Shown one piece after another: positions 1 to 34,480 of a DNA stretch of 34,480 nucleotides. Positions within the stretch are counted from its first letter, which is position 1; every line of letters begins with the position of its first letter. The notes below the pieces were generated by a model. The model made no database searches. It saw only the letters and a list, made by a program, of their open reading frames with translations, and was not told where the DNA came from. The translations under genes and the position numbers were made by a program. The stretch lies in the sequence record SRR22947727_6145; one strand, written 5' to 3'.

Positions 1-1
1 T

Positions 2-178
2 TCGTTTCCGGAAGACCTTCAGCAAAAAGTTGCTGCTGCTCATCCTGATCTATACGCAAAAACTGACCGAATGGTGACTGCTTTGAAAATTGAGCAGGGG
101 CTCATATCTGCCACCTCATTGAACGAAGCTCCCTTTGGAATTAGTTTGGATCCCGATTTGTTTCAGTTTCAAGAATGA
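2..178 (+). CDS. 3' end of a CDS running in from the left edge (hypothetical protein)
   Basis: Frame open from position 2 to TGA at 176-178: SFPEDLQQKVAAAHPDLYAKTDRMVTALKIEQGLISATSLNEAPFGISLDPDLFQFQE*. It reads as protein-like but is too short to assign a function. Confidence 0.6.
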   Translation, partial: SFPEDLQQKVAAAHPDLYAKTDRMVTALKIEQGLISATSLNEAPFGISLDPDLFQFQE

Positions 179-205
179 AAAGGAGCATGTATGTTTTGCG
201 ACATC

Positions 206-444
206 ATGCCTGATTCGCTAAAACGTATCGCAGTCATTCTCGAAGGGCGGGTTCAATACGAGCGTAAAGTTCGCGAATGGAACTTGCGAAGCGGCTTTTG
301 ATTGAAACACGACAACCGCTCCGTGAAATCGCGATCCAGTGCGGGTGCGGAGATGCTTCGCGAATGGTGACGATGTTTCGCAGAGAATGCGGAATGACGC
401 CCGGTGAATTTCGGAAAGTAAAAACGAATTCTACGATCCAATAG
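206..444 (+). pseudogene. Internally deleted XylR/AraC-family transcriptional regulator remnant
   Basis: ATG206 gives MPDSLKRIAVILEGRVQYERKV, resembling a XylR-type N-terminus. A different frame (274-444) gives RMELAKRLLIETRQPLREIAIQCGCGDASRMVTMFRRECGMTPGEFRK, the C-terminal AraC HTH pattern. The central ligand-binding domain is absent. Confidence 0.75.
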
Positions 445-477
445 GGTACGTTCGATAAACCAATAGGGTTGGTTCGT
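433..477 (+). repeat. 45-bp element, copy 1 (two units in tandem orientation)
   Basis: ACGATCCAATAGGGTACGTTCG + ATAAACCAATAGGGTTGGTTCGT. By hand alignment it is 39/45 identical to the reverse complement of 33781-33825. Confidence 0.9.
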
Positions 478-573
478 TGTGGAGTGATTTCCGTTTTGAG
501 CCTCGCACAAAAGTCATGCGGAGACGGGAGCGTGCGTCTGGACAGGGAAGATTTCAACGAATACGATGCGAGT

Positions 574-1734
574 ATGAAACGATTTCTGCTTTTCGCGACT
601 CTTCCGATTTTAGCAACGGCCTTTGCAGCGCCGGAGGTGAAAACTATTGAACCGGGCACGAAGGCTCCCGATTTTAATTTACCGGGAGTGGACGGAAAAA
701 ATCACACGCTCGGTGAATATTCGAAGACGGATATTTTGGCGGTTCTATTCACCTGTAATCATTGCCCGTCAGCGCAGGGGGCGGAGTCGCGGGTGAAAAA
801 AATTGTGGCGGATTATGCGGACAAATCATTTCAGCTGGTAGCGATTTCGCCGAACTCTGCGGAAGCGGTTCGAGTGAACGAGCTTGGGTATTCGGTCTAT
901 GGCGATTCGCTGGAGGACATGAAAAAGCACGCAAAGGATCAAGGATTCACCTTTCCGTATCTGTATGATGGCGAGACGCAGTCAGTTTCGAAGGCTTATG
1001 GTGCGTTGGCGACGCCTCATCTTTTCATCTTCGATAAGGGTCGAGTTTTGCAATATGTGGGGCGAATTGACGATTCGAAATTCGGTGATCCGAGCACGAT
1101 TAAAAAACACGATGCACGCGAGGCGATTGATGCGTTGCTCGCAGGAAAGCCGGTTCAGAACCCAATAACCCGGGCTCACGGATGCACTACAAAATGGGCT
1201 TACAAAGGTGACTTGGCGGTAAAGTTTAATGAGGAATTCAAAGCCAAGGCGGTGACGATTAAAAAAATTGATGTCGAGGGCGTTAAGGGATTGGCGAAAA
1301 ACGATACCGAAAAATATCGGTTGGTGAATTTGTGGGCAACGTGGTGTGCGCCATGTGTTGATGAGATGCCGGAGTTAGTAGCGATCGGACGCCAGTTTGA
1401 AACACGTGGATTTGATATGATCACGATCAGCCAGGATGCGCCGGGGCAGATTGATGCGGCGGGAAAAGTCCTGAAGCGCATGCACGCAGCGATGCCGGAT
1501 CGAACGGCTGAGTCGGTAAAGGAAGAAGGACGGACGACGAATAATTATCTTTTCGAAGGGGATAGCGATGCTCTGGCAGAAGCGCTCGATAAAGAATGGC
1601 CTGGACCAATTCCGCACACAGTTCTCATCGCACCTGGTGGAAAAATTGTATGGCGTCACAATGGCCAAATCGATGCGGACGAACTGCGCCGTCAAATCGT
1701 GGCAAAATTAGGCCGCTGGTATTCGCCCAAATAA
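574..1734 (+). CDS. Secreted tandem thioredoxin-fold (redoxin) protein: AhpC/TSA-like domain plus TlpA-like domain
   Basis: Signal peptide MKRFLLFATLPILATAFA from ATG574; APDFNLPGVDGK, TCNHCP and FPYLYD motifs; second domain VNLWATWCAPC. Confidence 0.85.
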   Translation: MKRFLLFATLPILATAFAAPEVKTIEPGTKAPDFNLPGVDGKNHTLGEYSKTDILAVLFTCNHCPSAQGAESRVKKIVADYADKSFQLVAISPNSAEAVRVNELGYSVYGDSLEDMKKHAKDQGFTFPYLYDGETQSVSKAYGALATPHLFIFDKGRVLQYVGRIDDSKFGDPSTIKKHDAREAIDALLAGKPVQNPITRAHGCTTKWAYKGDLAVKFNEEFKAKAVTIKKIDVEGVKGLAKNDTEKYRLVNLWATWCAPCVDEMPELVAIGRQFETRGFDMITISQDAPGQIDAAGKVLKRMHAAMPDRTAESVKEEGRTTNNYLFEGDSDALAEALDKEWPGPIPHTVLIAPGGKIVWRHNGQIDADELRRQIVAKLGRWYSPK

Positions 1735-1741
1735 CAAGTGA

Positions 1742-2422
1742 TCAATCGAGCGGCTTCAGCCGGATTTTGCGAAACGCTGCGACGCAACCTTTGCCGTGGT
1801 CCTGGAGAGCGATAAGCCCTTTGGTCATCGTATATTTTTCTTCTAAATCGGTGAGGATGGAAAACGTCTTGCCGTTGATTTTCTGAGTCACGGTCGAGCC
1901 TTTGGCAATGATCACGAGCTTGTTCCATTCACCGTCTTTGCAGAGTTTTTTGAGGGCTTCACCGTCGCCGATTGATTTCACGGTCTTGGTGCCGTCGGCG
2001 GCGTAAGTGGTGTGCTCACCAGCAAGAGCGAGGTGGGATCGGTGTTTTTCCGGGGCAAGCGAGTGATGCCAGAGTCCCATGACATCGTGCTTTGCGATTT
2101 CGACCTGATATCCCTGAACGTGATACGGTGCGTCTCCCATCATGTGACTTCGAATTTGGACGCCACTGTTTCCTGAGGTGAACTTGAATTCGAGACGAAG
2201 CTCAAAATCAGCAGGTTCGCCGCCTTCCCAAATCAACCAGTTTTTGCCGCCTTTGGGCTGGCCTGTGCAAACGATCGCGCCGTCTTCGACTTTCCACGCA
2301 CTGGGAACGCCATCCCAATCGGTGAGATCTTTTCCGTTAAAAATCGAAACGAATCCGGCTTCGTCATGGGCGAAGGCGAGAGGAGCGAGGGTGAGTGCTG
2401 CGAGAAAAATCCTGAATGTCAT
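1742..2422 (-). CDS. DUF1080 (3-keto-disaccharide hydrolase-like) secreted protein
   Basis: Signal peptide, then FVSIFNGKDLTDW, WKVEDGAI, DFELRLEFK, GNSGVQIRS, GYQVEI, GLIALQDHG and FRKIRLK motifs typical of the family. Confidence 0.9.
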   Translation of the reverse strand: MTFRIFLAALTLAPLAFAHDEAGFVSIFNGKDLTDWDGVPSAWKVEDGAIVCTGQPKGGKNWLIWEGGEPADFELRLEFKFTSGNSGVQIRSHMMGDAPYHVQGYQVEIAKHDVMGLWHHSLAPEKHRSHLALAGEHTTYAADGTKTVKSIGDGEALKKLCKDGEWNKLVIIAKGSTVTQKINGKTFSILTDLEEKYTMTKGLIALQDHGKGCVAAFRKIRLKPLD

Positions 2423-2452
2423 GATAACGATGCTATCACAATTACACGTAAA

Positions 2453-3433
2453 TTATGTCGCAAAAAATGGCTCAAATGTGTCGGGGACAGGTGCCTCAAA
2501 TACCATGGTTTCCCTGGAAATGGGATGGCGCAAACCGAGCTTCCAGGCGTGGAGCATGAGCCGGCCGGTTTTAGTCTGTTGTCGTTTTGGGTTTGCGTAA
2601 ATGAGATCTCCAACGATCGGGCAGCGGAGATTTTCTTTCATGTGGACGCGAATTTGATGGGTGCGACCGGTGAAAATTCGACACTCGACTAGTGCCCACC
2701 GATGAGATGAATCCGAATTGGTAACGGTAAATTCAGTAATAGCCTCTTTACCGCCGGGAGCATTCAAAACAGCCATGCGCTGACGATGAATCGGATGGCG
2801 ACCGATTCGATTTTCGATTCGGCCGGACTCGCTTGGAGGGCAGCCTTCAACGACAGCGAGATAGGTCTTTGAAGTTTCACGCCCAGCAAATTGTGAGACC
2901 AAATCAGCACGGGCGGCTTCGGTTTTTGCGGCGACGAGGCAGCCGCTGGTATCTTTGTCCAACCGATGAACGATCCCGGGACGAACCGCTTCGCCCACAA
3001 TTCGCAGCGAATCGCCGACGTGATGCAGCAATGCATTTACCAGGGTGCCATCGGGATTTCCCGCTGCGGGATGAATAACGAGTCCAATGGGTTTGTTGAT
3101 TACAAGTAGGTGGTCGTCTTCGTAAAGAATGTTGAGCGGGATGTCTTGAGCGATCAGTTCATCTGGCTTTTTGTCGGGCGGCGTCAGAACTATTTTATCG
3201 CCGGGAGATACTCCTAATTTAGCTTTCGTCGCTGTCTTGCCATTGACCTCAACGCAGCCGGTTTTGATAAAATCCTGAATTTTCGACCGGGAAAATTCGA
3301 GTTGCTTTGAACCGCAAAATTCCACCAGTACCCGATCCAAACGATCGCCGGTACTGGTGGAATCATTGATGATGAATTCCTGCCTTGGAGAGGGCAAGCC
3401 TTCGGGAAAAGGCGTTTTGGAGTCGATCGACAT
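2453..3433 (-). CDS. rluD: RluA-family 23S rRNA pseudouridine synthase (RluD)
   Basis: S4-like domain (RLDRVL...SRSKIQDFIK), ILYEDDHLLVINKP, catalytic GIVHRLDKDTSG, TGRTHQIRVH, LMLHAWKL. ATG at 3433 overlaps the upstream gene's TGA (TGATG). Confidence 0.93.
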   Translation of the reverse strand: MSIDSKTPFPEGLPSPRQEFIINDSTSTGDRLDRVLVEFCGSKQLEFSRSKIQDFIKTGCVEVNGKTATKAKLGVSPGDKIVLTPPDKKPDELIAQDIPLNILYEDDHLLVINKPIGLVIHPAAGNPDGTLVNALLHHVGDSLRIVGEAVRPGIVHRLDKDTSGCLVAAKTEAARADLVSQFAGRETSKTYLAVVEGCPPSESGRIENRIGRHPIHRQRMAVLNAPGGKEAITEFTVTNSDSSHRWALVECRIFTGRTHQIRVHMKENLRCPIVGDLIYANPKRQQTKTGRLMLHAWKLGLRHPISRETMVFEAPVPDTFEPFFAT

Positions 3434-4617
3434 CAGTCGAGTCGAGGTGTATAAGGTGGTAGATCGAAGTTTGGTCGAAGGTCGTCGATCGTTTGCCAAG
3501 TCTGTAAAGTTTTGTAATGGGAAAGCGGGACGAGTTTAAGCGAAATGGTATCGCCAACGCTGCGTCTCGCTGCACCGGTAAGTCTACGATTGAATACGAT
3601 GCCGTGAGCTCCACGAATTTTTTTGTAGGGGTAGTTTCCTTTTCGATCCCGGATGATTTCGTATTCGTAAATTCCGAGCGCGTTCGGGTAGGTCACCCGG
3701 TTCAGTTCAGTTGCGGGTAGCGTCGATTTTTCAACAAGTCTTAAATCCAGTTCGACCGGCTCATTAAAATCTGCCCGAGATTTTATATCCCCCGCAGTCT
3801 TGATTTTTTTCCTATCCACAGATAAATACGCGGCGGTGGAGTCTGGTGAAACTGCGATTGGAGTTGCTCGAATTGGGACCTTTGACGCGTATGAAGAATT
3901 GATCTTCATATATACGTTGAAATCCGAAGTCACCCGAGTAGCCCATTCACGGGCCTCAATCGAACCATAGTGAATTCCGTCTGTGGCAGGATAGGGATCG
4001 TCAAATTTGGTGTACTTCTGGCTCTCGAAAACGGCTCCGTTATATTCTTTTACAACGTCGCGCATGATGGTTACGAGTTCCGACTGAAGTTCGTTGCTGT
4101 ATCGCTTTTGGTGAGAGTTCGGGGGTAAAATCCAGTATCCCTTTGCATCGACGTCTGCGATCGCTTTGCACATTTGATCGATCAAGGAACGAACTTCTTC
4201 TTTATTCTCCGCTTTTGGCCGACGGCGAGAACGCAGTGTTGCGTATAAATTGATCCCAGTCTGAACAACGACCACATTGGGATAGTGTTTTTCGATTAGA
4301 TCTTCGATTTTGGGGACCGCACGGACGTAGCCGAGACGTTTATCAGAAGCTGTCGTTTTCTCCCAATATCCGATCGTGCAGGGAAGGGGTTGGTAAGCTT
4401 TGAGCCAATAATAAGGGCTGGCTCCTCCAGCAACAACCGTGTGGACGTCGAATCCTGCATTTCGAAAATTGGTATCAATCGTCGTTCCGAAGGCTCCCAT
4501 ATTCAATGAGTCGCCTAGATAAAGGACCTTATCAGCGGAATACGCCGGTTTCATCGCAAATCCTGCAGAAAACACGGCGATGAGAGTAAATATTTCATAT
4601 CGAAGTAGCGGGCTCAT
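3433..4617 (-). CDS. Secreted SGNH/GDSL hydrolase-family protein with an additional C-terminal domain
   Basis: Hydrophobic N-terminus, KVLYLGDSL block I, TGIN block III, DGIHY block V; about 110 extra C-terminal residues after a linker. Confidence 0.75.
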   Translation of the reverse strand: MSPLLRYEIFTLIAVFSAGFAMKPAYSADKVLYLGDSLNMGAFGTTIDTNFRNAGFDVHTVVAGGASPYYWLKAYQPLPCTIGYWEKTTASDKRLGYVRAVPKIEDLIEKHYPNVVVVQTGINLYATLRSRRRPKAENKEEVRSLIDQMCKAIADVDAKGYWILPPNSHQKRYSNELQSELVTIMRDVVKEYNGAVFESQKYTKFDDPYPATDGIHYGSIEAREWATRVTSDFNVYMKINSSYASKVPIRATPIAVSPDSTAAYLSVDRKKIKTAGDIKSRADFNEPVELDLRLVEKSTLPATELNRVTYPNALGIYEYEIIRDRKGNYPYKKIRGAHGIVFNRRLTGAARRSVGDTISLKLVPLSHYKTLQTWQTIDDLRPNFDLPPYTPRLD

Positions 4618-4639
4618 CAGAGGTAGACTTCCGGTGTTT

Positions 4640-4800
4640 TACCTTATTTTTGAAAAAAATTCAAGTAATTGAGAGTCAATTTTTAGAATTTTTACAATTA
4701 ATCTAGTTTATAGTTAAGTTCAAGCTGTAGCCATAATTTATGTTATACATTGATTTTTAGAGAGTTGTCAGGAATTTCGGGGTATAATAGCTCATTTATG
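4640..4800. promoter_or_regulatory. AT-rich divergent promoter region
   Basis: Lies between the divergent SGNH and sulfatase genes. Positions 4681-4740 have 13/60 G+C by hand count, and TATAAT occurs at 4783-4788. Confidence 0.5.
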
Positions 4801-4849
4801 CATTCTGAAGGTTGGAAGTGACTGGAAATAATTCGATCTGAAGATTTCA

Positions 4850-4894
4850 GCGATCGAATAGGGGCGATTCAATGAGCGAACCCTGTTTGATCGT
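4850..4894. repeat. 45-bp element, copy 2 (head-to-head, degenerate)
   Basis: GCGATCGAATAGGGGCGATTCAATGAGCGAACCCTGTTTGATCGT; same length and core spacing as the other copies. Confidence 0.75.
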
Positions 4895-4969
4895 GAAACC
4901 GCGATTCCCCACCCAAATGCGGAGCTGTTTTTGATTCCTTTCAGGATGAAATCCCTGAACAATAGCGAT

Positions 4970-6463
4970 ATGAATTCACGACTGTTGTTGTTTTTAGCCT
5001 GCTTGTCTGTGTCGATTCTTTCGGCAAACGGGCAAGAAAAACGCCCAAACATCCTATTTTGCATCGCGGATGACTGGGGGTGGCCGCATGCTTCTGCTTA
5101 TCAGAATGATGAGGTGGTGAAAACGCCGGCTTTTGATCGAATTGCAAAGGAGGGGGTGCTGTTTAACCACGCGTATGTTTCTTCTCCATCATGCACGCCG
5201 TCACGGAATGCGATTTTGACGGGTCGCTACCACTGGCAGCTGGAAGGTGGCGCAAATTTATGGAGCACTCTGGATGACAAAATCGAGACCTATCCGCACC
5301 TGCTCAAAGCCGCTGGATATCACACCGGTTCCTGGCGGAAATCGTGGGGCCCGGGGAAACTGACTGGGAAGTGGAAAGAAAATCATCCCGCTGGTGAACC
5401 GAACAAAAAAGGGTTTGGAGAATTTTTGGAGAACCGTCCTGAGGGCAAGCCCTTTTGTTTTTGGTTGGGAGCGTCAGATCCTCATCGTGGCTACGAATTG
5501 AATTCGGGGCAGAAGTCGGGCATGGATATTTCGAAGATAAAACTGTTCCCGCATTATCCGGACTCGGAAGTAGTCCGAAGTGATGTGGCTGATTATTATT
5601 TCGAGGTCGAGCGATTCGATTCCGATGTGGAAAAAGCTCTCGCGTTGCTGGAGGCCTCGGGTGAGGCAGGCAATACGATTGTTGTGATCACGGGCGATCA
5701 CGGAATGCCCTTTCCGCGTTGCAAAAGCAATCTCTACGACTGCGGTACGCGCGTTCCATTGGCGATGCGCTGGCCGAGTGAAGTGAAGGCAGGGCAGGTG
5801 TTGAATGGATTTGTATCTACGACAGATTTTGCACCCACGTTTCTCCAAGCCGCTGGAGTGAAAATCCCCGGAGTTGTTTCAGGGCAAAGCTTGCTTGCTG
5901 CAGTCACCGGTGGGGGCGATTCAGCGTTGCGCCCTTTCATTCTCACTGGAAAAGAGCGTCACGTTCCGAGCCAGGAAGCGCCGGACATGGGTGGATTTCC
6001 GATGCGTTCGATTCGCGACAATGATTTTCTTTATATCCGCAATTACGAACCGGATCGCTGGCCGAACGGCACTCCGGAATGGAAGAAAGCATCGGTTCCA
6101 AACACCTGGTTTGGCGACACCGACAATGGTCCGACAAAAACGTACATCCTCGATAATAAGGACAAAGATGACAAGCACCGCATGGCCTACGAGTTGTGTT
6201 TTGCGAAGCGCCCTGCGGATGAATTGTTTGATCTTAAAAACGATCCCGAGCAAATTAACAACATTTCGGACGATCCTAAATATGCAGATGACCTGAAGCG
6301 TTATTCCGAGAAGCTGACATCGCAGCTAGTGGATGCGAAAGATCCACGCCATGTCGAGTCGCTTTCGTATGATTTTGATGGGCAACCGTATTTGGGAGGT
6401 GGGCCGACGCATCCCGATGCACCGAAAAAGCCTAAGAAGAAAAAGGATGGGGGGAAGAAATAA
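4970..6463 (+). CDS. Sulfatase, formylglycine-dependent S1 family (heparan N-sulfatase/sulfamidase-like)
   Basis: Signal peptide from ATG4970, RPNILFCIADDWG, CTPSR, ILTGRY, DPHR and GDHGMPFPRCKSNLYD motifs. The subfamily call is inference. Confidence 0.9.
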   Translation: MNSRLLLFLACLSVSILSANGQEKRPNILFCIADDWGWPHASAYQNDEVVKTPAFDRIAKEGVLFNHAYVSSPSCTPSRNAILTGRYHWQLEGGANLWSTLDDKIETYPHLLKAAGYHTGSWRKSWGPGKLTGKWKENHPAGEPNKKGFGEFLENRPEGKPFCFWLGASDPHRGYELNSGQKSGMDISKIKLFPHYPDSEVVRSDVADYYFEVERFDSDVEKALALLEASGEAGNTIVVITGDHGMPFPRCKSNLYDCGTRVPLAMRWPSEVKAGQVLNGFVSTTDFAPTFLQAAGVKIPGVVSGQSLLAAVTGGGDSALRPFILTGKERHVPSQEAPDMGGFPMRSIRDNDFLYIRNYEPDRWPNGTPEWKKASVPNTWFGDTDNGPTKTYILDNKDKDDKHRMAYELCFAKRPADELFDLKNDPEQINNISDDPKYADDLKRYSEKLTSQLVDAKDPRHVESLSYDFDGQPYLGGGPTHPDAPKKPKKKKDGGKK

Positions 6464-6484
6464 AATTCCGGATTGGAATTTTTT
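6462..6484 (+). terminator. Putative intrinsic terminator after the sulfatase
   Basis: AAAATTCC-GGATT-GGAATTTT hairpin running into a T tract, right at the stop codon. The stem is AT-rich and weak. Confidence 0.45.
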
Positions 6485-6529
6485 CTGCGTCGCACCGCCA
6501 TTTCTGGCTATGCTGCGTGACTCAGAAAT

Positions 6530-8554
6530 ATGGCCCGTGATTATACTATCAACCGCGTTCCCGCGAACGCTCCTTCGAATATCGATTATGAGAAGGAACT
6601 CAATGACTCTCAGTTCGACGCGGTGACGGCTCCTCCGGGGCCGGCGCTGGTTATTGCAGGCGCCGGGTCGGGCAAAACGCGGACGCTGACTTATCGCGTT
6701 GCGTATTTGCTGGATAACGGGATCAATCCTAAAAATATCCTGCTGCTGACCTTTACCAACAAAGCGGCCCGCGAGATGTTGGAGCGGGTCGAAGAACTGG
6801 TTTCGAGCAACACCGCGGATTTGTGGGGCGGGACGTTTCACTCGATTGGTAATAAAATTTTGCGGCGTCACGCGGCCCGCCTTGGTTGGGAAACCGGTTT
6901 TTCGATCATGGATCGGGAAGACCAGAAGGAGTTGATGCAATCGGTCATCGCCGAAAGCAAAATCGACGTCAAAGAAACGCGCTTTCCCAAGCCGGATGTG
7001 CTCGGGAATATGTTCTCGCTCGCGGAAAATACTTCCGAAACGCTCGATGAAGTTGTCGAATTACGGTATCCGTATTTCTATCATCTGATGGAGCAAATCG
7101 AAGGGCTCCATGTTGCTTACGAGGAGAAAAAGAAGGACACAAATTCGATGGATTTTGATGACCTCCTTGTGAAGACGCTCCTTTTGCTGAAGGAGAATAA
7201 AGACATCTGCGAGATCTACCAAAAGCAGTTCGAGTTCGTTCTTGTTGATGAGTATCAGGACACCAATCAGGTGCAGGCCGAGATGATCGATCTCCTCGGG
7301 ATGCCGCAAAAAAATGTCATGGTGGTTGGTGATGATGCCCAATCGATCTACTCGTGGCGCGGAGCTGATTTCCGCAATATCCTCGAATTCCCCGATCGTT
7401 ATGAAGATACAAAACGCTATGTGATTGAGACTAATTACCGAAGTGTTCCTGAAATTCTGACGTTTGCGAACGCGGCGATTGCGCCGAACCGCGAGCAATT
7501 TAAGAAAAATCTCGCTCCTGCCCGGCCCGATCGCGACATGCTTCCCGCTTTGGTTCCGGTGGCTGATGTGTCGACTCAAGCGCAGTTTGTGGCGCAAAGA
7601 ATTTTGGAGCTTCGCGACGAAGGAATCGAACTTGAGGAGATCGCAATTTTGTATCGGGCGCACTATCAGTCGATGGAAATTCAGATGGAGCTCACGCGGC
7701 GCGGCGTGCCGTTTTTCATCACCAGTGGCCTTCGATTTTTCGAGCAGGCCCACATCAAAGACGTGGCGTCGTTCATCAAATTCGCAGCGAACCGCCGCGA
7801 CGAAATTGCTTTTAAACGCATTGTGAAAATGCTACCAGGTTTTGGCGCAAAGACAGCGGATAACTTGTGGCGTTCATGGCGTGGTAGCGAAGGAGCTCAA
7901 GCCGAAGTGATTGGAACATTCAGCGAATACCTGCTCGATTTTAAAGTCCCGAAAAAAGGTGAAAAAGCGTGGGAGCAACTCGCCTACACGCTTGATGAAT
8001 TGATCAGTGCCGAGGGCGAATTGTATCCGCCTGTGGCGATGATTTCGTCGATCGCCAATGGTGTTTACGACGACTACATGCGATCGAAATTTCCGAATTA
8101 CGACAACCGGATTCAGGATATTCGTCAGCTGGAACGCTACAGCGAAGGGTTTGAAGACGTGGCGGAATTTCTCTCCCAACTGAGTCTGTTGGCGGGGCAG
8201 GATGCTGTTGGCGCGACTCAGGAAGAAAGCGACAAAGAGTCCGTTTGCTTAAGCTCAGTCCATCAGGCGAAAGGCCTCGAGTGGCGGGTTGTTTTTGTAG
8301 TTTGGCTAGCCGAAGGCATGTTTCCAAATGCCCGCGTCCTCGACGAAGATGGCGAAGACGAAAGCGGCTTGGAAGAAGAGCGGCGCCTGTTCTACGTTGC
8401 TGTGACGCGAGCGAAAGACGAGCTGTATTTGCTGTATCCAAACATGTGGCACGGCGCTCATAATGGAAATGTCATTCAGCGGCCGTCCCGGTTTTTGGAA
8501 GATATTCCGACTGATTTGGTCGAAGAATGGCGAGTTGGTGGGAACCCCTGGTGA
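6530..8554 (+). CDS. UvrD/PcrA/Rep-family ATP-dependent DNA helicase
   Basis: LNDSQ Q-motif, AGAGSGKT Walker A, LTFTNKAA, GTFHS, VDEYQDTN, VGDDAQSIYSWRGA, NYRS, HQAKGLEW, EERRLFYVAVTRA. Confidence 0.95.
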   Translation: MARDYTINRVPANAPSNIDYEKELNDSQFDAVTAPPGPALVIAGAGSGKTRTLTYRVAYLLDNGINPKNILLLTFTNKAAREMLERVEELVSSNTADLWGGTFHSIGNKILRRHAARLGWETGFSIMDREDQKELMQSVIAESKIDVKETRFPKPDVLGNMFSLAENTSETLDEVVELRYPYFYHLMEQIEGLHVAYEEKKKDTNSMDFDDLLVKTLLLLKENKDICEIYQKQFEFVLVDEYQDTNQVQAEMIDLLGMPQKNVMVVGDDAQSIYSWRGADFRNILEFPDRYEDTKRYVIETNYRSVPEILTFANAAIAPNREQFKKNLAPARPDRDMLPALVPVADVSTQAQFVAQRILELRDEGIELEEIAILYRAHYQSMEIQMELTRRGVPFFITSGLRFFEQAHIKDVASFIKFAANRRDEIAFKRIVKMLPGFGAKTADNLWRSWRGSEGAQAEVIGTFSEYLLDFKVPKKGEKAWEQLAYTLDELISAEGELYPPVAMISSIANGVYDDYMRSKFPNYDNRIQDIRQLERYSEGFEDVAEFLSQLSLLAGQDAVGATQEESDKESVCLSSVHQAKGLEWRVVFVVWLAEGMFPNARVLDEDGEDESGLEEERRLFYVAVTRAKDELYLLYPNMWHGAHNGNVIQRPSRFLEDIPTDLVEEWRVGGNPW

Positions 8555-8590
8555 TTCTATTTCGATTGCAATTCTCAGGTTTTTTTCACC

Positions 8591-8857
8591 CTAAGTTGAA
8601 AATTGATACACCAGATATCCAATCCAGCTGATCATTGACATCACCAAAACAGTTGAAATCGCTAGGAGGAAAATCACACAAAAAGGTTTCCTCAAATTAT
8701 TGCGTTTAAGATAACGCAGTGCAATTTCGAGATCCAAATATGGGGCCATGGGATGAAGAAATGCAGAGGGGGAAAGTTTTTGAAGTAAAATAAATCGCCG
8801 AACCGGAAGCCACGCCAGAAGAATTAGAAATACGAATATTGCAAATGCCCACTTCAT
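8591..8857 (-). CDS. Small hypothetical membrane protein (two hydrophobic segments)
   Basis: 88-aa ORF starting 8 bp after the sulfatase stop, preceded by GAGGGA; hydrophobic N- and C-terminal helices. Confidence 0.5.
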   Translation of the reverse strand: MKWAFAIFVFLILLAWLPVRRFILLQKLSPSAFLHPMAPYLDLEIALRYLKRNNLRKPFCVIFLLAISTVLVMSMISWIGYLVYQFST

Positions 8858-8864
8858 CTATCCC

Positions 8865-10403
8865 TCACTTTCCTTCCGGATCACGATAAAACCAATCTGG
8901 AAACTCAGCTGATTTTGTGCCGCCTTTTTTGCGGTGCAAAAACTTCGTGCCGCGATCATCGAGGATCGGCATTTCGGTTCCGGTGCTTTCTCTTAGGAGT
9001 TCGAAAAGCCGCTTGTTCAGCTTCTCGACGGTCTTGGCGTATTTCGGATCGTTGATCAAATTTGTTTTCTCGTCGGGATCATTTTTTTGGTCGTAAAGTT
9101 CATCGACATCCCAAATTCCGTGGTAACGGACATACTTGAATTGCTCGCCGATCACCGCATGCATCGTCGGCGTTTGCGGGTAATTTCGTTCCCAAAAATA
9201 TTCGTAGAGAATGTAATCGCGCCACTCGGTTGATTTTCCCTTTGCGAGCGGGAGAAAGCTCATGCCGTCCATTTGTTCCGGTGTTTCCAAACCGGCGGCG
9301 TCGAGCATGGTCGGAGCCACATCGATGTTCGCGACCACTTGCTCGAGCGTTTGCCCGCCTTTGATTCCAGCCGGCCATGACATGACCATCGGGATGCGAA
9401 CCGACGCATCGTATGCGCAGCGTTTGTCGATCAAGCCGTGTTCGCCGAAGAGAAACCCGTTGTCGCCGAGATATAAGATCAGTGTGTTTTCCAGTTCGCC
9501 AGCGGCTTTCAGTTGAGCCCGTATTTCCCCCAAACTCTCATCGATCGCCGCGATTGTTTCACAGTAGCGCTTGTAATACGTCGCGATGTCGAGATCGGAA
9601 TAGTAGGCAAACTCAACCCCGTGGCGGCTGTTGCGCTGGTTCTGAACCCAACGCGGAACATCTGTGAATTCATCTGGTGAGTCCGACCAGCTTTTTGGCG
9701 GCGTGAATTCGGCGTCTTCATACATGTAAGCATGGCGATTGGATGGTAAAAAATCTGCGTGAACTGCTTTGTGCGAAAGATAGCAGAGCCATGGCTTCTC
9801 ATCGTTTTCACCTTCGCGGCCCTTCAACCAATCGAGCGTGTATTCGGTCAGCTCATCTGTGATGTAGCCTTTTTGTTCGACTCGTTTGCCATTGATGTTG
9901 AATCCGTCGCGATTGACTTGTGGCACAAAACGGCCCTTCACTTTCGCCTCGGCCGGATCGGCGAAATAGACACCTTGTCCTTTAAAACTGATCCAGTGAT
10001 CGAATCCGGGCTGTTGGTGATCGATCTCGCCGCCCATGTGCCATTTGCCGATGAAAGCGGTTTCGTAGCCATTTTTCTGCAAATACTCGGGGAAATAAAT
10101 GAGCCCTTCAGGAATCGGATTGTAGTTGTCGACTACCCGATGGTTGTGTGCGAATTGCCCCGTCAAAATCGAAGCGCGACTCGGCGAACAAAGCGAAGTT
10201 GTTACGATTGCGTTTTTGAAATGAATCCCGGTGGCCGCCAACTCGTCGAGATGAGGCGTCTTCAAAAACGGATGATCGAGAAAGCCCATCGCGTCGTAAC
10301 GCTGATCATCCGTGAGGACGACGAGGATATTCGGGCGTTTTTCTTCCGCCGAAGCATGGAAGCAAAATGCAGCAAAAACGATCGCGAGAAAGGTTCTAAA
10401 CAT
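8865..10403 (-). CDS. Sulfatase, S1 family (N-acetylglucosamine-6-sulfatase-like)
   Basis: Signal peptide, RPNILVVLTDDQRYD, LCSPSRASILTG, GKWHMG, HKAVH, DNGFLFGEHGLIDKR. Confidence 0.92.
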   Translation of the reverse strand: MFRTFLAIVFAAFCFHASAEEKRPNILVVLTDDQRYDAMGFLDHPFLKTPHLDELAATGIHFKNAIVTTSLCSPSRASILTGQFAHNHRVVDNYNPIPEGLIYFPEYLQKNGYETAFIGKWHMGGEIDHQQPGFDHWISFKGQGVYFADPAEAKVKGRFVPQVNRDGFNINGKRVEQKGYITDELTEYTLDWLKGREGENDEKPWLCYLSHKAVHADFLPSNRHAYMYEDAEFTPPKSWSDSPDEFTDVPRWVQNQRNSRHGVEFAYYSDLDIATYYKRYCETIAAIDESLGEIRAQLKAAGELENTLILYLGDNGFLFGEHGLIDKRCAYDASVRIPMVMSWPAGIKGGQTLEQVVANIDVAPTMLDAAGLETPEQMDGMSFLPLAKGKSTEWRDYILYEYFWERNYPQTPTMHAVIGEQFKYVRYHGIWDVDELYDQKNDPDEKTNLINDPKYAKTVEKLNKRLFELLRESTGTEMPILDDRGTKFLHRKKGGTKSAEFPDWFYRDPEGK

Positions 10404-10453
10404 GCCGCGATGATAACGATTTCGCTATCAATGACAATCGTTCGATCGGGCGA

Positions 10454-11830
10454 CTAAGCCAGAGTCGGAAGTGAAGCGGCCGCGATCGCTTGGCCATGTC
10501 GCTTCATTTTCTCATCCGGAATTGTGAACGTAATCTTTTCTGCAAGCTCAGGGTATTCCGCCGTGAGAACTTCTTTCGCACGATCCATGAGCAGGTCTCC
10601 GCCGGAGCCGGAGGTGACGCGCCCCATAATGATCAGCGTGTTGATGTCGTAAAATTTTGCATAGTGAGCTATCGAATATCCGAAGCAAACGCCAAGCGTA
10701 TCATAAATATTTCGGGCACCTTCGTGCCCGTCGTTCATTGCGTTTTGCACCTCGATGAGTTGCTCGGGAAATGGCATGTCTCCAAACTTGAAACCTGCCT
10801 TGTCAGTTAAGCGCGCGACTCCTTGTTGCGAGAAAAATTGAACACCGCAGCCCGAGTCGCCGGACCATTCATCAGCGGGGCCATTCTCGCGATAGTCGAC
10901 CGGTGCAAACGCGAGTTCGTTGAGTTGCGGAGTCACTTGACCACTCGTATTCACATAGCCAACTGCCTCGGCTGTTCCCATGGCGATTCCGAGGACACCA
11001 TTTGTATTTAAACTCATCGCACCAGCGAGAGCGGTGACATCGCCGTCGTTCGCGATTTCAAAAGGAACTCCAGGATAATGCTCAGCAACGATATCGGTAA
11101 ACATCGGCTGAACCCGCTTTTGAAAAACAGCTGGATCCGTAACGCCGCGGAAAAGTGAGGCGAGTCGCACTTCATTATTGATATAAATTCCTGCGGCGGA
11201 GCCACCAATCGCATCAACTTTGGGAAGATAGGCGGCTGCTTTGGCGAGGCTGTCGACGATTCCCTTGTAGTGGTAGTCAGGGTCGGATTGAAAGTAGGGA
11301 TCCCAGGCAACTTCCTCTGAGAAAACGACTTCTCCATCGATCACCGCGGCATATTTTCGATCTGAACCGCCCAGATCAAAACCAATCCGGCAGCCATCAA
11401 GATTTTTCCCCTGTGAAGTCGTGGCGAGATTTTCCTCCGGCAGATCCGATTCATTCACCGACGTCACCGAAATTGCTTCGCCGAAGACATTCTCTCCCAA
11501 CGTTTTCCAATCGAATTTGCGTGTGCCGTTTTCCGAATACTCCGAGGCGAGAAAGCGTGTTAAGTCAGTGTTTCCCGAAATTAGAACCCGACTGCCTCCC
11601 TTCGCCCACAGGAGAAATTTGAGAAGCCGCTCAACATATTTTTGATTCAGAGCCGCGTTTGATTCGGTTGGTTCAAGGATTCTGGCTGAATGCCGAAACG
11701 TGACACCATCGGGGCGCGTCAGCGCAATTTCGAAATCCTCAGCTTTCGAATCTGCGGCGACCTTTTCACGGAAGTTACGATTCCATACGGCAGCAGGAAC
11801 AAAATCAGGATCGAGACATGGTGTGATCAT
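10454..11830 (-). CDS. ROK-family protein (probable sugar kinase) with a long N-terminal extension
   Basis: IGFDLGGSD phosphate-1 motif, IANDGDVTALAG, GIAMGT. The likely start is ATG at 11830; the ORF-track extension upstream runs through a repeat element. Confidence 0.8.
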   Translation of the reverse strand: MITPCLDPDFVPAAVWNRNFREKVAADSKAEDFEIALTRPDGVTFRHSARILEPTESNAALNQKYVERLLKFLLWAKGGSRVLISGNTDLTRFLASEYSENGTRKFDWKTLGENVFGEAISVTSVNESDLPEENLATTSQGKNLDGCRIGFDLGGSDRKYAAVIDGEVVFSEEVAWDPYFQSDPDYHYKGIVDSLAKAAAYLPKVDAIGGSAAGIYINNEVRLASLFRGVTDPAVFQKRVQPMFTDIVAEHYPGVPFEIANDGDVTALAGAMSLNTNGVLGIAMGTAEAVGYVNTSGQVTPQLNELAFAPVDYRENGPADEWSGDSGCGVQFFSQQGVARLTDKAGFKFGDMPFPEQLIEVQNAMNDGHEGARNIYDTLGVCFGYSIAHYAKFYDINTLIIMGRVTSGSGGDLLMDRAKEVLTAEYPELAEKITFTIPDEKMKRHGQAIAAASLPTLA

Positions 11831-11909
11831 AGGGATATAAAGCGTCTCTGAGCGAGTATGGCAACCCCCGAATACCAGTTCCAAAATGAGACTCTGTTCT
11901 ACCCATTTC

Positions 11910-11931
11910 CTAACCAACAGGGTTGCTTCGA
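11910..11931 (+). repeat. Solo unit of the palindromic repeat
   Basis: CTAACCAACAGGGTTGCTTCGA matches the unit consensus CCAAYAGGGTTGSTTCG. Confidence 0.7.
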
Positions 11932-11940
11932 AAAGGCAAA

Positions 11941-11985
11941 ACGAATCTATAGGGTATGTTCGGCGAACCAACCCTATTGCTTCGT
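11941..11985. repeat. 45-bp element, copy 3 (head-to-head)
   Basis: ACGAATCTATAGGGTATGTTCGGCGAACCAACCCTATTGCTTCGT, immediately downstream of the rbsK stop. Confidence 0.88.
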
Positions 11986-11988
11986 GAA

Positions 11989-12978
11989 TCAGGGAAATTG
12001 CTGAACGTGCTGTTCGACTTGATCGAGATCCGGAATCGGGCTCTGGGCGCCTGCGCCAAGCGTGGTAAGCGCTCCCGCGACATTTGCGGAGCGAACCGCA
12101 TCGCGCAAATCCACACCGCGCGCGATTTGAGATGCAAAGCAGCCAGCGAATGCGTCGCCTGCGCCGACGGTGTCGATTGGAAGTACGGCCATGGTTGGAA
12201 CTTCGAATGGATCTTCGAACTCCGGATAAACGAGAGTTGGATCGCTTCCACGTGTGATTACGAGCGTGCCGATATTGAATTCATCCAGCTGCTGGCGAAC
12301 CATAGGCAGATCGCGGATTTGCCCGGGAAGAAAATCGAGCAATTCAATGGCTTCGGATTCGTTGACGATCACGTAATCGCTCTGAATCTCGCTCCACGGA
12401 AATGTCGTCCGGATCGGGGAGGGGTTCAAAATAACGGTCACGTCGGCGAGATTCGCGGCGTTTACGGCTTCGACGATGGTCGAAATTGGAATTTCAAATT
12501 GAGCCAACAACGCGTCCGCTTTCTGAATTGCGGCCTCAGCGTGATGAATTTCGTCAACCGAAGTGATCGCGTTTGCTCCCGGAGATACGATGATGGTATT
12601 TTCGCCTTCATCATCGACGGCGATGAATGCAGAACCGGATCGGATGCCGGGTTGATTTTTAATCAGATCGACGTTGATACCTTCGTTTTCGAGTCGCGTT
12701 CGGTAGGGACGAGCCATTTCGTCGTCGCCGAGAGATCCAATCAGTGTGACCTCGATTTCCTGACGGGCTGCCGCAACTGCCTGGTTGGCACCTTTGCCGC
12801 CAAAATTAGTAACCATCTCGGCCGCTGCGATGGTTTCACCGGGGTTGGGTAGACGGCCCACCCGCATCACATAGTCAATATTCAATGAGCCAGCCACGAC
12901 GAGATGGGGGGCATTGGGATCGATCGAAACCGGCGAAAGTTCTTCGTCGGCAAAAAAGTCTTCTGGGGCGTCGCTCAT
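11989..12978 (-). CDS. rbsK: Ribokinase (PfkB family)
   Basis: GSLNIDY, PNPGET, GGKGANQAVAAAR, AQFEIP, VNESEA, IDTVGAGDAFAG, GAQSPIP. Confidence 0.9.
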   Translation of the reverse strand: MSDAPEDFFADEELSPVSIDPNAPHLVVAGSLNIDYVMRVGRLPNPGETIAAAEMVTNFGGKGANQAVAAARQEIEVTLIGSLGDDEMARPYRTRLENEGINVDLIKNQPGIRSGSAFIAVDDEGENTIIVSPGANAITSVDEIHHAEAAIQKADALLAQFEIPISTIVEAVNAANLADVTVILNPSPIRTTFPWSEIQSDYVIVNESEAIELLDFLPGQIRDLPMVRQQLDEFNIGTLVITRGSDPTLVYPEFEDPFEVPTMAVLPIDTVGAGDAFAGCFASQIARGVDLRDAVRSANVAGALTTLGAGAQSPIPDLDQVEQHVQQFP

Positions 12979-12992
12979 GGGGGAAATTCAAT

Positions 12993-13331
12993 TTAGCGTG
13001 GCAGGGGCGTTTTCACCCCGTTGTCGTCAACCTGAACCAAGGTCACGTTGGTGGAAAAAATCTCAATTTCCTCCCGTCGAACCGAGACTGCATAGGTCAC
13101 TGAGGTGTTGCCCTGCCCGACGCGCTGGCTATTGAAATGCAGAATCGAGCCTTCGCGAACGGTTTTTTTGAATTCAACATCGTCCATCCCAACGGTGACG
13201 AATTTGGAGTTGGGAAATTCGGAACTGGCCGCGAGGTAGGCCATTTCATCGACCCAGGCGAGTAGGTAGCCGCCGAAGAGAAAGCCGTAGTGGTTTAAAT
13301 ATTGGGGGAGGACAAGGCGGTGGTTTTCCAT
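12993..13331 (-). CDS. Acyl-CoA thioesterase (hotdog fold, YciA-like)
   Basis: LNHYGFLFGGYLLAWVDEMA, VTVGMDDVEFK, GNTSV. Confidence 0.9.
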   Translation of the reverse strand: MENHRLVLPQYLNHYGFLFGGYLLAWVDEMAYLAASSEFPNSKFVTVGMDDVEFKKTVREGSILHFNSQRVGQGNTSVTYAVSVRREEIEIFSTNVTLVQVDDNGVKTPLPR

Positions 13332-13457
13332 GGCGGGACGGCTTTTTGCGAGAATAAGGCGGTTTTTTCACCAAATCTGGAAAATTATGTAAGAATTTTG
13401 AATGAAACGCCGGATTCTAACGTTTATAGTAAAATGTCATTTTTATCATTCCGTTTT

Positions 13458-14183
13458 ATGAAAACCGTTCCAGCACTTCTTTCCGCCCTTGCCCTGTTCG
13501 TATCGTCGGGCGCGGTGAATAGTCAGGAAACCAGTCCTTTCGCAGGAAAAACTCCTGATCAACTCACTGCTGATGAGGTGATGAAATTGGTTCGTTACAG
13601 CTACACCCTTTTTGATCGCGACTTCAGCGGACAGCTTCGGGTCGGTTTTAATAAAAAAGTGCCATTCATTTTGTCGCTGAAGCCGGAAGCGATTCGATTC
13701 ATTTTTTCCGATCCTGCGCACATCATCTATCTCGACAGGAAAGATAAGAAATTTGCGCTTTATGAAGGCAAAGGGGGCGCTCAACTGTCGCCCGTTGACC
13801 CGAAAAATTATGGCACCACCCTTCGCGGAACGGATGTGACTTACGATGATCTTTCAATGCGTTTCCTTTACTGGCCGAACGCAAAGATTGTGGATACCCA
13901 GCGAATTAAGAATCGCGAGACCTGGGTGGTTCGGGTGATCAATCCTGACGGCGCGGGACTTTACTCAACCGTAGATTGCTGGGTGGACAAAACCAGTGGC
14001 GGAATGCTCAAGATGATCGGTTACAACGCCAAAGGTCGTCCAATTCGTCGCTTCGAAGTCATTCACGGCAAGAAAATGGGCGATATTTGGATGGTCGACG
14101 AAATGCGTATCGAAACCATCAACCCAGCAAGCGGCAATCGGACGTCTCACACGCGTTTGCAGATTGAGGAAGCGATCAAGTAA
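13458..14183 (+). CDS. Outer-membrane lipoprotein-sorting protein (LolA-like family)
   Basis: Signal peptide MKTVPALLSALALFVSSGAVNS from ATG13458; LRGTDVTYDDL motif and a beta-rich C-terminus (WVDK...YNAKG...WMVDEMRIET). Confidence 0.7.
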   Translation: MKTVPALLSALALFVSSGAVNSQETSPFAGKTPDQLTADEVMKLVRYSYTLFDRDFSGQLRVGFNKKVPFILSLKPEAIRFIFSDPAHIIYLDRKDKKFALYEGKGGAQLSPVDPKNYGTTLRGTDVTYDDLSMRFLYWPNAKIVDTQRIKNRETWVVRVINPDGAGLYSTVDCWVDKTSGGMLKMIGYNAKGRPIRRFEVIHGKKMGDIWMVDEMRIETINPASGNRTSHTRLQIEEAIK

Positions 14184-14205
14184 GGCATTGAGGCGGTTTG
14201 CCCGT

Positions 14206-15126
14206 TTACCGATTGATCGGCAACGCTCTGATGAATGTTTGATCCGCTTCTGAAAGCTGATCGATCTCGTAAGTGTGATTCTTTCCATTCTTTGTGAAGA
14301 AAATCTGGGTCTTGGATCGGCCCAAAATGCGCACTTCGATCTCATTTCCATTTGCGTTCGTCAATGTGCGGTCGGCTGGGAAAGCGGAGGGCGTCGGTTT
14401 TCCTTCGGGAAGGGTAATTGCATTGAGAATCGCCGTGGCTTCGACATCGAAAAGGCCTCCTTTGTACTCGATCGTTGCCGGAGATTTTTCGAAAAACGTG
14501 ACGTAAAACACGCAAGCCGCAAGATAGGCGCCTTGTGCTGACGGATGACTCCCGTCCGATTTATACAACGAATCTCCCAATTTGGGATCTGCTTTTCGAA
14601 CCTTTGCCCACGTGTCTCCCACCGGGGCGAGAATGGCGTCGCAACGTTTCGCGGCACTGGCGTAACTGTCGCTCAACTTTTTTTGCATCGCCTTGTAGGT
14701 AGGCATCGTCTGAAGGTTCATTTTGTCACCGTCTTTGCGCCCCCACGTCTGGTAGAAAACAGTCTTCGCACCACTCGCATCGATCAATATATCGAGATCA
14801 ATCACGGCAGATTCGAATTTCTTAGGAAACGCTGCCGGAGTCTGGCTTTGGTCCTGAAGAACCACAAAGTCCCAATTCCCTGTTTTAATCTTTTCCAGAG
14901 TCGCTTGAGTCTCGAGGTGGAATCCCAACGTTTTCCCTCCAGGGGTGATAAATTCCAATTCGGTGGTCTTCCCTTCAGGCGAAGCCTTTATCAAATTCGT
15001 AAGCGTTTTGCGGATTTGCCCGGAATAGCTGTTTCCGACGAACAATATTCGCGTCATTTCTTGGGAGTAGCCCGATGGCTGCAACAAAATGAGCAGTAGA
15101 AAGAGAATGATGATGTTTCGGCTCAT
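14206..15126 (-). CDS. Secreted SGNH-like hydrolase with a C-terminal SHD1-like domain
   Basis: Signal peptide, RILFVGNSYS, WDFVVLQDQS, DGSHPS...GAYLAA; C-terminal RTLTNANGNEIEV...IDQLSEADQTFI matches the SLA1-homology-domain-1 pattern. Confidence 0.8.
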   Translation of the reverse strand: MSRNIIILFLLLILLQPSGYSQEMTRILFVGNSYSGQIRKTLTNLIKASPEGKTTELEFITPGGKTLGFHLETQATLEKIKTGNWDFVVLQDQSQTPAAFPKKFESAVIDLDILIDASGAKTVFYQTWGRKDGDKMNLQTMPTYKAMQKKLSDSYASAAKRCDAILAPVGDTWAKVRKADPKLGDSLYKSDGSHPSAQGAYLAACVFYVTFFEKSPATIEYKGGLFDVEATAILNAITLPEGKPTPSAFPADRTLTNANGNEIEVRILGRSKTQIFFTKNGKNHTYEIDQLSEADQTFIRALPINR

Positions 15127-15578
15127 GGGGCAGTTTTGAGGGGATATGAATTGGATTCGTCGTGCAGCTTTTGAAGCTCAACGTCGTCAGCCCGACTCAG
15201 TGAATCGAAAAAAACTTTGTTCCAAGTGCAACTGTCAGCGGAAGCCCGGACAAGAGCGCCGTTCTTTGCGGTGATGTTCAAGCTGGAAAAATACAGAGCT
15301 GGTTTTGACGAATCGTAATTCTGAAAATACTGAAGCTCCGAGAACGGACCACTCTCCACTTGTTCGCTGGGCGGATGTGTTTTGATGAAAGCGGAGAGAT
15401 CAGATCCATTCTGAATCTGCCCTGTATCAAACTTTTGCCAAACAGGATGAATCTCATTGGCCATTTTCGACTGCAATTGAAAGTCGGACAACAAGCTGGA
15501 GCCATACAGTACAGCTGCGATCGCGCAGGCGAGAAGCACGCTCGCAATTGAGGTGTGTCTTCTCGTAAGGTTCTTCAT
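15123..15578 (-). CDS. Hypothetical membrane-anchored protein
   Basis: 151-aa ORF with an N-terminal hydrophobic helix; its stop overlaps the next start (ATGA). Confidence 0.7.
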   Translation of the reverse strand: MKNLTRRHTSIASVLLACAIAAVLYGSSLLSDFQLQSKMANEIHPVWQKFDTGQIQNGSDLSAFIKTHPPSEQVESGPFSELQYFQNYDSSKPALYFSSLNITAKNGALVRASADSCTWNKVFFDSLSRADDVELQKLHDESNSYPLKTAP

Positions 15579-15643
15579 GGCCTAAACCTAACCGCGTATG
15601 ATCGGCGATCAAAACCGATTATGTCGCTTTGAATCAACAAGGC

Positions 15644-15664
15644 CGGAAGATTTTCCATCTTCCG
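15644..15664 (-). terminator. Hairpin downstream of dhaK (possible terminator)
   Basis: On the minus strand, CGGAAGAT-GGAAA-ATCTTCCG forms a perfect 8-bp stem about 25 bp after the stop. The U-tail is weak. Confidence 0.45.
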
Positions 15665-15688
15665 CTACTTGAATTTGGATTCAGCACC

Positions 15689-16720
15689 TTAGCCGCCGTA
15701 ACGGCCTTCCATCTTGGAGAAGCAGTTCGACTGGCAAGGCATGTCCCACGCGGCTTTCAACTCGTCGTCCACGCGGGTGAACGAGAATGAAATGCCTGAC
15801 ATTTCCTGGCAGGTCACTAACGGTCCGGTCAAGACGTCGTACACTTTAATTCCGCGCTCGTTGAGAATTTCTTTGGCTTTGCGGAGACAAATCAACAGCT
15901 CCATCATAGTGGTGGAACCGAGTGAATTTACAAACACGATGACTTCGTCGCCTTCGGTGAGGGCTTCCACATCAGTGTCGTCATCGAAGTCCTGAAAAAT
16001 CAGATCGATGATTTGTGGCGTCAATTCATCCGCTGTGGTCATTGGGATTTCACCAACGCCTTGCTCGCCGTGAATGCCCATACCGAGTCCTACTTTGTCA
16101 TCGTCGAGTTCGAACGTTGGCTTTCCGGTTGCTGGAATCGATCCCGGAGACATCGAAACGCCGACGGAACGAGTCTGAAGATTGGTTTTTTCAGCAAAAG
16201 CGGCCAATTCGTCGAGTGAGCCCGCCGTTTGCGAAGCAGCACCAACCAATTTTACGATCGGGACCAAACCGGCAACACCGCGGCGATCGTGTTTTTGAGT
16301 CACTGGCGCTGAGCAAACGTCGTCGCAGATCAGAACTGTTTTCACTTCAATGTCTTCGTCCTCGGCATCTTCCGCGCCGATGTCGAAATTCATCACGTCG
16401 CCCGCGTAGTTTCCATACAAATAGAGGACGCCGTTGCCTTTGTTGACGGCTTCGGTCGCTTCTAAAACGATGTCAGGGGAGGGCGCTGCGAAAACGTCGC
16501 CACAAGCCGCACCATCGGCCAAATTTCGTCCGACGAGACCATGATAAATCGGCTCGTGTCCTGCACCGCCACCAACGAGTAGCGCGACTTTATTGTCAGG
16601 AATATCATTTTTTACAATCGAACGGCGTCCTACGAGCGAGCACTCGCCATTGTAGGCTTCGATAAGGCCCGCCATCAATTCGTCGGCGACATTCAGGGGA
16701 TCGTTGATCAGTTTTTTCAT
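15689..16720 (-). CDS. dhaK: Dihydroxyacetone kinase subunit DhaK-like protein
   Basis: MKKLINDP, GGGAGHEP, GDVFAAPS, NYAGDVMNF, RRGVAG, GMGIHGEQG, VNSLGST. K domain only. Confidence 0.92.
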   Translation of the reverse strand: MKKLINDPLNVADELMAGLIEAYNGECSLVGRRSIVKNDIPDNKVALLVGGGAGHEPIYHGLVGRNLADGAACGDVFAAPSPDIVLEATEAVNKGNGVLYLYGNYAGDVMNFDIGAEDAEDEDIEVKTVLICDDVCSAPVTQKHDRRGVAGLVPIVKLVGAASQTAGSLDELAAFAEKTNLQTRSVGVSMSPGSIPATGKPTFELDDDKVGLGMGIHGEQGVGEIPMTTADELTPQIIDLIFQDFDDDTDVEALTEGDEVIVFVNSLGSTTMMELLICLRKAKEILNERGIKVYDVLTGPLVTCQEMSGISFSFTRVDDELKAAWDMPCQSNCFSKMEGRYGG

Positions 16721-16893
16721 GGATCGAAATAAAGTGTTTTACGTAAAGTTTTCTGCCGTCATGAAATCGGTGTGAGGCCCATTTGTCAACGGTAAACGAC
16801 CGATTCCAGCACTTCTTCAATAATCGTGAAGGCCTACCCATTCACGGAAGATTCCATTTCAAATTCGGCGGCCGGAATGGACGTGAAAAAGAT

Positions 16894-17658
16894 TTACTGC
16901 TCCAACGGCCAAATCGCGGCGACCGATTTAGAATCGACCCATCCGCGCAATTCACCCGGAATATCGACGTATTTCCATGGGCCGCGGTCTTGCAGAATTC
17001 GGACCTCGGAACCCGGCGGCAAAGCGATCACTGCTTCGGCTCCGGGAGCAGGTGCGGTCAACGCAGAAACATTGCCTCCTTTAACGACGGCGAATTTTTC
17101 GATCGCTAAGGTGTCGGATCGTCGACTTCCTGCCCAAATCGCAGCAATCGCGAGGGACAGGCCGAATAGGCTGATGATGATGAGTAGTGGACGCCAGTCG
17201 CGCAGTTTTCGAATGATGATCATCGCGGCAAGGCTCAGCAAAAACACCCAGGCGCCGATCCACGCGTAGATCGTGAGTTCAGTCGGTTTCCGATTGAAGA
17301 GAAAGGCATCGAGTGGCTTTCGTTCAATTTCGAGATAGCCGTGGGTCTTTTGCAAAAACGTAAGGTTTTGATTGGCCTCAGTCATGCGCGGATCAAAAAC
17401 CCGAGCCCGCTGAAACCAGAGTGCCGCTTCGCCGGGTCGGTTTTGGCGGAAAATTGCGTTTCCGAGATTAAAAAACACGTCCTCAGAAACCTTGCCGGCC
17501 TGAATGAGTTTTCGATATTCCGATTCCGCCGCAGCGAATTTTCCGCTTTGAAAAGCGGCGTTTCCTTGAGCGAAAAGCACGTCGCGTTGATCTGCCTGAG
17601 CAGCAACCGCCCAGCCCAGAATGAGACCGAAAAAGAGAATGAGTCGGGCCGCTTTCAA
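16894..17658 (-). CDS. batE: BatE-like TPR + transmembrane + SH3-like protein
   Basis: Signal peptide, TPR (LFAQGNAAFQSGKF...FFNLGNAIFR), two TM helices, LPPGSEVRIL...GELRGWV; TTG start overlaps the batD stop. Confidence 0.75.
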   Translation of the reverse strand: MKAARLILFFGLILGWAVAAQADQRDVLFAQGNAAFQSGKFAAAESEYRKLIQAGKVSEDVFFNLGNAIFRQNRPGEAALWFQRARVFDPRMTEANQNLTFLQKTHGYLEIERKPLDAFLFNRKPTELTIYAWIGAWVFLLSLAAMIIIRKLRDWRPLLIIISLFGLSLAIAAIWAGSRRSDTLAIEKFAVVKGGNVSALTAPAPGAEAVIALPPGSEVRILQDRGPWKYVDIPGELRGWVDSKSVAAIWPLEQ

Positions 17659-19550
17659 AAGTCGAAATCGTCGGTTTTAGGTTTCGGTTTCGAACTGCCA
17701 CGAACTTCTGCTCGCGCTTTTGCCTTAGCCAGATTGGGCGGAACAGTGCCGAGGTGCTTCAAAATTTCGTGGGTTTCCGCCGCTTCCCGTTCGGACACAT
17801 TTCCGGTTCGCTGAGCTTCTTCAGCTCCGTAAAGTAGCCATTCGCAGCGTGACGCGAGGGCTTCTTTGGCCTTCAACGTCTCGGGTGGAATTCGGCTTTT
17901 ATCTTTGCCGGCCTGCTCACGCTCAAGTGCGACGAGAGTTTGCTTCACAGCGGTGTAGTATTCTGGCCGAGGTGAATTGGCGGATGGAATCGCCGCAGCG
18001 GCTTGAGTAAACGATTGCGGTTTTCCGTCGTCCGCGGCGTTTTTTCGCGCCGAACGTCTCCCGGCCCAGCGAACCAATCCAATTCCAAGCAACGTGAACA
18101 GCGTGATCGAAGGCACTGCTTGGGCGATCCAAAACATCGGTTGTGAAGTGGCTGCGACCGGCATTTTTCGCCACGTTGGAGGGAGCGTTTTAATCGTCAG
18201 GATATCGTTGAACTGTGCAGCTGGTTTTGCGGTGTCAGGCATGGAGGATGCTCCGTTTTGAGCTCCTGCGTTCGACATCATCGCTGCGGCCGGTTGGTTT
18301 GCCCTCGGATCGGGAGCGACCTGAATCGGAATCGGTTGGGTGGTTCGCGTGCTGTAGGTGGCCGTTGTCGGATCAAAAAAGGACAGTTCAAACGACGGGA
18401 TTTGTGTCATCTCTTTCTGCGGAATCACGATTTGGGAAAACGTCACTTTTCCGGGAGTCAGACCATCTGAATCCTCGGTTGGGTCGAGAATTTTCCGTGC
18501 TTCGTACGTCTTCCAGTCAGCCGGCCCAAGCGACAAAAATTTGGGAGCACCCATCGTTTCAAAATTTCCTGTTCCGGAAACCACGATCTCAAGCGGGATA
18601 GGATCGCCTACCGTGACTTGCTGGGTTGAAGCCATCGCCGTCACCGAAAAATTTCCCACCCCACCAGTAAACGACGCCGGTTTTCCCGGAGGAAGCGGCT
18701 TTACGTTCAATTCGAGCGAATTACTCGTCATCGACTGATTTCGCATCCGCGCGAGCAACATCCGCGGACCAAAGCTCGAACCGGTATCGACGATTCGCGC
18801 TGACATTTCTGCGGGGCCGATTTTGAACTTCCCCGATTTCAGAGCAAACATCGTTGCTGGAACAATCGCCGTATAAAATTGAAGTCCGTCAACTTCCCGC
18901 GCTCCAAATGTGAGTTTACTGGGACGGCGAACGACGATGGCATCATGCTCCAGACTCGCTTTGCCGATTTCCTGAATCTGGGCCTTCGAAAACGCGGTCA
19001 TCGTGAATGGGATCATCTGATTTTCGTAAATCTCTTTCACCTCGGTTTCCAAAACCGCAAAATAAGGCCGGGTCGAATCCATCGCAGATTTGGGTGTTTT
19101 GCGCTCAAAAACCGAAAGCGCGTGTTTTTCGGTTTTTGCCGGCAATCCATCGACTTCGATTTCGATTTCGGGAATGATGAAGTCGCCCGCCTTTTCGGCA
19201 ATCACCGTGAAAATGAAATCAAATCGAGTGGCGCCGTTGATATAACTTTGGTTTCTCGAAGTCTGCTGAATAATCAAACCTGGAACGCTGAGCGATTGGG
19301 GAACCGGTTTGGTTGGCACGCCATTGTTAATTGAAATCGTATATTGATTCAGCTCGCCGACCCCAAATTTAGCCCGATCGACGGAACTGGATACCGATGG
19401 GCCAGTTGCTTGAGCGATTGCAATCTCACTGGAAAAAAGCATCGCGAAAAACAAGACGGCGAGAAAAAACGATCCAACAGGGTTGGTTCGTCGATCATAC
19501 CCTATCCGATCGTGGAAAGGTGCTGGGTCGGAGTTTCTCAAAGCGATCAC
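17655..19550 (-). CDS. batD: BatD-family protein
   Basis: Repeated Ig-like BatD modules (AEKAGDFIIPEIEIEVDG; LELNVKPLP; FTGGVGNFSV; VTVGDPIPL; IPSFELSFFDP) and a C-terminal TM helix. The start is uncertain (GTG 19550). Confidence 0.82.
   Translation of the reverse strand: MIALRNSDPAPFHDRIGYDRRTNPVGSFFLAVLFFAMLFSSEIAIAQATGPSVSSSVDRAKFGVGELNQYTISINNGVPTKPVPQSLSVPGLIIQQTSRNQSYINGATRFDFIFTVIAEKAGDFIIPEIEIEVDGLPAKTEKHALSVFERKTPKSAMDSTRPYFAVLETEVKEIYENQMIPFTMTAFSKAQIQEIGKASLEHDAIVVRRPSKLTFGAREVDGLQFYTAIVPATMFALKSGKFKIGPAEMSARIVDTGSSFGPRMLLARMRNQSMTSNSLELNVKPLPPGKPASFTGGVGNFSVTAMASTQQVTVGDPIPLEIVVSGTGNFETMGAPKFLSLGPADWKTYEARKILDPTEDSDGLTPGKVTFSQIVIPQKEMTQIPSFELSFFDPTTATYSTRTTQPIPIQVAPDPRANQPAAAMMSNAGAQNGASSMPDTAKPAAQFNDILTIKTLPPTWRKMPVAATSQPMFWIAQAVPSITLFTLLGIGLVRWAGRRSARKNAADDGKPQSFTQAAAAIPSANSPRPEYYTAVKQTLVALEREQAGKDKSRIPPETLKAKEALASRCEWLLYGAEEAQRTGNVSEREAAETHEILKHLGTVPPNLAKAKARAEVRGSSKPKPKTDDFDF
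19469..19513. repeat. 45-bp element, copy 4 (head-to-head), within the 5' coding region of batD
   Basis: ACGATCCAACAGGGTTGGTTCGTCGATCATACCCTATCCGATCGT. Confidence 0.88.
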
Positions 19551-19634
19551 TTTTCTACGCCAAAGAGCGGCAAGGACAAACGGGTTTTTCTTAATTTTAT
19601 CGGAGAGCGAACGGAAAATCCGAAACGAAGCTGC

Positions 19635-21134
19635 TTAATCTTCCCATCCTTTCACTCGTTCGACCGCTTTTTTCCATTTTTTCAAATGCTCCGCAGCTTC
19701 GTCACGGGTCATTTTTGGTTCGAAATTTGCGTCTTCAATCCAACGCTCTGCGATCGCTTCGCGGCTTTCCCACAGTCCTACGGCGAGCCCGGCAAGATAG
19801 GCCGCACCGAGCGCGGTCGTTTCGGTGACTTCTGGGCGCACGACTTTCACTCCGAGTAAATCGGCCTGAAATTGCATCAAACACGCATTCATCGATGCGC
19901 CGCCATCCACCCGCAGTTCGGTCAACTCGATTCCTGAATCTGCTGTCATCGCGAGAAGCACCTCAGCGCTTTGAAAGGCGATGCCCTCCAATGCGGCACG
20001 GGCGAGGTGGCCTTTCGAAGCCCCTCGCGTCAGACCTAAAATACCACCGCGCGCGTACTGATCCCAATGCGGAGCTCCCAAACCGGCAAAGGCGGGAACA
20101 AAATAGACGCCGCCGTTGTCTTCCACTGAACTCGCCAGCGCTTCGATTTCAGAAGCATCTTTAATGATTCCCAGTTGATCGCGGAGCCATTGCACAACCG
20201 CACCTGCGATGAAAACGCTGCCTTCGAGCGCATATTCGGTCGTGTCGCCAATTTTCCAGGCAACGGTTGTCAGCAGATTGTTTTTCGAGCGCACGATTTC
20301 TTCGCCTGTATTCATCAACATGAAACAACCCGTGCCGTAGGTGTTTTTTGCCAATCCGGGAGCATGGCAAGCCTGACCAAAAAGCGCGGCATGCTGATCC
20401 CCGGCGATTCCTGCGATCGGGATGGGATGCCCAAAAATGGTCGATTCTACGTTTTCGTAGATTTCACTACTGCTGCGAATCTCTGGCAGAATCGCAGCAG
20501 GAATGTCGAAGAGCTTCAGCATTTCGGGATCCCAATCCAGCATCTCAATATTAAAAAGCAGCGTCCGGGAGGCATTGGTCACGTCGGTGATGTGAAGCCG
20601 GCCCGCCGTGAGATTCCACACCAGCCACGAATCGATCGTCCCAAAAGCCAGGTCGCCGGCCTCCGCCCGTTCCCGCGCCCCTTCAACATGATCGAGTAGC
20701 CAGCGGATTTTTGATCCGGAAAAATACGCATCGAGCACTAAGCCTGTCCGTTGTTGAATTTCGTCCGCATGTCCCGCCTCACGGAGTCCGGTGCAGTAAT
20801 CCGCCGTTCGTCGATCCTGCCAGACGATGGCGTTGTGAATGGGCTTTCCCGTTTGACGATCCCAAATTACGGTGGTTTCCCGCTGATTTGTGATCCCAAT
20901 CCCGGCAATATCGGAGGATGAAATACCCGCCTTTGAAATCGCATCGTGAGCGGTTTCCAGCTGAGCTTGCCAGATTTCCATTGCATCGTGCTCGACCCAG
21001 CCGGGTTTTGGAAAAATCTGCTCGAACTCCTGTTGAGACTTCGATTTGGCTTTTCCATCTTCGCCAAAAATAATCGCCCGCGAGCTAGTGGTTCCTTGAT
21101 CGAGCGCGAGGATGAATTTTGAGGAATCGGGCAT
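19635..21134 (-). CDS. glpK: Glycerol kinase
   Basis: [87 protein letters not shown]. Confidence 0.97.
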
Positions 21135-21264
21135 GACTCATTATTCCTGAACGGAACGGGTTTTGCAAAAAATTACGACGGTAGAGCCGGAATTTCGCAT
21201 TTATTAACTTTTGCTGGCGTCTAATCTAAGAAATCACCACCTCACTTCGTTTTATTCCGACATC

Positions 21265-22136
21265 GTGAACTTTTCAAAATCCGCATCCTTTCTTTCGCTT
21301 GCCGCATGGTCTGTTTTTGCGTTCGGATCGATGTCGGTGGCTGCTCCTGCCTTGAAAAAAGCAAGCGTAGCCAGTATTAAGCCACAGGATCTCGTCGAAT
21401 ACGCGACGATGGAACCCAGAGTCCAAAAGCTCGTTCGTGAAGCGCTGGCATTGACCACAAAGGGGCTGGGTTATCGATACGGCTCGAATTCCCCGAAGAA
21501 TAAAGGAATGGATTGCTCTGGGACCGTCCAGCACACCTTGAATGCAGCAGGCCTCTCGCAAATCCTGCGATCGTCCTATACGCGATGTATCATTGGACCA
21601 AAGACGCAGGGACGTTGAACAAAGTTAGCGGCGTGCATTCTCACGATCACAGCGGTCTTTCAAAGTTGAAGCCGGGTGACTTGCTATTTTGGGAAGGAAC
21701 TTATGCGACGGCAGGTCGGGTGCCGCCGATTTCTCACGTGATGATTTATCTCAGAACGCTAAAAGAGGACGGTAAAAAAGTGATGTATGGCGCGAGCAGT
21801 GGTCGTCGTTATCGGGGAAAGAAAATTCACGGGGCCAGCGTGTTCGACTTCAGTTTGCCGAAGGTGGATTCGAAAGCGAAATTTGTCGGTTACAGTCCGA
21901 TTCCGGGATTCAAAAGTGTCAAACCTGCGCCGAAAAAGACCGTGGCTTTCAGAAAAAAGACGGAATCTGAGGTGACGAAACCAGTCGCGCCGAAAAAAAC
22001 CGCAACGGCCGTCGAAACTAAACCAGTGGCTGAAGAACAGACACCGCCACCCACAACTGTGCCAGTGGCTACTGCTCGGAAAACGGTTCTGCCAAAACTG
22101 TTTCCAAAACTTCGCGCAGCCCTGTCGAAGAAGTGA
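21265..22136 (+). pseudogene. Frameshifted NlpC/P60 cell-wall peptidase
   Basis: Frame A has a signal peptide, YRYGS and the catalytic GMDCSG. Frame B continues MYHWTK, LKPGDLLFW and SHVMIY. The break is at TATACGCGATG (about 21580-21587). Confidence 0.85.
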
Positions 22137-24558
22137 GGTCTTCAAATCGGAAGCCGGGTTCATTTTCGATTCCCCGATAAAGCGCTCGCAGACGAAGCGC
22201 GACATTCTGGGCAAGTTCATTACCACGGGTTTCGATAAGCAGCTCCCTCAATTCTACCGGCCCGCTGAACTCTCTGCCGCCATGAAGTTGGCCGGTGGCA
22301 TTGACTGGTTTTCCTGCTTCCAGTGTCCGCCAGCGACCGGTCGCATCGAAATTCTCCAGTCCAAACCCGATCGGATCGATCTTTTCATGACAGCGAGCGC
22401 ATTCGGTTTTGGTTGAATGCTCCGCGAGTTCTTCACGCAGCGTTTTTCCCCGCGCCTCGCCCGCGTCTCCCGGTAGCTCGCCGGCGTCAGGAAGGGGATC
22501 CCCCACTGGCAACCCTAGCAAATTTTCCCAGACCCATTTTCCACGCCGAACTGGGTTGGTTCGTGTCGGCGAGGACGTTGCCACCAACACGGCACCTTTT
22601 CCGAGAAGGCCAAATCGATTCGAGTTTTCCAGATCGGTTGATTCATAATAGGCCGCTAATTTCTCATCAGCGAACGACTCGTTGGCGGTTAATAAATCGG
22701 AAACCGGCCGGTTTTCGCGGACGAGTTTTGCGATGAAATTATGAACTTCAGCACGCATCGAATCAGCAATGTCGGGCGTGAAATCAGGCCAGAGATTTCG
22801 GTCAGGCGCAATTTCTTCGAGTTCGAGCCACTCATCTGAAAAGCGACGAAAAAACGCGTCCGAACGAGGATCCGTCAGCATCCGCGCGATTTGAGATTTC
22901 AGCACATCCGGAATTCTGAGATCTGCTTCAGCCAGTTCCAAATCAGATTTTGAGAGCCACAAAAAATACGAGAGGTCGGACGCCTCTTGCGAATTTTTCT
23001 GTTCATCTCCGCGAAATAGAAAATCGGATGACATCAGAATCGCGGCGAGCGCTAGCTTCACCGAACGCGCCCGGTCTTCCTCGCGCCGCTGCGCTTCGAG
23101 AACGACGCGGACATACGGTGCAAGCTCAGCTTCGGAAACGGGGTGCCTAAATGCCTGCTCGGCAAATTCACGAACCAGCGTGGTCGGATCAACTGGCTCC
23201 CGCATTCGCTGAATCAAATTCCAGTCCTGCGGCGCGATATTCGATTCGGGTAAAACCGGACCTGAAACGGCAAATTTTTCGACATAAAGTTTTCCCTGAT
23301 ACGCCATCCAATCCGTCCATTCAACGTGTGCAACCCGATCCAGAATTTCCTGATTTCTCTGTAGCCGATCCTGATTTTTTGCCAACCACGCCGCTGCTAA
23401 TTCCGTCTTTGAAAACTCCGATTCAAGAGCCAGTTTCGTTAAAATCCGATCCCAATCAGCCTCATGTTCGTGATAATATTTACGGCGCTGATCAATTTCC
23501 CGGGAATCACCATCGACTCCGAACGCGGTAAGGTATTCGATGCTTTCCTGCATCCCGAGCGCTTTTAAATTCAACGATTCACGCAATTTGCGGGCTGCTG
23601 GAGTTTCGTCCGGCGGGGCAGGGAAGTTGGCTGAATTTTTGCGAGACTGTTCATCAATTTTTCCAACAAAATCCGGTGGCAATGGAATATGGGGAACGAG
23701 GTTTTTGCTACCGATTTTTACCGAGTGAAACCCGCGCCGAACAAAAGTGGACACTGATTTTTTGATCGGATTTTTGATGTCGTTTTTTGCAAATTTGATT
23801 TCCGCGACGACTTCGCCTGAGACAAAAAACTGAGCAACACACGGCTGACCAATCGTAGCTGCATTGGCGGAAAATTCATAAAATCCATCGACCGGAAATT
23901 CGACCTCTACTTCCAGAAAATGAGTCGGTTGCACCACCATCATTCCATCGAGATGCGCCTTCACACCGGGAGCGCTCGTGGTCATTTTTTGAGCCGAAAA
24001 CGAGCTCGTTTTACGATTATCGAGGGCGATCGCAAACGCGCCATCGAGCGCCCGTTCAGCCGAAGCAAACAGCAATTCCATCTGCGACGGCGTGATCGCC
24101 AACGCGGCCCGGTCATTCGAAAAACCGCTCGTTCCCTGACCGTCGATTGGTAAATTTTCACCCGCCCGCAGATCCACGCCGAGAAGATCACGCAGCGTGT
24201 TGGCGTATTCTTCACGCGTTAGTCGTCGCACCCTTGGAGATTCCAGCTCAGGGAACTCGATTTGAGTAAAATCGTGACGAAGTTTGGTAAGCATCGCATC
24301 GCGTTCTGCTCGTGTCGGATATGGTGCTTTTGTCGGCATTTCCTCCGAATCAATTTGGTCAATCAGCGTGAGCCAATCATGCCGATTTGCTGCGGAAAAG
24401 TTGCGCAGGTCCGTTTCACCTTCGAGGTTTTGCGGATCATCACCGTGGCATTTGAGGCAGTAAAAAGACATGAAATCATCCGCGAAAACAGCTCTGTTGC
24501 CGCTTCCCCAAATCACCGCGCCGCAAAACACGTGAAAAATGATTTTCCCAAATCGCAT
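22069..24558 (-). CDS. Planctomycete cytochrome c protein with DUF1587/1592/1588/1595/1585-type domains
   Basis: Signal peptide, CLKCH...EMP, RRLTREEYANTLRDLLG, FAEQAFRHPV, LSYFLW, RTNPVRRGKWV, CARCH-EKIDPIGFGLENFDATGRWR. Confidence 0.88.
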   Translation of the reverse strand: MRFGKIIFHVFCGAVIWGSGNRAVFADDFMSFYCLKCHGDDPQNLEGETDLRNFSAANRHDWLTLIDQIDSEEMPTKAPYPTRAERDAMLTKLRHDFTQIEFPELESPRVRRLTREEYANTLRDLLGVDLRAGENLPIDGQGTSGFSNDRAALAITPSQMELLFASAERALDGAFAIALDNRKTSSFSAQKMTTSAPGVKAHLDGMMVVQPTHFLEVEVEFPVDGFYEFSANAATIGQPCVAQFFVSGEVVAEIKFAKNDIKNPIKKSVSTFVRRGFHSVKIGSKNLVPHIPLPPDFVGKIDEQSRKNSANFPAPPDETPAARKLRESLNLKALGMQESIEYLTAFGVDGDSREIDQRRKYYHEHEADWDRILTKLALESEFSKTELAAAWLAKNQDRLQRNQEILDRVAHVEWTDWMAYQGKLYVEKFAVSGPVLPESNIAPQDWNLIQRMREPVDPTTLVREFAEQAFRHPVSEAELAPYVRVVLEAQRREEDRARSVKLALAAILMSSDFLFRGDEQKNSQEASDLSYFLWLSKSDLELAEADLRIPDVLKSQIARMLTDPRSDAFFRRFSDEWLELEEIAPDRNLWPDFTPDIADSMRAEVHNFIAKLVRENRPVSDLLTANESFADEKLAAYYESTDLENSNRFGLLGKGAVLVATSSPTRTNPVRRGKWVWENLLGLPVGDPLPDAGELPGDAGEARGKTLREELAEHSTKTECARCHEKIDPIGFGLENFDATGRWRTLEAGKPVNATGQLHGGREFSGPVELRELLIETRGNELAQNVALRLRALYRGIENEPGFRFEDLTSSTGLREVLETVLAEPFSEQ

Positions 24559-24599
24559 CGATACTAAACTAGCACGAAACCAGAAGAAAATCGGCTCGC

Positions 24600-24644
24600 A
24601 CGATCCAATAGGGTTGCTTCATCGAACAGACCCTATTGGATCGT
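24600..24644. repeat. 45-bp element, copy 5 (head-to-head, most symmetric copy)
   Basis: Perfect 16-bp inverted repeat CACGATCCAATAGGGT (24599-24614) / ACCCTATTGGATCGTG (24630-24645). Confidence 0.92.
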
Positions 24645-24755
24645 GAAAAATCATTTCGGCTTTCAAGTATTGTCTTGAAACCATGCGGGGCTCTCACGGG
24701 AAAATCACATCTTCAGAAACGTCGTCCGAAAAACCCGCGAAGGCGTTTCCTGTGT

Positions 24756-25748
24756 ATGCCTGATTCATCATGGAAAAGTGCGTTTCTGGGATCTCTTGTC
24801 GCCGATGCTTTTGCGATGCCGGTTCACTGGTATTACGATCGAAATGCGTTGGTCCGAGACTATGGGGTGGTGCAGGAATTTGTAGCTCCGAAAAATCCCC
24901 ACGCTGATTCGATTCTGTGGCGTTCGGAATACACGCCGGTGAATGAAAAAGGCGATATTCTGCGCGAACAGGCGGCTTTCTGGGGACAGCGGGGGATTCA
25001 CTATCACCAGTTTCTCGAAGCGGGCGAAAACACCGTAAACTACCGACTCGCGGCTGAATTGGTGCGCTGGTCGGACGGGGGTGGCGGCTACGAGGCGGAT
25101 GCCTGGCTGGAACGTTACATCGAGTTAATGCTGACTCCAGGTTGGCATCGGGACACATATTTGGAGGAATATCACCGCGGTTTTTTCATGAAATATGCGT
25201 CGGGAAAGGCTCCCCGGAAATGCGCGATTCGTGATGAACACATCGGAGGCTTGGCTCAGGTCGCAGCCGTTTGTCTGGCGGCGGAAAAGCAGGATTTGGC
25301 GGCGCTTCGAGCGACGGTGAGAGAACATGTGGGGCTCACGCACGAACACAAAAACGTTCAACTAGCTGCGGACACTCTGGTTCGACTCTTGTGGAAAATC
25401 GGGGAGGACGTTCCGCTCCGAGATGCGATTCAAAGCGAGGCAGGTGATTGGTTTTCAGCGAAAAAAGCGGAACGCTGGATTGATTTGCCGGATTCTCAAA
25501 TCATCGGACAGAAATACAGTCCGGCGTGTTATATCGATCAATCCATGCCGGCATCGATTTATCTGGCATGGAAATATCACGATGATTTTTTCCGTGGGAT
25601 TCAGGCCAATGCGATGGTCGGTGGCGATAACTGTCACCGTGGAGCTGTCGTTGGAGCTCTCCTAGGAGCGGCGAACGGAGTGGATGACAAATGGGTTTCG
25701 GAGCTTCACGAACCAGCCCTATTGGATCGGGTTAGAGCGATTTCTTGA
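24756..25748 (+). CDS. ADP-ribosylglycohydrolase-family protein
   Basis: AFLGSLVADAFAMPVHWYY, HVGLTH, ANAMVGGDNCHRGAVVGALLGAANG. The likely start is ATG24756. Confidence 0.85.
   Translation: MPDSSWKSAFLGSLVADAFAMPVHWYYDRNALVRDYGVVQEFVAPKNPHADSILWRSEYTPVNEKGDILREQAAFWGQRGIHYHQFLEAGENTVNYRLAAELVRWSDGGGGYEADAWLERYIELMLTPGWHRDTYLEEYHRGFFMKYASGKAPRKCAIRDEHIGGLAQVAAVCLAAEKQDLAALRATVREHVGLTHEHKNVQLAADTLVRLLWKIGEDVPLRDAIQSEAGDWFSAKKAERWIDLPDSQIIGQKYSPACYIDQSMPASIYLAWKYHDDFFRGIQANAMVGGDNCHRGAVVGALLGAANGVDDKWVSELHEPALLDRVRAIS
25708..25729 (-). repeat. Solo unit of the palindromic repeat inside the 3' end of the ADP-ribosylglycohydrolase CDS
   Basis: ACGAACCAGCCCTATTGGATCG is the reverse complement of CGATCCAATAGGGCTGGTTCGT, one mismatch from consensus. 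Confidence 0.85.
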
Positions 25749-26106
25749 AAATCAAAGTCGCCCAACCGGTCATGAACAGTAGTCCACCGAGAGGGGTAAT
25801 GGGCCCGAGAAACTTGAGTGAGTTATCGACGGCCAATCCGTAAAGGCTTCCGGAAAAACAGAGGATTCCAGCGAGAAGAATGATCTTCACAAACCTCCCT
25901 ACTTTGGTTCCGCGAAGAGCAAGGATGAACAGGGCGAGTCCGTGGATTAGATGGTAGAAAACAGCGGTGTCCCATACGTCGGCATTGAAACTCGCGCCGA
26001 GTTTTTTCGGCAGCAAATGTGCGCCAAATGCACCGAGAGCGATGCCAATCAAAAGAAGGGCGGCCGCTAATTTTCGCCAAAGAACATTCTCACCAGTTTC
26101 CGTCAT
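25732..26106 (-). CDS. DUF423 (YgdD/TMEM256-family) membrane protein
   Basis: ALGAFGAH, TAVFYHLIHGLAL, GILCFSGSLY, LGPITPLGG...GW. Confidence 0.93.
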   Translation of the reverse strand: MTETGENVLWRKLAAALLLIGIALGAFGAHLLPKKLGASFNADVWDTAVFYHLIHGLALFILALRGTKVGRFVKIILLAGILCFSGSLYGLAVDNSLKFLGPITPLGGLLFMTGWATLIFKKSL

Positions 26107-26160
26107 ACTTTACGGAAAGGGGCCTTGGATCTCTTGTCCAATGACAAAACTGAAACGGTG

Positions 26161-27078
26161 CTATTTTCGCACGACCTGAAAGCCGTTGGGGCGAAGGATC
26201 AGTTTCTCGTTCTCGTTGTCAAAATGAAGCGTTTTAGAGCCGGCGGTTAGTTCCATTTTTGCACCGGTCAATTCGAGCGATTGATCATTCGGCTTGTAGA
26301 CGAGTTCATCGGCTTTGGCGGTTTCGACCTGTCCGTTTTCGAGGGTTCGTTCAATGATTGCGCCAAAGGCCTGAAAGGCTCCGGTTGATGCGTAGCTCGC
26401 GGTCGAACTTGAGCTTGCCTGAACCACGAGCCGTTCGGCTTGAATGTGAAATTCGGGGTGGTTGACCTCGACTTTCCCATCGTATTCGAGAGCTGAATCG
26501 GTGCGTTTGCTGTGATTTGCGGAGACCGCGAAGGACTCAACGCGGCCTGCAGTGGCGGCTTCAAATACATCAATCGAAGGAGTAAAAGTTCCGTTTAATT
26601 CAGCCGGAGAAGTGGTTTCGACCAAGGTGAACTCGGCAACCTGCATGATGGGAGCGATTGGTTTCAGATCAGTCGCAGCCACAACCCCAGTCACGTCACG
26701 AACGATTCCGATGCGATTTGATGGCGCTGGATTTTCTTCGGGCATCGTATCAGGTTCAGCCAGCTGGTTGTCGGCAGTCGCGTAGGTCACGGTGAGTTGA
26801 AATGTAGTTTCAGCCCGCTCCCCGCCTTTGATCTGATGAAGGACCAGTGCGGTCATTCCAAAAAATAAGGTGACGGCTGCCGCCATTTTTGCCCAGTCCT
26901 GCCAGCCGAAACTCGCTTTGGCGATCGGTTGGGGAAGCTCGAGTGGTTGGTTTACCGTGCGAAGCAAAATCGCTTCGACGAGAGCCGTGTCTTCGCCGGA
27001 GCCGAGTCGTGCGTGTTCGCTGAGGAGGGCGTCCATCACGTCTGGCTTCTTGGTGGGAATATTGGATTCCTGATTCAT
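26161..27078 (-). CDS. Putative anti-sigma factor: single TM helix and C-terminal LptA/OstA-like domain
   Basis: ATGA overlap with the ECF sigma gene; short cytoplasmic N-terminus, WAKMAAAVTLFFGMTALVL TM helix, Pro/Thr-rich linker, beta-rich C-terminus. Confidence 0.7.
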   Translation of the reverse strand: MNQESNIPTKKPDVMDALLSEHARLGSGEDTALVEAILLRTVNQPLELPQPIAKASFGWQDWAKMAAAVTLFFGMTALVLHQIKGGERAETTFQLTVTYATADNQLAEPDTMPEENPAPSNRIGIVRDVTGVVAATDLKPIAPIMQVAEFTLVETTSPAELNGTFTPSIDVFEAATAGRVESFAVSANHSKRTDSALEYDGKVEVNHPEFHIQAERLVVQASSSSTASYASTGAFQAFGAIIERTLENGQVETAKADELVYKPNDQSLELTGAKMELTAGSKTLHFDNENEKLILRPNGFQVVRK

Positions 27079-27680
27079 GATTCTTGGAGGGATTGGTCTG
27101 ATATTTTGCGATCGACGCAGGCTTTCAGCAATTCGCGGGCGCGTTGGAGGCGTTTGCGAATGGCTGCCGGAGAAACGCCGAGTGCTTCTGCGACTTCTTC
27201 GCCGTTTTGGTCATTGTAATAAAATTCGTTCACTGTTTCGCGAAGGTTCTCGGGAAGGCGTTCGAGGCACGATGACAAGGCATCAAAAACAGTGCGGTTT
27301 CCGGCCGCACTTTCGGCCTGCCAGGCGGCGATATCGGCGTCCATCTCAGCGATGTTGGTATCGGAATACTGATAACGCTTGTTTTTCCGAACCCACTCAC
27401 GCCATTTGTTGCGGACGATTCCACGCATCCATGTCGGGAAATCGCGGGTCACGTCAAACGTGTCCATTTTATCGAAAGCGACGATGAACGCTTCCTGAAC
27501 GATGTCATTTGCAGTGTTTGATTCGCGGGTCAGCGCCCGGGCGTAAACGATCAATTCGCGGTGATGCGCGCGCACCAAATCACCAAAAACAGCCGGATCA
27601 TGAAGATCTGGCTGGCTTTCAGAAAGCTGGTTCTCTACGTCGTTCGCGATGGCGGAAATGAGGTGCATTGGCTCGTTCAC
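27075..27680 (-). CDS. ECF-type RNA polymerase sigma-70 factor
   Basis: Region 2 (FGDLVRAHHREL, ANDIVQEAF, FPTWMRGIVRN) and region 4 (CLERLP, EEVAEALGVSPAAIRKRLQRARELL). The start is uncertain (27680 or 27668). Confidence 0.93.
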   Translation of the reverse strand: MNEPMHLISAIANDVENQLSESQPDLHDPAVFGDLVRAHHRELIVYARALTRESNTANDIVQEAFIVAFDKMDTFDVTRDFPTWMRGIVRNKWREWVRKNKRYQYSDTNIAEMDADIAAWQAESAAGNRTVFDALSSCLERLPENLRETVNEFYYNDQNGEEVAEALGVSPAAIRKRLQRARELLKACVDRKISDQSLQES

Positions 27681-27742
27681 AGTTAATTGCCCAATTTGGT
27701 AGGTTTTGTGACATGAAAATGCATGTCGTGGGCTCAGTTCGG

Positions 27743-29149
27743 CTATTTCGCAGGCGGCAATCGCTCATCGAGCTGAGTTTCGACTGGCTTGATGGTCGCT
27801 TTGTGGGCTTCAGCCGCTTTTTTCAGGTCTGCGATAACGGCGTCGTTTCCTTCGGCAATATCGAATTTCTCACGAGGATCGTGGCCAAGATGATAGAGCA
27901 ACGGTGGATCGTGTTCTTCGAGTTTCGCGCCTCTCACGTAGCTGATTTTGGTTTTGAAATGAGCTTTGTGCTGGCCTTTACGAACGGCGAATAGGGTTGC
28001 ACCGTGATAGTAGAACAGGTTTTCGCGGGGAGATTTTCCGGTTCCAAAAAGGACTGGAGAAAGATCGTGACCGTCATAAACGCGGTCATCGGGGAGTGTC
28101 GCGCCGGCCAGTTTGGCGAATGTTGGGAGTAAATCGAGCGTTGCGCCCATGTCGTGAACAATTCCCGTTTTCAACTTTCCAGGCCAATACATAACGGTCG
28201 GTTCGCGCATGCCACCTTCCCAGGTCGAGCCTTTGCCCTCGCGAAGCAGTCCTGCAGAGCCGCCGTGGGTATTGAAGCTGAGCCACGGACCGTTGTCTGA
28301 TGTGAAAACGACGAGCGTATTTTCAGCGACGCCATTTTTCTCTAGGGCTTCTCGAACCTGCCCGACTGACCAATCAATTTCTTCGATGACGTCGCCGTAA
28401 ATCCCTGCCGTTGAGGTGTCTTTGAAATCCGGTCCGCGAAATAGCGGAATGTGCGGGAGGCTGTGAGCGAGGTAGATGAAAAACGGTTTGTCACCGAATT
28501 CTTCGATCTTTTGCACGGCCTCTTCGGTGTAGCGCTTGGTAATCGTGCGCTGGTCAGCGGGGCGCTCGACTTCCTCGGTGTCACGCAGAAGCGGGACGTC
28601 GTAGGCTTTGAAATTTTCGTCTTCGGCGAGCTGCTGCTGGCTGACTTTTCGCTCGATTCGGTTCATGTCATTCGAATAGGGAATGCCGAAATAGCTGTCG
28701 AATCCGTGGCTTGTCGGGAGGAATTCCGGAAGGTGTCCCAAATGCCATTTTCCCACCGCGGCCGTTTCGTAACCGGCTCCTTTCAGCGCTTTAGCAATCG
28801 TGATTTCCGATGTTGGAAGTCCGCGAGCTGAATCCGGGAAAAGCACGCGGCGCTTGTCCGAACACATGCCATTTCGGATCGGGTAACGTCCGGTAAGAAG
28901 CCCTGCGCGGCTCGGCGTGCAAACACACGCTGCGACGTAAAAATTGGTCCACTTCTGGCCCTCAGCCGCCATTTTATCGATGTGAGGCGTTTTGATTGTC
29001 GGATGCCCAAATGTCGATAGATCGCCGTAACCGAGATCATCGCAGAAGATGACGACGAAGTTGGGTTGATCCGCTGCCGTGGCATTTACCGAGTCAAGGG
29101 CGGCGAAAAGCGCTATTGCAGCGTAAGTGAAAAGTGATCGTAGAATCAT
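27743..29149 (-). CDS. Sulfatase, S1 family (arylsulfatase A-like)
   Basis: Signal peptide, PNFVVIFCDDLGYGD, CTPSRAGLLTGRY, GKWHLG, GIPYSNDM, FTSDNGPW, GKGSTWEGGMR. Confidence 0.93.
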   Translation of the reverse strand: MILRSLFTYAAIALFAALDSVNATAADQPNFVVIFCDDLGYGDLSTFGHPTIKTPHIDKMAAEGQKWTNFYVAACVCTPSRAGLLTGRYPIRNGMCSDKRRVLFPDSARGLPTSEITIAKALKGAGYETAAVGKWHLGHLPEFLPTSHGFDSYFGIPYSNDMNRIERKVSQQQLAEDENFKAYDVPLLRDTEEVERPADQRTITKRYTEEAVQKIEEFGDKPFFIYLAHSLPHIPLFRGPDFKDTSTAGIYGDVIEEIDWSVGQVREALEKNGVAENTLVVFTSDNGPWLSFNTHGGSAGLLREGKGSTWEGGMREPTVMYWPGKLKTGIVHDMGATLDLLPTFAKLAGATLPDDRVYDGHDLSPVLFGTGKSPRENLFYYHGATLFAVRKGQHKAHFKTKISYVRGAKLEEHDPPLLYHLGHDPREKFDIAEGNDAVIADLKKAAEAHKATIKPVETQLDERLPPAK

Positions 29150-29219
29150 GTGGGCAGGATAGTGAATTTGCGGAAAACGCGCAATTCCGAAACCTGACGG
29201 ATTTGTGTGTTGGTCGAAT

Positions 29220-29711
29220 TTATGCCTCAGGATCTCTTTTCAGCCCTGTTACCCAGTTGATCACCAGCCACATTGGCACGATGCAAACAACACCGAAAGT
29301 GCAATCGATGAGTTGCCAGTAAAACGGGATTCCGCGAATGGGGCCGCAGATGAGTGCGATTGGAATTACGAGAATACAGGCCCAAAGCCCCACGTATAAA
29401 TTGCCGATGTAGCGGACGGGATCGCGAAAAACGGGAACGAAAAACAGGGCAATGATGATGTGCCCAAATGCCAACCAATCGGTGCCGTAAGCGATGAATG
29501 GATATGCTTTTTGCGTTTCAACCAGACCCTCGCGAACTTTCAAAATCCAGTGGGCAAGGCCCTCGTAATTGGCGGGATTGAAGTCAGCGCCTTTTACAAA
29601 AAAGGAAGAGAGTATTTCTAATTCCCACACGAGAGGGAATGCGGTGACTCCACTGACGATGAGCCCAAAGATGATGAAAGCGACGGCGAAGCGGATTTTT
29701 TTCAATGGCAT
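29220..29711 (-). CDS. Conserved hypothetical membrane protein (about 4 TM helices)
   Basis: GLIVSGVTAFPL, YPFIAYGTDWLAFGH, RDPVR, RGIPFYWQLIDC. The start is ATG29711 or GTG29753, the latter overlapping the upstream stop. Confidence 0.8.
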   Translation of the reverse strand: MPLKKIRFAVAFIIFGLIVSGVTAFPLVWELEILSSFFVKGADFNPANYEGLAHWILKVREGLVETQKAYPFIAYGTDWLAFGHIIIALFFVPVFRDPVRYIGNLYVGLWACILVIPIALICGPIRGIPFYWQLIDCTFGVVCIVPMWLVINWVTGLKRDPEA

Positions 29712-29749
29712 TCTATGAGAGATTACGCTGGTTTGTGCCAGCCGGTCAC

Positions 29750-31147
29750 TCACGAAATGATGTCTTTCAAAACATGCCCATGAACATCGGTGAGGCGAAA
29801 ATCCCGTCCGGCGTAGTTGTAAGTCAGCTTGGTGTGATCAAGCCCCATCAGATGTAAAATCGTGGCGTGCCAGTCGTGGGTGTGGACCTTGTTTTCGATC
29901 GCTTGATAACCGTATTCGTCGGTCGACCCGTAGCGCTGACCACCGTTCACTCCGCCGCCAGCCATCCATGAGGTGTAGCCTTTGTTGTTGTGATCACGCC
30001 CGTTTCCATTCTGCCCGTGTGGGGTGCGGCCAAATTCTCCTGACCAAACGATCAATGTATCTTTCAGCATGTCGCGCTGTTTCAAATCGGCGAGTAAGCC
30101 GGCAATCGGCTTGTCGATCGCGCCGCAGTTTTGCTCCATTGCATTGCTCAGATTTCGGTGGTGATCCCAGTTGCCTTGATTGACCTCGATGAAGCGAACG
30201 CCGGCCTCGGCCATGCGTCGTGCGGTTAAACACTGAGTTCCGAAACCCTGCGTCGCCCGATCATTCAGTCCATACATTTCGCGAATGTTCTCCGGCTCGG
30301 AATTGAAATCGAGAACGGTCGGAACCTCATCCTGCATACGAAAAGCGAGTTCGAAGGATTCAATCACGCCTTCGATTTCAGGATGAACCCGGTCGCGCTT
30401 TAGCTTTTCGATGTTGAGAGATTTGATGTAATCAAGCTGAACGCGCTGCAATTCGGGCGAGAGTTTTGAGTTTTTAATATTCGAAATCGTCGGAGTCGGC
30501 GCAGCTCCACCGCCACGTAGAAGCGCGCCGCGCTGAGCTTGTCCAACCGGCGTTCCCTGGTAAACAGCCGGCAAAAAAGCAGAGCCGTAATTTTGCGCGC
30601 CGCCATTTCCATTCGGGGGAGCGAGATTGATGAAGCCGGGAAGGCTATCGTTTTCAGTTCCCAAACCGTAAAGCGTCCATGCCCCGAGTGAAGGGCGCAC
30701 AAATTGGAAATTACCCGTGTGCATCTGCACAAATGCCTGGGGATGATTTGGCAAATCGGTGTGCATCGAATTGATGAGGCACAGGTCATCAGCGTGTTCG
30801 GCAAGGTTTGGGAACAGTGACGAAATTGGCAAACCGCTCTCGCCGTGCTGTTTAAATTCCCACGGAGAACCGAGCAATTTAGCAAAGCCTTTCGCGTTTT
30901 TTCCCGTGTCAGCGGTCAGTTGGGGCTTGTAGTCGAACGTATCGACGTGCGATGGACCGCCTTGCATGCAGAGAAAAATCACACGCTTGGCCTTTGGCGT
31001 GAAATGCGGAGCTTTCGCGGTGAGCGGGCTTTTCTGCTGCTCAGCCTGCATCGTGCTGAGCGCGGAGAATGCCATGTAACCGAAACCGGAAGCGGTGGCT
31101 TGGAGAGCCGTTCGGCGTGAGGGGAGAAACGGTAGATCTGAGTTCAT
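29750..31147 (-). CDS. DUF1501 domain protein
   Basis: Tat-like SRRTALQ, AKRVIFLCMQGGPSHVDTFDYKP, ARRMAEAGVRFIE, WDHH, GEFGRTP, GRDHN, RDFRLTDVHG. Confidence 0.93.
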   Translation of the reverse strand: MNSDLPFLPSRRTALQATASGFGYMAFSALSTMQAEQQKSPLTAKAPHFTPKAKRVIFLCMQGGPSHVDTFDYKPQLTADTGKNAKGFAKLLGSPWEFKQHGESGLPISSLFPNLAEHADDLCLINSMHTDLPNHPQAFVQMHTGNFQFVRPSLGAWTLYGLGTENDSLPGFINLAPPNGNGGAQNYGSAFLPAVYQGTPVGQAQRGALLRGGGAAPTPTISNIKNSKLSPELQRVQLDYIKSLNIEKLKRDRVHPEIEGVIESFELAFRMQDEVPTVLDFNSEPENIREMYGLNDRATQGFGTQCLTARRMAEAGVRFIEVNQGNWDHHRNLSNAMEQNCGAIDKPIAGLLADLKQRDMLKDTLIVWSGEFGRTPHGQNGNGRDHNNKGYTSWMAGGGVNGGQRYGSTDEYGYQAIENKVHTHDWHATILHLMGLDHTKLTYNYAGRDFRLTDVHGHVLKDIIS

Positions 31148-31189
31148 CGTTGTCGGAATAGGGGTTAAAAAGTGAGTTGGGATGCGGTT

Positions 31190-33715
31190 TCAGTTCACGT
31201 AGCGAAATTCAGCGCTCGACATCAGGCTTTGGCAAAAGGTGTGAAGCGCGAGTTTTGTGGCTTCGGCTTCGTTCAGGCCGGATTCCTTTGCGGTGCTGAT
31301 AAATCGTTCGAAATACGCTTTCGTTTTGCGACCTTCTTCTTCGGTCGGCGGCCTGGAATAGCAGAGGTGAAAAGCGGTGTAGCCGAGCTTTCCTCCGCGA
31401 AGATTCAGCTCGTTCGTGAGCAGGTTGCTCATGGCTTCTGCGTTCGTTTGCAGAAAATTCGAGTTCATCAAAAACAATGCCTGAGAAGGAACGGTCGTTG
31501 TTTCTCGAGCTCCAAGAACGAGGCTTGGATCTGCGAAATCAAAGAGCTGAAGCGAGTCTGGAAGCATGTCGCGGATAACCGGCACGTAGACTGAACGATT
31601 GCTGAAATTCGAGTTGGTCAGGTAATCTTCGACCGAACTGATGGCACCTGCCCGACCTACGAAACCGTTTCCTTGCGCCGCGACGATTGAACCTTGGGGC
31701 CGCTCCAAATCGATTTGGCCGCTCACTGCGAGTGTCGCATCGCGAAAGGATTCGGCGTCAATTCTACGTTTGTTAGTGCGCCAGAGTTGCTTGTTATCGG
31801 GGTCGGTGAGGAACTTTGCTTCGTCATAATCGGAGTTCATTCGATACGTCCGACTCGTGACAATTTCTTTGATCAGAGATTTCACCGACCATTCCATTTC
31901 GATGAATCGAACCGCGAGCTGATCAAGCAATTCAGGATGGGTTGGTTTTTCACCGGTCGTTCCGAAATTATCGACACTGGTGACCAGTCCCTGACCGAAC
32001 AGCCAATGCCACGTCCGATTCACAAACACGCGCGACGTCATCGGATTTTCGGGAGAAGTCATCCAGCGAGCCATTTGCAACCGACCACTCTGGGTCTCAG
32101 GGATCGGCCGCTCGTCATTGGTTTGAATTACCTGAACGAAGCCGCGTGGGACGGTTTCCTTGGTCGCGTTCTCAATTTCTCCACGAACTAAAATCGGAGA
32201 ATCGTAGAGCGTATCGCCGTCCTGCATTGCCATGGCGAGGGGCTTGCGATTTCCGTCGTTGTCGAAGGCTTCCAAATTGCTTTTCACAATCCCGCTCTGA
32301 TTGATGTTGTTCAATGACTGCAGGCGCAGTCGCTGGGCGGCGTCGGTATCGCCAGAGGCACGCGCTTCGCGGACTTTTTCCTCGGTCTCTCTCAGCTGTT
32401 TTGCGATCATGTCGTTGCGAGCCTGTAGATCGACGAGTTCACCAAGTGGTAGTTTTTCACCAGCTCTGGGAACGTTACCGGGAAGCTCTATGAGAGAGGT
32501 TGAGTTTCGATTCTGCGCAGTCCGGGGGGAGCCAAAATGAGTGTGGCTGCTGAGAAAAATTCCTGCCATGGCGTAGTAGTCTGACATTGGAATCGGATCG
32601 AACTTATGATCGTGGCAGCGAGCGCAGGCCACGGTTGTCGCAAGAACCGCTTTTGTGGCCGTGTCGATTTGCTCATCAATCATATCAAACCTGAACTGCC
32701 TCGGGTTCCGTTCATTGAGTCCTTTGGTGCCGATGGTTAGAAAACCGGTGGCGACAAGTTGTTCTGCTTGCTGTTCGTCAGTTTCGAATTGAAGGAGGTC
32801 ACCTGCAACTTGTTCGACCACAAATTGATCAAAGGGTTTGTCATCATTGAAGGCATCGATCACGTAATCCCGATAGCGCCAGGCGTGAGGAAAGGTCGCA
32901 TTGGATTCTCGGCCGCTTGATTCTGCGTATCGGGCAACGTCGAGCCAGTGCCGTCCCCAACGTTCGCCGAAGCGTTCGGAGGCAAGCAGTTCGTCGACCG
33001 CGTTGGCAGTGGCTTTGTCGGGATCCAAATCCCACGCCTTCACAAAGGCTTCCGTGGCGGCGATTGATGGCGGAAGCCCGATCAGATCGTAGTAGACGCG
33101 GCGAAGAAAGGTTCGCGCATCGGTGTCACTATTCGGCGCGAGCTCGTTTTTTTCTAAACTGGCGAGCACAAATTGATCAATCTCGTTTTTTGCCCAGTCG
33201 GCTTTTTTTGTTTGAGGAACTTCGTGTTTCGTAGGCACTTGATAAGCCCAGTGTTCCTTGCGCCCTTTTTCGATGTCGATCGTTGAACTGTATTTCTCCG
33301 CCGGTTTGTCCGCGTCAGCGCTGCGCCGTGGATCGGGTGCACCCATGTCGATCCATTTTTTGAAATCAGCCAGGACGTGATTCGGTAGTTTTGTTTTGGG
33401 CGGCATTTCGAGGGAGCTGTCCTCGTAGGTCATGGCGATATAGATGAGACTTTCTTCCGCGTTTCCGGGAGTGAGCGCTGATCCGGAATCACCACCCCGA
33501 ATCGAACCGTCGCGGGTATCGAGCAACAAACCGCCTTTGATTTTGTCACCTTCTTTGGCGTGGCACTTGTAGCAATTTTTTACCAAGACGGGACGAATTT
33601 TTGACTCAAAGAAATTGAGTTGCTCCTCAGAAAATTCGTCTGACTGGGTCATGGACATTTCCTGCGCGTTTGCAGAAACTGTGGCGGCGAGAAGGACAGC
33701 AAAAAATCGGTTCAT
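31190..33715 (-). CDS. Planctomycete cytochrome c + DUF1549 + DUF1553 protein
   Basis: Signal peptide from ATG33715, FFESKIRPVL..NCYKCH, HWAYQ, FGERWGRHWLDVARYAES, CARCHDHKFDPI, NFGTTGEKPTHPELLD, PSQALFLMNS. Confidence 0.93.
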   Translation of the reverse strand: MNRFFAVLLAATVSANAQEMSMTQSDEFSEEQLNFFESKIRPVLVKNCYKCHAKEGDKIKGGLLLDTRDGSIRGGDSGSALTPGNAEESLIYIAMTYEDSSLEMPPKTKLPNHVLADFKKWIDMGAPDPRRSADADKPAEKYSSTIDIEKGRKEHWAYQVPTKHEVPQTKKADWAKNEIDQFVLASLEKNELAPNSDTDARTFLRRVYYDLIGLPPSIAATEAFVKAWDLDPDKATANAVDELLASERFGERWGRHWLDVARYAESSGRESNATFPHAWRYRDYVIDAFNDDKPFDQFVVEQVAGDLLQFETDEQQAEQLVATGFLTIGTKGLNERNPRQFRFDMIDEQIDTATKAVLATTVACARCHDHKFDPIPMSDYYAMAGIFLSSHTHFGSPRTAQNRNSTSLIELPGNVPRAGEKLPLGELVDLQARNDMIAKQLRETEEKVREARASGDTDAAQRLRLQSLNNINQSGIVKSNLEAFDNDGNRKPLAMAMQDGDTLYDSPILVRGEIENATKETVPRGFVQVIQTNDERPIPETQSGRLQMARWMTSPENPMTSRVFVNRTWHWLFGQGLVTSVDNFGTTGEKPTHPELLDQLAVRFIEMEWSVKSLIKEIVTSRTYRMNSDYDEAKFLTDPDNKQLWRTNKRRIDAESFRDATLAVSGQIDLERPQGSIVAAQGNGFVGRAGAISSVEDYLTNSNFSNRSVYVPVIRDMLPDSLQLFDFADPSLVLGARETTTVPSQALFLMNSNFLQTNAEAMSNLLTNELNLRGGKLGYTAFHLCYSRPPTEEEGRKTKAYFERFISTAKESGLNEAEATKLALHTFCQSLMSSAEFRYVN

Positions 33716-33780
33716 GGAATTTTCAGGTTCGAGACATTCAACCGACTGCACACAAAAAAGTTTCTGAGAAAACCGTTTTT

Positions 33781-33825
33781 ACGAACCCACCCTGTTGATT
33801 CATTGAACGTACCCTATTGAATCGT
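33781..33825 (-). repeat. 45-bp element, copy 6 (two units in tandem, minus strand)
   Basis: Reverse complement ACGATTCAATAGGGTACGTTCAATGAATCAACAGGGTGGGTTCGT aligns without gaps to 433-477. Confidence 0.9.
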
Positions 33826-33893
33826 AAAGCCAATTTGGGCTATCAGATCAGGAGATGAACCGTTAGAAACGTTGTGTTAATGAGTCTAATTCG

Positions 33894-34480
33894 ATGATGA
33901 AATTTTTTCTGACAACCCTCTTCATTTTTTCAACTCTGGCTGCGAATGCAGTCGATCTCCCGTTGCGCATCAATGCGGGCGGTCCGGCAATCTGAAAGCC
34001 GAGTGATTCGGATTACTGGGTTGATGGGAAGGCGGGGTTAATTACCGCTTTGGAGGAGGGCACGACCTTTCAAACGTAAATGATCTGGGGCCGGAGAAGA
34101 TTTACGAAACGGTCCGGCATCAGAAATATCGCTACGAAATCAATGGGCTTCCGGCGGGAGATTATCGGGTGCGATTTCATTTCACTGAGGGAGTGAATAC
34201 CAACACGCGGGCAATGGATTATCGGATCAACGGCACGCTAGTAATCAATAATCTCAATATCTTAAAAACGGCTGGAGGCATCAAGAAAGCCTATGTCATC
34301 GATGTCCCACTGAAGCTAACGAAGCCAGAAAAAGTGGTTATTGAGGGTAATCAAGATAAGGAAACAGATATTTTCGAAGCGGGCCTTGAAATACTTCCAA
34401 TGAAGGGCGGGATTCCCGTAAAGACGAAATCTCGAAAGGCTCCCATTGTGGCGACGCCAATTCAGGTCGCCAAGTCGGGC
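33894..34480 (+). pseudogene. Disrupted secreted malectin-domain protein (runs off the right edge)
   Basis: ATG33894 gives MMKFFLTTLFIFSTLAANAVDLPLRINAGGPAI then in-frame TGA (33993-33995). After a frame change between 34025 and 34076 it continues IYETVR..YRYEINGLPAGDYRVRFHFTE...RAMDYRINGTLV..LNILKTAGG. Confidence 0.8.

Follow-up and report, generated by a model that had tools for sequence, protein, structure and literature searches.

A 45-bp double-palindromic element recurs throughout the 5.97-Mb genome of a marine Verrucomicrobiales bacterium (approximately 740 elements, 1,200–1,900 units), and its properties are closer to those of a selected recognition site than to those of a jumping REP element. 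We tentatively interpret it, with a rough probability of 0.45, as a selected sequence-specific recognition site for a putative cellular factor with a chromosome-wide role. The earlier note, made from a window of 34,480 nucleotides (the whole stretch of DNA that was analysed), had suggested either a REP/REPIN-like family or a protein-binding site. The abundance and lineage specificity that it proposed stand and its REPIN/RAYT mechanism does not; a recognition site fits better because of the position-specific conservation, the even spacing and the length-neutral copies within genes.

Each 45-bp element consists of two 23-bp units with one base in common, and the unit is spelled ACGA-w-CCAA-y-AGGG-T-nn-GTTCG-t. 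In the window, 7 sites match the consensus unit when up to 3 mismatches are allowed, as compared to 0 in 100 shuffles. All eight stretches described in the earlier note, six 45-bp doublets and two solo units, read as described, and the genome-wide unit profile finds exactly the same 14 units and no others in the window. Only the ends of the solo units had to be moved by one base (11909-11931 and 25708-25730 in the profile). The copies in the window are as follows.

433..477, no strand assigned: direct doublet (++), with the ATG of an AhpC/TSA-thioredoxin gene ~80 bp downstream; units at E 4.5e-06 and 2.9e-04
4850..4894, no strand assigned: inverted doublet (+-) of 45 bp between divergent GDSL-like and sulfatase genes; weak unit 4850-4872 at E 0.96, second unit at E 2.5e-04
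11909..11985, no strand assigned: three-unit element beginning 4 bp past the stop codon of a PfkB kinase gene; weak solo unit (11909-11931, E 0.12), 9-bp spacer AAAGGCAAA and inverted doublet (11941-11985), of which unit 11941-11963 is weak (E 2.7)
19469..19513, no strand assigned: inverted doublet of 45 bp; lies upstream of a BatD-like gene, at 122 bp downstream from an FGGY kinase gene
24600..24644, no strand assigned: inverted doublet of 45 bp between divergent genes; most palindromic of the window copies
25708..25730, minus strand: solo unit at the junction of convergent ADP-ribosylglycohydrolase and DUF423 genes; E 1.6e-04
33781..33825, no strand assigned: direct doublet (--) of 45 bp between divergent genes, with a PSCyt/PSD gene 30 bp downstream

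The profile search of the whole genome returned 1,223 unit matches at E<=0.01, which were grouped into 738 elements, and 665 matches had at most 4 mismatches to the consensus unit, in agreement with the hundreds of copies that had been predicted. The centres of 779 neighbouring unit pairs are exactly 22 bp apart (+- 519, ++ 136, -- 114, -+ 10) and those of another 150 exactly 32 bp apart; distances of 21, 23 or 31 bp are found in a handful of cases. Thus, the identical length without indels noted in the window holds genome-wide. Direct doublets, which fold weakly, make up a quarter of all doublets. There are also 99-bp quadruplets with a 9-bp spacer conserved across the family, and the spacer AAAGGCAAA of the element at 11909..11985 agrees with this spacer consensus. 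The core is mostly spelled TAGGG in this genome (G000) and CAGGG in G001 and G002. No description of a 45-bp dyad family was found in the literature searched and the window has no Rfam match, consistent with the remark that the family was not a recognised one.

The elements, one per ~7–10 kb of chromosome, are spaced far more evenly than expected by chance in two species. The coefficient of variation (CV) of the gaps in G000 was 0.655, as compared to 0.92–0.94 (sd 0.03–0.04) for random intergenic draws, and gaps below 2 kb accounted for 4.4% as compared to approximately 21.5% (sd 0.012–0.018). For G001, the gap CV was 0.50 versus 0.92, and all 1,000 draws gave a higher value. Copies inside genes had a median distance of 4.9 kb to the nearest neighbour, versus 2.0 kb for positions drawn at random from coding sequence (p 5e-7), the intergenic and in-gene classes being based on crude gene calls made for this analysis.

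Comparison of orthologous loci showed retention instead of the REPIN-like turnover that filled and empty sites might have revealed. Among 91 syntenic intergenic regions of G000 and G001, 7 were occupied in both genomes, one was occupied in G000 alone and two in G001 alone, and both of the latter hold degraded copies in G000. For 26 of 38 anchored elements of G001, which is a congeneric species, a G000 element was located at most 250 bp from the expected place. In 35 orthologous unit pairs the flanks are mostly only ~20–50% identical, which corresponds to near-random divergence, whereas about 13 of the 23 unit positions (including 3, 4, 8, 9, 11–15, 20 and 21) are 89–100% identical and the variable positions 40–63%, figures that are inflated by ascertainment since the same profile had to detect both partners. 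Selection is required in any case, because the conserved positions were kept while the flanks reached near-random divergence.

Individual window copies illustrate this pattern. The orthologue of the 433..477 element in G002 has identical arms and an inverted second core, and the one in G001 is a decayed relic. Doublets in G001 upstream of the sulfatase orthologue (L012) and directly downstream of the PfkB orthologue (L018) are the counterparts of 4850..4894 and 11909..11985, and the G001 element at the place orthologous to 19469..19513 (L006) has one core oppositely oriented. The doublet orthologous to 33781..33825 has the opposite orientation in G001, and in G002 a doublet lies ~50 bp away. 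The 5-bp core alone is occasionally inverted between orthologues, which suggests that single units at times form hairpins while the DNA is replicated. No presence/absence differences were seen at four element loci in four metagenome populations, and no indel was observed at 24600..24644 in the four metagenome runs compared; a 1-bp deletion at 25716, within the solo unit at 25708..25730, is present in part of run X14.

Conservation acts on the sequence and not on the structure. The 309 inverted doublets are all different from each other (309/309 unique), and no compensatory changes or stem covariation were detected among them. At variable positions the fraction of paired bases was at or below that of shuffles, both in the small hairpins and in the long hairpin, with z-scores of -3.7, -4.8 and -6.9 at pairs 16/30, 17/29 and 22/24. 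Predicted folding energies of the six window copies ranged from -3.1 kcal/mol (z -1.2) to -18.5 kcal/mol (z -7.4), the latter for 24600..24644. The edges are sharp, with conservation ending within ~4 flanking bases. A weak T-run before the element and an A-run after it form an inverted and not a direct pair, confirming the absence of a target-site duplication; the lack of a 5' GTAG on the elements and of a transposase in the window was likewise confirmed.

Of the 738 elements, 56 are located deep in coding sequence, in frame, and 92% lie outside. A favoured reading frame was used by 16 of 24 in-gene inverted doublets, and the in-gene copies occupy poorly conserved protein segments. Six of eight checked copies swap resident codons with little change in length relative to homologues without the motif, with the net differences listed below.

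CysS: +2 aa relative to homologues without the motif
Hsp70: 0 relative to G008, +2 relative to solved DnaK
PBP1A: -3 and +3
FdhD-MobA: -2
Squalene/phytoene synthase: -4 to -5
PSD1-domain protein: 0 relative to 8 paralogues; the copy overlies a conserved TYRQ...ERDPEN stretch

The other two checked copies sit in loops ~7–20 aa longer than in paralogues, which counts against a selected site. We infer that new copies mostly form on the spot, through substitution or a short templated patch, and not by cut-or-copy transposition.

An unlikely alternative, although far from negligible, is that an enzyme of the genus ancestor multiplied a short non-autonomous palindromic element, a REP doublet, and that this enzyme has since been lost or was never recognised, leaving immobile copies that are partly kept through an acquired host use. 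The unit skeleton occurs 853, 884 and 396 times in the genus's three genomes, as compared to 0–16 times in 131 other genomes of the family. This confirms the lineage specificity, and the ~50- to 100-fold excess over sister genera looks like an amplification burst and counts against a selected site; it would also fit decay outside the genus, since one in-gene copy is common to another genus (G003). Element-bearing intergenic regions are longer than element-free ones by about one element length (convergent median 127.5 bp, or 59 bp after subtraction of the element, versus 40 bp), which looks like added DNA and not in-place conversion, again at odds with a selected site. Like the REP/BIME/REPIN elements that are moved by RAYT (TnpA-REP) in Proteobacteria, the units are short imperfect palindromes with sharp boundaries in hundreds of copies, mostly extragenic, lineage-specific and predominantly in inverted pairs. 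Many REPs sit just past stop codons, as do many of these elements.

Unlike these REPs, the 45-bp family has no GTAG, cognate RAYT, identical copies or stem covariation, and it is retained at orthologous places, evenly spaced and length-neutral in genes. The REPIN/RAYT mechanism was thus unsupported. The search for a RAYT gene beside the units, proposed in the earlier note, yielded only a broken Y1_Tnp fragment as the sole match in this genome, with no unit nearby. No unit-flanked RAYT gene was found here or among the inspected Y1 genes of sister genomes; those inspected in G001 adjoin other repeats, either GTAG-containing hairpin repeats or long terminal inverted repeats. No sign of a mobiliser or of recent mobility was found. 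Neither the even spacing nor the placement of in-gene copies in the gaps is expected from random insertion. The unchanged gene length in six of eight cases also counts against this alternative; the copy over the conserved protein motif could not have been produced by insertion, and the persistence of conserved positions beyond flank divergence needs selection regardless.

Transposase-less REP dimers are on record: passages of Di Nocera et al. 2013 (PMC3733652) describe CGTC-type REPs with 8–9 bp stems, 4–5 nt loops, head-to-head dimers and no dedicated transposase. The present family resembles them, as described there, in its 9-bp stem, 5-nt loop, mostly dimeric arrangement, occasional location within genes and lack of a dedicated transposase. 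It differs in having neither the unpaired CGTC tag nor the CCA tail, and in its first stem positions, which are A-C here and complementary A/T residues there; those passages list no CGTC repeats for the PVC superphylum.

A motif preferred by the DNA-uptake or recombination machinery, which would accumulate in place by mutation and biased transfer between cells as proposed for the USS of Pasteurellaceae and the DUS of Neisseria, is rather improbable. There are parallels: according to Findlay and Redfield 2009 (PMC2817400), uptake sequences are biased in reading frame and sit at poorly conserved residues, as do our length-neutral in-gene copies, and according to Bakkali 2007 (PMC1939737) they originate by point mutation and not by insertion. 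Like the 45-bp family, the motifs are also highly over-represented, differ in spelling between related species, are conserved at orthologous places and lack a transposase. The 45-bp family is approximately four times longer than the known uptake cores of 9–12 bp, has a strict dyad with exact internal spacing as well as 99-bp quadruplets with a conserved spacer, is mostly extragenic (92% outside deep coding sequence) and is much more evenly spaced. Rewriting ~30 of 45 bases within Hsp70 by single steps also seems a lot. A ComEC-family gene is present, but such genes are widespread, and natural transformation is not known to us from this lineage. HIP1 (GCGATCGC) of cyanobacteria, described by Xu et al. 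2018 (PMC5861425) and in later papers as hyper-abundant, evolutionarily conserved, quasi-periodic and long unexplained in function, is likewise an iterated palindrome. It differs in being an 8-bp word that occurs more than once per gene, compared to a composite site once per 7–10 kb, and in being recognised by methyltransferases.

Placement relative to genes bears on the two remaining alternatives. The occupied intergenic regions comprise 118 of 678 between convergent genes, 104 of 677 between divergent genes and 311 of 2,248 between genes in tandem; the elements are specific to neither promoters nor terminators. In tandem regions 159 of 311 elements (51%) start 0–20 bp past the upstream stop codon, and the median distance in convergent regions is 12 bp, which could also be explained by a role at RNA 3' ends. 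A transcribed 3' hairpin, acting as a protein-dependent terminator or as an exonuclease block that stabilises the upstream message, would agree with the strong folding possible in inverted doublets and with the modest strand bias of direct doublets relative to transcription (36 vs 17). We consider it very improbable given the flanking runs (on both strands the T-run precedes and the A-run follows the element, the reverse of the order in an intrinsic terminator), the occupancy of divergent regions at the same rate as elsewhere, the 56 copies within genes, the absence of covariation and of an Rfam match, and the weakly folding direct doublets. The sites of a single transcription-factor regulon, or a promoter element, are already disfavoured to the point of being hardly credible despite the dyad symmetry and the position of 5 of 7 window loci ~30–80 bp upstream of a gene start, since the occupancy of promoterless convergent regions (17%) is no lower than that of divergent regions (15%), the ~740 sites adjoin genes of unrelated function and copies also occur within genes.

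In the case of a selected recognition site, judged from the sequence, a protein would read the element, probably a two-fold symmetric DNA-binding protein with one unit per subunit, and a set of sites every ~7–10 kb along the chromosome would be held by purifying selection. The function would then depend on spacing and may lie in chromosome organisation, for example as a topoisomerase, nucleoid-protein or condensin-type site.

The six 45-bp doublets and two solo units reported by the earlier note were found in the window at the same coordinates, and their sequences read as it had stated. Each unit is a 23-bp imperfect palindrome with 9-bp arms and a 5-nt core, a doublet consists of two units sharing one base, and a solo unit or a cluster of units is here called an element.

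Elements of the family in the window
433-477, doublet
4850-4894, doublet
about 11909-11931, solo unit
11941-11985, doublet
19469-19513, doublet
24600-24644, doublet
about 25708-25730, solo unit
33781-33825, doublet

With up to three mismatches, the consensus 23-mer matched the window seven times, as compared to none in 100 shuffled sequences. A genome-trained profile recovered exactly the 14 units counted previously and no additional ones, three of them weakly in the profile search (E values of 0.12, 0.96 and 2.7). The window corresponds to bases 45152-79631 on the minus strand of contig C205 in genome assembly G000 (5,967,073 bases, 229 contigs, 51% G+C, 95.6% complete). The expectation of hundreds of copies was borne out here by 738 elements in the profile scan and by 665 occurrences of the consensus with up to four mismatches. 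The number of hits to the nhmmer unit profile rose from 575 at E<=1e-4 to 1,223 at E<=0.01 and 1,959 at E<=10; units up to 60 bp apart were joined into elements after removal of double-strand duplicates, with at least one unit at E<=0.01. The elements comprised 446 doublets, 114 solo units, 78 triplets, 99 quadruplets and 1 quintuplet, and the 45-bp family is thereby confirmed as real and abundant. It is apparently undescribed so far; no published description of the motif was found in the literature covered on planctomycete REPs, CGTC repeats, uptake sequences and HIP1, and the accessible part of the RepRanger article (PMC12306157) makes no mention of this lineage.

The arrangement of the units is strict. 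The spacing between adjacent unit centres was exactly 22 bp for 779 pairs (519 +-, 136 ++, 114 -- and 10 -+) and exactly 32 bp for another 150, all remaining distances being rare. The AGGG core is directed away from the outer end of the doublet with a preference of approximately 83% per unit, and the core orientations of the two units are almost independent of one another. The doublet logo reads tTTt-ACGAaCCAAcAGGGTt.GTTCgtCGAAC.aACCCTgTTGGTTCGT-aaAa, with no conservation beyond, and quadruplets are two doublets linked by the conserved spacer AAAaGgC.TTT. The ACGA and TCGT unit ends are paired outer stem bases, flanked by T-rich and A-rich sequence. The logo does not support a 10.5-bp helical periodicity, as its conserved blocks recur about every 5 bp.

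Scans for the unit skeleton CGA-N3-AA-N-AGGGT-N3-TTC gave 853, 884 and 396 hits in the three members of the genus (G000 and its congeners G001 and G002), as compared to 0-16 per genome for 131 others in the family, of which G085, G019 and G061 have 10-16 relic units; reversed-pattern controls gave 0-3. The corresponding doublet skeleton counts were 240, 212 and 67 in the genus and 0-3 elsewhere in the family. The few copies outside the genus are complete doublets or longer arrays adjoining unrelated genes, and no common neighbour gene emerged from a Pfam search of 35 neighbouring ORFs. An 11-mer test, which recovers the 45-bp motif in G001 and G002, revealed no recurrent 11-mer family in the small samples (21-28 kb each) from three family members of other genera (G003, G004 and G008).

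The host lineage is a marine or aquatic member of Verrucomicrobiota, because the motif-rich records in the species-genome collection are Verrucomicrobiales MAGs among the matches listed. These relatives rule out a planctomycete origin, which was first suggested by the PSCyt, PSD, DUF1501 and sulfatase genes. Besides an ECF sigma factor and housekeeping enzymes, the window encodes sulfatases and PSCyt/PSD/DUF1501 proteins. Its planctomycete-named domains (PSCyt1/2, PSD1/3/4/5, DUF1501) and three sulfatases are located at 22069-24558, 29750-33751 and elsewhere; their names alone point to the wrong phylum. DNA nearly identical to the window was found in metagenome runs from seven studies, and two metatranscriptome runs cover small shares of it (0.18 and 0.08).

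The elements are evenly spaced. Across the 47 G000 contigs that reach 40 kb or more (480 elements), the inter-element distances had a CV of 0.655, and 4.4% of them were shorter than 2 kb. Random draws of equal numbers of intergenic regions at five length thresholds gave CVs of 0.92-0.94 (sd 0.03-0.04) and approximately 21.5% (sd 0.012-0.018) of distances below 2 kb, and uniform random placement gave a CV of 0.98. In G001, 40 elements in 400 kb had a CV of 0.50 as compared to 0.92, a value as low being reached in 0 of 1,000 draws; apart from one pair at 585 bp, the shortest distance was 4.2 kb.

Elements are also retained at orthologous positions, as analyzed for G000 and 400 kb of G001 (best-hit protein identity, median 74%). 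Among 91 syntenic intergenic regions, an element was present in both genomes in seven, in G000 only in one and in G001 only in two, and alignment of the latter two revealed degraded element copies in G000. A G000 element was located within 250 bp of the expected place for 26 of the 38 anchored G001 elements. No clean empty intergenic site was found between the species, the flanks being too diverged for alignment. In 35 same-orientation orthologous unit pairs, the ungapped flanks were mostly about 20-50% identical, whereas positions 3, 4, 8, 9, 11-15, 20 and 21 were 89-100% identical and the family-variable positions 40-63%, values that are inflated by the requirement that both partners be detected. 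Most sites are nonetheless kept while the flanks are near-random, which requires purifying selection or continual re-homogenisation. Orthologous partners have idiosyncratic bases in common, and as judged from the alignments this argues for inheritance over re-insertion.

Core orientation differs in 13 of the 48 orthologous unit pairs. This is most clearly seen in the doublet upstream of AhpC (window 433-477 and its G002 counterpart, L009:565-612), where the arms are identical and the 5-bp core of the second unit is exactly reverse-complemented. Such a flip is the signature expected of loop inversion in a hairpin, and the units therefore probably fold back at times, although the stem is unselected. 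No positive stem covariation was observed in the small hairpins, nor in the long hairpin of 45 nt; in both, complementary pairs at variable positions did not exceed those in shuffles; inner-pair complementarity was below shuffles (z -3.7, -4.8 and -6.9). Predicted folding energies of the six window doublets ranged from -3.1 to -18.5 kcal/mol. At another locus (contig C165 of G000, about 90,750-90,900), a unit core is split by approximately 75 bp of unrelated GC-rich sequence not found in the G001 orthologue, and a different repeat may have produced a small insertion here.

The 56 copies deep within ORFs are in frame, and their hosts are long, well-scoring ORFs. They often encode the peptide T-[NI]-QQG-x-F-DE-PTLLDR-[EK], and 16 of the 24 inverted doublets within genes are in the favoured reading frame. 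Pfam analysis of 12 hosts identified Hsp70, a class A penicillin-binding protein, cysteinyl-tRNA synthetase, squalene/phytoene synthase, a MobA-FdhD fusion, a BlaR1-type peptidase and PSCyt/PSD proteins. The nearest element was at a median distance of 4.9 kb from these copies, as compared to 2.0 kb from coding positions chosen at random (p 5e-7). We measured the length change of eight host proteins relative to motif-free homologues.

Net length change of host proteins relative to motif-free homologues
CysS: +2 aa
Hsp70: 0 vs another genus; +2 vs solved DnaK
PBP1A: -3 and +3
FdhD fusion: -2
Squalene/phytoene synthase: -4 to -5
PSD1-domain protein: 0 vs eight paralogues; motif over the conserved TYRQ...ERDPEN stretch
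Two further proteins: motif in loops that exceed those of paralogues by about 7-20 aa

In six of the eight, the change was at most 5 aa, which suggests that the motif mostly replaces resident codons and does not contribute 45 added bases. The squalene synthase alignment to solved structures stopped short of the element. Hsp70 carries the motif in G000 (++) and G002 (+-) but not in G001, which is nearer to G000 by protein identity; the sequences would fit either loss in G001 or parallel gain. A decayed doublet in the FdhD-MobA linker of G003 (L095) is in the same place as the copies of G000, G001 and G002, and at least some copies are therefore older than the genus split.

We assign a probability of roughly 45% to the reading that the element is a selected recognition site for a putative reader, with a spacing-dependent, chromosome-wide role. 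The earlier note had proposed either a REP/REPIN-like family or a genome-wide protein-binding site. The second option agrees better with the even spacing and the retention, the reader itself being putative, whereas the REPIN/RAYT mechanism fails for want of both tag and RAYT. A more specific version, which we hold only tentatively, is that of a chromosomal 'ruler'. A long two-fold symmetric site would be set and kept every ~7-10 kb, overwriting tolerant stretches of essential genes that lack nearby intergenic DNA, and would be read by a putative protein to organise, partition or mark the chromosome.

The positions of the elements relative to genes bear on the alternatives.

Elements by position in G000, based on our own crude ORF calling (4,417 ORFs over 86.5% of the genome)
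Tandem intergenic regions: 311 elements in 2,248 regions
Convergent intergenic regions: 118 elements in 678 regions
Divergent intergenic regions: 104 elements in 677 regions
First 150 nt of a longest ORF (true start probably further downstream): 87 elements
Last 60 nt of an ORF: 16 elements
Deep within ORFs: 56 elements
Contig edges: 46 elements

Element-bearing intergenic regions exceed element-free ones by roughly one element length, and this extra length looks like added DNA. The median length of convergent regions was 127.5 bp with an element and 40 bp without, or 59 bp once the element was subtracted. Copies within genes mostly keep length, while copies between genes appear to add DNA. 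A fossil REP-like element, although unlikely in our view, would account for the added length and for the genus-level excess, which looks like an amplification burst. It is at odds with the position-wise conservation, the even spacing and the mostly unchanged gene length.

As in REP systems, the family is a short imperfect palindrome in many copies, mainly extragenic (56 of 738 elements deep within genes). Unlike REPs, it lacks a 5' GTAG across the genome as in the window; GTAG is absent from the logos of 316 units and 309 doublets, which open with ACGA. The suggested mobilisation by a RAYT enzyme found no counterpart, since no cognate Y1_Tnp gene flanked by units was present in G000 or at the inspected sister-genome loci. 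The sole PF01797 (Y1_Tnp) match in G000 is fragmentary, having an in-frame TAA and an ORF truncated to 101 aa; the 3.3-kb locus around it contains no unit. Six Y1_Tnp matches were obtained in G001 and a single weak one in G002. This unit-free fragment, together with the other repeats at the inspected sister-genome loci, rules out a RAYT association of the family. At four G001 loci (L023, L025, L026 and L027), locus-specific GC-rich hairpin repeats containing GTAG are located about 300 bp upstream of the Y1_Tnp match; they resemble classical REP-RAYT units of a type that has no relation to the 45-bp family. At a fifth (L028:1360-1960), a truncated Y1_Tnp gene lies between ~70-bp inverted repeats beside a small nucleotidyltransferase-like ORF; on either side is one copy of a small membrane-protein gene that has been duplicated. 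A doublet precedes each copy, and the arrangement suggests a segmental duplication in which the element was copied too. A REPtron-like unit, with a gene regularly enclosed by close element pairs, was ruled out, as the 45 pairs less than 2.5 kb apart enclose unrelated housekeeping genes, and between the only close pair in G001 no convincing ORF was found.

All 309 inverted doublets in G000 are unique. No indel was observed at the three doublets within window 14481-34480 in contigs from four metagenome runs of four studies, substitutions being present; in the same comparison, part of one run carried a 1-bp deletion in a solo unit. Strain indels away from the elements include a 9-bp deletion at window position 15317 (run X7) and a 13-bp insertion behind 34028 (run X12). 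Taken with the absence of covariation and the retention of the anchored elements, the uniqueness and the lack of doublet indels mean that no signs of REPIN-like replication as a unit were observed.

MITEs carry the terminal inverted repeats of a parent IS, generate a target-site duplication and are usually longer than 100 bp, whereas the present element has only 45 bp and is without direct flanking repeats. No IS sharing the element ends was found at the inspected Y1_Tnp loci or between close element pairs. The Rfam search of the whole window gave no match at gathering thresholds. In the accessible part of Di Nocera et al. 2013 (PMC3733652), REPs fall into GTAG- and CGTC-tagged superfamilies, with GTAG repeats reported from the PVC group and CGTC repeats described as having 8-9 bp stems, 4-5 nt loops and dimers, without a transposase. 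As far as that account extends, the 45-bp family has the stem and loop size, the dimer dominance (446 doublets as compared to 114 solo units) and the missing transposase in common with the CGTC-tagged repeats, but not their unpaired CGTC tag and short CCA-like tail.

An uptake-sequence-like drive is by analogy conceivable and, in our estimate, improbable. Uptake sequences are short single motifs of ~9-12 bp, whereas the present element is a dyad of two 23-bp units with exact spacing. According to the accessible parts of two studies, they arise in place by point mutation (Bakkali 2007, PMC1939737) and, with a bias in reading frame, lie where residues are poorly conserved (Findlay and Redfield 2009, PMC2817400). 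Apparent in-place substitution, a frame bias within genes and poorly conserved segments are likewise found in the 45-bp family. A ComEC-family gene is present, which does not discriminate for this reading.

An RNA 3'-end element is still less probable. In tandem regions, 159 of the 311 elements begin 0-20 bp past the upstream stop codon, and the median distance to the nearest gene end in convergent regions is 12 bp, a preference that could reflect such a function. Intrinsic terminators consist of a GC-rich hairpin followed by a T-run at the 3' ends of transcription units. Here the polarity is reversed, the T-run preceding and the A-run following the element on both strands, and 104 elements are located in divergent regions. 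Intergenic occupancy is approximately 15% for every region type which, together with this polarity, rules out a canonical terminator. The same uniform occupancy rules out a promoter element or operator, and operator sites of one regulon are the least credible explanation.

Dispersed repeats in bacteria are usually placed in one of two classes, selfish mobile DNA (REP/REPIN, MITE) and short driven words (USS, HIP1). The 45-bp family fits neither class, being long and composite like a REP doublet, yet vertically inherited, evenly spaced and length-neutral in genes. It is also a test case for the spread of long recognition sites without a transposase. The motif is usable as bait in pull-down or DAP-seq experiments and as a genus marker in metagenomes. 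If a reader protein exists, the element would open chromosome organisation to direct experiment in a marine lineage that has been little studied.

Follow-up and report, generated by a model that had tools for sequence, protein, structure and literature searches.

Short imperfect palindromes that occur in hundreds to thousands of extragenic copies are best known as the REP elements of Enterobacteria and Pseudomonas. In E. coli, many of these elements are found just behind stop codons. BIMEs are mosaics of regularly spaced REPs with conserved linkers, as described in one study (PMC2817692). REP-like repeats are common, and the origin of their dimer types is rarely traceable. REPINs, which are much longer than 45 bp and are associated with RAYT transposases, consist of two inverted REP-like units that form one hairpin. 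According to two reports, they are vertically inherited and long-lived and undergo lineage-specific expansions (PMC3337134, 10.1101/2022.05.22.493013). Di Nocera et al. sorted REP dimers into HH, TT, and HT classes in 2013; in that study, one end of the unit carries an unpaired GTAG or CGTC tetranucleotide in the REP super-families, heterodimer partners differ in stem or loop, and the REP dimer partners of the verrucomicrobium Opitutus terrae are only 1-2 bp apart (PMC3733652).

Inverted arms around an asymmetric spacer are also the layout of the recombination sites loxP, FRT, and dif and of the Neisseria dRS3 repeats. The overlap of loxP, FRT, and dif measures 6-8 bp and their arms 11-13 bp. 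A short spacer inverted in place, with a tendency of the arms to homogenize, is seen in the minute hairpin-loop inversions of chloroplasts and in template-switch cases; template switching between short inverted repeats is reported both to invert the spacer and to homogenize the arms (PMC8604942).

The repeat discussed here was encountered in a window of 34,480 nucleotides, the whole stretch of DNA analyzed. It is a REP/BIME-like family that lacks the classical REP-RAYT tag and a neighboring RAYT and contains many tandem dimers. We consider it likely that its isomers arise by slow in-place inversion of the spacer within this REP/BIME-like repeat, through template switching or recombination between arms, and not by a recombinase switch. 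The kinship with REPs and BIMEs is visible in the unit (23 bp with consensus-complementary 9-bp arms, where REPs are imperfect palindromes of 20-40 bp), in the copy number (about 2,100 units, with 705 of 1,005 clusters between genes, where REPs exceed about 100 mostly extragenic copies), and in the clustering (regular 22- and 32-bp spacing and 120 composites with a conserved linker). The differences are equally plain. REPs in BIMEs alternate in orientation, whereas head-to-head doublets here amount to only 62% in genome G000, 25% in G031, and 91% in G002, with tandem shares of 36%, 65%, and 8%, respectively. REP/BIME partners lie 20-100 bp apart, and partner units here overlap by one base. Like REPINs, the elements keep their positions within a genus and mostly differ in position between genera, yet the doublet has a length of only 45 bp. 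The dimer classes recall those of Di Nocera et al., but neither of the tags is present in the unit logos, tandem dimers are many, and interconversion of dimer types at a locus is not described in the available part of that paper (PMC3733652). The chloroplast and template-switch cases are scattered single loci, whereas about 2,000 near-identical substrates per genome are exposed here in parallel. Finally, arms of 9 bp around a 5-bp spacer are unlike those of loxP, FRT, and dif, and switching is slow.

A repeat family in the window and across the genome

The window contains six 45-bp doublets, four head-to-head and two tandem, which bears out the reading of the initial annotation that one element exists in two isomeric forms of the same length and spacing. 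Each unit comprises 23 bp, with 9-bp near-palindromic arms flanking a 5-bp YAGGG core, and a doublet is made of two units that start 22 bp apart and have one base in common. The head-to-head copies, which have no strand, carry YAGGG in the first unit and CCCTR in the second, and the two tandem copies lie on opposite strands. Doublet 1 (433..477, plus strand) is tandem with two TAGGG cores and consists of units 433-455 (34.3 bits) and 455-477 (29.0 bits); an AraC-like HTH remnant precedes it, and an AhpC/TSA-redoxin gene follows about 100 bp on. Doublet 2 (4850..4894) is head-to-head in a divergent spacer ahead of a sulfatase gene and folds as RNA into a single long hairpin of -25.3 kcal/mol; in the sister species G001 (locus L011), the sulfatase homologue has a tandem doublet on its upstream side. 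Doublet 3 (11941..11985), head-to-head with a fold of -17.4 kcal/mol, ends 3 bp short of the stop codon of a minus-strand PfkB-kinase ORF (11989-12978), and a further plus-strand unit at 11909..11931 (21.2 bits) starts 32 bp ahead of it to make a triplet (+32+22-). The head-to-head doublet 4 (19469..19513) lies on the 5' side of a BatD-domain gene, and doublet 5 (24600..24644), also head-to-head, is a nearly perfect palindrome in a divergent spacer with a fold of -30.9 kcal/mol (z -9.1). A lone minus-strand unit at 25708..25730 (26.5 bits) falls within the final codons of an ADP-ribosylglycohydrolase ORF. Doublet 6 (33781..33825, minus strand) is tandem, with two CCCTR cores on the plus strand, and stands 30 bp upstream of the start of a PSCyt/PSD1 gene. 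The six doublets had all been listed by the initial annotation, and the two additional units, 11909-11931 and 25708-25730, had been overlooked. The Pfam content includes PSCyt, PSD, DUF1501, and sulfatases, and the same DNA occurs in marine metagenomes; this only suggests that the bacterium is marine and belongs to the Planctomycetota-Verrucomicrobiota group.

The 12 doublet units of the window served to build a weight matrix, which was refined by one iteration on G000, a draft genome of 5.97 Mb in 229 contigs with 51% G+C. It gave 2,011 matches of at least 16 bits, and the same genome read backward gave none of at least 14 bits and 64 of at least 6 bits. The search confirmed a repeat family far beyond chance. 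Merging of overlaps left 2,109 units that score 12 bits or more, in 1,005 clusters comprising 366 head-to-head, 190 tandem, and 7 tail-to-tail doublets and 230 single units, with composites making up the remainder. The consensus of the unit is approximately ACGAWCCAAYAGGGTNNGTTCGW, an asymmetric 5-bp core between two 9-bp near-complementary arms, and the unit ends are ACGA and TCGT.

Spacing is strict. Among neighboring units at most 60 bp apart, 900 pairs have starts exactly 22 bp apart and 175 exactly 32 bp apart; the distances 18, 21, 23, 30, 31, and 35 bp are each represented by only 1-2 pairs, and the range between the two peaks is almost empty. The exact-core head-to-head pattern likewise matched 370 times at the proper gap and 0-1 times at each other gap from 8 to 31. 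The invariant spacing proposed from six copies thus holds across the genome, with 22 bp inside doublets and 32 bp at doublet-doublet junctions. In 120 clusters the two doublets are joined by a conserved 9-bp linker (approximately AAAGSCNTT) into 99-bp composites. The flanks of isolated doublets are rich in T on the 5' side and in A on the 3' side, without conservation further out.

A genome-wide tally of core orientations, as proposed in the initial annotation, yielded 570 head-to-head, 318 tandem, and 12 tail-to-tail pairs at 22 bp in G000. With head-to-head as the reference, about 19-20% of units are flipped. The 12 tail-to-tail pairs compare with 32 expected under independence (chi-square 19.7), which indicates that the orientation forms are no free mixture. 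The tendency of doublets to pair a TAYG-type with a TTGS-type unit also stood up in the larger sample. The two variable bases after GGGT are identical in both units in only 28 of 366 isolated head-to-head doublets as compared with 64 expected, and TG/TG doublets number 19 as compared with about 41 (2x2 p = 5e-7). With unit types mixed in this way, perfect central palindromy is avoided.

Placement was assessed with a crude, purpose-made caller based on ORFs and codon usage, which called 4,217 genes over 86% of G000. The 705 clusters between called genes divide into 401 in co-directional, 152 in convergent, and 152 in divergent spacers, against a background of 2,558, 714, and 716 such spacers. 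A further 241 clusters lie inside called ORFs; the 108 of these that fall in the first tenth probably precede the actual start of the gene. Another 59 are at contig edges, where the elements may contribute to assembly breaks. Elements are mostly 3-20 bp downstream of stop codons; of 705 gene 3' ends facing an element, 412 have it within 1-30 bp after the stop codon, with a mode at 11 bp. This is the placement of REP elements in E. coli. A genome-wide REP/BIME-like family behind stop codons had not been recognized in the initial annotation.

Flanking direct repeats of 2-8 bp were not above expectation at any of 81 offset pairs, although old duplications could have decayed; the repeat resembles a MITE of a DDE transposon in its inverted outer arms but not in having a target-site duplication. 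A bias of tandem orientation toward one replichore, which had been put forward for testing, was not borne out against local GC skew (35/60 versus 40/38, p = 0.08, on contigs too short for replichores). For transcription, the effect was weak: tandem doublets between co-directional genes have the C-core on the sense strand in 50 cases versus 28 (p = 0.017, uncorrected), single units have it there in 37 versus 33, and tandem orientation did not follow the local gene-strand majority (p = 0.85).

Distribution, inherited positions, and changes of isomer

Two genera of one bacterial family carry the repeat in abundance, and in the family's other genera it is sparse. The three genomes of the genus hold 322, 187, and 363 matches to an exact 21-base pattern; outside the genus, among 28 genomes of the family and order, one had 2 matches and the other 27 had none. 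With three mismatches allowed in 41 genomes of the family, the genus gave 1,943, 1,327, and 2,370 matches and the second genus, g27, gave 1,157 and 158, whereas the remaining genomes gave 3-54 as compared with 0-18 in the backward control, properly spaced doublets included. In a 399-kb sample of G031, a g27 genome with 64.7% G+C, the 23-bp unit, the 22-bp frame, and the CAGGGT core are the same as in G000, with GATC-type arms. Occurrence across genera shows that the repeat family predates the genus, with expansion in some lineages.

Inheritance of positions was followed in 800 kb of G001, whose genes are about 70-80% identical to those of G000 at the DNA level. Of 87 clusters in G001, 64 had a flank that aligned to within 200 bp, and for 44 of these 64 a G000 cluster lay at most 200 bp from the predicted spot. 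In syntenic spacers, a G001 element was present in 8 of 10 with a G000 element and in 1 of 57 without one (p = 6e-8). Orthologous copies agree at variable positions more often than random ones (0.566 versus 0.46, sd 0.029, for 20 pairs under a looser mapping). In 24 pairs, identity between the two species is 74.5% for the element with its cores set aside, about 38% for edge-anchored flanks, and 88-100% at consensus positions. Shared positions together with conservation of the element indicate that the elements predate the split of G000 and G001, have held their positions since, and are maintained by selection or homogenization. Between genera, the signal is much smaller: a G000 element was found at 9 of 28 homologous gene 3' ends with a G031 element and at 24 of 168 without one (p = 0.03). 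Since positions are mostly unshared at this distance, each lineage has had its own proliferation of the family. Where G001 has an element and none was detected in G000, empty-site alignments were unreadable in saturated intergenic DNA, and one such locus held a decayed copy.

The enzyme expected by analogy to REPINs did not turn up beside the repeats. Matches to PF01797 (Y1 transposase) numbered 1 in G000, with an internal TAA, 6 in G001, 1 weak one in G002, and 15 in G008, a genome almost without the repeats. No unit of at least 10 bits was found within 1.5 kb of the Y1 genes at 9 loci of the 23 matches in these four genomes, and draft assemblies may lack a copy. At these loci, then, the association that defines a REPIN-RAYT system, a Y1 gene flanked by the repeat, is absent and no cognate RAYT was found.

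Isomers change between species, and slowly. Among 24 orthologous doublet pairs from G000 and G001, a small sample out of 800 kb and a single sister genome, the isomer was the same in 19, including 8 that are tandem in both, and different in 5, with 7 of 48 units flipped. Agreement by chance would be 43% (p = 3e-4), and retention above chance is what leads us to call the flipping slow. Three copies of the window illustrate the changes. Copy 1 is tandem in G000 and head-to-head at its G002 ortholog, where the arms are practically equal and the difference is essentially the second core only. Copy 4 is head-to-head in G000 and tandem at its G001 ortholog (L006). Copy 6 shows all three states, being -- in G000, ++ in G001, and +- in G002. 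The claim that tandem and head-to-head forms interconvert by inversion of the middle of a unit is upheld by these loci. Neither variable unit spacing nor separate old clades without interconversion, the outcomes that the initial annotation had named as speaking against it, were found.

The balance of forms also differs among genomes. Counted with exact cores, head-to-head, tandem, and tail-to-tail doublets number 370/214/10 in G000, 323/225/14 in G001, 633/56/5 in G002, 142/376/57 in G031, and 68/60/17 in G052. The fraction of flipped units is 5% in G002, about 20% in G000, and 43% in G031, a range that fits copies starting in one form and flipping slowly. The 376 tandem doublets of G031 exceed the 281 expected, so flips are not independent neutral events. 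Tandem copies are conserved between species and are the commonest form in G031, which argues against an indispensable long hairpin.

Inversion within populations was sought in contigs of the metagenome runs X6, X7, X11, and X14, from four studies, which match the window from 14481 to 34480 at about 0.1-0.7% divergence. The within-population check suggested initially was carried out on these contigs only: no isomer difference was present in three doublets of the four populations among the 40 of 675 differences listed, and contigs hide minor variants. Peaks of metagenome depth at the elements stem from other copies.

Proposed turning of the middle of a unit and possible readers of its conserved bases

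For the extent of the inversion, tandem doublets were oriented with the flipped unit second, and their base frequencies were compared with 'kept' and 'inverted' predictions from the second unit of head-to-head doublets. In 188 tandem doublets, positions 29-38, which comprise the core and the inner arm, fit the 'inverted' prediction, positions 24, 27-28, and 41-45 fit the 'kept' prediction, and positions 38-39 are intermediate. It follows from this position-wise fit that about 10-12 bp have been turned inside a fixed scaffold. Flipped units are set apart in a second way: the three inner pairs of the arms are all perfect in 79 of the 188 (42%), as compared with 187 of 920 unflipped units (19-22%), for an odds ratio of 2.8 (p = 2e-9). 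Both features expected of spacer inversion at inverted repeats are present, a segment bounded within the arms and arms that are homogenized, and together they match the footprint reported for template switching (PMC8604942). The better-matched inner arms are the mark of a homology-driven inversion of the spacer.

The course of events that we propose would begin with the head-to-head doublet, the form usual in this genus, which can fold as a single long hairpin. Tandem and rare tail-to-tail doublets would derive from it by inversion in place of the middle of one unit, that is, the core with the inner 2-4 bases of each arm, and neither the 22-bp frame nor the outer ends of the arms would change. 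Template switching during replication, or recombination between a unit's own inverted arms, is the likely cause that we infer, and the tempo would be that of evolutionary time and not that of a programmed switch.

Other routes to the same isomers can be imagined. If the middle of a unit were overwritten from an oppositely paired copy among the roughly 2,000 available, ectopic gene conversion would produce the observed footprint of a replaced middle and retained outer arm ends without any inversion in place. Concerted evolution could also underlie lineage-wide traits such as the share of T at the Y position (46% of G000 units versus 13% in G001) and the species-typical doublet centers. Conversion alone, however, does not predict that inner arms become more self-complementary in flipped units, and orthologous copies retain locus-specific variable bases, which means that conversion is not pervasive; we judge this route distinctly unlikely. 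The initial annotation had likened the layout of inverted arms around an asymmetric spacer to the sites of tyrosine recombinases, and a tyrosine-type site-specific recombinase or invertase could then flip units as a programmed switch. The likeness of layout is real, but the probability of an active switch appears close to negligible and the link is not supported. The isomer is inherited across species in most pairs, the ends of the inverted stretch fall within the arms and appear variable, and flipped units have the better-matched inner arms. Furthermore, arms and spacer are shorter than those of loxP, FRT, and dif, conservative recombination at one site alone is unable to turn that site's spacer around, and the absence of an isomer difference at three loci among those listed for four populations adds weak evidence in the same direction. 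That tandem and head-to-head doublets are separate subfamilies, each descended from its own masters without interconversion, might be proposed from the spread of tandem shares between G002 and G031, which lineage-specific masters could yield. This is very improbable when isomers change at orthologous loci, when copy 6 of the window is found in all three states, and when a flipped unit retains the outer arm polarity of its scaffold. Some changes of isomer may instead reflect a fresh insertion at the same spot, given that intergenic flanks are too diverged for alignment. In-place inversion of the spacer remains our preferred account of how the isomers arise.

What the conserved bases are for is a separate matter. 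Real units have a mean of only 5.2-5.9 Watson-Crick pairs out of 9 in their arms, and when partners were shuffled between copies, the arms of a unit gave no sign of compensatory covariation (z from -2.2 to +1.3). Head-to-head doublets have a slight excess in their outer arms (z 3.1). Their two inner arms, like those of tandem doublets, are clearly anti-complementary (z -7.7 and -4.1, respectively), and the strongest dependencies are between adjacent and not paired bases. These results bear on the idea that the head-to-head hairpin acts in transcripts as a 3'-UTR element, whether as a stabilizer, a terminator-like structure, or a translational signal, with tandem copies as decayed forms. The position 3-20 nt past stop codons would suit such a role, as would the folding of the four head-to-head window copies into single long hairpins of -17 to -31 kcal/mol while the tandem ones form only weak structures (-5 to -13 kcal/mol, z near -1), and a palindrome gives the identical RNA from both strands, which would suit convergent gene pairs. 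An RNA-level role is nonetheless rather unlikely in our estimate. Besides the lack of covariation and the anti-complementary inner arms, 152 of 1,005 clusters sit between divergent genes, tandem copies are conserved from species to species and make up more than half of the doublets in G031, and the flanks, rich in T ahead of the element and in A behind it whichever strand is read, are the reverse of an intrinsic terminator, where a T run comes after a G+C-rich hairpin on the transcribed strand.

Alternatively, each unit could bind a conserved protein on duplex DNA, with core orientation of minor importance. Such architectural sites, the second reading offered by the initial annotation, would be compatible with in-place inversion of the spacer and are a serious possibility that falls somewhat short of an even chance. 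Units two or three helical turns apart would place bound proteins on one face of the helix, and the strict spacing of 22, 32, or 54 bp is consistent with this arrangement. Specific bases are conserved without covariation of the arms, the core remains conserved in flipped units, 8 of 24 orthologous pairs are tandem in both species, the element is conserved even though its flanks are saturated, and core and geometry are common to genera at 65% and 51% G+C. On the other hand, the fixed spacing could reflect a composite ancestor combined with a detection bias against copies with indels, and the strong under-representation of tail-to-tail doublets in genus g1 implies that orientation is not fully free. 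The conserved bases may be read by a putative protein, either a binding factor or a mobilizing enzyme, or by an RNA-level factor. Phased conservation without covariation, across genera of very different base composition, makes a putative reader of duplex DNA, a protein, the most attractive idea.

Value of the repeat as a record of small inversions

The more specific proposal that the units are phased sites for a conserved chromosomal protein of this bacterial family, read independently of core orientation, is somewhat unlikely as it stands. If true, it would explain the exact two- and three-turn spacing at about 1,000 sites per genome, the retention of particular bases, with no covariation, in genera with G+C contents of 51% and 65%, and a tandem majority in G031 without decay of the element. 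The flipped share, rising from G002 through G000 to G031, would then be a built-in clock telling how old a repeat population is.

The family demonstrates that a REP-like repeat can be abundant, conserved, and apparently able to expand with neither a GTAG or CGTC tag nor a neighboring RAYT. For annotation, it accounts for many conserved intergenic palindromes. Each genome offers about 2,000 near-identical inverted-repeat substrates at loci that are fixed across species, so that small in-place inversions can be counted, polarized, and given rates in nature. Within a familiar kind of repeat, this one keeps an unusually clear record of tiny inversions.

Gene setting of the repeats

An AraC-type helix-turn-helix C-terminus was read from the translation of window positions 230-444 in frame 1, and because in-frame stops precede it, this stretch is probably the remnant of a gene. 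Its reading frame enters the first unit of doublet 1 (433..477), where the TAG within the first core (442-444) terminates it. Any core that has T at its Y position (YAGGG) supplies a stop codon. Further along the window, a domain search returned the planctomycete-type domains PSCyt1-3, PSD1, PSD3-5 and DUF1501 at 22069-24558 and 29750-33751, and several sulfatases and an ECF sigma factor are encoded near these genes. Such a set of genes is typical of marine Planctomycetota or Verrucomicrobiota.

In G000, the draft genome that carries the same repeat, the sole match to the IS200-like Y1_Tnp transposase family lies on contig C171 (1501-1872 of locus L001) and has an internal TAA. It is flanked by dihydroxy-acid dehydratase-like and sulfatase-like genes, which were named by eye from their translations and not by family search, and no repeat was found near the match at this locus.

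Repeat copies and contig ends

Some breaks in the assembly may be due in part to the repeats. Among the 1,005 repeat clusters of G000, 59 lie at a contig edge and lack a called gene on one side because the contig stops there. In the window, the summed depth of aligned metagenomic contigs increases by a factor of two to five in the bins that hold doublet 4 (19150-19816) and doublet 5 (24486-25152), in all four runs, and many loose contig ends start at the exact element borders. Both the peaks and the loose ends arise from the alignment, at these places, of contigs that derive from other repeat copies.

Composite elements, the doublet centre and a sister family

Genome-wide in G000, 120 clusters are composites in which a conserved 9-bp linker, with a consensus of approximately AAAGSCNTT, connects two doublets, so that units start at 0, 22, 54 and 76 bp. 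The doublet itself has at its centre (element positions 21-25 of 45) a CpG-containing palindrome in an asymmetric variant, which is found in both orientations. In G000 and its congener G001, the centre mostly carries a transition on one side that gives TTCA or TGAA; in a third species of the genus, G002, it is mostly TTTG or CAAA. Doublets with both central CpGs mutated number 22 of the 366 isolated head-to-head doublets in G000, which is below expectation.

A sister repeat family is present in G031, of the 65% G+C genus g27 (loci L074-L093), with units of approximately CCGATCNAACAGGGTNNGATCGG and the same 22-bp spacing as in G000. The three dimer types are nearly equal in number in a 399-kb G031 sample (9, 9 and 8), and tandem is the majority form genome-wide.

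The Y base of the core

The Y base is C in 52% and T in 46% of cores genome-wide in G000, versus 84% and 13% in samples of G001 (contigs C1 and C3), and at many orthologous sites TAGGG in G000 stands against CAGGG in G001. A single core position has undergone a C-to-T shift across a whole lineage, a change that may reflect methylation of the cytosine or relaxed recognition.

Follow-up and report, generated by a model that had tools for sequence, protein, structure and literature searches.

In the sigmaE-RseA-RseB system of E. coli, an ECF sigma factor is held by a single-pass anti-sigma factor, and a distinct protein, RseB, binds LPS. Site-1 cleavage followed by RseP cleavage is a known release scheme for anti-sigma factors of the RseA/RsgI type. 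In the available part of PMC6358824, this release is stated for RseA, and LPS released from Lpt is proposed as a sigmaE signal. Two ECF groups have single-TM anti-sigma factors with vWF and DUF3520 domains encoded at +1: ECF226, which includes Verrucomicrobia and whose promoters are reported not to be conserved, and ECF289, which is proteobacterial and has the promoter CCCAAGGA/CGTCTxA (available part of PMC7826278). As for the Lpt proteins, the accessible portions of two papers describe that LPS sits in LptA and LptC mainly in cavities between two jellyrolls, that the C-terminal strand of LptC binds the N-terminal strand of LptA and that the truncated LptAm, an engineered monomeric LptA (delta160-185), supports growth (PMC5575297), and that I36 and Y114 of LptA crosslink LPS (PMC4493717). 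vWA force transducers occur in PVC bacteria, and the accessible part of their description reports no phenotype and names no regulator (PMC12204202).

I analysed a stretch of 34,480 nucleotides (the window), in which the following features were found at the locus of interest.

27743-29149, minus strand: sulfatase gene, upstream of the ECF sigma gene
27687-27712, minus strand: predicted ECF promoter (-35 GTCAC at 27712-27708, 18-nt spacer, -10 CAA at 27689-27687)
27075-27680 from GTG (201 aa) or 27075-27668 from ATG (197 aa), minus strand: ECF sigma ORF
26161-27078, minus strand: single-pass anti-sigma gene, 305 aa, in an ATGA overlap with the sigma ORF
26941-27057, minus strand: cytoplasmic anti-sigma motif, residues about 8-46, two helices, matching no Pfam family
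26830-26895, minus strand: transmembrane helix, residues about 62-83 (hydropathy; helix 59-82 in the model)
26782-26814, minus strand: conserved juxtamembrane beta strand, residues 89-99, the predicted first jellyroll rung in the place of the first strand of LptC
26548-26781, minus strand: low-complexity, poorly ordered insertion, residues 100-177 (pLDDT 45-61)
26164-26547, minus strand: LptA-type beta-jellyroll, residues 178-305 (PF03968, Foldseek, VIA)
25732-26106, minus strand: DUF423 membrane protein gene (Pfam, 78.5 bits), 54 nt downstream of the anti-sigma gene

The preliminary description had read an ECF sigma gene overlapping a 305-aa gene by ATGA, with a DUF423 gene directly downstream, and this layout is confirmed at the coordinates above. 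The -4 overlap is retained in 41 of 55 related loci. A DUF423 gene lies downstream in 29 of the 52 jellyroll loci with at least 1.5 kb of downstream sequence (on the same strand and within 1.3 kb in 22) and in 0 of 19 loci whose partner has another domain; it is a frequent, not an obligatory, downstream neighbour. No sigma-70 promoter or terminator was found in the region above chance level. RNA contigs from four seawater runs of one study span the sigma, anti-sigma, DUF423 and upstream sulfatase genes and leave 24500-25465 uncovered, which is weak evidence since DNA carry-over is possible. Elsewhere in the window, at 16894-19550 and 13302-14183, there are BatD-like, TPR/SH3 and LolA-like genes, of which I take the TPR/SH3 gene to be BatE-like. 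On the plus strand at 21211-22136, two ORFs of 135 and 207 aa overlap in different frames, the longer one with a weak NlpC/P60 match (E 0.024); they are possibly one frameshifted gene.

The sigma factor is an ECF sigma factor of about 200 aa with sigma2 and sigma4 only. Its Pfam matches to Sigma70_r2 (52.4 bits) and r4_2 (44 bits) are both over cut-off. Among NCBIfam models, it passes TIGR02937 (90.1 against a cut-off of 42.9), while the best match, to TIGR02989 (122 bits), is slightly below its cut-off of 124.55. Translation probably starts at ATG 27668 rather than at GTG 27680, because the corresponding Met is where the relatives begin and the predicted -10 element reaches down to 27687.

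The 305-aa protein had been assigned an anti-sigma topology, of which the cytoplasmic part and the one TM helix are borne out: the top hydrophobic 19-mers begin at residues 62-65, and the AlphaFold model, built with 54 sequences, places two helices in the cytoplasm (14-24 and 31-42), followed by the TM helix at 59-82, a strand at 89-99 and a beta domain at 178-304. The Pro/Thr/Ala linker stands as to composition (Ala, Thr and Pro make up 30 of the 78 residues in 100-177); it is not a plain tether, since residues 89-99 form a conserved strand, which is modelled within the jellyroll. The orthologue from the same genus lacks about 35 residues of the insertion 100-177, which is a candidate target for a site-1 protease. 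A strand 147-155 of the first model was rejected as a core element; it is not conserved and is absent in the same-genus orthologue and in the second model. In the cytoplasmic motif, E21, R24 and D30 are invariant. An Atlas search with residues 8-100 found no named family, the nearest being zf-HC2 (0.87), a lead only; the 305-aa protein has no Cys. It has no RseA or FecR Pfam match either. A homologue, P0025, has the motif in tandem duplicate.

A sigma interaction is also supported by modelling. Sigma residues 20-195 together with residues 8-62 of the partner scored 0.92 and the best control 0.02, although the score may partly reflect likeness, since solved ECF/anti-sigma complexes exist; 51 of 78 solved complexes attain the mark set for this score, as do 2 of 108 mismatched pairs. 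The model runs agreed in at least 81% of contacts, with a partner pLDDT of at least 69, and the modelled motif contacts both sigma2 and sigma4. The protein has what is expected of a single-pass anti-sigma factor, being encoded at +1, coupled to the sigma gene and made of a cytoplasmic domain and one TM helix. It is very probably an anti-sigma factor. By analogy, it would inhibit the sigma factor, which would be freed via regulated proteolysis.

It was then assessed whether the C-terminal domain has the fold that had been recognized by eye from its LptA/OstA pattern. Pfam agrees: residues 190-283 match PF03968 (LptD_N) with 27.4 bits against a cut-off of 20.4 (E 4e-6), and the isolated domain scores 30.3 bits. 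In a Foldseek search with the AlphaFold model, LptA ranked first (E 1.2e-6 to 2r19). By VIA, the model of residues 179-305 superposes on LptA 30-155 with Z 12.9 and rmsd 2.9 over 113 aligned residues, and in a search of 48,161 chains all 10 matches with Z of at least 8 were LptA/H, LptC or LptD. A FecR/PupR-type fold was rejected, PupR (6ovm) giving Z 3.8 and rmsd 4.5 over 86 aligned residues against the 12.9 of LptA. Most residues of the domain have a pLDDT above 90. With a profile of 50 such jellyrolls, LptA sequences come up at E 2e-7 and LptD sequences at 0.007, and a second family member, folded with 96 sequences, has the same fold (Z 13.5). These models and matches confirm an LptA-type jellyroll.

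The juxtamembrane strand appears to belong to this domain. Large hydrophobic residues occupy its positions 93, 95 and 97 in 96%, 100% and 89% of 55 rows. Since it is the sole strand outside the jellyroll in the second model, it must pair with the jellyroll there; secondary structure and alignment ranges suggest this pairing, and the pLDDT of strand 89-99 is only 70-74 in the models. The strand aligns to LptC from residue 45-46 onward, and the unit of TM helix, strand and jellyroll superposes on full-length LptC (6mit_C, 120 aligned; 6mjp_C, 118 aligned). As modelled, the order of TM helix, first strand, long insertion and jellyroll is an LptC topology with an LptA-like sequence. The jellyroll stops at about LptA 155, so that the last docking strand of LptA is absent, whereas LptA proteins of the same lineage retain a further C-terminal strand. 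A short C-terminal tail in 30 of 55 members was considered as a kept docking strand and rejected; it models as coil. The N-terminal jellyroll edge appears in the models to be filled by the protein's own strand. Because the docking strand is absent and this edge appears self-filled, head-to-tail insertion in the Lpt bridge is less likely than the preliminary description supposed.

The inward-facing positions of the jellyroll hold large hydrophobics in nearly all of 55 rows. Counted on the profile alignment, F183 and Y261, the equivalents of LptA I36 and Y114, are large hydrophobics in 55 of 55 rows; by a by-eye register, I242 corresponds to LptA F95, and the equivalent of LptA L116 is Pro in 45 of 55 rows. 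Any domain of this fold has such a hydrophobic groove simply as its core, and a self-capped monomer, as modelled, may form no inter-jellyroll LPS cavity. The genome carries lpxC and lpxB as well as separate lptC, lptA and lptD genes; thus, the LPS ligand exists and the jellyroll is an extra copy. No LPS gene was found as a conserved neighbour across 57 loci. LPS or another envelope lipid in the groove is a tentative candidate for the signal, at slightly less than even likelihood.

Is this gene pair common? An exhaustive homologue search gave 62 clusters at 50% identity, of which 41 match PF03968 at E<=0.05 and 19 at cut-off, and 3 bear YfbK_C instead; a single-sequence word search with the 305-aa protein gave only 2 near-identical proteins. 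In the sigma scan, the best 80 of 178 relatives were taken, nearly all of them labelled Verrucomicrobiota. The anti-sigma motif, TM helix and jellyroll lie next to the sigma gene in 55 of these 80 Verrucomicrobiales loci, which establishes the pairing as conserved. The other partners are a jellyroll type cut by the contig end (2), full YfbK (13), short YfbK (4), F5/8C-like (3) and peptidase (1), and 2 lie off the contig. Partner classes were assigned by Pfam for 8 representatives and by eye for the remainder, Pfam being the independent check since the jellyroll HMM came from family members. Of 251 genomes sampled from the order, 39 have this protein type, and these belong to three genera of one family; in other families it is present in 0 of 179 genomes.

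The same motif is found on YfbK/vWA, F5/8C or peptidase domains beside sister sigmas. This domain swapping on one motif indicates that the C-terminal domain is an input module. One locus (L095:5528-7957) has the motif joined to an entire prolyl oligopeptidase, and three (L083, L099 and L100) to an F5/8 type C-like domain. In the sigma tree, the sigmas with a jellyroll partner group on a single branch (91/84, not starred) within the YfbK-partnered ones. In the jellyroll tree, which covers 28 of 50 jellyroll rows, the jellyrolls form a clade separate from the LptA proteins of the family (100/99) with long branches; because this tree is unrooted, LptA as the donor is only suggested. The housekeeping LptA proteins of the family (L001:940-2004, L101-L129) have low-complexity N-terminal extensions of about 150-450 aa before the jellyroll. 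There are also short extra LptA-like proteins (L010:1426-2022 of G013; also L102, L106 and L110), and the one at L010 has the appearance of a stand-alone lipoprotein (PF03968, 37.3 bits).

A GTCAC-N18/19-CAA core was found upstream of 65 of 68 sigmas, against 1.5% in shuffles, the 68 being the sigma upstreams with an anchor motif after 13 distant loci without it were dropped. The window promoter is the top site of its genome (25.1 bits), and the window sigma is predicted to be autoregulated through this GTCAC-N18-CAA promoter. A strict pattern gave 40 matches in 16 sigma-bearing genomes against 22 for the reversed control. Of the 40, 8 are the autoregulatory promoter of the sigma gene; among the remaining 32, 12 stand before members of one transducer family. 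Eleven of these 12 proteins begin with a TPR-like N-terminus; the family further shows an acidic linker, a TM helix bearing a conserved His, a Pro-rich segment and a vWA or squalene-cyclase-like alpha-toroid domain, and is TonB/TolA-like.

A footprint test compared 30 transducer loci from 12 sigma-bearing genomes with 30 from 16 sigma-less genomes (no sigma match at E<=1e-38), counting, among the matches listed, genes with TPR, TM helix and 250 bases upstream. Among these, a site of at least 9.5 bits precedes 18 of 27 TPR-transducers in sigma-bearing genomes and 0 of 14 in sigma-less ones; for the exact N18/19 core the counts are 16 of 27 and 0 of 14. For background, the count across this genome is 30 of 4727 genes. 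All 12 sigma-bearing genomes have at least one transducer site, and no p-value is given since they are not independent, 11 of the 12 being of one genus. The promoter-transducer link recurs in both other genera. Two family members are targets in this genome, C185 (17.8 bits) and C165 (15.8 bits); a third, C177, has no site. These sites make it likely that the sigma factor drives a small regulon of TPR-bearing transducers, and the predicted regulon consists of candidate envelope-motor parts. A YfbK-partnered sigma paralogue (C226) exists in this genome, but in 8 genomes that carry target sites only a single sigma of the clade is seen.

The predicted targets share a TM helix with a conserved His, a Pro-rich linker and a vWA domain with the vWA force transducers as described in the available part of PMC12204202; beyond these, they have an added N-terminal TPR-like cytoplasmic domain, and some have an alpha-toroid instead of the vWA domain. 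A relaxed pattern (8 genomes, 90 loci) brought out one further family, an exported alpha-toroid protein with a site in 5 of 16 sigma-bearing genomes (exact core in 4 of 16) and 0 of 13 others, a patchy, secondary candidate. A broad regulon was rejected, as genome-wide upstreams gave 58 matches against 46 in shuffles at 9.5 bits and 5 against 2 at 15 bits; with counts so near the shuffles, I make no claim for the weak matches, among them HtrA and a TPR gene of an ExbD operon. No core was found up to 3 kb upstream of lptA (which covers kdsA-lptC), lptD, lpxC or lpxB in this genome, nor before lptA in 8 relatives with 200-918 bases upstream covered. The absence of lpt and lpx genes from the predicted regulon weakens a simple LPS-sensor picture.

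Several other sites were seen. A TonB-dependent receptor gene (L132:876-3110, G000:C104) has a 16.3-bit site 19 bases upstream. Genus g18 has a second GTCAC-N18-CAA at the end of the sigma gene, before the anti-sigma gene (G151:C21:46691-46716, G019:C43:27743-27768, G070:C35:14325-14350), a possible added negative feedback. ATTAG-N5-CTAAT-like dyads were seen by eye about 100-250 bases upstream of the sigma gene (L028, L031, L040, L042-L044, L055, L065, L075 and others). They precede the divergent gene of a PQQ-repeat (BamB-like) cluster, which neighbours the sigma gene in up to 38 of 57 loci, and are likely the site of another regulator; these dyads lie outside the window. A second conserved ECF sigma (L232, G000:C97:65847; L324-L343) has GTCAC-N17-CAA autoregulation and frequently neighbours a transducer gene; the 568-aa protein paired with it matches no Pfam family and is FecR-like by eye only. 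TolB_N was not found in this genome, which is 95.6% complete.

How does the locus compare with the described systems? Like E. coli sigmaE, it has an ECF sigma factor with a single-pass anti-sigma factor, but the anti-sigma factor itself carries the Lpt-fold domain, the promoter is different, and no bam or lpt targets were found. With ECF226 and ECF289 it shares the single-TM anti-sigma factor at +1, and YfbK-type partners stand beside sister sigmas of its clade. However, those groups have vWF/DUF3520 in the anti-sigma factor and the window has a jellyroll; only sister loci have the former. The protein resembles LptC in its TM helix, first strand and jellyroll (superposition Z 11-12), and differs in about 60 cytoplasmic residues that bind sigma in the model, in the insertion of 70-80 residues after the first strand and in a jellyroll sequence closer to LptA. 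LptA is its best match in sequence and structure, and its end at about LptA 155 is near the LptAm truncation. Unlike LptA, the jellyroll is membrane-tethered, apparently self-capped at its N-terminal edge and outside the lpt operon. An LptA bridge subunit was rejected in view of TIGR03002 (30.1 against 71.7), the TM anchor, the true lptA elsewhere and the absent docking strand.

The proposal that I tentatively prefer, at a little under even likelihood as a whole, is an ECF/anti-sigma module that senses the envelope through a lipid-loaded jellyroll. As modelled, the two-helix motif would hold the sigma factor between sigma2 and sigma4 at the inner membrane, and the jellyroll, perhaps taken once from the LptA of the lineage, would sit on the outside of the membrane in an LptC-like topology. 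The groove would most likely trap acyl chains of LPS or another envelope lipid off its normal route. As in RseA/RsgI-type systems, loading may loosen the strand next to the membrane, which would lay the disordered insertion open to site-1 proteolysis; RseP-type cleavage would then free the sigma factor. The freed sigma factor would, from the DNA footprint, transcribe its own operon and the TPR-bearing TonB/TolA-like transducers with vWA or alpha-toroid periplasmic domains. The more specific version, a one-protein LPS sensor whose LptA domain is an LptC-like trap and whose loading induces a candidate TolA/TonB-like vWA motor maintaining the outer membrane in a genome in which TolB was not found, is rather unlikely. 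The reading of the preliminary description, an anti-sigma factor that binds LPS or docks on the Lpt bridge, stands in part: the Lpt fold, the modelled sigma binding and the conserved pairing, three points on which it could have failed, all held, while the lack of lpt/lpx genes in the predicted regulon and of the docking strand weakens it, as does the seemingly self-filled N-terminal edge.

Other signals have to be weighed. The superposition on full-length LptC (6mit_C, 6mjp_C), the contact of the LptC C-terminal strand with LptA and the growth with LptAm (available part of PMC5575297) would suit a domain that imitates LptC and takes up free LptA (or LptF) by beta-strand augmentation, so that sigma reports bridge assembly and not lipid; yet the last LptA strand is absent although kept in lineage LptA, the short tail of 30 of 55 members models as coil and the promoter precedes no lpt gene, and I regard this as distinctly unlikely. 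It is doubtful, too, that the jellyroll senses a non-Lpt protein or peptide that displaces strand 89-99 (a beta strand from unfolded outer-membrane proteins or from the regulated transducers, for instance) or is a protease shield whose folding signals. The ancestral-looking partners do bear YfbK/vWA protein-interaction domains, and the YfbK/vWA-partnered sigmas keep the same promoter, suggesting that the output was kept and the input domain changed; the regulon itself consists of vWA/alpha-toroid proteins, and strand 89-99 is modelled with a modest pLDDT. Against this, the groove pattern is retained across the whole domain and all solved structures above Z 8 are LPS transport proteins.

Automatic labels of some members ('LptA/OstA family protein', 'lipopolysaccharide export system protein LptA') imply a spare LptC/LptA that moves LPS with an incidental sigma link. 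This is highly improbable given the score to the TIGR03002 LptA equivalog far below cut-off, the presence of housekeeping lptC and lptA, the long branches of the separate clade and the cytoplasmic motif common to non-jellyroll partners. As for the output, the footprinted regulon could belong to the paralogous C97 sigma, which has the same GTCAC and CAA cores, occurs in 17 of 17 jellyroll-system genomes tested and lies at most about 11 kb from a transducer gene in 8. But in 18 of 20 genomes the spacer in the promoter of the C97-type sigma gene measures 17 nt, a length seen at none of the 27 transducer genes, of which 16 have a site with 18 or 19, and in 3 genomes with the C97 type and without the jellyroll system a site precedes 0 of 8 TPR-transducer genes, which makes this assignment improbable.

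No description of an anti-sigma factor with an LptA, OstA or jellyroll domain was found in the literature outside subscription papers, and LptA/OstA does not appear in the main text or in the available part of the supplement of the ECF reclassification (PMC7826278). This is a real, conserved ECF module with an Lpt-jellyroll anti-sigma factor, apparently undescribed so far. Its common cytoplasmic motif defines an anti-sigma family without a Pfam model and with at least four swapped input domains, and some family members carry a wrong LptA label in databases. Known Lpt jellyrolls are transport parts; use as a regulator input would give a new watch on LPS traffic, simpler than RseB or Rcs, and the jellyroll anti-sigma factor might serve as a genetically encoded reporter of Lpt failure. 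Through the predicted regulon, the jellyroll input is tied to the vWA force transducers recently proposed for PVC bacteria. If the one-protein LPS sensor is true, the Lpt fold would be placed in signalling, and these transducers would have their first physiological cue. A group of Verrucomicrobia has put a domain that ordinarily carries LPS on a membrane-bound regulator, and it may thereby sense stray envelope lipid directly.
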